This document shows positions 1 to 64,000 of a DNA stretch of 64,000 nucleotides, in pieces. Made by a program: the position numbers and the translations under genes. The DNA comes from Chloroflexota bacterium (GTDB lineage: Bacteria > Chloroflexota > UBA11872 > VXOZ01). Within the stretch, counting starts at the first letter, position 1; every line of letters begins with the position of its first letter. The notes below the pieces were generated by a model. That model worked only from the letters and a program-made list of their open reading frames with translations. It ran no database searches and was not told the origin of the DNA. The stretch spans positions 1,952,001 to 2,016,000 of the forward strand of contig OZ219802.1 in NCBI GenBank assembly GCA_964291655.2, given 5' to 3'.

Positions 1-429
1 GATCCCCTTGGTTTCGTACTCGTTTTCGGTGGGTTGCACCTTCCGGTAGCGTCCCAGGACGTGGCCTTGCCTGCCGTAGAACGTCGCTTGGTTGTACAGG
101 TCTGCGCCGTCTCGGGTCAGGTTGTTTGAGACCACAGTAACGTTGTGGCGCGCGGCGAACTCCAGGAAGCGCTCCGCAACCGGACCATCTTCCGTCATGG
201 CGAGTTCAAGCGCCCCGGCGAAGCGCGCCTCCGGTTCGCTCCGCTCCTGAATGTGCCGCCACTCCATGCACCCCATGGTCTCGAACATTTCCGGTAGGAG
301 GATCACGTCGGGTTTGTCTTCCAACGCCGCTTCCAGGTAGCGAAACGCCTGATCGTAGCGAGCGGCCTGGGTAGCCGCTTCGCTGCCGAGAAGATAGGAA
401 ATGGTAGAAACTCTCACGCGCCGCGCCAT
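1..429 (-). CDS. Carbon-nitrogen hydrolase (nitrilase superfamily), 3' end runs off the window
   Basis: Manual translation from ATG at 429: MARRVRVSTISY...KPDVILLPEMF...LYNQATFYGRQGHVLGRYRKVQPT. Contains the LPE and YRK catalytic motifs. Confidence 0.85.
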   Translation of the reverse strand, partial: MARRVRVSTISYLLGSEAATQAARYDQAFRYLEAALEDKPDVILLPEMFETMGCMEWRHIQERSEPEARFAGALELAMTEDGPVAERFLEFAARHNVTVVSNNLTRDGADLYNQATFYGRQGHVLGRYRKVQPTENEYETKGI

Positions 430-755
430 GGCTGCCTCACTTTCTCAAGTTTTTGGGTTCTATCGTTTGCCAATGCTCTTGCAGCTTCTACCTTCCCCGG
501 GGAGGACTTTGCAAAAACCCTCGTCGGAACGCAAGAGCGACCCACTCTCCTAAAGGCTTTCCCCTGCTCCTAAGACTTTCTCCTTCTCCCTGGGAGGCCT
601 TTGCGTACCTAGAACCTGAGGGAAATGTATTACTCCCTCTCCTCGGTGAGAGGGCCGGGGTGAGGGGAAACTTCGCCAATTCTTCCCAGTCCCGCCAGTT
701 TGGTCGGGCTTATCCGCAGTCCCCAGCCACGTGAAATCCGTGGCGCAACGGTCGC

Positions 756-1550
756 CTAGAGTACCGCGAGGTGGGCGTCCTGCAGGTCCGTCAGGAACAT
801 GTGACCCGCCGCGTGGGTGATCATCAGGGGCGGTTTGCTGGCCAGCGCCACTGCCTGCGGGGTGACGCCGCAGGCCCAGAAGACAGGCACTTCGCCGTCG
901 TGCACGTCGGTGCGCGCCCCCCACTGCGGGTTGTCGAGGTCCGTGATGCCGATTTCCCCCGGGTCGCCGATATGTACCGGCGCGCCGTGGACGCCTGGAA
1001 AGCGCGAGGTCGTCTGTACCGCGCGCACGACCTGCGTGTGGTGGATCGGGCGCATGCTCACTACCAGCGGCCCGGAAAAGGCTCCCGCAGGCGTCGTGTC
1101 TCGATTGGTCACGTACACGGGCACGTCGTTGCCCGCCTGCAAGTGGCGGAGCGGAATGCCGGCGGCGAGCATGGCGGATTCGAAACTAAAGCTGCACCCG
1201 AGCAGGAACGAGACGAAATCATCCTGCCAACGGTCCGCGATATCTGTGACTTCAGCCGCGAGCTCGCCGTTCTCATAGATGCGGTAGCGGGGCACGTCGG
1301 TGCGAATGTCCGCGCCGGGCGCCGTCTCACAGGGTTCAAAGGAGCCCGGTTCCATGACCTCCAAGACCGGGCACGGCTGGGAATTGCGCTGGCAGAAGAG
1401 GAGAAAGTCAAACGCCAGATCTTTAGGCACAATGGCAAGATTCGCCTGCACGTAGCCTGGCGCCAGGCCCTCCGTCGTGGTCTGCCACTCTCCGGCGCGT
1501 ATGATCTCCCGTAACGCGTGCGGCTGTTTCGGTAACGCTACTCTATCCAT
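756..1550 (-). CDS. DUF1445 / D-glutamate cyclase-like putative hydro-lyase
   Basis: Motifs QANLAIVP, FCQRNSQPCP, DIRTDVPRY, LGCSFSFE, FWACGVTPQ, THAAGHM. Start placed at MDRVALPK. Confidence 0.9.
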   Translation of the reverse strand: MDRVALPKQPHALREIIRAGEWQTTTEGLAPGYVQANLAIVPKDLAFDFLLFCQRNSQPCPVLEVMEPGSFEPCETAPGADIRTDVPRYRIYENGELAAEVTDIADRWQDDFVSFLLGCSFSFESAMLAAGIPLRHLQAGNDVPVYVTNRDTTPAGAFSGPLVVSMRPIHHTQVVRAVQTTSRFPGVHGAPVHIGDPGEIGITDLDNPQWGARTDVHDGEVPVFWACGVTPQAVALASKPPLMITHAAGHMFLTDLQDAHLAVL

Positions 1551-1705
1551 GTTCTGTTTCCTTACCTCGCGATTTTCAGCAGCCTTACGGCAAAGTTTAC
1601 TGGAGTCCTTTCGGATGCAGTGTAGCAGAACCATGCGGCCGGAGGTCTACGGCATTCGTAGAGCTAGACTTGCTAGCTTCGCAGGGCTGCGTTCTGTGTC
1701 ATTCC

Positions 1706-1973
1706 TGTAAGTGTTGACTATTTCGTTGACCGAATCCTCTACCCAATTGGCAGTGTTGACAGATCATGTCATTCCGAGCGAAGCGTCGAACCCTGTTCGC
1801 GGAATCTAGGGCCCATGCAACGTGTCGCCCGATAGGCTCAACATCTTAGATTCCGCGCTCCGAGCGACTCTTCGCTGCGCTCCGTTCGGAATGACATATG
1901 TACTGTTCATGTAGAGTACTGCGTTCAGCTGCTCTTGTTCTCAAATCTGTCAACGAATTACCTGACACTTACA
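1706..1973. mobile_element. MITE family A, copy 1 (TGT...ACA ends, internal inverted REP pair)
   Basis: Ends TGTAAGTGTTGAC.. and ..CCTGACACTTACA. Similar to the copies at 10267, 26840, 42485, 53634 and 59410. Confidence 0.85.
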
Positions 1974-2109
1974 AGAATGACAGATTGAGGAACAGATTCA
2001 GACGCGAGTACGTTCGGCACTTCGCAAACCTGCACGATGTAAGTCCAAACCCACCAATCCCGGAAGTCCTTTTACCTATGCCCGTCAGCGCCAAGCACTC
2101 TCGTCTGCA

Positions 2110-2763
2110 TCAAACCTCGCTTGCGCTCCACTCCTGCAGCACGTCAATGGCCGTGAGCAACGACTCGCATGCGGCATCGGCTGCCGCGATCGTTGTTTCG
2201 CCTTCCGGCACGGCAATACACCGCATGCCGGCCGCTTTCGCCGACCTCACGCCGCGGGGGCTATCTTCCAGCGCCACACACTCGCCCGGCTTCACTCCCA
2301 GCCGCGCCGCCGCCAGCAGATAGAGCGCCGGGTCCGGCTTACCCTCTACGACCTCATCTCCTGTTGCTACTGCCTGGAAGTAGGAGCGGATACCTAGCAC
2401 CTCGAGCACCACGTCAATGTAGACCTTGTCTCCGGATGAGGCCGACCCGCAGCGCCATCCCCGGTCGCGCACCCACTCCAGGGCCTCCCGCAGCCCGGGC
2501 TTCGGCCCCAGCCGTTCTCGGATAAGCGCGATCAGGATTGCGTGGTAGCGGTCCAGCATCTCCTCCGGCTCTGCCGCGAACCGGCCCCGCGCATGGTGCA
2601 GCCGGAAGATATCGATGCTGCGCTTCCCCAGGCTCTCTGCCGCGTCGGTAGGATAGGTTGGAAATCCGCACTCGCGGCCGAGCTCATGCCATGCGGCGCG
2701 GTGGAGCGGTTCGCTGTCTGCCATGAGACCGTCTACGTCGAAGATGACGCCAGCAATATTCAT
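2110..2763 (-). CDS. HAD-superfamily phosphatase (beta-PGM/CbbY-like)
   Basis: FDVDGL motif I, GKPDP, LEDSPRG. Start at MNIAGVIFD. Confidence 0.9.
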   Translation of the reverse strand: MNIAGVIFDVDGLMADSEPLHRAAWHELGRECGFPTYPTDAAESLGKRSIDIFRLHHARGRFAAEPEEMLDRYHAILIALIRERLGPKPGLREALEWVRDRGWRCGSASSGDKVYIDVVLEVLGIRSYFQAVATGDEVVEGKPDPALYLLAAARLGVKPGECVALEDSPRGVRSAKAAGMRCIAVPEGETTIAAADAACESLLTAIDVLQEWSASEV

Positions 2764-2770
2764 CGGCAGC

Positions 2771-3889
2771 CTAGAAGTGGTCAAGGTTCCACATGTACGG
2801 ATGTCCTCCTGGAAAGAGTATGTCGATAATAGCAACATCTTGCTCCGCAACACAGGACGGGAACTCCAAGCGCAACTCCCCAAGGCTGCGGTAGCCCATC
2901 AAGAGCTGCAATAGATTTTCCTGTGGCAGGTTAATTGTGATTGTGCGACCGGCGCCGATTTCCATCTCCGCCCGCTCGGCATCGCAGACGACTGCCACCT
3001 TGCCGACACTACCCTCCAATCCCGACGTTCGAACTCGTTCTTCCAAAGTCTCTTTGAGCGCCACGGCGAGGCCGTCCAGATTGACGATGCGGCCCATGCC
3101 TCCCTGATTGTGCGAGTACTCGATTTCCTGACGAAAGCCGATTGACCGCAAGACTGCCAACATCGGCGCATCCGGCGGCATCTCAAGGTCGATCCACTCC
3201 GCTCGCTGCCGGACTGCCTCAGTTGCAAGCGCTCGGATGAGACTTGAGCCGGCAGTTGCCGCAGTTATCCCAGGCGCCACGAACTCATACGGCCGTGTAT
3301 ACCACATGGACGCAGAGCGCCAACCGTGCTCACCCAAGGCGTATGCGACCGGTTTCCCATTCTCTTCTGCGACCAGAATGCGGCTCGGCTCTTGAAACCA
3401 CTCTTCCGTGGCATCGCGCCAGGGCAGGAATGCACTTTCTGAACGCTTGGCGGCCCCGCTTCGTCCGCGGGTCTCCTCATTGTAGATAGCCAGGAGAGCT
3501 TTCGAGTCAGCTTGCCCGGCTTCACGCACCGGCAACAACTCGCCTAATGCTTCAGCCGCTTGCGTTCTTACTCGTATGAGACTCTTCGCCGGCAGCACGG
3601 TTGCGTAGCCAATGCGGTGGTAGAAGCCAGGGATTCCAAAGAGAATCGAGACCAGATACCCTTCCCGGCACATATACGCAACGGCATCTTCCATGAGCCG
3701 CCGACCATAGCCTCTGCCACGGTGCGCGGGACTAACCCGGACGCTCGCCACTCCCCCCATGCGCAACCACGTTGATCCCAAGCGCATTTCCCGGTCCTCG
3801 ATGGTTAGCCGAGCTACCTCTACCCCGTCTACAACCAGAGCTAATTTCTGGCGATTTCCCTCTGGCGTAGACCGAAGTGACGTCTCCAT
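2771..3889 (-). CDS. Eis-like GNAT N-acetyltransferase
   Basis: GGVASVRVSPAHRGRGYGRRLM acetyl-CoA motif, GFYHRIGY. GGAGG RBS before METSLR. Confidence 0.85.
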   Translation of the reverse strand: METSLRSTPEGNRQKLALVVDGVEVARLTIEDREMRLGSTWLRMGGVASVRVSPAHRGRGYGRRLMEDAVAYMCREGYLVSILFGIPGFYHRIGYATVLPAKSLIRVRTQAAEALGELLPVREAGQADSKALLAIYNEETRGRSGAAKRSESAFLPWRDATEEWFQEPSRILVAEENGKPVAYALGEHGWRSASMWYTRPYEFVAPGITAATAGSSLIRALATEAVRQRAEWIDLEMPPDAPMLAVLRSIGFRQEIEYSHNQGGMGRIVNLDGLAVALKETLEERVRTSGLEGSVGKVAVVCDAERAEMEIGAGRTITINLPQENLLQLLMGYRSLGELRLEFPSCVAEQDVAIIDILFPGGHPYMWNLDHF

Positions 3890-4109
3890 GTAAGTCCTCC
3901 CAAACCTGTCCCGACCTGCACCGGCAGCAATCTCAGCGGGAACCTCTTGGGGCAGTGCTGTCTCATGCCGGCATGCTGAGGGCACACCATAATCCCTGCA
4001 CGCGGACCCCCTGCCGTATTGGACATTGCCCTTTGCTGTGCGAAGACATTTTACTCGCCTGGAAGCTAGGTTACTAGCGGGAGATTGACTTGGCTTCTGG
4101 CTGAGAAAA

Positions 4110-4480
4110 GTCAATTTAAAAGACTATAATCATAATCTTCATAAGGCCTGTTGAGAGTGGGGAAAAGGCCTGAAATCGCTGCGCTGGGGCGCTGCGGCAC
4201 GCAGGATAAGTTCATGGGAAAACAGTCTGAATTGCTGGGCAAAACTGCGAATCCAGGAGAGAGTATGGGGTATCTTTCGTAGGTGGGGAAAAGCCCCAAA
4301 CTTCTCCCCAAGGCTTAGCATGGCGCAGGGCGCGATTAGCGCCTTTTAACCGGAGATTGTCAGTGCTTAACTCACCAAACGGTCAAGTTGTTTGAAAGGC
4401 GGATTCTTAGCTCTAGACCTAGGATATCCCCATTTTGGCTAATTTATCCACTGGTTTAGGGCGAGTTATCCACAGCAGGG
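4110..4480 (-). other. Probable chromosomal replication origin (oriC)
   Basis: Minus strand reads TTTTCCCCA-CTCTCAACA-GGCC-T-TAT GAA GAT TAT GAT TAT-AGTCTTTTAAATT. Perfect TTATCCACA at 4466-4474. Near-consensus boxes at 4158, 4284, 4302, 4424 and 4444. Low-GC non-coding gap. Confidence 0.7.
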
Positions 4481-4551
4481 CGTTCTTGGGCGCTCATCGG
4501 CAAAGTACATTGGATTATGTAGAGGCAGTAGTCCACTTATGTCAGCTTTTT

Positions 4552-6564
4552 CTAATTGAGTGCTGAATTCGGAGTGGGGATTGCGGACTTTTCGAGTGAT
4601 TCTAGGTGGCGATACTTCTCTATATACGCATTGACGGTCATTACGACGGTAGCGTGGCTCCAGGTAAGCGGAGAGACGCTGAGAGGCGCGTTTGTAAAGG
4701 GATGAACCTGTTCGGCGAGACAGCCGCTCTCAAGGCGTCGCTGCTCGACCCAAAGCAGGATTTCCTTTGCAGGCTGCAGTTCCTCTAGAGAGGTGGCTTT
4801 CGCGATGTACCACTCCGCCAGCCAGAGGGTACAAATAAACCACGGGTTGCCAGGAACGACGGCAATATTGTTGCTGATTTGATGGTAGTAGTCGTTCTCG
4901 TACCGCGCGATGCCACCCACATCGGTCTTCACCCACAAGCGCTCCCGCACCGTCTCCATCATCTTAACCACCAGCGGATCGTCAGGTTCGAGCATGCCGA
5001 AATACCAGAGGGCGTAGGTCGCGCTGTCGATGGTCGTGTCATGGCGAACGGTACCGTCGGGCAGAGGCGTTACCATGCGTGAAAAGAGACCGGTGTCGGG
5101 GTTGATCATGTGCGTGAGAGCCGCTAGCTTAAGTTCCTCCGCGGTACGACGGTAACTATCGGTATAGGTGCTCTCGCCAAACGCCTCCGTAAAGTTAGCC
5201 GCTGCCTGGAGACCGGCATAGACGGTGGCTACCGTATGCGCGTGAACCCCGTGGCGTTCTTCCCAGAGATCGTACGACGGTACCGGCAGGCCGGTGGTAA
5301 GGTCGCGGTAGAGGCTCATGAACTGGGCAGCGGGCTTAATGAATGACGCATAGAACGGCTTTACAAACTCTACGTCCCAGTACTTCTCGAAGTGCTGCCA
5401 CAGCGCCCAGATAACCAGCGCGGTCTCGTCCTCCTGGATCGGGTGCTGGCGGGATCCGTCCGGCGCCGCCCAGGGATGCCAGGAGGAACCGACCGATCCA
5501 TCCGGATTATACTTGTGCATCATGTAGCCCTGGGGCGTGATGGTGCGCAAGCAGAAGCCGAAGAAGCGGCGCGAAATCTCGCCATAGCCGGCGCGGCTCA
5601 GCGCGTAGGCAACCAGCGCGCCGTCGCGCGGCCACATGTAGGAGTAGGTGTCGCGGCCGAACTGGGCAATGTCGTTGTCGTTGGCGGCCAGAATCGCGCC
5701 TTCGTGGTCCGTTTGGGTCTGGATCGTGAGGAGACTGCGATTGAAGAGCGCGCCAATTTCAGTCGGCAGATCGGCTAACGAAAAACCCTCTTTGCGCACC
5801 CAGTGCCGCCAGTATTCCTGCGTGCGGTAGAGCACCGCCGCGGGCCCCACCTGGCGGATGTGGCGCTCGATGTCTTCCACAGCCATAGCATCAGAGCCGA
5901 CTGCCATCCAGTAGTAGACGGTAGCGGATTCGCGCGCGGGAACGGTAACGCATATCGCGCCGGTACTATCCACAGAGCCTTGCGCGATGGGGTTTCCTTC
6001 CAGGCGGCCGTCCTCGGCATCGCGCCAGGTGCCTTCCAGCCCGCCAACGTTCTTGGTGCCGGTCGCGTATGAATCCAGGCCGATGTCGGTCCCACTCATC
6101 GCGTTCATCCAGAAGAAAGTCTTGCCCTTATAGTGAATAAGCGCACGGTGGCGCGGATCGTAATATGCCGTGTCCCCAATGCTGATACCGCCGAGAGAGA
6201 AGTTATGGTGGAAGAAGAGGCGCACCTCGCGCTCGGAATCCGCCTGGTTCTCCACGGTTATACGCCGCAGGAAGACATTCCGGCTATAGTCAACGGCATC
6301 GTTGAGGTTGAGCTTTACGCGGAGGCGGTCGTTCTGCGCCGTGACGTCGGTGACGAGCGTATCTTCCTTGTACCGCAGCGACTTCTGCCAGGACCGGTCG
6401 TGGATCCAAGCGAAAAGTCCATCCACCCAGACGCCGAATTGGAAAGGGTGCCCCTGTGCGTGGTCCTCTTGCCCGACGTGGGGGTAGTACACGTCACGGA
6501 TACGGTAATCGCTATCGAAGCAGACGAGCAGGCGGCCGTTTCCTACTGGTAAGTCACGTGGCAT
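4552..6564 (-). CDS. Glycoside hydrolase family 15 (glucoamylase-like)
   Basis: YSYMWPRDGA, QEDET, DLWEER, LAEQV and PLTWSHA motifs. 670 aa. Confidence 0.92.
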   Translation of the reverse strand: MPRDLPVGNGRLLVCFDSDYRIRDVYYPHVGQEDHAQGHPFQFGVWVDGLFAWIHDRSWQKSLRYKEDTLVTDVTAQNDRLRVKLNLNDAVDYSRNVFLRRITVENQADSEREVRLFFHHNFSLGGISIGDTAYYDPRHRALIHYKGKTFFWMNAMSGTDIGLDSYATGTKNVGGLEGTWRDAEDGRLEGNPIAQGSVDSTGAICVTVPARESATVYYWMAVGSDAMAVEDIERHIRQVGPAAVLYRTQEYWRHWVRKEGFSLADLPTEIGALFNRSLLTIQTQTDHEGAILAANDNDIAQFGRDTYSYMWPRDGALVAYALSRAGYGEISRRFFGFCLRTITPQGYMMHKYNPDGSVGSSWHPWAAPDGSRQHPIQEDETALVIWALWQHFEKYWDVEFVKPFYASFIKPAAQFMSLYRDLTTGLPVPSYDLWEERHGVHAHTVATVYAGLQAAANFTEAFGESTYTDSYRRTAEELKLAALTHMINPDTGLFSRMVTPLPDGTVRHDTTIDSATYALWYFGMLEPDDPLVVKMMETVRERLWVKTDVGGIARYENDYYHQISNNIAVVPGNPWFICTLWLAEWYIAKATSLEELQPAKEILLWVEQRRLESGCLAEQVHPFTNAPLSVSPLTWSHATVVMTVNAYIEKYRHLESLEKSAIPTPNSALN

Positions 6565-7042
6565 GTTCTACAGCCTAAGCAACAGATGATGTAGCGATAC
6601 CGACGAATCAAGGGTTTTCACGTAATGCCCGCGCGCCACCGTGAACGCGCCGGCAAACCCCCGCCGGGAATACGCGACTGCACCGGCGGTGAATTCGCAG
6701 AATTCGGTTAGAGCGACTCTTGCCGGGGTGTTCCCAGCCTGACGACTCCCATTGTACAGACCAATGCGCCACACGCAACCTTGGCGCGTCTGCAAACGAC
6801 CTGCAACCGAAATACCTCTTGCGCCATGCTATCATGGGATGGTGTTGCGTCTCGCCGGGGCTCATGGGGCGGCGCGAGACGAGGCGGGACGCGAAGAGGG
6901 CGACAGCCCTGCCTTCACCTGCGTATTCACGCAATCTACAGCCGTCGGAGCCTTGGCAGGCGGGCAGAGTGCTACTGGCAACGCAGGCTCAGCAGCCTGC
7001 AAGCGGGATACCCTCCGGGACAAGAGTACACGAAGAGAGAAC

Positions 7043-8482
7043 ATGAATACGAGCATGGAAGCGTCCGTGAGTGGTACAAGCGTAGTGCAAGATCTCGTAG
7101 ATGCGCCGGTTCTGCGCGCCCTGGCGGCGCATTTTGCGGAAGCCGGGTACGAGCTCTACCTGGTCGGCGGCTCGGTGCGGGACGCGCTGCTGCACCGCCC
7201 GACCCACGACCTGGACCTGGCTACCGATGCCCATCCTCCCGATATCAAGCGGCTGCTTGCGCTTGCGGGGCCGGACTCCCGTTACGACGTAGGGGAGAAG
7301 TTCGGCACCATCGGCGCGACCTTTGGCGAATGGGTGGTGGAAATAACGACCTACCGCAGCGAACAGTATGCTTTCGCCAGCCGCAAGCCCGCCGTTACCT
7401 TCGGCACGAACCTGGAGGACGACCTGTCGCGGCGCGACTTCACCATCAACGCGATTGCCCAGGAACCGGCTGCCGGCGGCATGCTCGATCCCTTTCACGG
7501 GCTACAGGACTTGCAGCGGGGACTCATCCGGGCCGTGGGAGATCCTGCGGAGCGCTTTCAGGAAGACCCGTTGCGCATGTTGCGGGCGGTGCGGTTTGCG
7601 GCTGAACTCGATTTTCGCATCGATCCGGCTACCCGCGAGGCACTGCAACAGCAGGCTGGCGCGCTGGAGCACGTGAGCACGGAACGTATCGCCGCCGAGA
7701 TGACCCGCATGCTCACGGCGGACCAAACAGTGGTTGGACTCGAAATCCTGTGCGACTCCGGCCTGGCGTCATACGTTATCCCCGAGCTGCTGCCGCTGCG
7801 CAGTACCGGCCAGGACGGGCGCCACAAGGACGTGTTCGGCCATACGCTCAAAGTCGTGGAGAACGTGCCCGCCACGCCGGTGCTGCGCTGGGCGGCGTTG
7901 CTGCACGACATCGGTAAGCCGAAGACGAAGACGGTGCAGGACGGCAAGGTGCACTTCTTCCGGCACGAGATGGTGGGCGCGCGCATGGCGCGACGCATTC
8001 TGCGGCGGTTGCGCTTTGACCGGGAAAGCAGCGAACGCATTCAACGTCTGGTGGCCGAACACCTGCGTCCAAACCTCTACACGCCGGAGTGGACCGACGG
8101 CGCGGTGCGCCGCTTCCTGCGGGAAACGGAAGGCGTCACGGACGATCTCTTCGCCCTCTCCCGCGCCGACATTACCAGCTACCGCCGCTCCCGCGTGGAA
8201 GCGGGCGTGGCGCGCGTCAACCACCTGGAGGCCCGCTGCCGCGAACTCCAGGCCCAGGAAGACGTGGCGCAACTAAGAAGCCCGCTGGACGGCAACGACC
8301 TCATGACCATGTTCGACCGCAGCCCGGGCCCGTGGATAAAGCCGATTAAAGACTATCTCCTGGAGCTTGTAATAGACGGCGAACTGGCGCAGGACGATAG
8401 AGAGACCGCTATCAGACTGGCGCAGGAGTTTGCAGAACATAATCGGGAAGAGCCTTCAGGGAAACCATCTGCTGCTCAATAG
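7043..8482 (+). CDS. cca: CCA tRNA nucleotidyltransferase with HD domain
   Basis: LYLVGGSVRD, DLDLAT, RRDFTINA, EDPLRMLRA, LLHDIGKP. Start placed at MNTSME. Confidence 0.9.
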   Translation: MNTSMEASVSGTSVVQDLVDAPVLRALAAHFAEAGYELYLVGGSVRDALLHRPTHDLDLATDAHPPDIKRLLALAGPDSRYDVGEKFGTIGATFGEWVVEITTYRSEQYAFASRKPAVTFGTNLEDDLSRRDFTINAIAQEPAAGGMLDPFHGLQDLQRGLIRAVGDPAERFQEDPLRMLRAVRFAAELDFRIDPATREALQQQAGALEHVSTERIAAEMTRMLTADQTVVGLEILCDSGLASYVIPELLPLRSTGQDGRHKDVFGHTLKVVENVPATPVLRWAALLHDIGKPKTKTVQDGKVHFFRHEMVGARMARRILRRLRFDRESSERIQRLVAEHLRPNLYTPEWTDGAVRRFLRETEGVTDDLFALSRADITSYRRSRVEAGVARVNHLEARCRELQAQEDVAQLRSPLDGNDLMTMFDRSPGPWIKPIKDYLLELVIDGELAQDDRETAIRLAQEFAEHNREEPSGKPSAAQ

Positions 8483-8536
8483 GACTTGGAGATTACACGC
8501 TCCCACTTGCGAGGCTGTCAAATTTCGCTAACCTCA

Positions 8537-8806
8537 ATGATCGATAGCAAAGAACATCGGGAGCTATTCAAAGCAATTGCTGCCCCTAAGATGATGTTCC
8601 GTAGTTTGACTGAAGACCCTCCGTTCGCCAAGGCAGAGCCAAGGACGCCAGGGCGCTTTCAATTGCCGGAGTCGGCCTTGATTGGCATGGCGTTCGACTA
8701 TTTGCTCCGAGCGCAAGTAGCCAGATGGAACGAGGTTTCCTGGGAACGAACGGTGCCTTGGGTTGCTACGCATGGGCTGGAATGCGTGTTAACCTCCTCC
8801 TTGTAA
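8537..8806 (+). pseudogene. Short or truncated hypothetical protein fragment
   Basis: Protein-like segment IGMAFDYLLR, then an early stop. Lower GC than the flanks. Confidence 0.35.
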
Positions 8807-8851
8807 AGAGATGACCAAGACCAATAGGTGCTCTCAGGGATAGGAATAAGT

Positions 8852-9067
8852 ATGGATAGTTCAGACAACAGTGAAGATGAACGGCGAGCGAGGCTAAGTG
8901 TACTGGCAGAGATGCGAGAGCCGTTTGAAGATGTATCTTCAGAGGAGATAGAACGCGAGGTGGCGCAAGCAATCGCAGAAGTACGGCGAGAGAAACGGTC
9001 TTTGGCAGGTGGGCAGCTTCAACGTTTAGGAACGGAGGAGCAACGTGGCGACGAAATCGAAAAGTAA
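8852..9067 (+). CDS. Small charged helical protein, resembles the C-terminal half of an antitoxin
   Basis: EMREPFEDVSSEEIEREVAQAIAEVRRE. Overlaps the start of the MNT gene. Confidence 0.45.
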   Translation: MDSSDNSEDERRARLSVLAEMREPFEDVSSEEIEREVAQAIAEVRREKRSLAGGQLQRLGTEEQRGDEIEK

Positions 9068-9356
9068 TCAGACTGCAGCCACAGTAGAAATCCAGGAGAA
9101 AATCCTGCCCGTTTTGCAGCGGCATGGCATTAAACGTGCGGGAATCTTTGGGTCTGTCGCCCGTGGTGAGGCTTCGCCGGAGAGTGACGTTGACGTTCTC
9201 GTGGAACTAGATCGGCAGGCGAGTTTGCTTGATTTCATTGGGATAAAGCTCGACCTGGAAGACGTGCTGGGGCGGTCCGTTGATCTTGTGGAGTATGCTG
9301 CCATAAAGCCGCGTCTGCGCGACCGAATGCTCTGCGAAGAGGTTCCGATTCTATGA
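9045..9356 (+). CDS. Minimal nucleotidyltransferase (MNT, MntA-like antitoxin)
   Basis: FGSVARG, SDVDVLVE, LEDVLGRSVDLV. GGAGGAG RBS before the GTG start. Confidence 0.9.
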   Translation: MATKSKSNQTAATVEIQEKILPVLQRHGIKRAGIFGSVARGEASPESDVDVLVELDRQASLLDFIGIKLDLEDVLGRSVDLVEYAAIKPRLRDRMLCEEVPIL

Positions 9357-9431
9357 GCAACGAACGGAGCGCCACGTCAGGGCAGCGACTCTAGCGCTGT
9401 TGCAGGAATACCGGATAGAAGAGTACTACCT

Positions 9432-10196
9432 ATGATCGCTCCCCGCTCCCGAGTAACACCGCCTTTTGTGCTCGCCGCTGTTGTGGCGCTGGTGGGGGTG
9501 TGGGCGTTGGCGGCGATACTGGTTGGCAATCCGATCTTGCCGGTGCCGTGGGTGGTGGCGGAGGCCTTCTGGCGCGAGTGGACGAACGGCTTGTGGGAAG
9601 ACCTGCTCGTCAGCGCCTACCGCGTGGTGCTGAGCATCATCATTGCCGTAATCTTGGCGGCGCCGGCGGGCATGGCCGTGGGGCAAGCGCCCATGATAGA
9701 CCGCATTGCCAGCCCGCTCATCTACCTCATCTACCCCGTGCCCAAGATCGTGCTGCTGCCCATCATCATGCTCTTCCTGGGTATCGGCGAGACCTCCAAG
9801 ATCTTCATTATCAGCCTCATTCTGTACTTTCAGATTCTTGTGCTCACGCGTGACGCCGCTTACGCCGTGCGGCCTGAACTCGTGCTCTCGGTGCGTTCGC
9901 TGGGTGCGCGCCGCCGCCACTTGCTGCGCTACGTGTACTTTCCCGCGGTACTGCCGTCTATCCTCAGCGCGTTGCGCATCACCAGCGGTACGGCCATAGC
10001 CGTACTTTTCTTCACGGAGACTTTCGCCACACAGAGCGGACTGGGGTACTTCATCGTGGTGCAGTCATGGGGACGCGTGGACTACCCCGCCATGTACGCG
10101 GGGATTGTGGCGATGGCCGCGCTCGGTCTCAGCCTGTACGCCGTCATCGAGTTCCTCGACCGCCGCTTCTGCGCCTGGGTGCAAGCGGGTGTGTGA
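9432..10196 (+). CDS. ABC transporter permease, SsuC/TauC/NitT type
   Basis: Multiple TM helices, YPVPKIVLLP, EAA-like loop SVRSLGA..LLRYVYFPA, QSGLGYFI. Confidence 0.9.
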   Translation: MIAPRSRVTPPFVLAAVVALVGVWALAAILVGNPILPVPWVVAEAFWREWTNGLWEDLLVSAYRVVLSIIIAVILAAPAGMAVGQAPMIDRIASPLIYLIYPVPKIVLLPIIMLFLGIGETSKIFIISLILYFQILVLTRDAAYAVRPELVLSVRSLGARRRHLLRYVYFPAVLPSILSALRITSGTAIAVLFFTETFATQSGLGYFIVVQSWGRVDYPAMYAGIVAMAALGLSLYAVIEFLDRRFCAWVQAGV

Positions 10197-10266
10197 CGCT
10201 GCTGTGGCGGGTGAGAACAAAGCACGCGAATGGTCCATACGATACGCCGATTCGTGTCGTCATTCC

Positions 10267-10534
10267 TGTAAGTGTCAGGTAATTCGTTGACAGATTCTAG
10301 AACAAAAGCAACCTTTCGCAGTGTTAGACATGACTAGTACACATGTCATTCCGAACGAAGCGCAGCGAAGAGTCGCTCTTAGCGCGGAATCTAGTGTGTT
10401 GAAGCCGTTAAAGTGCGTTGAGCAGGGACCCTAGATTCCGCGAACCCTGTTCGGCGCTGCGCTCGGAATGACATGCACGGTCGGCACTGACCAATAAATA
10501 GAAGATTCTGTCAACGAATTACTCAGCACATACA
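10267..10534. mobile_element. MITE family A, copy 2
   Basis: ATTCC duplicated at 10262-10266 and 10535-10539. Removing the element restores the REP GTCATTCCGGCGCAAGCCGGAATCC. Confidence 0.88.
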
Positions 10535-10602
10535 ATTCCGGCGCAAGCCGGAATCCAGCGCCTGCGGCCGCATGATGAACAATGACGCCACCGCGCGCCT
10601 AA

Positions 10603-11400
10603 TCACTTCCTGATGATATAGACCTCCGCCACCAGATTGGGACGCATCGTTTCGAGCGTTTCTTCACCCGCCGGCTGCGCGCGCACCCACGTCTGCACCT
10701 CTGCCAAGATGTGGTCATACGCTCGGTCAGGCACCGCCCAGAACTCCGTATGGAGCTTTAGCCGCAGGTGTTCTAGCGCTGTCCCGTACGTGATGGTCTT
10801 TTCCCAAGTTAGGTCGTGGGTGTCGACGGCGAGCGACGTCGCACTCTTTGCAAGCAGATATTCGCCGAGTTCACTGCGGTCTTTGATACCTACGTAGAGA
10901 TTGGTATAGCCCCGCTCCCGACATCGGGCGGAAAACTGCCTTCTTACCGCATGTTTGAAGGCGCCTTTTTCGTTGATGTGCATAAACAGGCCGCCATTCC
11001 TCGTCACCCGGATAAGCTCATCAACGGCCGATTGCCAGTTGCCGACGTGTTGAAAGAGCTTGGAAACCACAACCGCATCATAGGAATCTTGTGGGTCTTC
11101 TAGTGCACGCACGTCGCCCAGCCTGAACTCTGCACTGTCACCAGGTTCCAGTTTCTGCCGGGCGATCTCTAGCATGGCCGGCGACACGTCCACACCTACC
11201 ACGCTATGGCCACTCTTTATCAGCGGAAGGGAGACTTGTGCGGTGCCGCAGCCGGCATCGAGTATGCGGCCCAGATCGGCGAAGCCAGCTTTCGCGAAAA
11301 TGCGTTCGAAACACGTATGTAAGAGCCCAAAGGGAATGGTGCGCGTTGCGTCATAGTGCGGCGCGACCGGAGTGTAATCAGAGGTGTCTTGAAATCCCAC
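10603..11400 (-). CDS. Class I SAM-dependent methyltransferase
   Basis: ILDAGCGTA, GVDVSPAML and YDAVV motifs. Confidence 0.88.
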   Translation of the reverse strand: MGFQDTSDYTPVAPHYDATRTIPFGLLHTCFERIFAKAGFADLGRILDAGCGTAQVSLPLIKSGHSVVGVDVSPAMLEIARQKLEPGDSAEFRLGDVRALEDPQDSYDAVVVSKLFQHVGNWQSAVDELIRVTRNGGLFMHINEKGAFKHAVRRQFSARCRERGYTNLYVGIKDRSELGEYLLAKSATSLAVDTHDLTWEKTITYGTALEHLRLKLHTEFWAVPDRAYDHILAEVQTWVRAQPAGEETLETMRPNLVAEVYIIRK

Positions 11401-11702
11401 GTGATGCCTTTCGTCGGCCTAAGCGCCTAGGCTGAGCTAGTGGTTTCTTTGGGCACCAAGAGCGGGGGACAAGCCCCCGCGCTACGACTGAGCTGCTTGC
11501 AGCGGGCGTGCAAGCGATAAGTGAAGAGCAACGTGGCGTGGCGAACAGAATGTCGCTGCTCGCACTCACCGGGCACCTTTTCGGACAAATATCAAATGCG
11601 GGACGAAATCACAATACGAGAAGGAGGAGCAAGGCCAACTACAGAAGGGAGAGTCTGTTCCATGGCGGGAGCAATAAAGGGATGAATCCCCCTGCACTTG
11701 TT

Positions 11703-11954
11703 CTAGAGAGGTATGATCTCGAAAACTCTCCCTAAGATCAGGAGGTTGAGGGCGAATAGGAGACCAAGTACCCACCTGTGAATGCGGAACTCACCGCGCA
11801 TTTCATTAGCAAGCGCGTTCACGATGCCTTCGAGCGCACTCACTTTGGCTTCAAGCGCGACAATTTCATTCTTTGTGCTCGCTAAATCTGCCTTTGTCGC
11901 TAGGTGATCGTAAACGCCTTCTAGGCGAGATAGCCGCTCCTCAGTCGTTGCCAT
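11703..11954 (-). CDS. Small coiled-coil protein with a C-terminal TM anchor (LATKADL type)
   Basis: MATTEERLSRLEG..LATKADL..WVLGLLFALNLLILG. AGGAGGAGG RBS. Confidence 0.75.
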   Translation of the reverse strand: MATTEERLSRLEGVYDHLATKADLASTKNEIVALEAKVSALEGIVNALANEMRGEFRIHRWVLGLLFALNLLILGRVFEIIPL

Positions 11955-12081
11955 TGCCCTCCTCCTTCTCCCTAGACTATAGCACGAATGAAACAATTAT
12001 GGCAGGATGAAGTATTCGCGCTACAGCGCATCGTCAGGGACTTCCTCATGAAGGTGGGTCGGGGGCGCAATGGTGCTGTTG

Positions 12082-13284
12082 CTAGTCTGTTTCGCCAGCA
12101 CGGACGGTCAGCACCGGTTCCCACACGCCGCCTTGGCGCTCATTACCCGCGGCGTCGCGGTGGGCTTGCGGTGCGTCGTGCCAGCGGAGCACGGCCAGGT
12201 CGGCGCAGGCGCCGGGCGTCAGAGCCCCGATCTCGTGCTCCAAGCCGAGGAGCGCGGCGGGACGCGACGTCACGCGGGGCCAGATATCGGCCTCCTGCAT
12301 GCCGGCAGCGCGGAGCTTGGACATCACCAGCGGCAGGTGGTGGCGCGGATTTGCTCCTACATGACGGACGTAGACGTCGCTGGAGATCGTGTCCGGCAGA
12401 AAGCCCTCGGCAATTGCGGTTGCGGCAATATCAAAGCTAAAGGAGTCATAGCCGTGACCGAGATCGAAGAGGATACCGCGTTCACGAGCCTCCCACACGC
12501 AGTCGAGCACGCGGCCGTCAGCCACAGGACTTCCACCCCGCGCGTGAAAGCAGTAGGTCACCACGTCGCCGGGTCGCAGTAAAGCGAACTGCTCCTCCAG
12601 CGACCAGTCGTCGTGGCGGCGCTGGCCGACAAGGAGGGGTTTGCCCGTGCGTTCGGCTGCCTCGAGAGCGCGGGCCATGATCTCGCGGGGATCGTTGCCG
12701 CCACAATTGGTGGGGCCAACATTCAGGGCAATGCCCCAGATGAGATCGGGTTCCTGCATGATTGTAGCCACACAGGCGTCTACGTCGGCGTCGGCCAGAT
12801 CGGCAAAGCAGCCTGCCTCATTGGATTCGCCGGAGGCCGAGAGATTGAGGGCCATGAGAATGCGGGTGCGGCTGCCGGCAATGGTTTCTTCCTTATAGCG
12901 CGCCCAGTTGTTCGCTCCCGCGTCACCCTGCGAGAGCAGCGTCGTCGAGCCGTACGGCAAAATGTGCGTATCGGGCGCGATACCGTACTTGGAGCCCGAG
13001 AGCGCCGGATGCGCATGGGCGTCCACGAGGCCGGGCAGCAAGATGCCATCGGGCAAGGTGAGAATCTGGAGCGCCGAGTCGAGCGGCAGAGCAGCGCCCT
13101 CCGCGGCGTGCGGTGACGAAGTCGGCGTCTGCGACGAAGTCGGCGTCTGCGAGAGTAGCGATACCGCCGCGATGCGGTCGCCGCGCACCGCCACGGCGCC
13201 GGGGCCATCCCGTCCCGTGGCGGGACATAGAACGCGCCCGGCGTGGATTACCAGATCGTACGGAGTGGCGGAAGGTGTGCTCAT
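12082..13284 (-). CDS. Metal-dependent amidohydrolase (dihydroorotase-like/deacetylase family)
   Basis: PGLVDAHAH, LRPGDVVTYCF, FDLGHG..SFSF, PDTISSD, GACADLAVL. AAGGAG RBS. Confidence 0.88.
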   Translation of the reverse strand: MSTPSATPYDLVIHAGRVLCPATGRDGPGAVAVRGDRIAAVSLLSQTPTSSQTPTSSPHAAEGAALPLDSALQILTLPDGILLPGLVDAHAHPALSGSKYGIAPDTHILPYGSTTLLSQGDAGANNWARYKEETIAGSRTRILMALNLSASGESNEAGCFADLADADVDACVATIMQEPDLIWGIALNVGPTNCGGNDPREIMARALEAAERTGKPLLVGQRRHDDWSLEEQFALLRPGDVVTYCFHARGGSPVADGRVLDCVWEARERGILFDLGHGYDSFSFDIAATAIAEGFLPDTISSDVYVRHVGANPRHHLPLVMSKLRAAGMQEADIWPRVTSRPAALLGLEHEIGALTPGACADLAVLRWHDAPQAHRDAAGNERQGGVWEPVLTVRAGETD

Positions 13285-13588
13285 GTTTCTCCTTGGGACC
13301 AGTGGGTGGGTGACGTTCACCCTTGAAGCTACCTGTATGATGCCGCCGCCCGGCGGAGCGGTCAATATACGTCCTCGCCTCCATCTCAAGAATTGGAATT
13401 GCGGACTAATCTCCTTCAATCTACCCGGTTTTCACCGGTCTGGTACAGGTACGCGTAATTGCTCCCAGGGAGGGCGACAGAAGAAGCAAAGCACTGCCTC
13501 AGCCCTGTGTAGCAATACCAACTCATGTGTAAAGTATGTCCCCGCACACCTGTAAACTATGTGTCAGGTCTATACACCCTCTCCCCAG

Positions 13589-13789
13589 GAGGCCGTCTCA
13601 TAAATGCATCGCTCAGTGTAGACCTGCCCTTCGACCCTTCGACAGGCTCAGGACAGGCAGGCTCAGAGCCTGCCCCGTACTTGATACGGGGGCGAACGTA
13701 AAAGGCAACAATCCGTTCGTGCTGAGGGCTGCGCGAAGCCCTTGTCGAAGCACGATATGGCTTATCGAGCCGACTTATGAGACAGCCTC
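13589..13789. mobile_element. MITE family C (TIR GAGGCCGTCTCATAA / TTATGAGACAGCCTC) in the loop of a CCCTCTCC-GGAGAGGG hairpin
   Basis: 15-bp TIR with one mismatch. CCAG on both sides. Interior is made of REP-like palindromes. Confidence 0.7.
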
Positions 13790-13935
13790 CCAGGGAGAGG
13801 GAGTAATCGGCGGGCTGCTGGTCGACATTCCACAGCGGACAATTGGGAGAGAGGGCGTAATTGGGGCGCTGCTGGTCGAAGTTACGAATTGGACTCTCTG
13901 GGGAGAGAGAGTAAGTGCTGCGCTGCTGGTCGAGA
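13790..13935. repeat. Three degenerate 54-bp tandem units
   Basis: CTGCTGGTCGA at 13815, 13869 and 13923. Each unit starts with a GGAGAGGG.GTAA-like sequence. Confidence 0.8.
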
Positions 13936-14236
13936 TAGTGCAGAGGTGACCTTGAGGACTCCCTGCACGTCACGTAGGGCGCGCGTCACGAGAGGTTGTT
14001 TGCAGGCTGCATGCCGCCGGCTGAAGGAAAAGCACGTTTGGAGTAGCGTGACGAATCACAGAGCACCCCTCCTGACCGATCAGTCTAGATGAAGGACCAG
14101 GCATAATCGCAGAGTGCCTTCTTTGGGATTCTCGGCAGGCCGGTCAGCCTCGCTCTTGCGGGATGCGGGCGCAGTCCGCGAACTCTGCGACGGACCGTTG
14201 GTTTTCGCAAGCTGCGAGGACATTCGAGAGAAACAA

Positions 14237-14275
14237 TAAGGAGGAGGGTGACGGTTTCGTCATCCTCCTCCTTAC
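14237..14275 (-). terminator. Hairpin, probable intrinsic terminator after the DksA-like gene
   Basis: TAAGGAGGAGGGTGACG-GTTT-CGTCATCCTCCTCCTTA, with a T-rich tail on the minus strand. Confidence 0.6.
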
Positions 14276-14312
14276 GGAGTGAGAGGGTAAGAGACAGCAG
14301 GTAAAATTCTGC

Positions 14313-14699
14313 TTAGCGTGCCCCGAACCAAGCGCGCTCGCGCCGGGTCTGGCACGCGACGCACAACGTAGCTTCCGGCACAAACTCCAGGCGTTCCGCA
14401 GATATGCCCTCTCCGCAGTCTTCGCAGACGCCGTAGGTGCCGGCCTCGGCTTTCTGCCAGGCCTGATCGAAGGCCCTCAGGTCGCGCCGCAGCACATCAA
14501 GCACTGCTTCGCGATCCTCTTGGATGGCGACTTCCTGCGCCAAGTCCACAAAGTCATCATCGTCTGCCGAAGCATCACTGCCACGTTCACGTTCCCGCAA
14601 GTCGGTTGCGATTGAGTTTGCAAGGAGCGCTGCCAGGGCGTCCCTCGCCTCTTGCAACCGCTGCACGCGGTCTACTCTATGCTCTAGCTCTCTGGCCAT
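14313..14699 (-). CDS. TraR/DksA C4-type zinc-finger protein
   Basis: DFVDLA coiled-coil tip, GTYGVCEDCGEGISAERLEFVPEATLCVAC. AAGGAGG RBS. Confidence 0.92.
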   Translation of the reverse strand: MARELEHRVDRVQRLQEARDALAALLANSIATDLRERERGSDASADDDDFVDLAQEVAIQEDREAVLDVLRRDLRAFDQAWQKAEAGTYGVCEDCGEGISAERLEFVPEATLCVACQTRRERAWFGAR

Positions 14700-15198
14700 G
14701 GTGTACCTCCTTCACTGCACTCCGGCGGCCTTGTGGGCGGCGCCGGTGCCGTGCCACGATGTGGGCTAGGTGGGACGCGGTGTAACTCCTTTGTTACGTT
14801 TTTGCGGCCCACCGGGTCGCAACGAGCTATTTCTGCCAGCATACCACCGGATTTCAAGACTGTGAAGCGATTCTAAGGAACTTCTTAGGATATTCGCCAA
14901 TTATTAAGGATATTCTAAGAATCAAGCTTCTATTCTAATAACTATAGTCTTTATAGTAACGGATGTGGGGCATGGATTTGAAAGATTCTCTTAGGTTGCC
15001 ACTAAAAGGGTTGCAGTCCTGATGAAGAAGGATTAAGAAAAGTGACGTTTGGCAGGAGACTAATCTCACCCACTCTGATCTTACATTCCCCGGCAGGAAC
15101 ACCAATCTGCGCTCGCAGGGCACTATCAGCAATGCCGTTTGGCGGCGCAGAACGCAACATGGCACAATGACGTATACATACCGAGGAGATCACATTCA

Positions 15199-16239
15199 AT
15201 GAGGACGCATCGGATTGCCGTTGCCGGTCTGGGTTCTTTTACGCAACGCGTCCTGCTGCCCGGCCTCTTGAGTTGCGACCGCGTACACGTGGTTGGCGCC
15301 TTCACGCGGAGTCGGGAGCGCGCCGCAGAAATGCAGTCGCAGCACTCGAGTTTGCCGATACACACAGACTTCTCGCGGATGTTGGTTGTTGCCGAGCCGG
15401 ACATCGTATTGGTCGGCACCCCAAATGCCGCACACGCGCCCATGACCATCGAGGCCGCCCAACGGGGCTGTCATGTCATCTGCGAGAAACCCCTTGCGCC
15501 AACACTGCAGGGAGCCGAGGCGATGGCGGCGGCTGTGGGCAAGGCCGGCGTGCGCACGGCGGTAAACTTTACCTTTCGTTCAATCGGCGCCGCGCGCTAC
15601 GCCAAGCACCTGTTGGACGAAGGTCGCGTGGGGCGGATTTCTCATGTTACCGTACTGTACCTGCAAGACATTCGGCATGGCGCGAACCGCCCCAAAGTAT
15701 GGCGCATGGATGGTGAAGTAGCCGGGGCCGGCGCGCTCGGCGACGTGGGCAGCCACGCTATCGATCTGGTGCGGTGGTGGTGCGGTGAGTTTGCTAGTGT
15801 AACAGGTCACGCCTTCACACACAACGTGGAGCGCGACGGCGGCGCGGTTAGCAACGACGATACCGCAGTCTCCCTCGCGCGGCTGGAATCGGGTGTGCCG
15901 GTCACGCTGCACATCAGTCAGGCGGCGGCCGGTCGCTCGAACTCGCTGCGCGTGGAAGTGTACGGCGAGGAAGGAAGCTTGATCTTCACGGCAGAACGCG
16001 GCACGGATCCCACGGTGCGGGTGGCTGAACCGGGTGAAATTGGCTTTACGCAGTTGCCGGTTCCTATGGAATTCACCGTTGCGTATGAGGACTTTCCCGC
16101 CTATCACGCCGCGCGGCTGGTGGGCACCGTCCTCGGTACGGACTTTGTGGCAGACTTTGCCGACGGTCTGGCGGCACAGCGCGTCATCGACGCGGTACAG
16201 CGAGCGGCCGCAGACAGCTCCTGGATTTCACTGACCTGA
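15199..16239 (+). CDS. Gfo/Idh/MocA-family oxidoreductase
   Basis: AVAGLG, GTPNAAH, ICEKPLA, GALGDVGSHAID. Confidence 0.92.
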   Translation: MRTHRIAVAGLGSFTQRVLLPGLLSCDRVHVVGAFTRSRERAAEMQSQHSSLPIHTDFSRMLVVAEPDIVLVGTPNAAHAPMTIEAAQRGCHVICEKPLAPTLQGAEAMAAAVGKAGVRTAVNFTFRSIGAARYAKHLLDEGRVGRISHVTVLYLQDIRHGANRPKVWRMDGEVAGAGALGDVGSHAIDLVRWWCGEFASVTGHAFTHNVERDGGAVSNDDTAVSLARLESGVPVTLHISQAAAGRSNSLRVEVYGEEGSLIFTAERGTDPTVRVAEPGEIGFTQLPVPMEFTVAYEDFPAYHAARLVGTVLGTDFVADFADGLAAQRVIDAVQRAAADSSWISLT

Positions 16240-16262
16240 GCGGTGGGGTCGGTCTACGACCA

Positions 16263-17444
16263 CTAGGTGCGAGAAGCCTCAGGATCGGCCGGAGGGGCGC
16301 TCTCCGCAGGCGATGGTGCGACTTGTGGCTGCCCATCGTCTTGCTGCGCCGCTTGCTCGGCAGCCGCTGGCTCCGGCTCAGGGTCGTCACTCATTTGGGC
16401 GATGAGCCACGGCACCAGCAGGCGCATTATAAGTACCTGCATTGCAGCCATCAGCGGCACTGCTATCACGATCCCGACTATTCCGTAGAGCACGCCTCCC
16501 GCCAGCACGCCTACCATTACGAGGATGGGATGCAGTCCGACGGCACGTTCCATCACTTTGGGAACGAGGATGTTGTTCTCTAACTGTTGCACGATCACGT
16601 ATAGGATTGCCGTGGCCAGCGCCAGCCAGGGGGAGATTATGAGCGCCACGAGTACTGCCGGAATGGCCCCCAGAAACGGTCCGATGATGGGGATGATCTC
16701 CATGAGGCTGGCCCATGTCGCCAGGGCAAGCGGATACGGCACTCCGAGCACAAAGAGGCCGACAAACGTCACGGTGCCGATGAATACCATGAGAATGACC
16801 TGGCCGCGCACCCACCCGCCGGCGCGTTGGGAGAGTTCGGCGGCCAGGCTGCGGACCGCCGTCGCGCGCCTTGGCGGCAAGAGCGCGATCACGGAGCGAT
16901 TGAGCCGTTCCGTGGCGCTCATCCAGAAGAAGCCAATCACGAGCACAGACACCACACCGAACAAGAACCCTAAGACCTGAAATGGTACAACAGCCAAGGT
17001 ACCGATGAGCTGAGTGATTGTGCTGGTGAGATCCGAGCCAAGTTCCCGCACTTCGTCGTCGAAACCAAAGTCTACCGATATCTGGTAGAGCCTTGGGACT
17101 TCGTCCCGCGCCCAGTCGGCAAGCTCCAATGTTATGTCGTCTACTTCACGTACCTGCACCACAAGTGGAGGGACGAGAATCAGGCCCAGTCCTGTTAGTA
17201 CTAACGCCAACAGGAAATAGACGATCATAACAGCGGCGCCGCGGGGGATCTTCCAGGTCCGCAGCTTGTTGGCGATTGGCCGAATTGATTCCGCCAGGAG
17301 AATACCGAGGAACAGCAGCACCAGCACGCTGACGATGCGCGTGGCAATGATGGCGATGAAAACCACAAGTAAAACCACGCCGGCGCCGAGCACAAAGCTC
17401 ATAGGCGTGATGCGGATATCGCGTGATTCGGGAAGGTTGTCCAT
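16263..17444 (-). CDS. AI-2E (PerM) family transporter
   Basis: WVRGQVIL, EIIPIIGP, QQLENNILVPKVM..VGLHP. Confidence 0.92.
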   Translation of the reverse strand: MDNLPESRDIRITPMSFVLGAGVVLLVVFIAIIATRIVSVLVLLFLGILLAESIRPIANKLRTWKIPRGAAVMIVYFLLALVLTGLGLILVPPLVVQVREVDDITLELADWARDEVPRLYQISVDFGFDDEVRELGSDLTSTITQLIGTLAVVPFQVLGFLFGVVSVLVIGFFWMSATERLNRSVIALLPPRRATAVRSLAAELSQRAGGWVRGQVILMVFIGTVTFVGLFVLGVPYPLALATWASLMEIIPIIGPFLGAIPAVLVALIISPWLALATAILYVIVQQLENNILVPKVMERAVGLHPILVMVGVLAGGVLYGIVGIVIAVPLMAAMQVLIMRLLVPWLIAQMSDDPEPEPAAAEQAAQQDDGQPQVAPSPAESAPPADPEASRT

Positions 17445-18008
17445 AGCAGTGAAATACAGCATAGCACGCCGCCAACGCTGTTAGCAAAGTGACCCATCCC
17501 TGCCTATGGGCCGCTGCGACTAGAACTGCTGGCGTCGGTTGCGATGCTCGCCGTCGGCTACGCGGAGCATAGCGGCCGGTCCTTGGGGACGGTGGGCCCC
17601 TGAACGGACCTCATGACAGTCTGAATCTAGAGGAAGGCTACTCGCACAAACCTGTACGACTTGGCGCCAATGGTTCGGAAACCGGTAAGGTGGCAGGAAG
17701 AGTACATATGTGCTGCTATTGAAGTATTATATTACTGTTATCCTTATTGTGTAGTGTTGATATGAGTAGCCCCAAACCGTGTGAACGAGACTTTCAGCAT
17801 GAAACGCGAGCGGGCCGGCGGGAACGGCTTTTCCCAAGCGTGGAAACTCTCGGGCTACCGCGCCGGTAGCACGGTATGGCTGAACATCCAGTCGCTATAG
17901 ATTGCGCCGCGGCTCTCGCCGTGTATACGGGGCAAGCGCTTTGCATTTCGCTCTCGATGCAAGGCAAAGTCAACATACCAGACGCGCCCGATACCGGAGG
18001 TTGAAACG

Positions 18009-18626
18009 GTGATCGACGGCGAGCAACAGCCAATTCCGGGACAAGGCGCTGGTGATTCCGGCGGTTCGCTCCAATGGCTGGAACGCAACCGCTTGAGCAT
18101 TGTGCTCTTGCTGGTCGTGCTCACTGCTGTTGCGCTGGGACTGTACGCCTTGCAGTTGCGCAATACCGCGCCGATTACGGTGACGCCGGTGCAGACGGAG
18201 TTGCGCGATGTCAAGGTGTACATCACAGGCGCCGTGGCACAGCCGGGTGTCTACGCCGCTACGTCCGGCGAACGGGTTGGGGACGTGGTGGCGCGCGCCG
18301 GGGGTTTTACGACGGAAGCCGATCCCGTAGCGATCAATCTGGCGCGGCGCATACGGGACGAGTTGCACGTTCACGTTCCCGCTAAGGGAGATACGTCGCA
18401 ATTAAGCGTGGACGGCGCGGAACCGTCCACGCTCAGGCCGATCAACATCAATACGGCAACGCAAAGGGAACTTGAAGCGCTGCCCGGCATCGGCGAGGTA
18501 ACCGCGCGCCGCATTCTCGCCGCCCGCGATGCCGACGGCCCGTTTGCCAGCGTGGACGATCTGCGCCGCGCGGGCGTACGCGAATCCGTCATCGAGCAGA
18601 TTCGCAGCCTGGTCGTTGCCGAGTAA
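18009..18626 (+). CDS. comEA: ComEA DNA-binding competence protein (TM, SLBB, HhH)
   Basis: VYITGAVAQPGVY, INLARRIRD, ININTATQRELEALPGIGEVTARRI. GGAGG RBS. Confidence 0.92.
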   Translation: MIDGEQQPIPGQGAGDSGGSLQWLERNRLSIVLLLVVLTAVALGLYALQLRNTAPITVTPVQTELRDVKVYITGAVAQPGVYAATSGERVGDVVARAGGFTTEADPVAINLARRIRDELHVHVPAKGDTSQLSVDGAEPSTLRPININTATQRELEALPGIGEVTARRILAARDADGPFASVDDLRRAGVRESVIEQIRSLVVAE

Positions 18627-19134
18627 GCCGGTGTGAGGGCATGGGTGTTGCCCTCGGGTACGAGACTGTTCATTGGCGCTGCGAGGGAACGAATTCGACC
18701 GCAGAACCCACTTGGTGGGCACAGGTTCCAATCTTGTGCTACCCTCTCCAATCAAGGAGACTCTGGTAGATCGCTGGCAAGTAGGCAAGTAAAACGCTGG
18801 CCAGCAAGAGGGATGACCGCCGTCCATTACGAGTCAGTCGCTAAACCACAACCAGAATCCTACGATAACTCCCTCTCCCTCGGGAGACCTTTGCGTTACT
18901 AGGTCCAGAGGGAACTGTTTTGCCCCCTCTTCCTGGGGAAAGGGTTGGGGTGAGGGGAACATTACCCATGGGGCCAACCCTATCGCATTGCACGAACAAA
19001 GTCGCGCCATAGGACCCTGTTGAGGCAGTATGCCCCGTAGGGAGGCGTACTAGGTGGGGAATGTCGGAATCGAAATGTCTTGGCTCCACGAGTAAACGCC
19101 GGATAAGTTCAGTGAAGAAACGAGTGTATGAGTC

Positions 19135-20313
19135 ATGGATGAAATTCGCGTCGGACTGGTCGGATTGGGGCATCGCGGGCTGCACTGGCTGCGCATGCTC
19201 GAGCGCATCGAGGGCTACCGCATCACAGCGCTGTGCGATCCGATTGTGACTCTGCACGAGCGGGCGCTGGATGCCCTGGAATCGCGCGAGGGCGTGAAAG
19301 CCTACGCTAGCTACGAGGACATGCTGGGCGATCCCCAGGTGGACGCGGTGGCGGTGACGGTGCGCTGCAAAGAGCAGGGCGCGCTGGCGGCCATGGCGCT
19401 GGAGGCCGGCAAGCACGTGAATACCGAAGTACCGGCGGCGCATACCCTGGAGGACTGCTGGCGTATCGTGCTGGCGCAGGAGCGGTCGGGGCTGGTTTAC
19501 CAGCTTGGCGAGCAGACGCGCTTCTGGGGCTACATCGACGCATGGCGCAACGTGGTGCGGTCAGGTAAGTTGGGACAGATCACGTTCTGCGAAGGACAAT
19601 ACATCGGTTACTACGGCACGCGGCAGTTTTTTCAGGATCCGGCTTCCGGTGAATTCGCGTCGGTGGATGAGCTATATGAGAAACCGGGGGCGCAGCCGAC
19701 GTGGCTGCACACCATGCCGCCGATTCACTACCTGCCCCACGAGCTGAGCCCGCTGTTGAAGGTGCTGAACGACCGGGTGGTGAACGTGACCGCCATGAGC
19801 ACCGGCACGCCCAGCTACTCGCACCCCGAAATCGGCCAGCCTGATATTCAGGTTGCGCTGATGAAGACGGAGAAGGACGCCATCCTGCGGCTGGTCTGCG
19901 GCTTCACCCAGCCGGCCTCCCACGGCATGGGCCACCACTGGTTTCACATCAGCGGTACCGGCGGCGTGCTGGAGTGGAAGCGCAGCGGCAGCGGCAAGCC
20001 GCTCATGTGGCTGGCCGACGGGCAGATGCACGACCTGGCGCAGATGGACTGGGGCCACGCCCGCACCGACGCCCCGGCCGCCGCTCGCGGCAGCGGTCAC
20101 GGAGACGCCGACTACTACGTCCACGTCTCGTTCCGCGACGCCGTGCTCGGCACAACCCCCCTGGAATTCGACGTCTACCAAGCCATGGATACCGCCGCCC
20201 CCGCCATCCTCGCCGCAGACTCGATAGACCAAGGAACGGAACTGCTAGAAGTCCCCAACTTCCGCCCAGGACCGGAGCGGAGGAAAGGTGAACCGCCGTC
20301 AGTCTGCAATTAA
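19135..20313 (+). CDS. Gfo/Idh/MocA-family oxidoreductase
   Basis: GLVGLGHRG, GKHVNTEVP, PPIHYLPH, GSGHGDADY. Confidence 0.9.
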   Translation: MDEIRVGLVGLGHRGLHWLRMLERIEGYRITALCDPIVTLHERALDALESREGVKAYASYEDMLGDPQVDAVAVTVRCKEQGALAAMALEAGKHVNTEVPAAHTLEDCWRIVLAQERSGLVYQLGEQTRFWGYIDAWRNVVRSGKLGQITFCEGQYIGYYGTRQFFQDPASGEFASVDELYEKPGAQPTWLHTMPPIHYLPHELSPLLKVLNDRVVNVTAMSTGTPSYSHPEIGQPDIQVALMKTEKDAILRLVCGFTQPASHGMGHHWFHISGTGGVLEWKRSGSGKPLMWLADGQMHDLAQMDWGHARTDAPAAARGSGHGDADYYVHVSFRDAVLGTTPLEFDVYQAMDTAAPAILAADSIDQGTELLEVPNFRPGPERRKGEPPSVCN

Positions 20314-20441
20314 GCAACTTGAGGGCGGGCTGACCGGAGGCGGATTAGTTCTGGACCCATAAGCTGATTGCCGGAAAGACTGCTCCAGCCCTTAATAGAG
20401 TTCTCGCAAGGACTGCAAAACAACTCTATTCTTGGTTGGCA

Positions 20442-21596
20442 CTATTCTTCAGAGCCATTGACGTCTTGGGTGTCATCTTCATCGAGGATTACGTCTGCAA
20501 TTCTAGGGTTTAGCAAGCGCCATCGCTGTCCAAGCCTCTCCAAGTCTCCCCTCATTACAACTGGAGCCTTGGCCCCATGTGCTCGCACAGCTCGCTCATA
20601 GTCGGACTGATCCAGAACTGCCACCACTGAGCGGTTGTGCCCGTCAATGGACGCACGAATAGAGACACTCCCTTCGACTTCCTCTTCTTCACGCTTGAGG
20701 GATCGTACAATTCCAAATAGTTGCGTATCCGGTTGCGGTTCACGGTCACGAAACGACCGAGCGGCCTCACGTAGGATTGGTACATCGTCTGCGTCGAAGT
20801 TGACATTCTCGCGCGTAGTAGTCATTGGGCGAGTTCTTGCCCAAACTACGCTTGTATCTAAACTGGGAAACGGTTCAATGAGCTTAACTAGTGCTTCGCA
20901 CAAGTTGGCGCTTACGCCGCGACCAATTGCTCTAGAGAACGCTTCAGCATCTCCTGAGGCAGTTTTTTCAGTAGCCTCGCGAGCAGCCCTCAGGGCACCT
21001 GCGAGGCGCTTTGTCACTCTACGTTCAATCGGATCATCGTCGGGTTCCATTTCCGGCAGTAGGTCTTGTTGAATTCTTGGTGAAACAACGGGAGCAAGTA
21101 ACGTCAGAGCGTAACTACCGTGCTCTGTCTGTCCCAAGCGTACCCGATCCAAATAGTCGCTTGCTTCTCTGTTTGCTCCCGCCCGATACAGTGCTCTTGA
21201 CTCATTCAACGAACATGCCGCAGCTAGGATCATCTCTTGGGCGCCACTCAAGAGATTTAGCCCATCGTTCACTGGAACGTCACCACTACCTTCGCCTTCG
21301 AAAACTCTAACACGAATAACATCGCGATCAGCTGTGACCAGATCGCGATACAATGTATGCTCATCTATTTCTGCGGCCTTAGCGAACACTTGAATCAACC
21401 TCGATACGACTGTGGCGTAGTCGCCAAGTCGCTGTGTCCTCGGCAGTATAATCTCGGGTAGCTCTTCACCTGCGTAAATGTCTGAGTAATCGCCGTAATC
21501 GCCTTCCTTGTCCCAACCTGCAGAGCGCGCATAGGCCGAAAGGGCTGCAGGGGAAACAGCAGCCAACGCTTCGCTATCCTGAATGGTAGCTCTCAT
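20442..21596 (-). CDS. Conserved hypothetical protein (384 aa), partner of DUF4365
   Basis: Long intact ORF in a low-GC islet. ATGA overlap with the DUF4365 gene. Motif RVRLGQTEHGSY. Confidence 0.8.
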   Translation of the reverse strand: MRATIQDSEALAAVSPAALSAYARSAGWDKEGDYGDYSDIYAGEELPEIILPRTQRLGDYATVVSRLIQVFAKAAEIDEHTLYRDLVTADRDVIRVRVFEGEGSGDVPVNDGLNLLSGAQEMILAAACSLNESRALYRAGANREASDYLDRVRLGQTEHGSYALTLLAPVVSPRIQQDLLPEMEPDDDPIERRVTKRLAGALRAAREATEKTASGDAEAFSRAIGRGVSANLCEALVKLIEPFPSLDTSVVWARTRPMTTTRENVNFDADDVPILREAARSFRDREPQPDTQLFGIVRSLKREEEEVEGSVSIRASIDGHNRSVVAVLDQSDYERAVRAHGAKAPVVMRGDLERLGQRWRLLNPRIADVILDEDDTQDVNGSEE

Positions 21597-22093
21597 TGGA
21601 TTTTCCCTCTTTTAGACTGCTCCATCAAATTGCGCAAACTCTCGACGTCGAAGACGTTTTGCAATGGAATCGGCACCGTAATGGACTCTCTGTTCTCTGT
21701 TTCCTCAAGTCCATATAGATTTAGCCAATAGGCTCGGCGTCTCAAAACAAGCTTCTCTTTCGTGATCGTCAACCACTGTTCCTCTTCCTTTGGTAAGTCT
21801 AAAACGACTAACAGCCTTGGAGTTTGAGTGGGTCTGCGAAGTAAGTCATAGTTCCTACGTTTCAGACTAAACCGGAACAGTCCCTCCCTTGGCTTTCCCA
21901 AGTTTACAGTTGCTTTGAGCTGCAGTTCGAGAGCAGGACGCATCGCGCCACCAGCCTGGATTCGTAGGTCTATACCATCACGGTCTAGATCATATTCGGC
22001 AGTAACATAGCCGGCACGCGCGGCCACGGCTTGAACATAGGCTCGGGAAAGACCTTCTTCCTGGTCGGCAACTGTCAGAAGTGCGTCGGTCAT
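21593..22093 (-). CDS. DUF4365-family protein, PD-(D/E)XK nuclease-like
   Basis: LSRAYVQAVAARAG, DRDGIDL, ELQLKAT, NYDLLR, PRLLVVL, AYWLNL. Confidence 0.82.
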   Translation of the reverse strand: MTDALLTVADQEEGLSRAYVQAVAARAGYVTAEYDLDRDGIDLRIQAGGAMRPALELQLKATVNLGKPREGLFRFSLKRRNYDLLRRPTQTPRLLVVLDLPKEEEQWLTITKEKLVLRRRAYWLNLYGLEETENRESITVPIPLQNVFDVESLRNLMEQSKRGKIQ

Positions 22094-22186
22094 ACGGTAA
22101 GCTCCGTCTGCTTCTCAGTGTTCTCCTAAGGTACATCTATCCAAATTGACTTCAGCACTGTTAGTAGAGTGCCTGGCGGCTTCACA

Positions 22187-23014
22187 TCACTCACGCTCTC
22201 CTGAGAGATCAGCTAGCGCCGCCTTGAGGACCTGAAAACACACCTTAGCTGTGTGTTCATCAGGCGTGAAACTAGTGCTGAGCTGTTGATAGGGATGGAT
22301 GTAGTTTCGGAAGTCACGAAGGCCATGGCAAAACTTTTGCACATCGGGCTTAAGTAGCTCAATGGAGCAGGCTACGTTTATGAATTCCGCTAGAGTCCAT
22401 TGGTAGAAAGGCTTGACCTTACCATCTTGCTTTGGACTAATCGCTGACCTATTGAACTTTGCCGGATTTTGCTGAGCAGCACCAAGCAAGACTGCTTCAA
22501 GTACACTCCCGCAGAGAATTATCACTGACAAATGAGCTCCCGCGGATAGGGTAACTTGTGCTTCGCTTAAGCGTGACTCAATGATTTCTGCGACCTGCGC
22601 CTCAATCGGCAGCAGCTGAACGTTTGGAATGCTAAATTCCTTGCTTAGGAAGTACTCTCTGCCGAACCCTTCGTCAGGTTGAGAATCACCACTTAGCCTT
22701 GAGACGACTTGTCTACTCTCCTGCAAGAGGCTAGAGTCTACAGAATTTCCACTGATTGCACAGCTAGCCTCGTAGCGGTCAATCATCTCCTTAAGAACTT
22801 CAGCCACAATGTTGTCAGACTCGAGCATCCAAAAGGAGCGAAGCTTCTTGGCCTTTGAAGTCCCATAGGTTTGAAATTTCTTAGAATGGATGTCTATCTC
22901 ATGTGTTTGAAACAGCACGCCAAAAGTGTCGTCTGTATAATCAAGGACGTAACCGCCGCCCATCGACAAGATGCTCTCAAGATAGAGTCTCTCTACGTCC
23001 GTTAGACTGCTCAT
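22187..23014 (-). CDS. AbiJ-N-terminal-domain-like protein fused to a HEPN-like domain
   Basis: N-terminal MGGGYVLDY..F..IDI..GTSKAKKLRSFW. C-terminal GSVLEAVL and RDFRNYIHP (R-x-H HEPN-type motif). Confidence 0.7.
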   Translation of the reverse strand: MSSLTDVERLYLESILSMGGGYVLDYTDDTFGVLFQTHEIDIHSKKFQTYGTSKAKKLRSFWMLESDNIVAEVLKEMIDRYEASCAISGNSVDSSLLQESRQVVSRLSGDSQPDEGFGREYFLSKEFSIPNVQLLPIEAQVAEIIESRLSEAQVTLSAGAHLSVIILCGSVLEAVLLGAAQQNPAKFNRSAISPKQDGKVKPFYQWTLAEFINVACSIELLKPDVQKFCHGLRDFRNYIHPYQQLSTSFTPDEHTAKVCFQVLKAALADLSGERE

Positions 23015-23311
23015 ACTTTGATTTTCGCCTAATTCCCATGACCTTAAGTACTTGACTCTGCGTGCTGCACACTCGGCGTTGAAATCTTACAGATTCATGC
23101 TATGCATGATTCTTCCTAGCCCCTAAGATTCTATCCTATAGTCCCCCCTTTGTCGCTAGGAAACAGAATGCGATCTGAAGTCTCGCCAAGACTCTGCACT
23201 TAGTAAAGTATGGGTAGCTAGGTCGTAGGTACCACTTGGCCCATTCGACTTTAGAATGCAGGGTGAAGCCACTACATGACCCCGATACATTCATGAGGAC
23301 TAATGGCAATG

Positions 23312-24526
23312 CTACTCGGTTACCTTGCCAAATTTCCGCTTGCCGACTTGGAAGATCTGGCCCGGCTGGGCGGTGTAGGGCGTGTTGGTGTCGGTGATGC
23401 GGGTGTTGTCCAGGCGGACGCCGCCTTGTTGGACGAGGCGGCGGGCTTCGGAGCGGCTCTTGGCGAGGTTGGCGGCGATGAGGGCGTCGACGATGGTCTG
23501 TGCACTCCGTAGTGCGTCATCGAGGGCAATTATAGGAATGTCGGTTGGTAATGCGCCCTGGCGGAACATGCGCACGAACTCGGCCTCGGCGGACTGCGCG
23601 GACGCCTCATCGTGGAACTGGGTCACGATTTCGCGGGCGAGGTGGGCTTTCACATCGCGGGGATTGCGCTTTTCGGCTTCCATCTCCGTGAACATCTCGT
23701 CCAGTGTTGGCGTCGGAATGTCCGTGAGCGTTTCAAAGTAATCGCGCATCACCTCGTCGGAGAGCGACATCACCTTGCCGTACATGTCATTGGGCGCGTC
23801 GGTGATGGCCACGTAGTTGTCGTAGCTCTTGCTCATCTTGCGGGTGCCGTCGGTGCCGACGAGCAGCGGCCAGGTGAGGAACTGCTGCGGCGGCAGGTCG
23901 TGGGCGGGCATGATGTCGCGGGCCACCTGAAAGTTGAAGTACTGGTCGGTGCCGCCGAGCTCCACGTCGGCCTCGATTGCCACCGAGTCGTATGCCTGCA
24001 ACAGCGGATACAAGAATTCCACCACCGAGACCGCCTGTCCGCTGCCGTAGCGGGTGGCGAAGTCGGCACGGTCGAGCATGCGGTTCACGGTGTACTTGGC
24101 GCAGAGGCGCACCACGTCTTCCAGGGTAAAATCTTCGAACCACGACGTCTGCCAGGCCACCTCGATCTTGTCCACGTCCACGATCTTGCCCATCTGGTCG
24201 AGGTACGTCTGGGCGTTGGCGTGCACTTCCGCGGCGCTGAGCATCTGGCGCGTGTCGGAGCGTCCCGACGGATCGCCAATGCGGGCGGTCCAGTCACCGA
24301 TGATTATGATGACGTGGTGTCCCAACTCCTGGAACTGCCGGATTTTGCGGAAGCCCACCGCATGGCCCAGGTGCAGGTCGGGACGGCTGGGGTCCACGCC
24401 GAACTTTATGCGCAGCGGCTTGCCGGACCGCAGCATGCGTTCCAGGTCGGCGCGCACCACCGCATCCACCACGCCGCGGTTAAGAAGCCTTTCCAACGCC
24501 GCTTCCGATGTCTGTACCGTCGCCAT
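23312..24526 (-). CDS. tyrS: Tyrosine--tRNA ligase
   Basis: GVDPSRPDLHLGH (HIGH), YPLLQAYD, GGTDQ, KMSKS, C-terminal S4 domain. Confidence 0.98.
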   Translation of the reverse strand: MATVQTSEAALERLLNRGVVDAVVRADLERMLRSGKPLRIKFGVDPSRPDLHLGHAVGFRKIRQFQELGHHVIIIIGDWTARIGDPSGRSDTRQMLSAAEVHANAQTYLDQMGKIVDVDKIEVAWQTSWFEDFTLEDVVRLCAKYTVNRMLDRADFATRYGSGQAVSVVEFLYPLLQAYDSVAIEADVELGGTDQYFNFQVARDIMPAHDLPPQQFLTWPLLVGTDGTRKMSKSYDNYVAITDAPNDMYGKVMSLSDEVMRDYFETLTDIPTPTLDEMFTEMEAEKRNPRDVKAHLAREIVTQFHDEASAQSAEAEFVRMFRQGALPTDIPIIALDDALRSAQTIVDALIAANLAKSRSEARRLVQQGGVRLDNTRITDTNTPYTAQPGQIFQVGKRKFGKVTE

Positions 24527-24770
24527 TGCGTACTCCTCAGGTCTCGAAGGTCACATGAAAGAAATCATTAGCCGTGAAGGATTCAGATGCGATTATATAC
24601 CGCACGAGGGATTTAGCAGAATTCGCGCTTTTGCCATTGCGCGGGCCACTGCCAGTCCAGGCCGCTTTAGACTGTCGGGACCGTCGACAATCTTGCATGC
24701 CGGACAGTTGTACGGGGGACGCCATGAAGCTGACCGAACCCAATACTCGGTTGCCTGAGTTGCCAGCGGT

Positions 24771-25181
24771 CTACTTCGCCCGCCCGCGTCGTGCCGCAAC
24801 GCCGCCAAGATAGGTGGAGACCATGAACGCCACGAGCATCCCAATGGGGAACCACAGCCGCGCCGGATAGAAAACATAGAATGAATAGGCGGCCCAAATT
24901 GAAAGGAGCCCGCCGATGGCGCCGGTGACCGCGACGACTTTGCCGCGTGCGACTTTAGCCCCAACAAAGCCGCCCACCAGTCCGCCCAGGGCGCCGGCAA
25001 GTATCACCAGCACCAGGCCGTTCGTCTCAGCGGAAGCCACGCGTAGCGCGGTGGCTTCAGGCGTTTCGGGGTCCATCAATTCCGCTGGCGTGGGATAGAA
25101 CCGGTCTGCCGCCACGCTGCCAAGAAAGAATACAACGTTGGCGACGATCACGCCGAGGACTACTGCCAGAATGTTACGCAT
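24771..25181 (-). CDS. Small four-TM membrane protein of unknown function
   Basis: MRNILAVVLGVIV.., four hydrophobic segments, GAGG RBS. Confidence 0.8.
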   Translation of the reverse strand: MRNILAVVLGVIVANVVFFLGSVAADRFYPTPAELMDPETPEATALRVASAETNGLVLVILAGALGGLVGGFVGAKVARGKVVAVTGAIGGLLSIWAAYSFYVFYPARLWFPIGMLVAFMVSTYLGGVAARRGRAK

Positions 25182-25434
25182 GAGGGCCTCTTTTCCCGAT
25201 GGAAGTAGTTTCCTCCATTATATCTGTTGCAGGCATCTCCCCTTTGAGACCCTAGCGCAACTAGCTCCTGAGGGAAATGTGTTTACCCCATAGCGGGTGC
25301 ATCTCGAAGGTACCCTCGGACAGCCTGGTTGCCAAGCGGGGGACAAGACCCTAATCCGGCACATTTCCCGTTACGAGACAGTGACCAGGTGGTGCTGCCA
25401 CTTTCGCCAAAGCGCCGGGCTCGGTGAGACAGAG

Positions 25435-25468
<34 letters not shown>

Positions 25469-25699
25469 AGCCCCCGCGCTACAAGACAGAGAGGTCTTTG
25501 CGATGGTCTAGTCCTTCGACATGCAGGGTTCTTTGGCGCAGGTTGCAAACCTGCGCTACCGGAATCGGACTGCCCGGAGCCACACGCGTACAACTGATGG
25601 AGCGCCTGTGCCAACTATATCTATGTGAAGGACTGAAACTGCCATAGCTAGCGTACTGCGCCTGCACCTCATGTCTTCAAGTTTAGGACAGAACCCGCC

Positions 25700-26770
25700 T
25701 CACACTTCGCGCAGCGCCTGCACCACAGCGTCGGTGACATCCTGGGTGGTGGCGGTCCCGCCCAGGTCGGGGGTGCGTACCGTGCCGTTGGCCGTGACTG
25801 CTTCCATGGCGTCCATCACGAGTTGTCCGGCCTCGTGCTCGCCCAGGAAGTCCAGCATCATCGCGCCCGCCCAGAAAGCAGCGAGTGGATTGGCGATGTT
25901 CTGGCCGTGAATGTCCGGCGCGGAGCCGTGCACCGGCTCGAACATGGCAGGGTAGCGCCGCGTGGGATCGATGTTCGCGCTGGGCGGCAAGCCCAAGCTG
26001 CCCTGCAGCGCGCCGCCGAGGTCGGTGAGAATGTCGGCAAAGAGATTCGAGGCGACCACCACGTCAAACGACTCAGGACTGGTCACGAACCGCGCTGCGG
26101 CGGCGTCAACATGGTACTTGCTCGTTGCGATGTCGGGATACTCCTGGGCCACAGACGCAAAAACCTCGTCCCAGAAGACCATGTTGTACTGCATGGCGTT
26201 CGACTTCGTGATGCTCGTGACGCCGCTGCGCCCGTGGGACTGGGCGTAGTCGAATGCGTAGCGGATGATGCGCTCCACCGCCGTGCGGGTAAAGACGATA
26301 TTCTGCAACGCCACCTCGTGGTCGGTGCCCACGTGCACGCGCCCGCCCACGCCGGAGTACTCGCCCTCGGTATTCTCCCGCACGCAGACGAAGTCCACTT
26401 CCTCCGGCCCCTTGTCCCGCAGCGGGCCGTCAATGCCCCGCAGCAGCTTGATTGGCCGCAGGTTGACGTATTGTCGGAAGGCCTTGCGTATCGGCAGCAA
26501 CAGGCCCCACAGCGAGACGTGATCGGGCACCGTGGGATAGCCCACCGCGCCCAGATAGATGGCCTGGAACTGTTCCAGTGTCTGTAGCGCGTCGGCAGGC
26601 ATCATGAGGTCGTGCTGCAGGTAGTACTCGCAGCCCCAGGGGAAGTCGGTGTAGTTGAGCCGGTAACTGCCGGTCACGTCACCGGCGGCAGCGAGCACCT
26701 GCTGGCCGGCCGCGATTACGTCCGGCCCAATGCCATCGCCGCCGATGACGGCTATTTCGTACGTCTGCAT
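25700..26770 (-). CDS. Tartrate/D-malate dehydrogenase-like decarboxylating dehydrogenase (LeuB/Icd family)
   Basis: GDGIGP, VPDHVSLWGLL, RENTEGEY, NLFADILTD, EPVHGSAPDI. Confidence 0.92.
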   Translation of the reverse strand: MQTYEIAVIGGDGIGPDVIAAGQQVLAAAGDVTGSYRLNYTDFPWGCEYYLQHDLMMPADALQTLEQFQAIYLGAVGYPTVPDHVSLWGLLLPIRKAFRQYVNLRPIKLLRGIDGPLRDKGPEEVDFVCVRENTEGEYSGVGGRVHVGTDHEVALQNIVFTRTAVERIIRYAFDYAQSHGRSGVTSITKSNAMQYNMVFWDEVFASVAQEYPDIATSKYHVDAAAARFVTSPESFDVVVASNLFADILTDLGGALQGSLGLPPSANIDPTRRYPAMFEPVHGSAPDIHGQNIANPLAAFWAGAMMLDFLGEHEAGQLVMDAMEAVTANGTVRTPDLGGTATTQDVTDAVVQALREV

Positions 26771-26839
26771 ACGGGGTAGTCCTCCTCATCAGGTTGTCGG
26801 ATGGTATTCAGAATCGGTTTCAAAAGCGCTCGTCATTCC

Positions 26840-27106
26840 TGTAAGTGTTGAGTAATTCGCTGACGAAAACTTCTACTCACTGGACTGTGTCGAACGTACA
26901 TGTCATTCCGAGCGAAGCGTCGAACCCTGTTCGCGGAATCTAGGGTCCATGCTTCACACAGTACACTGGCTTCAGCACTCTAGATTCCGCGCTAAGAGCG
27001 ACACTTCGCTGCGCTCCGTTCGGAATGACTTGTATGCAGGCAAGCGCAGAGTCTTGCTCCTGTGATTCTTCTATCAAATCTGTCAACGAATTACCTGACT
27101 CTTGCA
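26840..27106. mobile_element. MITE family A, copy 3
   Basis: ATTCC duplicated at 26835-26839 and 27107-27111. Interrupts the REP GTCATTCCCGCGCAAGCGGGAATCC. Confidence 0.88.
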
Positions 27107-27316
27107 ATTCCCGCGCAAGCGGGAATCCATCTTCGCCGCGCACACCCTGGATTCCGGCTTTCGCCGGAATGACGATCAGAAAGCTGACCACAAACGAGGC
27201 AGCGCATAATTCCAGCGCACATCACTGCGTCGGTCAAATCAGTCCATGCTATTCTATACGAGACATTGAACCGCCCGATCACGATTGGCCCACTTGCAGC
27301 CGCGAGCAGCCGCCCT

Positions 27317-27994
27317 ATGGATAAACACACTCCCTATTATGAACTCTTGGAGGCCATCCGTGACTCCGGTTGTCCCATCTGTCGTTTGGCGATTCGCAGC
27401 GGCGACCGCTTCTTGGAGACGTACTCTTACGAACACGTCAACGACATAGAGATCCGGGACCTTGTGCGCGCGGCCAAAGGCTTCTGCCACAATCACACCT
27501 GGCGGCTCTTCCACGAACACAGCCCGCTGGGCACCGCATTGACCTACTATGACATTCTCGGCGAAGCCTCGCAGCAAATCGCCGCAGTGAGAGAACAGCA
27601 AGGCTTTCTAAGCAGCCTGGCCGGGCGCGTGCGCAAAGCGCTCACGCCGCAGGGCACGTGTCTCGGCTGCGACGCACAGAGCAACGCCGAGCAACGGCAC
27701 ATGGGACTGCTGCTGGAAACGCTGCGCGGCGACCGTGAAGCCCAAGACACGTATGGGATGTCCGACGGCCTCTGCTTGCTCCACTTGCGGGCCGCTTTGC
27801 GGTCCCGCCCCCCGCGCGACTCGACGGAAATCCTGCTGCGGGTGCAGGAAAAGCGCATCGCCGCCGTGCGTGAGCAAATGAGCGAGATCGTGCGCAAGGC
27901 CGATTATCGTGTGAAAGACCGCGTGACGCCGGAGGACATCGACAGCTTGCCCGCCGCTCTGGCGCAGGTAGTGGGTAAAGAAGCCTTGGAATAA
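27317..27994 (+). CDS. DUF6062-like protein with two CxxC...CxxH metal sites
   Basis: CPIC..GFCHNH and CLGC..GLCLLH, an internally duplicated motif. Confidence 0.75.
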   Translation: MDKHTPYYELLEAIRDSGCPICRLAIRSGDRFLETYSYEHVNDIEIRDLVRAAKGFCHNHTWRLFHEHSPLGTALTYYDILGEASQQIAAVREQQGFLSSLAGRVRKALTPQGTCLGCDAQSNAEQRHMGLLLETLRGDREAQDTYGMSDGLCLLHLRAALRSRPPRDSTEILLRVQEKRIAAVREQMSEIVRKADYRVKDRVTPEDIDSLPAALAQVVGKEALE

Positions 27995-28034
27995 GACCGC
28001 CCTGGCTTGCACCCGCAAGAGAAAGGACCGCACC

Positions 28035-28721
28035 TTGAAATACGAACGGATGTTTCCCGCCGAAGTAGAAGAACAACTCAAGACGCGGCCGATCGCCATT
28101 CTGCCGTGGGGCGCGTTGGAGTGGCACGGCTACCACCTGGCGATCGGCCAGGACGCTCTCAAGGCACAGGGCATTGCCGACCGCTGCGCCGAGGCGGCCG
28201 GCGCCATCTCGCTGCCGGTCGTGTGGTGCGGCTTCCAGACCATGAAGCCCCACGCCGGATTCAAACATACGTTGGAATTCCGCGATGAGACCGTGCGCAC
28301 GCTGGCGCGGGAGTACCTGGAGCAACTGGACGATGAGGGTTTCAAGGTCATCGTCATCATCACCGGGCACTACGGCGGGCTGCACGTGCGGGGATTGAAA
28401 GAGGTGAGCGAGTGGTACCAGCAACGACACCCCCACCTGAGAGTATGGGCCCTGCCGGAGCATGAGGTGGTGCACGACCTGGGCTACACGGGCGATCACG
28501 CCGGTAAATGGGAGACCTCGATCTTCTGGCACCTGCACCCCGAACTCACCGACGTTAGCCGCTACCGCACGGACCTTACCATGAAGGAGCAGGGCGTCGG
28601 CGGCGAAGACCCCTCCGTGCACGCGTCGCCTGAGCTTGGCGAGATGATTGTGAACGCAATCGCTGAGCGGGTGGCTGCCAGGTGCGGCGAGTTGCTGGCG
28701 GAAGTAGTGACCGACACATAG
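28035..28721 (+). CDS. Creatininase-family amidohydrolase
   Basis: PWGALEWHGYHL..GQD, TGHYG, DHAGKWETS. Confidence 0.9.
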   Translation: MKYERMFPAEVEEQLKTRPIAILPWGALEWHGYHLAIGQDALKAQGIADRCAEAAGAISLPVVWCGFQTMKPHAGFKHTLEFRDETVRTLAREYLEQLDDEGFKVIVIITGHYGGLHVRGLKEVSEWYQQRHPHLRVWALPEHEVVHDLGYTGDHAGKWETSIFWHLHPELTDVSRYRTDLTMKEQGVGGEDPSVHASPELGEMIVNAIAERVAARCGELLAEVVTDT

Positions 28722-28726
28722 GCGCG

Positions 28727-29278
28727 CTAGAACTCGCCGTTGCACGTTTCAGCGTCCCAGAGCCCGCGCCCTGCGGCGCGCGCCTCCGCCTCAGCCGCTT
28801 TGAACGTCGCCTGGTACCGATACGGCGCGCTGTAGGTAAACTCGCGCGCGTAACCCTGGCGGATCACCCACTCGTTGTAGAGCACGTCGTCCACCCACGC
28901 GTACGCCAGCAGACGGTCGAAACGATCACGCCGGCCCTGCGACTCATCATATTCCAGCCGCACGGCCTTGCCGGCCAGCAACTCCTTGGCTTTGGCGGTG
29001 GCTTCCGGGCCAAAGCACTGTACGGGCCGTCCCGGCGCATTCGTTTCCGGCGCGTCTATGCCGATGAGGCGCACGGACTCGAGTCTGCCGCTCATACGCA
29101 CTTTGACGGTGTCGCCGTCTACGACGGAGACGACCGGGTAGCTGCCGTCGGCATCGCCCCACGTGGTGAATGCCCTGCCAAGCAGAATCCCTGCGATGAG
29201 AACAAGGAGCAAGAACCGCCAGCCGAAGAGCCGTCCTTTGCTCCTTGGCGCAAAGCGCCGTCTGCGTGTCACTGGCAC
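28727..29278 (-). CDS. Thermonuclease (SNase-like), membrane-anchored or secreted
   Basis: VVDGDT, VRLIGIDAPE, DRFDRLLAY, AEARAAGRGLW. Confidence 0.93.
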   Translation of the reverse strand: MPVTRRRRFAPRSKGRLFGWRFLLLVLIAGILLGRAFTTWGDADGSYPVVSVVDGDTVKVRMSGRLESVRLIGIDAPETNAPGRPVQCFGPEATAKAKELLAGKAVRLEYDESQGRRDRFDRLLAYAWVDDVLYNEWVIRQGYAREFTYSAPYRYQATFKAAEAEARAAGRGLWDAETCNGEF

Positions 29279-29477
29279 TCGCTACTCTTTCCACGAAGTC
29301 ATTTCACCTGCCAATACTAGCAGCACTCCCCCCTGAAGACGTGACTTAGCCGCGATAGCCCCAGCTTAGAATCCGGCATAGATCGGATTACGGGAATCTC
29401 CCCCTCACCCCGACCCTCTCCCGCCGGGAGAGGGAGGTTTTCTCGCCTGCAGGTGCGTTTCGCAATGGTCTCCCCAG

Positions 29478-29616
29478 AAGGCTTTTGCATAACTCTTCAC
29501 CTTTGAGGGGGAAGGTTGGGATGGGGGTGAATTGACTTGACATTATGCTTTCTTTAGTTGTAAAGGCGCTCTGGATTCCGGCTTTCGCCGGAATGACGGA
29601 GTTACGCAAAAGTCTC
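29478..29616. mobile_element. MITE family B variant (GAGACCTTTGC-type TIR)
   Basis: AAGGCTTTTGCATAACTC..GAGTTACGCAAAAGTCTC, flanked by CCCAG on both sides. Confidence 0.65.
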
Positions 29617-29767
29617 CCCAGGGAGAGGGAGTAAGACTTTTCCTTCAGGATATTGTCATGCAAGGGTGTCCTAGGAGGCTGTCAGATGAGTTGACTCTAT
29701 AGGTCGAATCTTGCTGCAATCGGGGCTCTACGAAGCCCACCCAGCACGAACGGTAGATGAAACTCGC

Positions 29768-30106
29768 CAGAAGCAACAGACCAGAGACTGCAGACCTGAA
29801 GCAATTGGGCGAAAGCAACAGACCAGAAGCAACAGAGCAGAACCAGCAGGACGAAACCAACTGGCCAGAACTAACAGAGCAGAATCAGCAGGGCATTACC
29901 AGCGCGGCAGAAACCGCACTGAACTGAAAGAGACTGTATCCGTTCGTCCTGAGCTTATCGAAGTACTCAAGACAGGCAAACCCAGCACGAACGATTTTGG
30001 AAACCCGACAGAAGCATCAGGCCAGAACCGGCAGGACGAAACCAACAGGGCAGAACTAATAGAGCAGAATCAGCAGGGCACTTCCAACGCGGCAGGAACC
30101 GCAATG
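29768..30106. repeat. Two arrays of a degenerate 14-bp unit (CAGAANCARCAGRN), about 11 and 7 units
   Basis: Units at 29768-29921 and 30009-30106, within a block duplicated at a 185-bp offset. Confidence 0.85.
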
Positions 30107-30177
30107 TACTGAAAGAGACTGTATCCGTTCGTCCTGAGCTTGTCGAAGGATGAACGGATACCTTTGGCGCAGCCCAC

Positions 30178-31182
30178 TTAGGCCATACGGTCGTACGTCT
30201 CCTCAGTAATGGGGTAGCGCAGCGGTTCGTTGTTGAGGGACCGCTCAAGCTCATCCACCATGGCGGCGCCTTGGCGCAGGCGCGTATCGTCTGACTGCCC
30301 GGCCATGTGCGGGGTCAAGAACACGTTTTCCATCCCGCGCAGCGGGCTATCCTCGGTCAGCGGTTCCGGGTTGAACACGTCGAGCACGGCGCGGATGCGG
30401 CCGGTAGCCAACTCAGCAATCATGTCATCCTGGTTCACAGCGCGCGCCCGCGCGTTATTGATGAACACCCCGCCATCCTGGAGCAGCTTGAAGTGCTTTG
30501 CCGTCACCATGCCGTCCGTTTCCGGCGTGGTGGGCGCGTGATTGGCGATGACGCGGCAGGTGCTGAAGAGTTCTTCCAGGGAGACGCGGGTTACGTTGAG
30601 CGCAGCGGCGCGTTCGTCCGGCAAGTAGGGGTCGTAAACCGCAATCGGCATGCCGAAGCCCTGCAGCTTCCGGATGACGCGTTGGGCTACATAGCCGCAG
30701 CCGATCAGTCCCACTCGTTGGGCTTCCAGCAGATTGCCGCCGGTGGCGCGGCACTCCGACCAGGGCTTTCCCGCGTGTATCCAGGCATTTTGCCGGTGCG
30801 GCCAGCGCAAGCCCAGCAGCATGCCGAACACCGTGAATTCCGCTACCGCTTCCGCAATCATGGGCGCGGCGTGGGTGACGGCGATGCCTTGTTCCAGCGC
30901 GGCTTTTGGGATAAGTCTTCTGATACTTCCCGCGCTGTGGGCGATGATGCGCAATTCAGTAGCGGCAGCCAAGACCTCCGGAGTAATCTCCGGCGTTCCC
31001 CAGCCGGTAATCAGCGCCGTGCAGCCGCCAATCCGACCCGCGACATCCGCGCTCGTTAGCCTTTCGTCATGATCGCCGCCACACACCGTGAAGAGTCCGT
31101 CGAGGCGCTCTTCACTCTCCGACGAGAAGAGACTTGAACGCAGTGTTTTGGTAATTGCGATGAAGAGTTCTGGTTTCGGCAC
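30178..31182 (-). CDS. D-isomer-specific 2-hydroxyacid dehydrogenase
   Basis: GLIGCGYVA, FINNARA, LDVFNPEP, LTPHMAG. GTG start inferred from the RBS. Confidence 0.92.
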   Translation of the reverse strand: MPKPELFIAITKTLRSSLFSSESEERLDGLFTVCGGDHDERLTSADVAGRIGGCTALITGWGTPEITPEVLAAATELRIIAHSAGSIRRLIPKAALEQGIAVTHAAPMIAEAVAEFTVFGMLLGLRWPHRQNAWIHAGKPWSECRATGGNLLEAQRVGLIGCGYVAQRVIRKLQGFGMPIAVYDPYLPDERAAALNVTRVSLEELFSTCRVIANHAPTTPETDGMVTAKHFKLLQDGGVFINNARARAVNQDDMIAELATGRIRAVLDVFNPEPLTEDSPLRGMENVFLTPHMAGQSDDTRLRQGAAMVDELERSLNNEPLRYPITEETYDRMA

Positions 31183-31302
31183 TGAAAGTCTCCCTTTGCA
31201 TTGCCTGGTCAACAATACCGTCAACTCTCCCGTATGCTACCAGACCCGAATGCGCGGTGCGGTTTTGCCGGTGCTGCGGGGCTGAAAGAGGCTGCGTAAG
31301 TC

Positions 31303-31331
31303 TTGACGATACGAATGTACCTTTATAATAT
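31303..31331 (+). promoter_or_regulatory. Sigma70-like promoter of the substrate-binding protein gene
   Basis: TTGACG at 31303 and TATAATAT at 31324-31331, followed by AAGGAGG RBS. Confidence 0.5.
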
Positions 31332-31373
31332 ACGTCTAAGTAGGTTTCAAAGTGGAAACAAGGAGGAAGGGTT

Positions 31374-32663
31374 GTGTCTCGAGTTTTGCGAGCGTTGTTA
31401 TTGTTCATTGTGGCTGGTTCACTTGTGCTGCTTGCATCAGCCTGCGCAACGGAGCCGGCCGCCGAGCCGGAGATGGCCGAAAAGGAAGAGATGGCAGCCG
31501 CGCCCACGGTGAAGATCGGCGTGCTGTTGCCTTTTACCGGGCCTCTAGGCGAGTTTGGCGCGGCCTTTGAGAAGGCGGCAGCCCTCGCCGAAGAGCATCT
31601 GGCCGCAGGCGGCTATCCGGTAGAGATCGTCTACGGCGACACCGAGACGAATCCCACGGCGGCCGTCGAGGCGGCTCGCAAGCTGGTGGACGTCGACCAG
31701 GTGCACGCGGTCATTGGCGCCGCGGCCAGTAGTTCCAGCTTGGCCGTTGCCGAGTCGGTAACGATCCCCAAGGGCGTGCCGCAGATTTCGTACGCGTCCA
31801 CGTCACCGCTGCTCACCATTCTGCCCGCTGACGAGGGCCAGGACTTCCTCTTCCGCACCGTCCCCTCGGATGCGTTGCAGGGTGTTGTGCTGGCGGGCGT
31901 CGCTGTGGAGCAGGGCTACACAAACGTGGCCATCCTCTACGTCAATAACCCATACGGCCAGGGCCTGAAGGACAACTTCCAGGCCGCGTTCGAGGCTGCG
32001 GGCGGCACCGTGAGCGCCGCGGTCCCTCACGACGAAGCGGAAGCCACCACCTACGTGGCGGAGCTGCGCAAAGCGATTGAGGGCGAGCCGGAAGTGCTGC
32101 TGGCGCTGAGCTACGCCGGCCATGCCACGATCTATTTGCGTGAGGCCATTGAGAACGACTTCATCACGAAGTTCCTCTTTGTGGACGGCACCAGATCGGA
32201 AGAGATCATCAAGGCAGTGGGCGCTGAGAATCTTGAAGGCATGCTTGGCACGGCGCCGGGTTCTGCCGAAACCCCGTCGCTTGAGCTCTTCACGGCAGAC
32301 TACCAGGCGAAATACGGCGAGTTACCGCCGCTGCCATTCATGACCAACGTCTATGACTCCATCGTCATCGCGGCGTTGGCGGCACTGGCGGCAGAGGTTT
32401 CCGGCGCGGAGGTTACGCCGGCCGCAGTGCGTGACAAGCTGCGCACGGTTGCCAATCCAGACGGTGACACGGCGGCAGCGGGCGCGGCCGGTGTGAAGGC
32501 CGCCATTGAAGCGCTGCGCGCGGGCGGCAGCATCAACTACGAAGGCGCCGCAGGCGCCCACGACTTTGATTCTGATGGCGACGTGGTCACGCCCATCGAA
32601 GTCTGGAAGTATGCCGGCGGCACCATCGAGAGTGTGCGCACGGAGGAGGTCACGATAGAGTAG
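31374..32663 (+). CDS. Branched-chain amino-acid-type ABC substrate-binding lipoprotein
   Basis: Lipobox LASAC, KIGVLLPFTG, ISYASTSP, FRTVPSDALQG, YVNNPYGQG. Confidence 0.93.
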   Translation: MSRVLRALLLFIVAGSLVLLASACATEPAAEPEMAEKEEMAAAPTVKIGVLLPFTGPLGEFGAAFEKAAALAEEHLAAGGYPVEIVYGDTETNPTAAVEAARKLVDVDQVHAVIGAAASSSSLAVAESVTIPKGVPQISYASTSPLLTILPADEGQDFLFRTVPSDALQGVVLAGVAVEQGYTNVAILYVNNPYGQGLKDNFQAAFEAAGGTVSAAVPHDEAEATTYVAELRKAIEGEPEVLLALSYAGHATIYLREAIENDFITKFLFVDGTRSEEIIKAVGAENLEGMLGTAPGSAETPSLELFTADYQAKYGELPPLPFMTNVYDSIVIAALAALAAEVSGAEVTPAAVRDKLRTVANPDGDTAAAGAAGVKAAIEALRAGGSINYEGAAGAHDFDSDGDVVTPIEVWKYAGGTIESVRTEEVTIE

Positions 32664-32697
32664 TTCGGCTCCAATCCTACTTCGGTGTCACAAGTAA

Positions 32698-32725
32698 GGA
32701 GGGCTGGCGATTCGCCAGCCCTCCG
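32698..32725 (+). terminator. Hairpin after the substrate-binding protein gene
   Basis: GGAGGGCTGGCG-ATT-CGCCAGCCCTCC. Weak T tail. Confidence 0.5.
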
Positions 32726-33097
32726 TGATTCTCACGGCATCCGTCAAGTGTCTGCCTGTTGCCATGGACTTTGAAAACGAAGAGCCGTTCGTGCTGAGCC
32801 TGTCGAAGTACGAACGGTTCTTCAAGCTCACATTCCCTGTAAACCCATCGTAGCCAAACCGTAGCGCGGGGGCTTTTTCCCCACGCCGACTACCCTTGCG
32901 CGACTTCGCATGCTCCCTCTCCCAAGACTGGGAGAGGGCTGGGGTGAGGGTTGAGAGTTGAAACTGCCCGTTGCGAGTGTGGGGCAAGCTATGTGGAGAG
33001 AGCAGCCAACACCCCGCAGAGTCTATAATCAAGGGAGGAATGTTGGCCCGAAGCCATTTCACTAATTACGGCAGCGCTACGGAGGAGAGACCACCGC

Positions 33098-33925
33098 ATG
33101 ACGACCAAGTACCTGTACGGCAAGATGACGTGGCCGGAAATCAAGGAAGCGGCGGCGCAGGAGCGCGTAGCCCTGCTGCCTACGGGGTGCATCGAGGACC
33201 ACGGCCCGCACTTGCCGCTGGATGTGGACGTGCTGCTCCCCACCACCATTTGCGAACGCGCGGCGGAATTGGTGCCGGACCAGTGCGTGGTGGTGCCGGC
33301 GGTCGCCCACGGCTACGATCCGCACCACCTCGACTTTCCCGGCGTGATCCACGTGGACGGCGACGTGTTCGTGCGCTATCTCGTGGATATCTGCACATCG
33401 CTCATCCACCATGGCTTTACGCGCATCATCATGCTGAACGGCCATGGTAGCAATACGGCCTTTACCGAGGTGGCCGCCCGCCTGGCAGTGATTGAGACCG
33501 ATGGCGTGGGGCTGGTCTATGCGCTGAATCACTGGGGCATCGCCGAGGTACGCAAGGTGGTGGCAGAACTACGGGATTCGCCCCACGGTGGCATGTCCCA
33601 CGGCGGCGAGCTGGAAACTAGCCTGTACCTCGCCATCGACCCCGAAAATGTCTATATGGACAAGGCGGCGGCGGAGATCCCGCCGGACGTGCCCATGAGC
33701 CTGGGTGGCTGGAACGACCTGGTCGCTGGGCGGTCTGAAGAGGCCAACCACGCGGTGGCCATGCCCTACTGGAGCACGTTTTCCAAGACCGGCGTGCGTG
33801 GCGATCCGACGGTAGCCACCGCTGAAAAAGGCCGGAAATTCCTGGAGGCAGGGGCCCGCGGCCTGGCACAAATGGTACGCGACTTGCGGCAGCTTGAAAT
33901 CAACCCGCGCGTGGACCATCATTAG
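33098..33925 (+). CDS. Creatininase-family amidohydrolase
   Basis: MTWPE, PTGCIEDHGPHLPLDVD, NGHGSN, HGGELETS, GDPTVATAEKG. Confidence 0.93.
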   Translation: MTTKYLYGKMTWPEIKEAAAQERVALLPTGCIEDHGPHLPLDVDVLLPTTICERAAELVPDQCVVVPAVAHGYDPHHLDFPGVIHVDGDVFVRYLVDICTSLIHHGFTRIIMLNGHGSNTAFTEVAARLAVIETDGVGLVYALNHWGIAEVRKVVAELRDSPHGGMSHGGELETSLYLAIDPENVYMDKAAAEIPPDVPMSLGGWNDLVAGRSEEANHAVAMPYWSTFSKTGVRGDPTVATAEKGRKFLEAGARGLAQMVRDLRQLEINPRVDHH

Positions 33926-33984
33926 TGCCGCCTCAGTCCTGCTATGGCAAAGAGCAGGACTCACTTCTTGTCCCCTCTCCCTCT

Positions 33985-34146
33985 GGGCTGACAGGGTAGG
34001 TATTCTATAATCGACTTTCACATGTCATTCCGAACGGAGCGCAGCGGAGTGAGGAATATCAAATACACCCTTGCCGGGGCGCATCCGGAGCGGACTCTAG
34101 ATTCCTCGCTGCGCTCGGAATGACAGTTTCATACCCCTGTCAGCTC
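33985..34146. mobile_element. MITE family D (TIR GGGCTGACAGGG / CCCTGTCAGCTC)
   Basis: CCTCT duplicated at 33980-33984 and 34147-34151 inside a CCCTCTCCC-GGGAGAGGG hairpin. Carries an inverted GTCATTCCG REP pair. Confidence 0.7.
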
Positions 34147-34273
34147 CCTCTGGGAGAGGGCTAGGGTGAGGGGAAGACGATAGAACGACACTAAGCTGAA
34201 CAAGAACTACCGCCGTTGCCTGACATAGACCGTGCCTCCAACACGCGCATACAGCTAGAAGGAGAACCGCAAC

Positions 34274-35995
<1,722 letters not shown>

Positions 35996-36335
35996 GCAGC
36001 CTTTACTCCTGCCGCCGATGCAACGTGACTAGTGGCCTTGCTGAGGCCCGCCTCCACCCTTGGCGCTTCCACTTTAGTGAAGGTGTCGACCCGTGGGGGC
36101 ACGACTTGTCGTGCCCCTACCCCTGTGCGCCTGTGGTTGCGGTGATTTCAACCCTCACCCTGGCCCTCTCCCAAGATTGGGAGAGGGGACATTCGGAGCG
36201 AATTGCGATGGTTTCCAAGACAGGACGAAGAACGCGAGTATCTCCTGCGAACTCTCACTTTGAACTGGTCGGGCTTTGCTCGTGTTGGAGAAGAGCGGCT
36301 CTAATTGTTAGTCGCAATTTGAGGTATGGGGTAGA

Positions 36336-37727
36336 TCATCGCTCTGTCTGCTGGAGCGGATTTGCTGGCACAAGGTTGCCGTTGGCATCCAGTCGAATCA
36401 GGTCGCGCCGCTCAGTGCCGTCACGGGCTACCGTGTAGAGTTGGGGTGCTGAATGCATGTACTTGCTGTAGTCAATACCAGTCATGTAAATTGCAATCCG
36501 TGTGCTATCGGGTGACCATGCTGCATGTTGCCATCCTTCCAAGAACCCTGAGAGCTCCAAGCTGCGGAGGTCACTGCCGTCCGGTCCAACAATGTATTGC
36601 AAAGAGAGGAGAAGTTCTGATCCATCAGGTGACCACGAGACATGGGAGGCAAACTCCGCCACTCTCCGCAACTCCGTGCCGTCAAATCGCACCGTGTAGA
36701 CACCTCCAGGCTCACCCTCTTCGTTAGCCATTACAAAAACGAGATACTCCCCATCCGGCGACCACGACGGCAGAATCGGCGGCCCTGTACACGAATTGTA
36801 ATCGTACTTGCCTACTACCGCTGTATCTGCAATTCGCGTCATCTCAGAACCATCGACTCGCACAGTGAGTAGGGAGTATCCGAATCCATAGCTAATGGTT
36901 CCCTCTTCATCCATCGGTATAGTTCGTCCTACAAGGAGCGCTAAGCGTTCCCCGTCGGGTGACCACACTGGCGGTGCAAAGAATATGCTTCCCAACCATG
37001 CCTCTTCAGATTCCTCAACCTCTTCTCCTCGTTGCATTCTTTGAATTGAAATTTCTGCGGGTGTGTACCAAGATTCAACCCCTGCTTCTAGTGTTACTTT
37101 CCTCAGCGTGGATGCAGCCAATCGGACATCCGACCCGTCTGCCGCCATTGTGTACAGATCCAAAATGTGTTCATAAAAAGGAGGACGACGGATCGAAAGA
37201 AAAGCGATGCGGCTGCTATCGGGCGACCAGACAGGGTAGTGGTCAAGAACATGGTTCTCTGTAAGCCGCTGCTGCCCGGTACCATCAAGATTGATGACGA
37301 CTATCTCATAGTTATAGTTCTCTCGTTCTGAATACCTGACCGTACCCTCTGTGGAGAACTCGCAGGAGGAGTACACGATTCGGGATCCATCCGGCGATAA
37401 GTCGGCGTGGATACCGTACTTGAAGAATTCGCCTGGATTCGCATCTGCAACCATGTGTACCTGCGTGCCTTCAGCATCTACCACCCAAATGCCTGACCAA
37501 GCGTGATCGAATATGAGATGCGAGCCGTCGGGCGTCCAATCGAGGAAGTGATCGTAATGGGTCCATGGTGCTCCAAAAGAGAATGGTCCGCAATTAGAAA
37601 TCGAATGGTCTGGCGGCAACTGATCTACGTCTCCTTCCATGTTCCCGCAACTCGCAACACTTAGCGCCAGGGCAACTACCAAGACCGCTAGCAATTTCGA
37701 GATTTGTCGTCCCACATACCCACTCAC
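36336..37727 (-). CDS. TolB-like beta-propeller (PD40 repeats) lipoprotein
   Basis: Repeated WSPDG motifs and lipobox-like SVASC. Start uncertain (37715-37802). Lower GC. Confidence 0.85.
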   Translation of the reverse strand: MSGYVGRQISKLLAVLVVALALSVASCGNMEGDVDQLPPDHSISNCGPFSFGAPWTHYDHFLDWTPDGSHLIFDHAWSGIWVVDAEGTQVHMVADANPGEFFKYGIHADLSPDGSRIVYSSCEFSTEGTVRYSERENYNYEIVVINLDGTGQQRLTENHVLDHYPVWSPDSSRIAFLSIRRPPFYEHILDLYTMAADGSDVRLAASTLRKVTLEAGVESWYTPAEISIQRMQRGEEVEESEEAWLGSIFFAPPVWSPDGERLALLVGRTIPMDEEGTISYGFGYSLLTVRVDGSEMTRIADTAVVGKYDYNSCTGPPILPSWSPDGEYLVFVMANEEGEPGGVYTVRFDGTELRRVAEFASHVSWSPDGSELLLSLQYIVGPDGSDLRSLELSGFLEGWQHAAWSPDSTRIAIYMTGIDYSKYMHSAPQLYTVARDGTERRDLIRLDANGNLVPANPLQQTER

Positions 37728-37808
37728 TCTGTAAGTCCTATCTCCAGCCTGGTTGTAGACCTCATGAATCACCCAAACTCCCAGGCATGCTGCTGCCTTC
37801 ACACGTTC

Positions 37809-38876
37809 CTAAGTTGCTGCCAGGGTGGCTTCCATGCGGCGGCCGAGGGCGGTGACGCCGAAGAGGAACACGGCGCAGATGGCGAAGCCGATAGCGAGTT
37901 CCACCCACACGTCGGCGAGGCCCGCGCCGCGGATGGCGATGTCGAACAGCGGGGAGAGGAAGTAGTAGGTGGGGAAGATCTTCGCGATCCACTGGGGCAG
38001 GTTGGGCCAGATGAAGAAGACCACGGGCGCGAGCAGCACGATGGCGCCGGACTTCCAGATGGTGTAGAGCGCTTTCGTATCTTTGGCGAAGGAGCCCAGC
38101 ATCAGGCCGACCTCCACCGCCATGAGCGTGGCGAGCACGAGCACGAGGAGCAGCGCGGCGGTGTTGGTACCGAGCGCGCCGTTCAATGCCAGGGTCACGA
38201 CGCCGGTCGCCATCGCCAGGATGAAGCCCAGCGCGCCCTTGCCGAGCAGGACGTCACCCAGACTGGTCGGCGTCACGAGCAGTGCGGTGAGCGTCCGTTT
38301 TTCCTTTTCTTCCACGAGGCTTGTCGCCGGTGTCAAAGCCCCCGCAATGAGCACCGCCATGAGCACGATCAACGGCAGCAGGCGCGATACCAGCGGCACG
38401 GACTCGCCATCGCCGACGGTGACGGTCTCCACCTCAATCGGCGCGGGAGAGCCCGCCACCTCGCGGATGAGGTCGACCATGGTCACTCCCAGCACGACGC
38501 GGTTCGCGGCCAGGCTCTGGCCGCCAAAGAAGAACTGCACGTTGGGCATCTGACCGGCCTGCAGCGCGCCATCGAAGCCCGTGGGCAGCACGAGGCCGGC
38601 GTCCAGGTCGTTGTTCTCCACCAGCGTCTTTAAAGCGGCGGCGGACTCCGGAAACGTCACCTGAACGCCCTCGATCTCTTGAACGTTCTGCACAATTTGC
38701 GAATCACCCTCATCCACGATGCCGAGCCGGGGCGCGGGATCGAAGAGACTGCCGAACACCACGCGAATGAGGAGCGTGAGGATCACGGGCAGGGCGATGG
38801 CATAGAGAAAGATGGGCGAGCGCGGCCCGACGCCCAAGTCCTTGCGCAACAGGTGCCACGCGTGCACTCCGACCAT
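37809..38876 (-). CDS. ABC-2 type exporter permease
   Basis: EEKEKRTLTALLVTP, GKG motif, FPTYY. Confidence 0.92.
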   Translation of the reverse strand: MVGVHAWHLLRKDLGVGPRSPIFLYAIALPVILTLLIRVVFGSLFDPAPRLGIVDEGDSQIVQNVQEIEGVQVTFPESAAALKTLVENNDLDAGLVLPTGFDGALQAGQMPNVQFFFGGQSLAANRVVLGVTMVDLIREVAGSPAPIEVETVTVGDGESVPLVSRLLPLIVLMAVLIAGALTPATSLVEEKEKRTLTALLVTPTSLGDVLLGKGALGFILAMATGVVTLALNGALGTNTAALLLVLVLATLMAVEVGLMLGSFAKDTKALYTIWKSGAIVLLAPVVFFIWPNLPQWIAKIFPTYYFLSPLFDIAIRGAGLADVWVELAIGFAICAVFLFGVTALGRRMEATLAAT

Positions 38877-39140
38877 GATGTCTCCGCCTTTCGCTCTAAT
38901 TCCTTGTAGCGCGGGGAAAAGACCCCGCTCCTATCCCTGTTTCCTATTGTTCCAGTTCGGCTTACGCCTTTCACCCTTCGACAGGCTCAGAGCCTGCCCC
39001 GTACCGGATACGGGGGCTAACGGTATGTGTCAGACTTAAGGCTAAGGGCATCAACCGGCCCTCTGCACGGCCCTAAGCCTGCCAAAGAATCTCCAACACA
39101 GTCTCCCGGTAACGCGGGGGCTTGTCCCCCGCCTCTTGGT

Positions 39141-40277
39141 CTACAGCGTTTCCACTTTTCTCTTCAGCACAACCAGCCCTACCGCAAAAGCAATCACACA
39201 CCACCCCAACGCCGTGCCAAGGTGCGGCAGAACCTCCGGCCAACCGGCATTGTAGGCACTGGACTGCACCACTGCCTGCACCAGACCGTACGACGGCAAG
39301 ATCTTCACCCACGCCGCAGCCGTGCCGGGAAAGAGCACGGCAATTGCGGGAATCATGAGCGGAATCATGAATGCCATGCCGTAGAAGAGCGTTTCGATGA
39401 AGTCCTTGCCCGCTGAACCGGCAATCAGGCCGAAACCGGTCACCAGCACCGCCCCCAGCAGGATTGCGGCCAACAGGATGAGCGGCTGGTTGGCGAACGA
39501 GCCGATAATAAGCAGCAGGAGCACCGCTTGCACAAAGGCCATGCCCGTGCCCAGGATGCCCTTGGCCGCCAGGAAGTCCGAGACTCGCGTCGGCGAAACG
39601 AGCACGGCCGTCACCGTACGCGCCTGAATCTCGGTGGCTATGAGCGCACTCAGGGCAAAGGTCTCGATGACGAGCGCCAAGACCGCAAAGAGCGGGCGAA
39701 TCTTCTCGCGAAACGGTACCTGATCGCCCACGCGGTCTTCGCCGAGCACGATCACCTCGCGGTCAGGATCGGCAACCGGCAGCGGGTTGCCCGACAGCGC
39801 ATAGGCAATCTCGCGGACAAAGCTCTCCATGGCGCTGCGCAACTCTGCCGGCACGTTGGCGTCCACATAAACGCGCACCGTCGTTTGCTCTCCGGCGGCG
39901 ACGCGCTGCAGGAAGTCATCAGGGAAGGCCAGTCCTATGGCGAGCGGCTGTTCCGGCTCCGCGCCGCCCATGCCGAGGGCAGCCTCCAACGCCGCCACGG
40001 ACTCAAACTGCACAATCTCGATCCCAGCGCCCTGTTCTCCCATGGCCTCAGCGAAAACCGCGTCCATGCCCGTCTGGCGTATGCCCACAGTGAACGACTC
40101 GTCCACGCTGCTCGGCATGAGCCAGAACGCAATGCCGTAGATCACGACGCTAATGACCGTAATCACCACAAAGAACCGTTCGCGGCTATACTCGCGCAAG
40201 TCCTTGCGGAGAATCGCCCAGATGATGGCGGCGCGCGATACCTGGGCACTCATGCTAGACGTCCTCTGTTCATCCAC
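39141..40277 (-). CDS. ABC-2 type exporter permease
   Basis: EIQARTVTAVLVSP, LAAKG, LPSYGL. Start may be 40253. Confidence 0.92.
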   Translation of the reverse strand: MDEQRTSSMSAQVSRAAIIWAILRKDLREYSRERFFVVITVISVVIYGIAFWLMPSSVDESFTVGIRQTGMDAVFAEAMGEQGAGIEIVQFESVAALEAALGMGGAEPEQPLAIGLAFPDDFLQRVAAGEQTTVRVYVDANVPAELRSAMESFVREIAYALSGNPLPVADPDREVIVLGEDRVGDQVPFREKIRPLFAVLALVIETFALSALIATEIQARTVTAVLVSPTRVSDFLAAKGILGTGMAFVQAVLLLLIIGSFANQPLILLAAILLGAVLVTGFGLIAGSAGKDFIETLFYGMAFMIPLMIPAIAVLFPGTAAAWVKILPSYGLVQAVVQSSAYNAGWPEVLPHLGTALGWCVIAFAVGLVVLKRKVETL

Positions 40278-40365
40278 GCTTGCCGTTCTTTACGCGTCAA
40301 CTTTTGCAGTCCCTTGCCTGTCATCCACGTAGTCCCCTGGCAAAGAGCATTCTTCTCTCAGTTCG

Positions 40366-41229
40366 TTATTCTTGCAGCCCCCTGCCCGTGAGGGTGATGA
40401 ATACGGCTTCCAGGGTGGCCTCTTCCGTATGGATCGTAAGCAGGCCCTCCGCGCCCACCACGGCTTTCAGTTGGTCGCCGGTGTCGCTGGCATCGAGCGG
40501 CACCACCTGCTCGCGGATTTCGCCATTCTCGCGGGTGCGCACCCGCACCGACCGCTGGCCATGAGCGAGCTTGAGGTTCTCCGGCGTGTCCAAGGCAGCG
40601 ATCTGGCCGTCGTTGATGAAGGCCACGCGGTCCGAGAGCTTGTCCGCCTCGTCCATGTCGTGGGTGGTGAGCAGTATCGCCGCGCCGCGCTCGGCTTCTT
40701 CCTCGATGACGCGCCGGATGGCCTGCGAGGAGACCGGATCGAGCCCGTCGGTGGGTTCGTCGAGGAAGAGGATATCGGGATTGTTCAGCAGGCACCGGGC
40801 GACCATGAGTCGCTGCTGCATGCCTTTGGAGTAGTCCTTCACGCGGTCGTCGGCGCGGTCAGCCAGGCCCACTCGCTGCAGGAGCGGCGTGGGATCGAAA
40901 TCGCGTATGCCAAAGAGCCTGGCAAAGAAACGCAGGTTCTCCTTGGCGGAGAGATTGAGATAGAGGTTCTTTTCCTCAAAGCAGACGCCGATACGGCCTT
41001 GTATGGCGTCACGGTCCTTGGCAACATCCATGCCAAGTATGGCAATCTCGCCGCTCTGCGGGCGCACTTGGCCGGTGAGCAACTTGATCGTGGTGGACTT
41101 GCCCGCGCCGTTCGGTCCCAGGAAGCCCAAGACTTCGCCTTGCGCGACGCTGAAGCTGATGTCATCCACCGCTTTCACGTCGCCATAGGCAAAACTGACG
41201 CCTGCCACGCGAATGGCTGCCTCACTCAT
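40366..41229 (-). CDS. ABC transporter ATP-binding protein
   Basis: GPNGAGKST, YSKGMQQR, LFLDEPT, TTHDM. Confidence 0.96.
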   Translation of the reverse strand: MSEAAIRVAGVSFAYGDVKAVDDISFSVAQGEVLGFLGPNGAGKSTTIKLLTGQVRPQSGEIAILGMDVAKDRDAIQGRIGVCFEEKNLYLNLSAKENLRFFARLFGIRDFDPTPLLQRVGLADRADDRVKDYSKGMQQRLMVARCLLNNPDILFLDEPTDGLDPVSSQAIRRVIEEEAERGAAILLTTHDMDEADKLSDRVAFINDGQIAALDTPENLKLAHGQRSVRVRTRENGEIREQVVPLDASDTGDQLKAVVGAEGLLTIHTEEATLEAVFITLTGRGLQE

Positions 41230-41810
41230 GTGCTGTTTCTCCTTTGCCCCGACAAGGGCGGAACATCCTTAGCCGCAAAGGGGCCCAAAAACGGCTCGTC
41301 ACTCACGCGCGAACCACCCAACGTCCCGTCATTCGTATGTTGAAAGAGGCGGGCATATGGGCGAATGTAAGAAAGTAACGCAAGGGGCGCGTCGTCCGTC
41401 ATTCCCGCGAAAGCGGGAATCCATCTTCTCTCTTCATCCGAGTGCAGAGCACTCCCAGGGGCGGGGAACAAGCCCCCGCGCTACATTGATTCTCCATTGC
41501 ACCCAGTAGAAATCTCCTGCCGCAATGCAGTTCGTCATTGCCCCTCGCCAGTCAAGCATTGTCCCGTCTTGTCCCGCGCAAGCGGGAACCCATCCTTTGG
41601 CGCCTTTTGCGCACGGTACATGCTATGGAACGGTGCAGTAGCCGCTGCGCAACATTGCTCTTTTCCTGCACGCGAAGCGTTCTAAGAGGCGGGGGACAAG
41701 CCCCCGCGCTACGAGGAGCTTGTGATCCCTCACCCGAACCCTCTGCCCAAGGAGAGAGAATTACCTTGTAATGCGGGACATCCTTTTGCGTAGACTCTAT
41801 CATGAAATGT

Positions 41811-42446
41811 TCAGAAATTCGGCAGAATTCGCCAAATTGCGTTGGCAACCTTGTCGGCCCCGAGCGCCGCGCTCACCACACGCCAGCGGTCGGGGTCCGA
41901 TTCGGCGAGTGCGTGGAAGCCGGCGGCAACCTTAAGGTGAAATTCCACGTCGAGGCTGTCCATGCGATTGGTCGATCCGTCGCCGCCAGCGCCGAAGCGA
42001 CGCTGCAGCCCGTCCTCCACTGGCAGATCGAGCAGAATCGTTAGGTCGGGCACAAGGCCGCCGGTAGCAAATTGATTGAGCGTGCGCAGCGTTGCCAGGT
42101 CTTGGCCGCGACCAAAGCCCTGATACGCAAAGGTCGAATCGCTGTAGCGGTCGCAAATGACGACGTGCCCGGAGTCGAGCGCCGGTCGGATGACCTCGTG
42201 CACAAGCTGTGCCCGCGCGGCGCACATGAGCAGCGCTTCTGTGTGGGGATGGATCTCGACGTTTTGCCGGTCGAGCACAACGCCGCGAATGCGGTCGCTG
42301 ATGGGCGTGCCGCCTGGCTCGCGGGTGGTTACCACCGTGCGGCCGGCCTGCCGCAAACGCTCGGCAAGCCGCTCTACCTGGGTGGTCTTGCCGGAACCTT
42401 CCACGCCCTCGAACGTTATAAAGTAGCCCTGCGGGGTGTCTGCCAT
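41811..42446 (-). CDS. tmk: Thymidylate kinase
   Basis: FITFEGVEGSGKTTQ, TREPGGT, CDRYSDSTFAYQG. Confidence 0.97.
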   Translation of the reverse strand: MADTPQGYFITFEGVEGSGKTTQVERLAERLRQAGRTVVTTREPGGTPISDRIRGVVLDRQNVEIHPHTEALLMCAARAQLVHEVIRPALDSGHVVICDRYSDSTFAYQGFGRGQDLATLRTLNQFATGGLVPDLTILLDLPVEDGLQRRFGAGGDGSTNRMDSLDVEFHLKVAAGFHALAESDPDRWRVVSAALGADKVANAIWRILPNF

Positions 42447-42484
42447 ACGATCTCCATCCCACATTCGCTTTGGACTGTTATTCC

Positions 42485-42707
42485 TGTAAGTGTTGAGTAA
42501 TTCGTTGACAGAATTCTCTCTCAAATTGGCAGTGTTGACAGATCATGTCATTCCGAGCGGAGCGAGGAATCTAGAGTCCCTGCTCAGCACTCTAGATTCC
42601 TCACTCCGCTACGCTTCGTTCGGAATGACATGTGTACTAGTCATGACTAACACTGCGAAAGGTTGCTTTTCTTCTCAAATCTGTCAACGAATTACCTGAC
42701 ATTTACA
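42485..42707. mobile_element. MITE family A, copy 4, followed by an extra arm of another copy (42708-42785)
   Basis: TGTAAGTGTTGAGTAATTCGTTGACAGA..TCTGTCAACGAATTACCTGACATTTACA. The adjacent remnant is approximately the reverse complement of the copy-3 left arm. Confidence 0.85.
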
Positions 42708-42844
42708 GGAATGACATGTACGGTCGACACAGTCCAGTGAGTAGACGCTTTTCTCAACGAATTACGCAACACATACCGGAATGACTTTGGCTGTCAGCGA
42801 ATTTCGCAACGCATACAGGAGAGACATTTGTCGGACGCCATGCG

Positions 42845-44278
42845 TTACACTCCCGCCAGTGCACGCGCCACTTGGATGAGCGCCTGCACCCGTTCAGGGG
42901 AGTCTGCCTCGGCGTAGATGCGCATGATCGGCTCCGTGCCGGAGAAGCGGACGCACACCCACGCGCCGTCGCGCAGCGTATAGTGAAACCCATCTTCTGT
43001 GCGGCGTGCGACGACTTCGCCATTCGCGATTTTCGTCGGCACGTGCGCTTGCATGCGCGCCGTGATGTTTTCCCGCTCCTCCTGCGGGAAGTCGAGGTCC
43101 AGGCGATCGTAGCAGTGGGGACCCACCAGACTGAACAGGTGTTCCACTAGATCCGTGGGCGCGCGGCCGGACTGCACCACGTAATCCAGCAGGAATAGCC
43201 CCGCCAAAATGCCGTCGCGTTCCGGCACATGGCCGCGAAAGGCGTAGCCGCCGCTTTCCTCGCCGCCCAGCAGCGCGTCAGTCTCCAGCATCTTCGGGGC
43301 CACGAATTTAAAGCCCACCGGCGTTTCGTGCACGGGCACGTTGAAGTGCTCGCCAAGGCGGTTGAGCATGGAACTGGACGTGAACGTCTTGACTATCGGT
43401 CCGCGCTGACCGCGCACTTCGAGCAGATAGAGCGCCAAAAGCGACATAACCGTAAGTTGATTCAGGAATTCACCTTTTTCATCACAAGCGCCGAGGCGGT
43501 CGGCATCGCCGTCGGTTGCGAGACCTAACCGCGCCCCCATTCTCGGTACCAGGCTGAAGAGGTCCTGCAGGTTTCCCGGTATCGGTTCCGGGTTGTGCAT
43601 GTTGGGGAACATGGGATTGCGTCTGTTATGGAGATCAAACACCCGCAGGGAGCCGCCTTGCAGGATGTTGCTGAACCAATTGCATCCGGCGCCATACATG
43701 GCGTCTACCACCAGCGTGCCGTCCCAAGCGCGCAGACCCTCGAGATCGAGCAGTTTACTTATGTGCGTCAGGTACGCCGGCGCGGGGTCAAACTGCTCGT
43801 GGAGGCCCTGACTCTGCGCTTCGGCAAGTGACAGCGAGCGCACGTCGCGGGGATGCAGCGTGCTCACGATCTCCTCAATTTCGGCCAGTTCCTCCGGCGG
43901 AGTTGCACCGCCGTACGCGGAACGTACCTTGTATCCCTGGTAGTCGAAGGGGTTGTGACTTGCCGTGAGGGTGATTCCGCCGCCGGCCCGGCGGTTGACG
44001 ATGGCGTGGGCGAAGACCGGCGTAGGCGTGGGCACATCGGCAAGAGCAACCGGAATGCCGTTGCCGACCAGCACCTCGGCTGCGGCCGCGGCAAACATCT
44101 CGGCATTGAACCGGGTATCGTAGGCTACGACCAAGCCGCGTTCCGCCGCTTCCGGTTGGGCCTTCAGCCAATGCTGCGCGACCGCCTGCGTAAGCAAACG
44201 CACGTTTTCGACGGTGTAGTCGTCGCCGATTACGGCGCGCCAACCGTCGGTACCAAATCTAATTGCTGATGAACCCAT
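42845..44278 (-). CDS. Phosphoglucomutase/phosphomannomutase
   Basis: FGTDGWR, TASHNP, DGDADR, GGEESGG, RFSGTEP. Confidence 0.96.
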   Translation of the reverse strand: MGSSAIRFGTDGWRAVIGDDYTVENVRLLTQAVAQHWLKAQPEAAERGLVVAYDTRFNAEMFAAAAAEVLVGNGIPVALADVPTPTPVFAHAIVNRRAGGGITLTASHNPFDYQGYKVRSAYGGATPPEELAEIEEIVSTLHPRDVRSLSLAEAQSQGLHEQFDPAPAYLTHISKLLDLEGLRAWDGTLVVDAMYGAGCNWFSNILQGGSLRVFDLHNRRNPMFPNMHNPEPIPGNLQDLFSLVPRMGARLGLATDGDADRLGACDEKGEFLNQLTVMSLLALYLLEVRGQRGPIVKTFTSSSMLNRLGEHFNVPVHETPVGFKFVAPKMLETDALLGGEESGGYAFRGHVPERDGILAGLFLLDYVVQSGRAPTDLVEHLFSLVGPHCYDRLDLDFPQEERENITARMQAHVPTKIANGEVVARRTEDGFHYTLRDGAWVCVRFSGTEPIMRIYAEADSPERVQALIQVARALAGV

Positions 44279-44338
44279 ATTGGTTTCAGTGCTCCTTAAC
44301 AGAGATGGCAGGAAGTGTGCTCATTGTATTCGTGTGTT

Positions 44339-45310
44339 TTATTGGAATTTGGAATCAGCCCGTACTTGGAATCGCCAATAGTCCAGGGTATCCAGTAAGG
44401 TCTGTTCCAGAGGAATAGTTGTACGCCAACCGGTCTGCTCCTGGAATGCGCGCGGGTCTGCTTGGAGAATCGGCAGGTCGCCGGGTCGGAAGAGCGTCGG
44501 ATCGGTCTCCACCCGCACCTCTACCTGCGTGAGGCCCAACATGACCTGCAGCATTTCGTCAATCGAACGTGCGGCGCCGGAGCCAATGGTGTAAACGGCG
44601 CCTGGAGTCCCTTTTTCCAGCGCCAGCCAATAGGCGCGAGCCATGTCACGCACGTCGGTGAAGTCGCGCTTAGCGCTCATGTTACCCACTGTTAGGTTTG
44701 GTGGGCGCAGTCCCGCCTCCATCTCCGCCAGTTCCCGCGCAAAACGGGCGATGACGAAGTCCGGCGCTTGGCGGGGTCCGATGTGGTTGAACGGACGCAC
44801 CCGCACGCTGGACAACCCGTGACTCTGCCAATATTGCAACGCCAGCATGTCCTGCCCGACCTTACTCACCGCGTACGGATCAGCGGGGCGCAAGGGCGCT
44901 GTTTCGCTGACGGGGAGGTCTTTCTCCTCCACCATACCGTAGACGTTGCTCGAACTCACCACAAGGAGTCGCGCCGCCGGCACGTGCCGCTGCATCGCCA
45001 GGATGATGTGCAGTTGTCCGAGTATGTTGGTGGTGAGGGTCGCGGCTGGGTCTTGCCACGCGGTCGGCACGTGCGCCTGGGCAGCGAGATGGAAGATCCT
45101 GTCCGGCCGGATAGCGGCAAGCGCGGCTTGCATGCCGTCTTCGTCAACGATGTTTGCACTGTGGAGTTGAATGCGATCGCCCAGGTGCACGAGATGCGGA
45201 TGCGGCCCCGGCGTGTGCGCCAAGCCCCATACGTCTGCTCCCTGCGCCACGCACACGTCCGCGAGGTGGCTGCCCGCAAAGCCGGTGATGCCGGTAATGA
45301 GTACGCGCAT
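44339..45310 (-). CDS. NDP-sugar reductase/dehydratase (Rmd/Gmd-like extended SDR)
   Basis: LITGITGFAGSHL, FHLAAQ, YAVSK, RPFNHIGPRQ, RDFTDVRD. Confidence 0.9.
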   Translation of the reverse strand: MRVLITGITGFAGSHLADVCVAQGADVWGLAHTPGPHPHLVHLGDRIQLHSANIVDEDGMQAALAAIRPDRIFHLAAQAHVPTAWQDPAATLTTNILGQLHIILAMQRHVPAARLLVVSSSNVYGMVEEKDLPVSETAPLRPADPYAVSKVGQDMLALQYWQSHGLSSVRVRPFNHIGPRQAPDFVIARFARELAEMEAGLRPPNLTVGNMSAKRDFTDVRDMARAYWLALEKGTPGAVYTIGSGAARSIDEMLQVMLGLTQVEVRVETDPTLFRPGDLPILQADPRAFQEQTGWRTTIPLEQTLLDTLDYWRFQVRADSKFQ

Positions 45311-45439
45311 GGGGGCGACTTCTCGCATCACGTGAAGGGGTGGATTCCTGTGGCGATTATACGCGGCAATTCTTGTCCGGGGCAACCGCGCGGAGGGAGG
45401 TGAAAGCGCGCGGTGCACGTGCCGCCGCAGGCTGGCACG

Positions 45440-45598
45440 GCGTAGGTTGCAAACCTACGCTACTGGAGGGGTAGGGGCAACCACCGGGGGTTGCCCGCTG
45501 CGCATAGGTCAGAATGAACAACCGCCGCGTTCTGGATTGGCGCAGGTTGCAAACCTACGCTACCGGAGGGGTAGGGGCAACCCTTGTGGTTGCCCTCT
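45440..45598. repeat. Two tandem BIME-like units of GTAG-type REPs
   Basis: AGGTTGCAAACCTACGCTAC.GGAGGGGTAGGGGCAACC...GGTTGCCC occurs twice. Confidence 0.75.
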
Positions 45599-45633
45599 TC
45601 TTACCGATAGGTCAACACGTCGCTTCCAGGACT

Positions 45634-47442
45634 TTACAGCTTCTGCGCCTGGTAGAGATCGTGGAAGAGTCCCGGCTGCGCGAGCAACGTTTGGGGAGCG
45701 CCCTCTTGCACCAGTATCCCTTCATCGAGCACGAGAATCCTGTCGGCATGCATCACGGTTACCAGCCGGTGTGCCACGACAAGGGTGGTCCGGCCGCGCC
45801 GTGCCGTCTCCAAGGCGGTGCGTACCTTCTGGTCGGTGAGCGCGTCCAGTGCGGACGTCGCCTCGTCCAACAAGAGGATGCGGGGCTGTTCCAGGATTGC
45901 CCGGCAAAGCGCCAGGCGCTGACGCTCGCCGCCGGAAAGCGCCAGACCCCGCTCGCCGACCTGCGTGTCGTAGCCATCCGGCAGCGACTCGACAAATTCG
46001 TGAAGCTGCGCGGCTTTGGCGGCGGCAATGACGTGTTCTCGCGGTACGTCGCGGGACGGGTACACGAGGTTCGCATAGATGCTGTCGTTCCAAAGGAAAA
46101 CGTCTTGCGGCACGAGGCCGATCATCCCGCGCAGGTGGGAGAGCGGCAGTTCCTCAACAGGCGTACCGTCTACCAGGATCGCTCCGGTACGCGGTTCGTA
46201 GAAGCGCAGCAGGAGATCGATGACCGTACTCTTGCCACCCCCGCTCGGACCCACGACGCCGATGAATTCACCAGGTTCAACGCGAAATGACACAGCTTCC
46301 AAACCGAAACCGTCCCGGCCGTAATCGAAAGAGACATCTGAAAATTTGATGGTGGCGCCGCTTGGACAAGCTGTGTTTTGTGCGGTCACCGCATCATGTG
46401 AATCCGTTCGTGCTGAGCCCCTCGACAAGCTCAGCACAGGCCCTGTCGAAGCACGAACGGATTCGTCATTCTCGCTCGGGAGACTGAACAGCGAGTCGAT
46501 CCGCCCGGCAGCAGCTTTGGCCTGGCCGGTGCTGATGTGGCCGTCCAAGATTGCTTCCAATGCGATATAGGCGCGCGGCACGTAGATGATGAAGGCCACC
46601 AAGCCGCCAATGCTCAGCCGACCGTTAATCACCTCGTATGCGCCGTAGCCGTACACGAGTCCGACCACGACGTTTTGGATAAGGTTCAGCGGCAGCGTCA
46701 TTACCAGATTATGGAAGGTAATAGTCTTTGCTTTGATGCGCCAGTCGGCCTTGATCCACTCCAGCCACCGCGCTCTCTCATGCGGCTCCGCGGCGTGGGC
46801 GCGGATGGTGCGCATGCCGGGAATCACGTCTTGCAGGTAGCTCATGGCATGTTCTCTGCTCTGGTGCAGTTCCCCGTCCATTGCTTCCGCATAGTGCTGC
46901 ATCCGTCGTGCAAAGAGGTAGGAAAGCGGAAAGGCGATCAGGCTGACCAGCAACAAGTGGCCGTTGAGAAAGAACATGACGCCCAGCGTTCCTAGCAAGA
47001 GCACAGCGTTGGTGAACATGGGGAGCAACTCATTGCTCACGTACACCTCGCCAATTTCGCCACAGACTTTGGTTATGGTGCGAATGATGCGCCCACTTGC
47101 GATTCGCTCCAGGTCTTGCAATTTCACGTACAAAGTATGGTTGAAGAGCGTCCGCCGGAGTGACTGCGAGACCGCTTCGCCAATGTTGGCGCGCAGATAG
47201 TTTTGCACCGCCCCCAGCGCCATTGTGATCAGCGGAAAAGCAATAATGCCAATTAGCAACGGCACGATCAAGGCAACATTGCCTGTGGGAATCGCCTCGT
47301 CGATGAGGCGCTTGACGAGCAATGGAGTGACGAGACTAACGCTAGTACTCACGATAACCAGCGCGACAATGCCCGCAATCAGGTGCCAATGGGCGCGCAG
47401 TTGCCGCGTGACAACCTGGTAGGTCGAATGGTTTCGCTTGAT
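45634..47442 (-). CDS. ABC exporter, fused permease and ATPase (MsbA-like)
   Basis: TMD plus GPSGGGKST, LSGGERQR, LLLDEATSALD, VAHRL. Start uncertain (ATC at 47442 behind AGGAGG, or TTG at 47556). Confidence 0.92.
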   Translation of the reverse strand: MKRNHSTYQVVTRQLRAHWHLIAGIVALVIVSTSVSLVTPLLVKRLIDEAIPTGNVALIVPLLIGIIAFPLITMALGAVQNYLRANIGEAVSQSLRRTLFNHTLYVKLQDLERIASGRIIRTITKVCGEIGEVYVSNELLPMFTNAVLLLGTLGVMFFLNGHLLLVSLIAFPLSYLFARRMQHYAEAMDGELHQSREHAMSYLQDVIPGMRTIRAHAAEPHERARWLEWIKADWRIKAKTITFHNLVMTLPLNLIQNVVVGLVYGYGAYEVINGRLSIGGLVAFIIYVPRAYIALEAILDGHISTGQAKAAAGRIDSLFSLPSENDESVRASTGPVLSLSRGSARTDSHDAVTAQNTACPSGATIKFSDVSFDYGRDGFGLEAVSFRVEPGEFIGVVGPSGGGKSTVIDLLLRFYEPRTGAILVDGTPVEELPLSHLRGMIGLVPQDVFLWNDSIYANLVYPSRDVPREHVIAAAKAAQLHEFVESLPDGYDTQVGERGLALSGGERQRLALCRAILEQPRILLLDEATSALDALTDQKVRTALETARRGRTTLVVAHRLVTVMHADRILVLDEGILVQEGAPQTLLAQPGLFHDLYQAQKL

Positions 47443-47764
47443 GGTATACCCTCCTGAAATTGGTTTGCTACTCCGCGTTAGTAAGCCCTCCTTTCGAGGA
47501 ACAACAGCGGTGGCATCGGACCGGCGACGCCGTCCGCTGCGATAAGGGTGGGTCAAGAGGCTCTGGTTGTTTCCTCATTTGGGAGGAGCGACTGCTCCTA
47601 AAGTGACGCAGCTTTACTCTCCTTTGGATGGAGCTGCTGCCCGTCGACTTTCCCCCTTCTGCCTGCGGACGTGACCGTTGTCCACTGACGTGAAGCACAC
47701 TGTTTGTCTTTGGGGCGAAGCGGCTGCTCGTCGCCAAGACCATCTTTCACCCTCTCCCTTGATG

Positions 47765-48293
47765 GAGACCTTTGCATAACCATCGCCACAGCGCGGATGT
47801 CCCCTCTCCCTCGACGGGAGAGGGCTAGGGTGAGGGTGAATCTCCTGAAGTCTCTCCATTTGCACACCGATTCTGCCCTGATACGTCTTGACACTGCCCA
47901 GCGTAAAGGGCCATCGTAGCAAAAAGACCCCCTCACCCCAACCCTCTCCCCTGTACAGACCGGGGACATAGGTAACAGTTGTTCGGGGACATGGGTTACA
48001 CATTTTACTGATTGACACCTACGAGAGCATTGGGTTGGTCCGGGTTTGATAAGAGACTGGCGACACAGTGCACTCACTTTCAGCCTGTCAGCTTGTGCCA
48101 GAGAAACAAACTGTGTGCATAAGGATATTGAGCGGATCTAACTTTCAAGGCAAGGACATCGCATACTACGAAAATCCCCTCGTTCTATGGTGTAACCTAT
48201 GTGCCCGAACATGTGTAACCCATGTACCCGGTCTATACACTCCCCCAGGAGAGGGAGTGCTCCTGCTTGAAAGTGGGGTTATGCAAAGGTCTC
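47765..48293. mobile_element. MITE family B (TIR GAGACCTTTGCATAACC) with a nested IS481-like MITE
   Basis: Perfect 17-bp TIR. CTTGATG duplicated at 47758-47764 and 48294-48300. Confidence 0.88.
47952..48239. mobile_element. IS481-like non-autonomous element (TGTACAGACCGGG..CCCGGTCTATACA)
   Basis: TGT/ACA ends with repeated subterminal ACAT(A/G)GGT(A/T)ACA motifs. CTCCCC duplicated at 47946-47951 and 48240-48245. Absent from the sister copy at 54817. Confidence 0.85.
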
Positions 48294-48554
48294 CTTGATG
48301 GGAGAGGGCGGGGGTGAGGGTGATGCGTGACGTGACAAACCCCCGTCCGGCCATTTCAGAATGCGGATTACCTAGCCCTGCGCATGGGTGCGGGGCACAA
48401 AACAGCCAGTATACGCGGCAGGCGAAATTCGTAAAGAATCCGTCCAGAAAGCCCCGTTTTGGCGGCACATGTGCGTGTGTACCGTCAAGGTGGTATACTG
48501 TTAACACGATTGAGACAAGCTGCGGTGTGTTGCAATCACTGACATGACAAAACA

Positions 48555-48590
48555 AAACACCCGGGCGATTGACCCGGGTGTTTATTCATT
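48555..48590. terminator. Bidirectional-looking intrinsic terminator
   Basis: AAACACCCGGG-CGATTGA-CCCGGGTGTTT with A-rich and T-rich flanks. Confidence 0.65.
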
Positions 48591-48626
48591 TAACGACAGA
48601 GAGAGTGGCTGGTACTTACTTTTCCA

Positions 48627-48986
48627 TCAAGAACCGGACCCTACCGGCACCTCTTCTTGCATAACCAGATACACGGCGTCGGCCAACACGCGGTCTCGCA
48701 TGTGGGGCTTGATGCTGCGGAAGGTCGTGACGTCCACTCTACGCCCAAAGAGGTCTTCTAAGAAAAAGCAGAGGTCCATGTAGCCTACCAGCGTCAGAAA
48801 CGATTCGGCCAACTCTACCAGCACATCCACGTCACTCTGCGGAGTGGCCTCATCTCGTGCCACCGACCCATAGAGCGCGATCTTCTCTACGCCGAGACGC
48901 TTGAGTTGCGCGCGGTTTGCTGCGAGCATGCGCAGGGCGTGTGAACACGTTAGCGTTCTTGGCGACCTCTTTTTGGAGGTCATCAC
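48627..48986 (-). CDS. Minimal nucleotidyltransferase (MNT)
   Basis: YGSVARD, SDVDVLVE, LEDLFGRRVDV. Confidence 0.9.
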   Translation of the reverse strand: MMTSKKRSPRTLTCSHALRMLAANRAQLKRLGVEKIALYGSVARDEATPQSDVDVLVELAESFLTLVGYMDLCFFLEDLFGRRVDVTTFRSIKPHMRDRVLADAVYLVMQEEVPVGSGS

Positions 48987-49136
48987 TTACCTTCCCACAG
49001 CGTAGTAGAGACCAAACCCATTCCGCAGAGTACGTAACCGCCCTTTTCTTCCTGGCAGTTTATACTCCTGCGTTTGTCATCCTACTCAGGATAGTGTAGT
49101 AATCATACTTGAAGGATCGGAAAATCAAGCATCACA

Positions 49137-49433
49137 ATGGACGTACGCTTCGCGGACAACGCCCAAGCAAGATTGGAGACCGAACTTTCTTTTCGTGGAA
49201 AATGGCCGCGAGCGGTAGTGAGAGCGTTTCGCAAACGTATGCAGGCTATACGCGCAGCCTCCGACGAGTGGGTATTCTACCGTATGAAGTCCTTTCACTA
49301 CGAGAAATTAGCAGTCGCGCGCAGCCATCAGCACTCTATGCGCTTGAATAACCAATTCCGGCTAATAGTTGAGTATGAAGGAAAGCCGCCCAATAAGATT
49401 GTCGTAGTGATTGCGATCGAAGACTATCACTGA
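49137..49433 (+). CDS. higB: HigB/RelE-like toxin
   Basis: AFRKRMQAIRAA, HYEKL..HSMRLNNQFRLI, C-terminal IEDYH. Confidence 0.85.
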   Translation: MDVRFADNAQARLETELSFRGKWPRAVVRAFRKRMQAIRAASDEWVFYRMKSFHYEKLAVARSHQHSMRLNNQFRLIVEYEGKPPNKIVVVIAIEDYH

Positions 49434-49462
49434 GATAGCAGCAAAGAGGAGGGCACTATCAC

Positions 49463-49762
49463 ATGCCCAAGAGGACGGTAGCTGAGGCGTTTCCACCTGG
49501 GGAATTCATACAGGACGAACTGGAGTCTCGCGGTTGGTCGCGCACCGACCTGACAAACATCATGGGTCGTACTGCGCGCCTCATAGATGAGATCATCGCT
49601 GGCAAGCACTGCGTTTCACCGGACATAGCCAGAGAACTTGGCGATGCGTTCGGCACGGGCGCGGACTTCTGGCTGAACCTCGAAGCAGCGTATCGACGTC
49701 ATACGCCGTTGCAGACAGGGGATCATGGCAACCGCCGGCAGGAAGAGCGGCAGGTCGTGTAG
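49463..49762 (+). CDS. higA: HigA antitoxin (XRE HTH)
   Basis: FPPGEFIQDELESRGW, AFGTGADFWLNLE. Confidence 0.88.
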   Translation: MPKRTVAEAFPPGEFIQDELESRGWSRTDLTNIMGRTARLIDEIIAGKHCVSPDIARELGDAFGTGADFWLNLEAAYRRHTPLQTGDHGNRRQEERQVV

Positions 49763-49771
49763 GCCGCGGTC

Positions 49772-52700
49772 TTATCGATGCGTTCCCACCAGCACCTTCG
49801 ATTCCAGCAGCACCTCCAGCAGCGCATCCAAGCCGTCGCGCCATTTCTCTTCCTGACGTCCCACGTGCCAGCGGACCACGTTGCGGGTCAGGCGCACGTC
49901 GCCGCCAAACTCCTTGAATACGCGCATGCGGTCGAACACGCGCTCCTCGCGGAAGCGGATCACGAGCACGTCGTCCTCGAAGGCCAGCGAGAGGATGCCG
50001 TTCTCCGCCGCGCGGGCACGAAGCCGCAAGAGCGCCAGGATGTTCTTCACCGCCGGCGGCGGGGGTCCGAACCTGTCGCGGAGTTCTTCGGCAAATGCCT
50101 CGGTATCCGCCCTGCCATTTAGCGCAGCCGCCCGTTGGTAGAGCTTCATCTTGGTGCCCACCCCGCCCACGTATTCGTCCGGTATGTAGGCGGCAAGCGG
50201 CAGGTCGACAACGGTCTCCAGGGCTTGCTCCGGCGGCAAGTCTTCTTTGGGCTTCTGGCCGAGCATGGACTGCACCGTTTGTTGGAGCATCTTCGTATAG
50301 AGGTTGAGACCCACGGCGTTCACAAAGCCGTGCTGCTCGGATCCCAGCAGGTTGCCGGCGCCGCGAATCTCCAGGTCCCGCAGCGCGATCTTGAAGCCTG
50401 CCCCCAGTTCCGTAGCTTCCATGATGGCGTCCAGCCGCTTTTCGGCCTCTTCCGAAAGTTGCTTCACCGGGTTATAAAGAAAGTAGGAATAGGCCTGCAC
50501 GTCGGCGCGGCCCACGCGTCCCCGCAATTGGTAGAGCTGCGCCAGCCCAAAGCGCCAGGCGTCATTGACGATGAGGGTGTTCACGCGCGGGATATCCAGG
50601 CCGTTCTCGATGATGGTCGTGCTGACCAGAATGTCGAACTCGCCCTGCACGAAGGCGTGCATCACCTTCTCCAGGCGGTCGGATTCCATCTGGCCGTGGC
50701 CTACCGTGACCCGCGCCGTCGGCACGAGTTCGCGCACGTGGTACGCCAGTGAATAGATAGTCTCGATGTCGTTGTGCACCATGAAGATTTGCCCGCCGCG
50801 ATTGAGTTCTCGCTGGATCGCGTCGCGGACCAGGTCGTCATTGAAGGCGGTGACGTAGGTCTTAACCGCCAGACGGTTGGGCGGCGGCGTCTCGATGACG
50901 CTCAGGTCGCGAATGCCTGCCAGCGCCATGTGCAGCGTGCGCGGGATGGGAGTCGCGGAGAGCGCCAGCACGTCCACCTGCTTGCGCAATTGCTTGAAGT
51001 GCTCTTTCTGCGCCACGCCAAAGCGCTGCTCTTCATCGACGATGACGAGCCCCAGGTCTTTGAAATCAACGTCTTTGGAGAGCAACCGGTGGGTGCCCAC
51101 GGCAATATCGAGCGTGCCTGCGCCGAGGTCTGCCAGGTGCTGCTTAATCTCTTTCGGCGTGCGGAATCTGCTCACCAGACCCACCCGCACGGGAAACGGC
51201 CGCAGGCGGCTGCTGAGAGTCTCGTAATGCTGGAGTGCGAGCACGGTAGTGGGGACCAGCACGGCGACCTGCTTACCGTCGGCCACCGCCTTGAAAGCGG
51301 CTCGGATCGCCACCTCGGTCTTGCCGAATCCCACGTCGCCGCAGATGAGGCGGTCTGTAGGTTTGGGCTGCTCCATGTCGGCCTTCACTTCGGTAATGGC
51401 TTTCTCCTGGTCCGGTGTCTCCGCGTAAGGGAAGGCCTGTTCGAGCTGCCGCTGCCAGTCGGTATCGGCGGCAAAAGCGTGTCCGGGTTCGGACTCGCGG
51501 GCAACGGCGACGTCCACGAGGTCGTGCGCCATATCCACCACCGACTGCTGTGCGCGCTGCTTGGCGCGTTGCCACTCCTGCGTGCCCAAGCGTGAAAGAT
51601 TCGGCACACGCTCCCCCATGCCGATGTACTTTTCCACCCGGTCCATGTGGTCGGTGGGCACGTAGATGCGGTCGTCGCGGGCGAACTCCAGCACCAGATA
51701 TTCGCGCTCGCCGGAAGGACCGGGCATGCGGCTGATGCCGGCAAAGCGTCCGATGCCGTGGTCCACGTGCACCACGTGGTCGCCAACCTGCAGTTCGTCC
51801 AACAGCCGCTGACCGCGCACGGAGGGCCGCAGGCGGGCCGCCGTGGGCGGCCGCTTCCAGCCGAAGATCTCGGCGTCCGAGAGCACGAGTAAGTTCGCCT
51901 GCTCGCAGCGAAGACCTTCCGCCAAAGAGAGCGGCACCACGCTGATGCTGCCCGGCGGCGGTGAACTTGGCAGGGCCTCGTAAACTATGGGTGCGAGGTC
52001 GTATTCCAGGAGAATCTCAGTAACGCGCTCAACTTGCGTTGTAGCCAGCACGACGCGCATGCCCTGCCCGCTAAACTGCGCGACGCCCTTTGCCAGCCGT
52101 CCGGGACGACCGGCGTAGACCGGCAACACGTCGAGACCGTCGGTTTCATTCTCAATTTGGTCGCGCACGTCGAGTAGGGCGTATGCGTCTATCTGCTCTT
52201 GCACCGTGGCGGACGCATGATAGGATTCCGGCCAGTCGGCGGAGAGTTCGCCACCAGCAATAAGCCGGCTCTTGCGTTCAGCGGTCTGGGCTTCCAAGGC
52301 GGAGGCCGCGTCTTGCAGGTGTGCCGCATCTTCCATAAACAGCAAGCCCTGCGGCAGGTAGTGAAGCAGATTTGAGTCGAGAAAAGGCATGGTGTAGAAC
52401 GACGCGTGCTCAAAGAACACGCCTTCTTCCAACAGGCGCAAGTGGCGCTGCCATTGTTCGCGCACTTCCGGACGCAGGCCGCTATGGTCGAGCGCGCGCA
52501 CGTCGGCGGCAAAATCGACGCTGCGCCACGTCGGCACTTCATTGGCAGGAAGGACGGAGAGAGCGGTATGCTGCGCCGTGCTCCGCTGGGTTGAGACGTC
52601 AAAGGGGCGCACCGAGTCGATCTCGTCGCCGAAGAATTCGATGCGGATGGGGTGGTCTTCCGACGGCGGGAAGATGTCCACAATGCCGCCGCGACCGGTG

Positions 52701-53248
52701 AAGGTGCCGGGCTCTTCAACTTGCGGCATGGGTTCGTAACCGAAGCGAAGCAGGCGATTCTTGAGCGCTGCCGGGTCGGTGCGCTGCCCCGGCGCCAGCA
52801 CGAGCACGTGTTCGCCCAACTCCGCCGGCGACGGCAGCCGCTCGAACAAGGCGCGTACGGAGGTGATGACTACCGGATAGTCCCCGGCAGGCAGGTTGGC
52901 GCTTTGCCCCGCCAACAACGCGCCGAGCACGGCGATGCGCGCGCTGAGCGTGCTGGAGAAGTGGGGCAGGTTTTCGTAGGGCAGGTAGTCGAGTTCCGGG
53001 TAAAAGAGCACATTGGCTGGCTGCGGCGACCACGAGCAGAGCTCCTGGTAAAAGCGGTGCGCCCGGTCGCGGTCGGCACAGAGCATAAGCAACGGCTGCG
53101 CCGCTTGCTGCTGGGCGAGGGCAGCCAGTACCGGCCGCGCCCCCGCGCGGCATGCAACCTGCTGCGAACTGCTTGCATTTAGCCAGCGCTGCGCCTTCTC
53201 CGCCCACGGCAGAGGGGCCAGGAGCGCGCGAATGCCATCAAGATTCAT
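49772..53248 (-). CDS. mfd: Transcription-repair coupling factor
   Basis: [62 protein letters not shown]. Confidence 0.98.
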
Positions 53249-53337
53249 CTACGCTGTTTCCTGCATCAATGCGAGGTTCCCAATGCACGTCGCAATAGCT
53301 AATCGGTATTGAGGGCGGACCGCAGGAGTTCTTGTGT

Positions 53338-53468
53338 GTGATTCCGAGCGCCTCACTTGTCACACCGAGCGCATCACTAGTCATTTCGAGCGCCTCACTT
53401 GTCACTCCAAGCGCCTCATTGGTCACTTCGAGCGCCCTATTTGTCATTTCGAGCGCAGCGAGAAATCT
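53338..53468. repeat. Five 21-bp tandem units ending in a complete GTCATTTCGAGCGCAGCGAGAAATCT REP
   Basis: Units start at 53338, 53359, 53380, 53401 and 53422. The full REP starts at 53443. Confidence 0.85.
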
Positions 53469-53633
53469 AAGAACTCCCGGCCTCAACCCAGCGATTTTGC
53501 ATTCCACGGGGCAGAAAGGCAAGGGGGCATTCGATTATAGATGATGTACAGCTTGAGTGCCACTTCCGAGTCTTCTTGCGATGTTAGTAGATATAGACGT
53601 GATAACTTGGCCGAGCTGCTTAATTGTCATTCC

Positions 53634-53874
53634 TGTAAGTGTTGAGTAATTAGTTGACAGAATTCCCTTTCCATTGTGAGGAGTTGACGCTGCATGTCAT
53701 TCCGAGCGCAGCGAGGAATCTAGAATCAATGTCGAACATGGTCCATACGGCTCAGTACTTTAGATTCCTCACTCCGCTGCGCTCCGTTCGGAATGACATG
53801 CATGCAGGCAGGCACAGAGTTCTGCTCCCAAGTTTCTTCTACCAAATCTGTCAACGAATTACCCGACATCTAGA
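53634..53874. mobile_element. MITE family A, copy 5
   Basis: ATTCC duplicated at 53629-53633 and 53875-53879. Interrupts a GTCATTCCGAGC..GCGTCGAACC REP. Confidence 0.85.
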
Positions 53875-54065
53875 ATTCCGAGCTCAGCGTCGAACCCGGT
53901 TCGCGGGATTTAAGAGTTCCTGCACTCTAGATTCTTCGTTGCTGCGCTCCTCAGAATGACAGATGAGGTGCGGCTTTGAGCGTGAGTGCGTGCGATGTGT
54001 CGCATTTCCGTACGGTGTAAGCCCAATTCTGCTAATGCTGGATTTCTCGTTACCAGGTCGACAAA

Positions 54066-54719
54066 CTACGCTTCCGGCGGCGCTGCCGGCTGCGGCTCTT
54101 TACAAGAGCTCGTCTGAGCGGCTGTCGTAGCGCGCCTATTGAAGCGCGTCATAGTCTTTTCTAGACCCTCAGTAACGAGGCTCAGCGCGGCTTCCACTGT
54201 CCGCTCTATCGTCTTTTCGATCTCAGGCTGCTCCTCTGGCAAGAAATCGCTGAGCACATGGGCAATTGGGTCCATTCCTGCCGGCGGACGTCCCACGCCG
54301 ATGCGCAGGCGCACGAATTCGCGGTGGCCCAATGCGTCAATGACTGATTCGATGCCGCGATGCCCGCCGTGGCTCCCGCCGGCGCGGAGGCGCAGACGCG
54401 CGAACTCCAGGTCTATGTCGTCGTAGACCACCGCAATGTTGTCCGATGGGATCTTATAGAACCGCGACGCTGCGGCGACAGCAGAGCCGCTAGCATTCAT
54501 GAAAGTAGTCGGTTTGAGAAGCAGCATGGCATTCCGGCCCACCATCGCTTTACCAAACCAGCCCTTAAAGCGCCGGTCCGAGACGGACACGCCGGTCTTG
54601 GCCGCAATGCGGTCGAGCACGTGAAAGCCGACGTTATGGCGGTTGGCGGCATATCTCTTCTCTGGATTGCCCAGCCCGACGATGAGCCAGCGGGTGGGGT
54701 CTTCCGGTGTCGCTGTCAT
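54066..54719 (-). CDS. pth: Peptidyl-tRNA hydrolase
   Basis: LIVGLGNP, RHNVGF, KPTTFMNASG, YDDIDL, GGHRG, RLRIGVGRP. Confidence 0.97.
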   Translation of the reverse strand: MTATPEDPTRWLIVGLGNPEKRYAANRHNVGFHVLDRIAAKTGVSVSDRRFKGWFGKAMVGRNAMLLLKPTTFMNASGSAVAAASRFYKIPSDNIAVVYDDIDLEFARLRLRAGGSHGGHRGIESVIDALGHREFVRLRIGVGRPPAGMDPIAHVLSDFLPEEQPEIEKTIERTVEAALSLVTEGLEKTMTRFNRRATTAAQTSSCKEPQPAAPPEA

Positions 54720-54816
54720 CTGAATACCTGGATTAGCTTTTCAATACGCATATCTTTTTGAGGATTCCCCTCACGCCCGTTTCGAGTACGGGGCAGGCTC
54801 TAACCCTCTCCCCCAG

Positions 54817-55050
54817 GAGACCTTTGCGCAACTCAAGCGGTAGCAAAATAGTTCCCTCTCCCTCGACGGGAGAGGGCTAGGGTGAGGGTGGATCTCCTGA
54901 AATCTCTCCATATGCACACCAAATCTGCCCTGATACGTCTTGACACTGCCCAGCGTAAAGGGCCATCGTAGCAAAAAGACCCCCTCACCCCAACCTTCTC
55001 CCCCAGGAGAGGGAGTGCCCTGCTTGAAAGTGGGGTTATGCAAAGGTCTC
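54817..55050. mobile_element. MITE family B copy without the nested element
   Basis: GAGACCTTTGCGCAAC..GTTATGCAAAGGTCTC. CCCAG duplicated. Core nearly identical to 47765-48293. Confidence 0.85.
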
Positions 55051-55392
55051 CCCAGGGAGAGGGAACCGGAAAACGTAGCGCGGGGGCGTGTCCCCCGCTC
55101 CGGTAGCTAGTTGCCCCGCACAGGAAGATGGATTCCCGCTTTCGCGGGAATGACGAATCAAAACTCCGACTTACCCGACAAATTCCATTGTCACCCAATG
55201 GCGTTGGCTCCGTTCGTGGCCCAGGGGCGTGTCCCCCGCTCTTGTTCACCTTCAGCAAGCACCATCTCAAGTGTCTTAAGGACTCCCCTCACCCTAACCC
55301 TCTCCCCAAGGAGAGGGGATCAGAGGCCATGGCGTGGGGGCGTGTCCCCCGCTCTGGTGCATCTTCAGCAATCACCGGCACGAAATTCGCAT

Positions 55393-56286
55393 CTAACTTC
55401 CAATCAGCAGGCCGTCCGCTTTCACCGCCTGATACAGCGCGAACCATGCATCGAGCGAGAGTTCCTGCGGACGGCACTGCGGAGAGATTCCCGCTTCTTC
55501 TAGCAGCCAGCGCATATGCTCGTCATCAATCCGGAGGAGCGAGCGGACGGAGTTATGTACCTGCTTGCGCCGCTGGGAGAAGCCCGCCTGGGCGAGTCGC
55601 AGCACGTCAGGCACCGCTTCTACGGGAAAATACGGCTGTGGGCGCTTCACCACTTCCACCACGGCGGAGTTCACCTGCGGCGGAGGAAAGAACGCCTGCG
55701 CGGGTACGGCAAAGAGGTGGGTGGTCTCCGCATAGGTCTGCATAAGCAGGGAGAGATAGCTCATGTCGCCCGGCGCTGCACTGACCCGCGCCGCAACTTC
55801 CCGTTGCAACATCACGACCATACGTTGCGGACCGGCCGGATGCACTATGAGTTGCCTGATCACCGGGGTTGCCACGCTGTAGGGCAGGTTCGCCGCCAGC
55901 ATGTACGGTGATTCTCCAAAGTAAGGGGAGGGATCAAACGCCACGGCATCCTGGTGGACCATCTCGACGTTTGTATGGAAAGCCAGTGTAGCGTCCAGCA
56001 AGGCTAACATGCGCGCATCGATTTCCACAGTCACCACCCGCTCGGCCACGTCCGCGAGGCAAACGGTAAGACTGCCCAAACCGGGTCCGACCTCCAGGAT
56101 GCGGTCGTGGTCTCCCTGCTGCACGTGCCGCATGATCGCGCGCAGCACGCCCGCGTCAGCCAACAGGTGCTGGCCGAGCTTGCGGTTCAGGCGCAAGTCC
56201 ACCTGACGCAGCAGCATGCGCATCGTGCGCGGACGGCACAGATCGCGTGCTTGCGCGGGAATGTCAAAGACCTTGGAATTAAGCAT
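55393..56286 (-). CDS. rsmA: 16S rRNA m6,2A dimethyltransferase
   Basis: KLGQHLL, LEVGPGLGSLT, VEID, ANLPY, MLQREVA, FFPPPQVNSAV, FSQRRK. Confidence 0.96.
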   Translation of the reverse strand: MLNSKVFDIPAQARDLCRPRTMRMLLRQVDLRLNRKLGQHLLADAGVLRAIMRHVQQGDHDRILEVGPGLGSLTVCLADVAERVVTVEIDARMLALLDATLAFHTNVEMVHQDAVAFDPSPYFGESPYMLAANLPYSVATPVIRQLIVHPAGPQRMVVMLQREVAARVSAAPGDMSYLSLLMQTYAETTHLFAVPAQAFFPPPQVNSAVVEVVKRPQPYFPVEAVPDVLRLAQAGFSQRRKQVHNSVRSLLRIDDEHMRWLLEEAGISPQCRPQELSLDAWFALYQAVKADGLLIGS

Positions 56287-56314
56287 GTCTCACGTCTACG
56301 CGGTAAGCAGCGCC

Positions 56315-56537
56315 CGGTAGCGCAGGTTTGCAACTTGTGGGTACTCCCGGGTAGCGCAGTTCAGCAACCGGCAGTCCCATCCGGCAAGGCAGGTCCGGGT
56401 CACCAACACCTTCCGGTAGCGCAGGTTTGTAACCTGCGGGTACTCCCGGGTAGCGCAGTTCAGCAACCGGCAGTCCCATCCGGCAAAGCAGGTCTGGGTC
56501 ACCAACACCTTCCGGTAGCGCAGGTTTGTAACCTGCG
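56315..56537. repeat. About 2.3 tandem copies of a 99-bp unit built from GTAGCGCAGG REPs
   Basis: CGGTAGCGCAGGTTTG.AAC.TG recurs at a 99-bp period, with near-identical intervening sequence. Confidence 0.85.
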
Positions 56538-56645
56538 TCGTCACAGTCTTGCACCGAAACGTGACCCCTGTAGTGCAGAACGCCCTTAGTTCTTATAATA
56601 CCGTAGAGACGAGAACGACATTCTTCCACGTAAAGGAGCAGAACC

Positions 56646-57368
56646 ATGCGGGTGCAGGCAATCGGCGCGCATCCTGACGACATCGAGCTGCTGTGCGCGG
56701 GCACACTGGCAAAGTACGCGGCGCAGGGGCACCACGTGACGATGTGCTACGTGTGCAACGGCGGGCTGGGCCACGTGGAGATCATGCCGCCCGAACTCAA
56801 AGAGGTGCGCAAGCAGGAGTCAAAGAACAGTGCCGACGTGATCGGCGCGGACTTTCAATGGCTCGACATCGACGACGCGGACGTGCGCCAGAGTACCAAC
56901 GAGGCGCTGGCGCGTTTGGTCGACGCCGTGCGCGCGGCCCAGCCGGACGTGATCATCACCCACGCGCCCAACGATTACATGGACGATCACCGCTTGGTGG
57001 GCGAACTGGTGCTCAAGGCGAGCTTCGACGCCACTATTCCCCATCTTGTTTCGAAGCAGGAGAATCCGGCACAACTCGTGCCCATCTTCCACATGGATAC
57101 CCTGATGGGCGTGGACTTTCTGCCGGAAATGTGGGTGGACATTAGCGAGACCATCGAGATTAAGCGGCAGATGCTCGCGTGCCATGAGAGCCAGTACGCT
57201 TGGCTGAAAGAACATGACAACATCGACTACATCGATTCCATGGTCACGGTGGCGAAGTACCGGGGCTTGCAGGTCGGCACGCCGTATGCGGAAGGCTTCC
57301 GACAGGTGCGCGTCTGGGGCCGCACGACCACCGTGCCGCTGCTGCCGACGGACATCGCCCGCGGGTAG
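56646..57368 (+). CDS. PIG-L/LmbE-family deacetylase
   Basis: AHPDDIE, PDVIITH..DYMDDH, HESQ, YAEGF. AAGGAG RBS. Confidence 0.93.
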   Translation: MRVQAIGAHPDDIELLCAGTLAKYAAQGHHVTMCYVCNGGLGHVEIMPPELKEVRKQESKNSADVIGADFQWLDIDDADVRQSTNEALARLVDAVRAAQPDVIITHAPNDYMDDHRLVGELVLKASFDATIPHLVSKQENPAQLVPIFHMDTLMGVDFLPEMWVDISETIEIKRQMLACHESQYAWLKEHDNIDYIDSMVTVAKYRGLQVGTPYAEGFRQVRVWGRTTTVPLLPTDIARG

Positions 57369-57464
57369 CAAGGTACGGGCCGCAGTCGCTGCTGGATAAT
57401 GAGAACTCAAGTTGCTTTTCCGGCGCAATTGCAACTTTCAGATCGAAAAGTGTCAATTATGTCG

Positions 57465-57686
57465 TCAATCGCAACCAGAGTACTGAGTGGTAGGCGGTGG
57501 CAGCGGCTTGCCGTCAACGCGATAGAGGTGGATGACTTCGTCTACTATCTGGCGCAGTTCCGCGAATACCTGCCATTTGTCGTCGCCATGGCAGCCGCCG
57601 TAAAACAGGCCCGGAGCGCTGCCCACATAGCACTGATCGTCCTCCGACCACTCGACGACTTTGGCGTAGCGGGCACTATCTTTCAT
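57465..57686 (-). CDS. HicB-like antitoxin
   Basis: VEWSEDDQCYVGSAPGL..GCHGD..DGKPLPPP. Confidence 0.8.
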   Translation of the reverse strand: MKDSARYAKVVEWSEDDQCYVGSAPGLFYGGCHGDDKWQVFAELRQIVDEVIHLYRVDGKPLPPPTTQYSGCD

Positions 57687-57762
57687 TTCTGGACTACTCT
57701 ATCGTGGCATTCACGGCACGGACTTGGTAGTTCTTCGCGTCACTGCTTGGACTGCCATGACG

Positions 57763-58746
57763 TCAGACCAACTCCCGGTTTACGAAGTAGCACCCACCTT
57801 CATTACACTTGTTCGGATAAAAACACTCTCGTTCTGGCTTGTTCGGACACATTACCCTTTCCGCTTCTGCCACGCAGTGTGGGCACTCCCTATCACCGTC
57901 GTAGTCAAAGTATTCGCCGTGGGTCAAGCAAATCCGTGTAGCGCATTTGTCGCAAGGACCGTATGACTCTTTTTCCGCCTGAGGCAGGTTAAACCTGTCA
58001 TGGTACGGGTCCTGGTACAAAAACCAGTTCCCTTGTATTTGGTCACAACTGGTACACACGTTAGCCAAGTACTTTGCTCCGACTGTGGCACTGAATCTTC
58101 GTTCTAGGGTCACGCCGCTGTCCCGGACAAAGTCTAACTCCTCTTTGGTGAATTCATCCTGCTCTAGGGCTTGGCCGTCTTTGTAGCCAGTAGCAACTTT
58201 GATGTTTTGCTCACAGTTCCAACAGTCTTTGAGACTGACAGCAACCGTTCGCAGTGGTAGCGGAGTGGAGCAGTCTATGCACTTGGGTCGCTGGCAAAGC
58301 AGATTGTGTGCATCAATGTTGAGCCGCTTTGCTGCGAGGTCTTCAAGCCTTGCCTTTACGTTTAGCGAGGCATCAAGAGCGCGGTTGCGTCTCTCCCCAA
58401 CGAATTCTCGTGGCGCATTCAGGTGGAACTCAACGACTTCAATGTTGTTCCCCACTGCATATTCGTGGACATTACTTTCGGGAATGTGCTTGTCCGCTAT
58501 TTCTATGAATCTGATCGGATTCCAATCTATATCAAACATGGACAGATCGGGGCGAACCGTTCCTACACTCTTGTTTCTTTCGACAGTTGCTACGTTCTCA
58601 ACTAGGTTGATGATAAGTTCCTCCCTACATTCGTTGCACATTGCGGTAGCTGGCAGGCTTTTGCCTAGGTTCACTCTGATGTGCAACTCAAGTATGGAGA
58701 CTGCACGCTCGTGCGGTGTCTCTCTTATTTGACTTCTCTTGGCCAC
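57763..58746 (-). CDS. Cys-rich hypothetical protein with a PD-(D/E)XK-like (CoiA-like) segment
   Basis: RPDL..FIEIADKH plus several CxxC pairs. Low GC. Confidence 0.65.
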   Translation of the reverse strand: MAKRSQIRETPHERAVSILELHIRVNLGKSLPATAMCNECREELIINLVENVATVERNKSVGTVRPDLSMFDIDWNPIRFIEIADKHIPESNVHEYAVGNNIEVVEFHLNAPREFVGERRNRALDASLNVKARLEDLAAKRLNIDAHNLLCQRPKCIDCSTPLPLRTVAVSLKDCWNCEQNIKVATGYKDGQALEQDEFTKEELDFVRDSGVTLERRFSATVGAKYLANVCTSCDQIQGNWFLYQDPYHDRFNLPQAEKESYGPCDKCATRICLTHGEYFDYDGDRECPHCVAEAERVMCPNKPERECFYPNKCNEGGCYFVNRELV

Positions 58747-58983
58747 CGGCCTATCTCTAACGGTTCAGTCGCTATTCGGATCTCTGTTATTGGATTGCAT
58801 GTGAGATTTTCCCCTGACAACGCAAATAGCAACCCATGCAATTCCAATTTGGAAACCGGTCCACGAATGCTTGGCGACAAGTCTGGATTCCAGATAAACG
58901 GCAAGCTGCAGTGCTTAGGGACAGAGGAAAGGTTGGCAACTGCTCCGGCTCCACATGAGGCGTAGCCGTGAGCACTCCGAACT

Positions 58984-59057
58984 TGGCTGGGGAACCAGGA
59001 TTCGAACCTGGACTTATGGATCCAGAATCCACTGTCCTACCATTAGACGATTCCCCA
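58984..59057 (-). tRNA. tRNA-Gln (anticodon CTG)
   Basis: TGGGGAATCGTCTAATGGTAGGACAGTGGATTCTGGATCCATAAGTCCAGGTTCGAATCCTGGTTCCCCAGCCA folds as a cloverleaf. CCA is encoded. Confidence 0.97.
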
Positions 59058-59409
59058 TGGCAGCCGCCGCTAGTGCGACCATTTTCATGGTACTAAGTGG
59101 CTTTGGCTCGCGTCAACAGACAAGGTGGTGCTTTATGCTCCACCAGCCAAACGAGAGCGATATGAGGTTTGGTCCGTCATTAGTAAGTTGAAGAAGGCGG
59201 GCACATGAGCGGATACAAGAAGGAAACGCGAGGGCAAGTTTTCCGTCATTTCCGCGATAAGCCTGCCCCGTACTTGATACGGGGCGGGAATCCATCTTCC
59301 TCTGGCTCATTGCCGTCCACTCGGTTGCAGGCCTAGGACACACTTCCCTCACGCCGTCCCCTGGACTCCGGCTTTCGCCGGAGTGACGGTGCGGTTGGTC
59401 CGCCGCAAT

Positions 59410-59665
59410 TGTAGATGTCAGGTAATTCGTTGACAGATTTGAGAACAAAAGCAGCTGAACGCAGTACTCTACATGAACAGTACACATGTCATTCCGAGCG
59501 GAGCGTCGAACCCTGTTCGCGGAATCTAGGGCCCATGCAACGTGTCGCCCAATAGGCTCAACATCTTAGATTCCTCTCTTCGCTGCGCTCCGTTCGGAAT
59601 GACATGATCTGTCAACACTGCCAATTTGGGAGAGAATTCTGTCAACGAATTACTCAACACTTACA
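59410..59665. mobile_element. MITE family A, copy 6 (arms in opposite orientation to copy 1)
   Basis: GCAAT duplicated at 59405-59409 and 59666-59670. The target is GTCATTGC on the minus strand. Confidence 0.88.
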
Positions 59666-60140
59666 GCAATGACCAATGGGTAGAGGCACGACCTGTGGTG
59701 CCCCTCACCGCGTCCGGCCCTTCCGGTAGCGCAGGTTTGCAACCTGCGTCCGCCGGCGTGCTGACCCCTCTTGTCGATTTACGTGACAAGTATCAGGCAT
59801 GAACTTGGCGCCACGCCAAGCTGGGTCCGATCACGACACGCGCAAATCTGCGACCGTCATCGCTGCGACCCTGCGCCGGGTTCAGGACAGGCAAGGGCTT
59901 CGCGCAGCACGCAGCACGAACGGACTTCTCGGTCTGTGGAGTCTTGGAGATGCCGCCCCCTAAGCAAGACGATACCCCGTTGGCCGGCCATGCCTCTGAG
60001 TCGGATTCATGGTTAAATGTGGGATGCGTTCGCCCGCCTTCGCTACAATAGGGACGGAAGGCGGGCCGCAAGACATGCCGTGGATCAGACGACGCTGAAA
60101 TGCGGAGCAAGCGAAGGGTCACATTGGAGGGGAATCAACC

Positions 60141-60890
60141 GTGCGGCGTTTTGAAGACCAGGTAGCCATTGTCACCGGCGCCGGCAGCGGCATTGGCTTG
60201 GGGATTGCCGAGCGGCTGGGGAGCGAGGGCGCGCGGGTGCTCATCACCGACATTGACGGAGCGGTTGCCGATCGTGCCGCGGCGGGGCTGGCGGCGCAAG
60301 GCATCGCAGCGCTGGCGATGAGCGGCGACACCGCCGAGGAGTCAACGGCTGAACGCGCGGTGGCCCAGGCCATGGATGCCTGGGGGCGCATCGACGTGCT
60401 CATGAACAACACCGGCATCATCGGCAATACCGCGCCGCTGTGGGAACTGCCGGTGAGCGAGCTCGACCGCGTCTATGCGGTGAACCTGCGCGGCACCTAT
60501 CTTTTCTGCCAGCATGCCATTCCCCACATGCTCGCCCGCGACTACGGCCGCATCGTGAACATGGCGTCGATCGCGGGCAAGGAAGGCAACCCCAACATGG
60601 TGCCCTATTCAGCAACCAAGGCCGCCATTATCGGCCTCACCAAGTCGCTGGGCAAAGAACTCGCGGAGACCGGTATCCGCGTAAACTGCCTCACGCCCGC
60701 CGTCGTCCGTACGCCCATCTGGGAGCAGACCACGGCGGCGCAAATGGACATGCTGTTGGCCCGCATTCCCATGAAGCGCAGCGGCGAGATCAGCGAGGTA
60801 GCGGCGCTGGTGGCGTGGCTGGCGTCGGCTGAGTGCTCGTTTAGCACCGGCGGCGTCTTCGATCTCAGCGGCGGCCGGGCAACGTACTAA
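60141..60890 (+). CDS. Short-chain dehydrogenase/reductase
   Basis: TGAGSGIG, NNTG, ASIAGKEGNP, YSATK, FDLSGGRATY. Confidence 0.95.
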   Translation: MRRFEDQVAIVTGAGSGIGLGIAERLGSEGARVLITDIDGAVADRAAAGLAAQGIAALAMSGDTAEESTAERAVAQAMDAWGRIDVLMNNTGIIGNTAPLWELPVSELDRVYAVNLRGTYLFCQHAIPHMLARDYGRIVNMASIAGKEGNPNMVPYSATKAAIIGLTKSLGKELAETGIRVNCLTPAVVRTPIWEQTTAAQMDMLLARIPMKRSGEISEVAALVAWLASAECSFSTGGVFDLSGGRATY

Positions 60891-60996
60891 TGGAAGGTCT
60901 TGCTACCGTACACACAAACATGGAATGCGGGTGCATTGCGTAGGTGAACGATACCCCTTAGGCGGGGGCACTAATTTAAGCGGTCAAACGAACACT

Positions 60997-61338
60997 TCAC
61001 GGAGACTCCGTTGCCGTAATGATCGTGCCGTCGGGAAGTCGCAGCCATTTCGGGTCTGGTCGGCCACTACCGCCGACTTTCCCATCCGGCTGCAAGTACT
61101 GATGGACGAGCGCAACCGGACGAAGGTTTTCACCTTGTAGGTCTTCGTAGTAGATTACCATTTGAGTAATGGTGCCTGCAGGCTGGCGAGCTGCTCTGGG
61201 AGCTAGGTATTCATCTCGCACTATCGCGACCAATTCACCTGTTGCGGATTTCTGGTACAAAAGCATAGAATTAAAGTGATGTCGGATCTCAGCCTTTGAC
61301 ACGAAACGGTCGGGTTCATCCAGGCGGGTAGAAGGCAT
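60997..61338 (-). CDS. Hypothetical protein (113 aa)
   Basis: Protein-like motif VALVHQYLQPDGKVGGSGRPDPK. No family recognised. Confidence 0.65.
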   Translation of the reverse strand: MPSTRLDEPDRFVSKAEIRHHFNSMLLYQKSATGELVAIVRDEYLAPRAARQPAGTITQMVIYYEDLQGENLRPVALVHQYLQPDGKVGGSGRPDPKWLRLPDGTIITATESP

Positions 61339-61615
61339 GAATGCAAATTCACTTGAGACAGTTGGTGAACGGGTAGAAGCCTATCTTGACGAGGCGCTCT
61401 CATTACAGGCGTTGTCTACGTGGCTACTATCCAAGACTGCGTACTTCGCTGATGCGCCGCGCCAGTCCCATGATGCCAGACTGTGGGCACGAGCGTGTAA
61501 CCTAATCTCGCTCTTTGGTGATAGCGCTCTGTCGGAAGATGAGGTCAGGGCCGCGCTTCGTGAATGGCTTGCAGAAAATCCACGTGTACTCGCCCACGCA
61601 TCTTCCCCGCGCTAG
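61337..61615 (+). CDS. Hypothetical small helical protein (92 aa)
   Basis: Amphipathic helical pattern VEAYLDEALSLQALSTWL..LSEDEVRAALREWL. Confidence 0.6.
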   Translation: MNANSLETVGERVEAYLDEALSLQALSTWLLSKTAYFADAPRQSHDARLWARACNLISLFGDSALSEDEVRAALREWLAENPRVLAHASSPR

Positions 61616-61670
61616 ACATCCTTTCCCAATTGGTCGCTGGCATACGTCTGCAAAGGGTTTGCAGGCCGGC

Positions 61671-62813
61671 CTAGATAAACGCCGCTGAACCGTCGGGGCC
61701 TACGTCGAACGGCCGGTGCCAGGAACGGATGGGCTGACCGCGCACGTAGTCCTCGTTGAGTTCAATGCCCCAGCCGGGCTTCTCGGGAATCTCCAAGTAC
61801 CCGTCATTGAGCTTGACCGGCGCGTCGAGTATGTCCTTGCGCGGCGCTTCGTCGTCGGCGTGGTACTCCAGGATGATGAAGTTGTGGGTGGCCGCCGCAA
61901 AGTGGACGTTCACAGCAGTCGCTACCGGCCCCAGCGGATTGTGCGGCGCAACTTTGACGTAATGCGCTTCAGCGAGTGCAGCGATCTTGCGCATCTCGGT
62001 CAGGCCGCCGCAGACGCAGATATCCGGCTGAATGATGGTCGCCGCCTGCTTCTCCAGCAGTTCCCGAAAGCCGAACGACATGTAAAGCATCTCACCGGTG
62101 GCGACGGGAACCGGCGACTTCTGCGCGAACCACGCCAGGGCGTCGATGTTCTCAGGACGCAGCGGCTCCTCGAAGAAGAACGGCTGGGAGGGCGCCACCG
62201 CTGCCGCCATTTCCAGGGCGCGGGCGGGCTCGAAAGTGCGAGCGTGAGGATCAAGCCCAATGTCCACGTCCGGCCCCACGGCCTCCCGCACCGCCGCGAT
62301 GCGTTCGCCGGCCGCAGCCACTACGGCATTCCACGACATTTGGCTGGAGTTAGGCGGATGCGGCGACATCTTGAGCGCGGTGTAGCCGTACTTCTCCACG
62401 AGTGACTTTGCGCTCGCCGCACAGTCCTCCGGCGTAGCGCCGCCGCAACCCTGGTAAACCCGAATGCGGTCGCGGCACTTGCCGCCGAGCATGCGGTACA
62501 CCGGCTGCCCGGCTGCTTTGCCGCTGATGTCCCACAGCGCATGGTCGATACCGCTGATGGCGGCGTTGATGACCGATCCACCGGGAAAGCGCGAGTGCAC
62601 GTACATGTGGTACCAGATTGCGTTGATGTCACGGGGGTCTTTACCCACGATCCAATCGGCAAAGTCGTCAATGGCGGCTGCCACCGCCCGGTTCGGCCCC
62701 ACCGGATAGGCCTCGCCGATACCGCTGATGCCTTCGGACGTGTTGATCTTTACGATGAGCACGTCGCGCGAAGTGATCGGCGCGGCAAAGGTTTCGACCG
62801 AGGTGATTTTCAT
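61671..62813 (-). CDS. Galactonate dehydratase-like enzyme (mandelate racemase/enolase superfamily)
   Basis: AISGIDHALWDISGK, DPH, FFEEP, TGE, IIQPD, APHNPLGP, PGWGIE. Confidence 0.92.
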   Translation of the reverse strand: MKITSVETFAAPITSRDVLIVKINTSEGISGIGEAYPVGPNRAVAAAIDDFADWIVGKDPRDINAIWYHMYVHSRFPGGSVINAAISGIDHALWDISGKAAGQPVYRMLGGKCRDRIRVYQGCGGATPEDCAASAKSLVEKYGYTALKMSPHPPNSSQMSWNAVVAAAGERIAAVREAVGPDVDIGLDPHARTFEPARALEMAAAVAPSQPFFFEEPLRPENIDALAWFAQKSPVPVATGEMLYMSFGFRELLEKQAATIIQPDICVCGGLTEMRKIAALAEAHYVKVAPHNPLGPVATAVNVHFAAATHNFIILEYHADDEAPRKDILDAPVKLNDGYLEIPEKPGWGIELNEDYVRGQPIRSWHRPFDVGPDGSAAFI

Positions 62814-62922
62814 GGCGCGTTACTCCTGTGACGAGCTATGGATGGGGAGTGGGAGACACGTTAGGATGTCCTAGCCCTCCCCCGGTATCAAGTACGGGGC
62901 AGGCTCTAGCCCTCTCCCACGG

Positions 62923-63147
62923 GAGAACTTTGCAAAACCCTCGCCACAGCGCGAATGTTCCCTCTCCCTCGACGGGAGAGGGCTAGGGTGAGGGTGAATC
63001 TCCTGAATACTCTCCATAGCATACCAATATTTGATCTACTACATCTTGACACTGCACTAGCGCAAGGGGCCATTGCAACGTAAAGATCCCCTCTCCCCGG
63101 GGAGAGGGAGATTCTCTCGCCTACAGGTGAGTTATGCAAAGGGTCTC
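62923..63147. mobile_element. MITE family B, diverged copy
   Basis: GAGAACTTTGCAAAAC..GTTATGCAAAGGGTCTC. CACGG duplicated at 62918-62922 and 63148-63152. Confidence 0.8.
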
Positions 63148-63549
63148 CACGGGGAGAGAGATTACTCCTGCTACCCGGCGTGTATATTATGGCTTCCTAG
63201 ACTCGGAATCCAATGTCTTTGCGCAACATGGGAAGTTTGCAGCGCGGGAGACAAGCCACAATCGTGTCGCATCAAAGTAGCGCGGGGGCTTGTCCCCCGC
63301 CAGAGCAAAGGGAACAGGCATGGAAAGGATTGACCTTACAGGAACGCAGGTTGCAAACATGTCCTGAGCCTGTCGAAGGGCCTGCGCTACCGGGGATAGG
63401 AGGCACGGTGCTCGGCGCCACTATGTTTGATGCGACAACATTGGGGACAAGCCCCCGCGCTACGGGAATTTAAGAGTGCCTACCCTTTTGGTCCAGGGTG
63501 CAACTGCCAAGCTTTCGAATGGTTCGGCTCGTTGGGCTGAAACTATTCG

Positions 63550-64000
63550 TCAGGCGCACACGGGATGGTCGGCGGACCAGCGGTTGAAGTTCTCGGTAGA
63601 GGAGGCGGCCAGTTTGGGTCGGGCGTCTTCCCACATTTGGGTCCACATTGCGGCATCGCGCAGCTCCGATTCAGGATTGGCGCGGCTGCGGGCCACGAAC
63701 TCGGGGAAGACCGGTCGCCCGGTAGGCTGGCCGACCGGCTGATAGCGCAGGTCGAAACTCCAGCGCACCTGGTCCTGGGTCTTGTTGTCGTACGAACAGT
63801 GCATGGTCTTGCTGTGCATGAGCAGAATGCTTCCCGCTTGCATGGGCAACGGTACAGCGTTCGCCACGTCCACAAGTTTTTCCGGTATCCAGACGCCGCC
63901 GACGCCCGGGCAGTGTACGGCGAGCTCTTCTTCCCGGTGCGAGTAGGGCACCACGTACATGCAGCTATTCTCGATGGTGGCATCGTTCAGGGGCAACCAC
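63550..64000 (-). CDS. Phytanoyl-CoA dioxygenase (PhyH) family, 5' end outside the window
   Basis: PLNDATIENSCMYVVPYSH, HSKTMHCS, RWSFDLRYQ. Confidence 0.9.
   Translation of the reverse strand, partial: WLPLNDATIENSCMYVVPYSHREEELAVHCPGVGGVWIPEKLVDVANAVPLPMQAGSILLMHSKTMHCSYDNKTQDQVRWSFDLRYQPVGQPTGRPVFPEFVARSRANPESELRDAAMWTQMWEDARPKLAASSTENFNRWSADHPVCA

Follow-up and report, generated by a model that had tools for sequence, protein, structure and literature searches.

The TGT...ACA element that occurs six times in the window (the whole stretch of 64,000 nucleotides of Chloroflexota DNA analysed here) is best explained as a MITE derived from an insertion sequence (IS) of the IS481 type, one that inserts at GTC|ATTCC in hairpin repeats of the NTS/SRM type and carries two of these targets as cargo. 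We put the probability of this explanation as a whole at about 0.88. The anatomy of the element, its target and target duplication (TSD), the nesting of copies, an empty site, and the partner IS are direct observations.

Copies of the MITE in the window

A sequence-only reading of this DNA had proposed six copies sharing a TIR, and the copies are real: the 28-nt TIR pattern (allowing up to three mismatches) matches the window 12 times, as six plus/minus pairs, against an expectation of 0 in 100 shuffles. The copies (Table 1) have a mean column identity of 76% in their alignment, and each contains one inverted GTCATTCCGA...TCGGAATGAC pair and, within each arm, a repeated GTTGACAGA motif. They are located between larger open frames.

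The tag GTCATTCC stands to the left of copies 2, 3, and 5, all of which have exact duplications. The tag of copy 6 is on the right side, and copies 1 and 4 have inverted flanks in place of a direct duplication. Copy 5 interrupts a standalone element B (an inverted pair of SRM repeats) in its left arm; this element B runs on to about 53965. The targets of the MITE come from different repeat subfamilies, as had been claimed: a GGCG-type hairpin, a CGCG-type hairpin (the target of copy 3, which fits the NTS consensus), and a GAGCG-type long unit.

Table 1. MITE copies, remnants, and free target repeats in the window (positions are those of the window)
Feature	Position	Strand	Flanks, target, and cargo
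MITE copy 1, 268 bp	1706..1973	+	Inverted flanks GTCATTCC...AGAATGAC, no direct TSD; cargo pair 1768-1895
MITE copy 2, 268 bp	10267..10534	-	TSD ATTCC 10262-10266 and 10535-10539; target GGCG-type hairpin repeat; cargo 10345-10472
MITE copy 3, 267 bp	26840..27106	+	TSD ATTCC 26835-26839 and 27107-27111; cargo 26902-27029
Standalone unoccupied element B (inverted SRM pair)	34024..34124	.	Arms are those flanking the small GIY-YIG gene at G000:C1:823705
Free unoccupied short hairpin repeat GTCATTCCCGCGAAAGCGGGAATCCAT, example	41398..41425	+	
MITE copy 4, 223 bp, short-cargo form	42485..42707	+	Inverted flanks, between GTTATTCC and GGAATGAC, no direct TSD; cargo 42547-42629
70-bp remnant of another MITE copy	42708..42777	-	One arm plus GTCATTCC of its cargo; abutted by copy 4
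Solo diverged 28-bp TIR, 6 mismatches	42790..42817	-	Followed by GGAGAGAC
MITE copy 5, 241 bp	53634..53874	+	TSD ATTCC 53629-53633 and 53875-53879; cargo 53696-53797
MITE copy 6, 256 bp	59410..59665	-	Variant TSD GCAAT 59405-59409 and 59666-59670; target GTCATTGC on minus strand; cargo 59488-59603
Further free short hairpin repeats	GTC at 55154, 29597, 27173	-	

Precision of insertion

Across this genome the family amounts to 130 ends at about 70 loci. Copies are 200-268 bp long, with 28-bp TIRs and no transposase ORF, in keeping with the size, TIRs, and copy number of a MITE, and among the genomes searched the variant was detected in this genus only. Fifty pairs of ends lie 150-420 bp apart. 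A 5-bp TSD is exact in 30 of these and has one mismatch in 8, while the remaining 12 have no good TSD. Flanks were tabulated for the 36 pairs with at most one mismatch in the TSD and a length of at most 300 (14 of the 50 were dropped). Here position -8 is G in 36 of 36, -7 is T in 35, and -6 is C in 35, and GTC directly precedes the duplication in 34-36 of the 36. Variant duplications (ATTCT twice, ATTAC, ATTGC, and others) are the same on both sides of the element and are therefore true target duplications, as the sequence-only reading had supposed. Either end of the MITE may face the GTC side (18 cases versus 13, plus 5 with variant ends), and the strand of the GTC|ATTCC target does not switch along the chromosome.

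The partner IS, described below, was sampled at 79 loci from Chloroflexota/Dehalococcoidia MAG records. Its TSD is exact at 66 loci and has one mismatch at 2; GTC lies just 5' of the duplication in all 68, and ATTCC is found in 52 of the 67 copies having GTC on one side. The targeting of a GTCATT-type palindromic repeat, first proposed from the six copies, thus holds for MITE and IS.

Might the element have no site specificity of its own, landing widely and surviving only in intergenic repeats? The location of the window copies would suit this idea, as would the distribution of GTCATTCC, which occurs 479 times in the genome (the mean for shuffled 8-mers is 97) and about 100 times at sites outside repeats that seem unused by the element. 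Precision to a single nucleotide, however, is beyond the reach of selection. Insertions are placed precisely 3' of GTC and duplicate 5 bp, in the MITE and IS proportions just given. The same is seen in at least three subfamilies of repeats, in about 20 genomes, and at a few sites outside hairpin repeats (GTCCTTCT, GTCATAAT, GTCATCAT). Survival as the source of the pattern is accordingly highly improbable.

It is also very unlikely that GTCATTCC belongs to the element rather than to the target, in which case the TIR would be the longer GTCATTCCTGT...ACAGGAATGAC and the targeting an artefact of a misplaced boundary. Five of the 50 MITE pairs (copies 1 and 4 among them) and about 4 of the 79 IS copies do have GTCATTCC...GGAATGAC on their two sides, but in 38 of the 50 pairs the flanks are direct, not inverted, and the exact duplication of variant pentamers likewise speaks against the idea. 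So do orthologous sites in the congener G003. Where copy 2 would stand, G003 has an empty site, GTCATTCCGGCGCAAGCCAGAATCC, consisting of one intact repeat with a single ATTCC; this one clean empty orthologous site (n = 1) bears out the earlier claim that excision of the element restores an intact repeat. Copy 4 occupies the place expected for the interior of a long SRM pair, and there G003 has element B whole and unoccupied, its repeat pair being complete and its outer GTCATTCC and GGAATGAC the same. It follows that the inverted flanks are part of the host repeat. Copy 1 is common to both genomes, its orthologous site in G003 being occupied and having the same flanks.

The target repeat and the cargo

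The NTS/SRM hairpin repeat is the substrate, in other bacteria, of Ssn GIY-YIG single-strand nucleases, among them SsnA, whose cut in single-stranded DNA lies a few nucleotides upstream of the repeat; the consensus published for NTS is CGTCATTCCCGCGMAVGCGGGAATCYRG (PMC11893778). The targeted repeat, previously taken for a REP, matches this repeat of the Ssn system, with a nuclease role here that is putative. The NTS consensus finds 33 sites in the genome at up to one mismatch and 148 at up to three, and the SRM pattern finds 186, as against 19 in the reversed genome, which served as a control. The repeats fall into several subfamilies, each flanking a small GIY-YIG gene. There are three such genes, encoding about 95 amino acids (open frames of 99-134 aa), each between convergent repeats and with Pfam GIY-YIG scores of 55-61 bits; sequence searches of NCBIfam and PDB gave no match that would name them. 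The genome's single Y1_Tnp-like ORF has no GTCATTCC repeat beside it, which is not what would be expected of a RAYT-associated REP.

The cargo of the MITE is an inverted SRM pair, that is, two target repeats, so each copy adds two potential landing sites. These are in use: 12 of the 130 MITE ends lead directly into the inner side of a further copy, at distances that match expectation, and 5 of the 79 IS copies have an intact MITE as host and occupy precisely its internal GTCATTCC. That the element carries its own target had been read from the six copies, and the genome agrees. The sequence-only reading went on to a self-reinforcing cycle, which, in the selective sense, would be one way to read this anatomy. 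Inverted SRM pairs were counted 72 times, and 55 of them adjoin at least one MITE arm. The arms of the cargo pair are identical to those of a GIY-YIG gene cassette, and the long repeat pairs resemble a miniature form of that cassette without the gene.

This identity, and the presence of a Y1_Tnp-like ORF, might suggest that it is the repeat system itself, through the Ssn GIY-YIG nuclease or else a REP-associated tyrosine transposase, and not a DDE transposase that moves or multiplies the copies. There is very little chance of this, as a DDE-encoding IS has identical TIRs and 5-bp duplications, no GTCATTCC repeats flank the Y1_Tnp ORF, and the published cut of SsnA falls in single-stranded DNA outside the repeat, not at GTC|ATTCC.

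An autonomous partner

The window had been said to hold no transposase gene, and the cognate gene is in fact absent from the whole assembly as well (the best tblastn match has 29% identity). The long element with the same ends and a DDE transposase whose existence had been anticipated is found in relatives, but no TnsC/TniQ partner comes with it. This autonomous partner, present in congeners and other Dehalococcoidia MAGs, is an IS of 1,046-1,061 bp with TGT ends, a 5-bp TSD, and a single ORF of 323-333 aa, without programmed frameshift, encoding a DDE transposase in which D167, D234, and E276 are conserved. Two copies in genome G006 (L013 and L014) share the TIRs of the MITE and are 1,061 bp long, filled by a single 333-aa ORF. 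The NCBIfam profile for IS481 (NF033577) gives the transposase 206 bits, less than the NCBI curated cut-off of 224, and those for IS3 and IS21 give 82 and 57. Members of the IS481 family are about 1-1.3 kb long, with TGT...ACA termini and a short TSD.

The end variants of the MITE correspond to those of the IS, GTGTCAGG to its left end and GTGTTGAC to its right. The left arms of the two agree for about 45 bp. Outside the TIR, the right arm of the MITE is not convincingly similar to the right end of the IS, scoring 15, below the crossed control (21). The MITE is probably a descendant of an IS481-type IS of about 1.05 kb with one DDE (rve) transposase.

Multi-site ends with TGT...ACA and a 5-bp duplication are a feature of the Tn7/Tn5053/Mu group. 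The attribution to that group made in the sequence-only reading, as a miniature targeted through TnsC/TniQ-like accessory proteins, is the least probable of the alternatives and was rejected: the TGT...ACA ends, the 5-bp duplication, and the repeated GTTGACAGA do recall such ends, but the sole long elements with these TIRs are the single-ORF ISs just described, whose ORF scores as IS481 above IS3 and IS21 by a wide margin, every TIR core in five further genomes pairs at about 1,006 bp, and the only TIR-bounded interval of about 8 kb in the genome contains housekeeping genes (citrate synthase and a penicillin-binding protein among them) and no transposition genes, leaving no multi-gene transposition module between these ends.

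Proposed mechanism

The MITE has 28-bp TIRs that start with TGT, one with the GTGTCAGG variant and the other with GTGTTGAG, and element B stands between its two arms; according to the model of an IS481-derived MITE, these are the two ends of the IS, retained. Transposase would be provided in trans by full-length copies of the IS, which are present in sister genomes and absent from this assembly. The target, the GTC|ATTCC motif at the 5' edge of NTS/SRM-type hairpin repeats, would presumably be read as double-stranded sequence. Cuts staggered by 5 bp, made directly 3' of GTC in GTC|ATTCC|S, would be joined to the ends of the element, and with this spacing ATTCC would be duplicated. A second insertion may have hit the same repeat pair or the same cargo, and recombination of the direct copies would then have produced the copies with inverted flanks and the 70-bp arm stubs; the 12 pairs without a good TSD may also have originated by recombination.

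Targeting by this element is a tractable case, the IS481-type transposase acting with single-nucleotide precision on a motif of 8-9 bp. About 100 independent insertions in about 20 genomes constitute natural replicates for the study of how a one-protein DDE system reads its target. In these genomes, the MITE and the target repeats, along with two other repeat-targeting IS types, account for breaks in assemblies and intergenic variability.

Perhaps the two systems are coupled more closely, IS/MITE and Ssn repeats forming a two-layer selfish network, though we think this unlikely. The transposase might read just the GTC-plus-palindrome edge that the Ssn nuclease needs for cleavage; each insertion would remove the GTC of one repeat, and the cargo would seed two fresh intact repeats. 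The MITE, gaining safe landing sites, might then be the main spreader of long repeat pairs, a role suggested by the 55 pairs (of 72) that adjoin its arms. If so, an interrupted repeat lacking GTC would be bound but uncut, going by published mutagenesis, and the repeat landscape, nuclease activity, and spread of the transposon would co-evolve.

Comparison with known systems

Like the IS481 family (type IS481, from Bordetella pertussis), the partner IS has one DDE/rve ORF without frameshift, a length of about 1 kb, TGT ends, and a short duplication, and the family provides its best NCBIfam model, yet with 206 bits against a cut-off of 224. IS481 itself targets NCTAGN and makes a 6-bp duplication, whereas the partner IS targets GTC|ATTCC in a hairpin repeat and makes one of 5 bp. 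The other IS481-type transposases of this genome also have about 70-80 aa more at the C-terminus, an extension that is missing from the partner transposase.

Several ISs target REPs, among them IS1397/ISKpn1 and ISPsy8 (IS3 family), IS621, ISPa11, and ISPpu9/10 (IS110), and ISRm22 (IS4), and they share with the partner IS a fixed insertion place in an extragenic palindrome, their specificity lying in the transposase (PMC3184786, PMC1525189). One survey covers five families (IS3, IS110, IS4, IS256, and IS5), and its text makes no mention of IS481 (PMC1525189). The present case differs in that the target is an NTS/SRM repeat and that the IS has given rise to a MITE of high copy number which itself bears this target.

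The repeat is nearly the published NTS consensus of the NTS/dRS3/SRM and Ssn system, and the small GIY-YIG genes are flanked in the same way (PMC11893778). Insertion here, however, takes place at the boundary of GTC and palindrome, while Ssn cuts a few nucleotides upstream of the repeat. The recently described Ssn/NTS repeats of Neisseria have near-identical counterparts in uncultured Chloroflexota, where they are transposon hot spots. In Neisseria, the Nf1 prophage integrates into dRS3, whose palindromic core is the target of the mobile element's recombinase (PMC7058167). A palindromic core is targeted by a mobile element in both cases, but the invader here is a DDE IS with its MITE rather than a filamentous phage, and the host belongs to an uncultured lineage of Chloroflexota.

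Finally, the element resembles bacterial MITEs such as Correia elements and MITEAba12: it is small, has TIRs and a TSD, encodes no transposase, is present in many copies, and shares its ends with a cognate IS. It differs from bacterial MITEs in general in its strict sequence-specific targeting, in a cargo that consists of two target repeats, and in the frequent nesting of copies within that cargo.

Six copies in the window and their counterparts in related genomes

A 28-nt pattern describing the terminal inverted repeat (TIR) matches the window 12 times at up to 3 mismatches, with none expected from 100 shuffles. The matches form six facing pairs, which fall exactly on the coordinates of the six MITE copies that a sequence-only reading of this DNA had proposed. 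The copies align with a mean column identity of 76%. That reading also described four exact 5-bp duplications (ATTCC three times, GCAAT once) and an internal cargo made of the MITE's own target; one inverted GTCATTCCGA...TCGGAATGAC pair indeed lies within each copy. Since TIR pairs, flanks, duplications, and cargo are as stated, the observation is confirmed in all particulars. No Rfam family matches the MITE; the sole match in the window is a tRNA gene 350 bp from copy 6. Elsewhere in the window, just downstream of a standalone element B (an inverted pair of hairpin repeats), four GTCATTCC units at 34320, 34347, 34374, and 34401, with an exact spacing of 27 bp, make up a tandem array whose hairpin repeats have partly decayed.

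Positions of the MITE copies and other features (C1 and C2, contigs of the studied genome; L numbers, fetched loci)
Feature	Position	Properties
MITE copy 1	window, from 1706	268 bp; inverted flanks GTCATTCC...AGAATGAC, without direct duplication
MITE copy 2	window, from 10267	268 bp; left flank GTCATTCC; exact ATTCC/ATTCC
MITE copy 3	window, from 26840	267 bp; left flank GTCATTCC; exact ATTCC/ATTCC
MITE copy 4	window, from 42485	223 bp; inverted flanks GTTATTCC...GGAATGAC, without direct duplication
MITE copy 5	window, from 53634	241 bp; left flank GTCATTCC; exact ATTCC/ATTCC
MITE copy 6	window, from 59410	256 bp; GCAAT/GCAAT; GTCATTGC on the other strand
Standalone element B	window 34024-34124	
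Tandem array	window 34320-34430	
tRNA gene	window 58987-59057	minus strand
GIY-YIG gene	C2:1711914-1712132	
GIY-YIG gene	C2:1259810-1260028	
GIY-YIG gene	C1:823705-823920	
Other IS481-family IS, example copies	C2:997549-998813; C2:1755174-1756460	present on C1 and C2
IS with DDE_Tnp_1_6/DUF772 transposase	C2:1158653-1160321 and about 28 other places	1,669 bp; in CCCTCTCC-type repeat
Y1_Tnp (HUH tyrosine transposase-like) ORF	C2:2523481-2523714 (L012)	276 aa
IS nested in MITE, left internal GTCATTCC	L061, L063, L065	
IS nested in MITE, right internal GTCATTCC	L053, L064	

Orthologous regions of five congeners were compared. In the congener G003, the locus of copy 2 is an uninterrupted GTCATTCCGGCGCAAGCCAGAATCC in which ATTCC occurs once, the exact sequence left after removal of the MITE and one duplicate, so the expectation that excision restores the repeat is borne out by an empty site in a relative. 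Where the window has copy 4, G003 shows element B intact and unoccupied, bounded by GTCATTCC and GGAATGAC as in the window; because element B is complete there, MITE copy 4 stands where the interior of B was. Copy 1 is present in G003 too, inverted flanks included. Its cargo is long in the studied genome (window 1768-1895) and shorter at the same locus in G003 (L016), a difference that suggests conversion or indels in the cargo after insertion.

Contigs built from the reads of four runs enter the MITE from both flanks in two runs, and none spans from flank to flank. Since the contigs are fragmented at the repeat, the lack of a flank-joining contig is informative neither way. Among public runs X1-X16, those labelled as sponge metagenomes contain part of the stretch at window 9900-10900, with 89-99% of sampled words present in four coded runs.

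Genome-wide census and target

The assembly, in which the window spans C2:1952001-2016000, comprises 3.47 Mb in two contigs. A 16-nt TIR core occurs 122 times (at most 2 substitutions), and the full TIR (at most 6 substitutions) gives 130 ends at 70 loci, with two ends at 45 loci, one at 19, three at 3, and four at 3. Fifty pairs of ends are spaced 150-420 bp apart. The 5-bp duplication is exact in 30 of these, has one mismatch in 8, and has at least two in 12, five of which have inverted-copy flanks.

The flank tally kept 36 of the 50 pairs (at most one mismatch in the duplication and a length of at most 300 bp), 3 of the other 14 having been dropped for length and 11 for the duplication. Immediately 5' of the duplication stand, in this order, G (36/36), T (35/36), and C (35/36), and the duplicated pentamer is ATTCC in 25 of the 36. 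Where the pentamer departs from ATTCC (ATTCT twice, ATTAC, ATTGC, and others), the two flanks still agree, hence the duplication is a true one. The GTC bias and the duplication seen in the window extend to the whole genome. Either MITE end may face the GTC side (18 vs 13, plus 5 with variant ends). The 8-mer GTCATTCC occurs 479 times on both strands; 40 shuffled 8-mers average 97 occurrences and reach 198 at most. The TIR core (GTAATTCG) and the target (GTCATTCC) are alike at 6 of 8 positions, a resemblance with an estimated chance of about 1 in 5 and not counted as evidence.

Copies in the genome share a median identity of 72%, with a nearest-neighbour median of 94% and a maximum of 98%, and fall into three length classes. 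These identities and lengths point to several bursts of the MITE, none very recent. Repeats, MITE, and IS copies cluster on C2 between 1.0 and 2.5 Mb, near the cumulative GC-skew minimum (about 1.5 Mb), and are scarce in its first 0.8 Mb; C1 has only four paired MITE copies.

An autonomous partner, probably of the IS481 type

All 16 other genomes of the genus contain the TIR core (0 with a reversed-pattern control); outside the genus it is present in 1 of 24, as a lone match with one mismatch. In the congener G006, two core pairs with a spacing of 1,021 bp delimit elements of 1,061 bp (L013 and L014) with the same 28-bp TIRs. Each has a single ORF of 333 aa; translation probably starts at the next ATG, giving the 323 aa of the database entries. 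The encoded transposase has the domains rve, rve_2, and rve_3, and against NCBIfam it scores 206 bits for IS481 (curated cut-off 224), 82 for IS3, and 57 for IS21. Residues D167, D234, and E276 are kept in an alignment with two other IS481-type transposases of the studied genome, both above the cut-off. A long element with the same ends and a DDE transposase, which the sequence-only reading had suggested seeking, is thus at hand in G006 and other MAGs. The same reading had assigned the MITE to the Mu/Tn7/Tn5053 group, and in this it erred: the partner is a single-ORF IS with IS481 as its best model, and the element, very probably an IS481-type MITE, is not a relative of Tn7, Mu, or Tn5053.

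A survey of species-representative genomes took the best 80 of 181 related stretches, whose record titles all name Chloroflexota or Dehalococcoidia MAGs and whose proteins are 76-100% identical; one short locus was left out and 79 were examined. Within this set, the IS measures 1,046-1,061 bp, and its 5-bp duplication is exact at 66 loci and has one mismatch at 2. GTC immediately precedes the duplication on one strand in 68/68. Where GTC is on one side only, the pentamer is ATTCC in 52/67 (the others being ATTCT, GTTCC, ATCCC, ATAAT, ATTCA, GTTGG, and ATCAT), and the end next to GTC is the right one in 44 and the left one in 23. Junctions of two IS copies, L045 and L046, have runs of 9 C or 9 G in place of ATTCC/GGAAT, probably long-read homopolymer errors of that assembly.

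With the same TIRs, GTC-ATTCC target, and 5-bp duplication in both, IS and MITE share ends, target, and duplication length. Variants of the MITE TIR match the left (GTGTCAGG) and right (GTGTTGAC) ends of the IS; the left arm of the MITE resembles the IS over about 45 bp, and in the right arm no convincing likeness extends past the TIR. MITE-sized TIR pairs are absent from the 1.5-kb flanks of the best 80 of 181 IS loci and from five non-genus genomes, each with 6-9 full-length IS. Since those five genomes carry the full-length IS only, the MITE form seems to have arisen once.

The studied genome itself has no gene for the cognate transposase: the best tblastn match is 29% identical and part of a different IS, and the IS DNA matches the genome at IS ends only. 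Its MITEs are therefore orphans unless a copy is hidden in two assembly gaps, both of which end in yet another IS, of 1,669 bp. The sole Y1_Tnp ORF, which might have pointed to a RAYT, lacks GTCATTCC flanks. An interval of about 8 kb between two solo TIRs (C2:2184117-2192095), considered as a possible long element, encodes citrate synthase, a PBP, a solute-binding protein, and a PD-(D/E)XK protein, without a transposase. All 28 rve matches in the genome belong to two other IS481-family IS (24 copies of 1,265 bp and 4 of 1,287 bp) with different ends, TGTAYAGAC, and a different target. All 28 lie inside a second repeat family, CCCCTCACCCCnnCCCTCTCCCC..GGGGAGAGGG, so this genome has more than one IS481-type element that targets repeats; scored with a fixed 5-bp rule, 15 of the 28 have an exact duplication, and G/C runs leave the others ambiguous. 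The 1,669-bp IS explains the assembly breaks, since both contigs, C1 and C2, terminate within copies of it.

The target repeat and its GIY-YIG genes

According to PMC11893778, the dRS3 palindrome is part of the Neisseria NTS repeat, CGTCATTCCCGCGMAVGCGGGAATCYRG, and wider Ssn-related motifs (SRM) are found in several phyla. By the same account, SsnA, a 94-aa GIY-YIG nuclease, binds the repeats as single-stranded hairpins and cuts a few nucleotides upstream, depending mainly on the three nucleotides before the palindrome, GTC. In the studied genome, 33 sites fit the NTS consensus with no more than 1 mismatch and 148 with no more than 3, and there are 186 sites of the SRM pattern vs 19 in the reversed genome. 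It also has three small GIY-YIG genes (about 95 aa; open frames 99-134 aa; Pfam 55-61 bits), each surrounded by convergent GTCATTCC repeats of a different subfamily, the architecture published for ssnA. Their products found no naming match in NCBIfam or PDB sequences. The arms around the gene on C1 are those of the standalone element B in the window, so element B resembles a miniature of that cassette without its gene. The target of the transposon is the motif common to all the repeat subfamilies.

Cargo, nesting, and odd copies

Inverted GTCATTCCGA...TCGGAATGAC pairs 60-170 bp apart number 72 in the genome. Of these, 44 have a MITE arm on each side and 11 on one side only; the other 17, of which two are double counts due to overlap and one lies within a diverged copy, adjoin no arm. 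Long repeat pairs are thus for the most part MITE cargo. Insertions do occur in the cargo sites: 12 of the 130 MITE ends run into another copy at its inner face, at 42, 53-54, or 152-162 nt, and 5 of the 79 full-length IS (from the best 80 of 181) lie exactly in an internal GTCATTCC of an otherwise intact MITE, with ATTCC duplicated.

Structures in which a 70-bp arm precedes a full copy retain the outer duplication of the host copy, e.g., GGAAT/GGAAT at C2:808622/808947. They may have arisen by direct-orientation nested insertion, then recombination between the repeated parts. Similarly, the form of copies 1 and 4, with the element between GTCATTCC and GGAATGAC, could reflect insertions in both arms of one pair, followed by recombination.

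A model of targeting

The elements have DDE-type ends and a fixed 5-bp stagger, and they insert in both orientations at a conserved 8-9-bp target, GTC|ATTCC|S, beyond which the sequence is variable. It is probably the double-stranded motif, and not the hairpin, that the transposase or its complex with the element ends recognises directly. A few insertion sites lie outside hairpin repeats, yet have GTC and an ATTCC-like pentamer. Were the target single-stranded, on the lagging strand, a strand bias would point to it; along C2 there is none, and no strand switch. The MITE would be moved in trans, and transposition is presumably copy-out-paste-in, as proposed for IS3/IS481 relatives. One may speculate, from published mutagenesis, that a repeat with an insertion would still be bound and be poorly cut by the nuclease, as ACA replaces GTC, and also that the cargo might add two intact repeats per insertion.

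Comparison with known systems

The finding is real and its first description accurate. No description of this MITE or IS, nor of repeat targeting by the IS481 family, was found in the open-access papers searched. According to PMC1525189 and PMC3184786, REP targeting is known for the IS3, IS110, IS4, IS256, and IS5 families; IS481 does not occur in the text of PMC1525189. In Neisseria, the dRS3 core is the target of the Nf1 prophage integrase (PMC7058167), and Chloroflexota may already figure among the species listed in PMC11893778. A repeat-targeting IS with a MITE derivative is of a kind already known; what is new, as far as open-access searches reach, is the IS family, the Ssn repeat as target, and a cargo made of the target itself.
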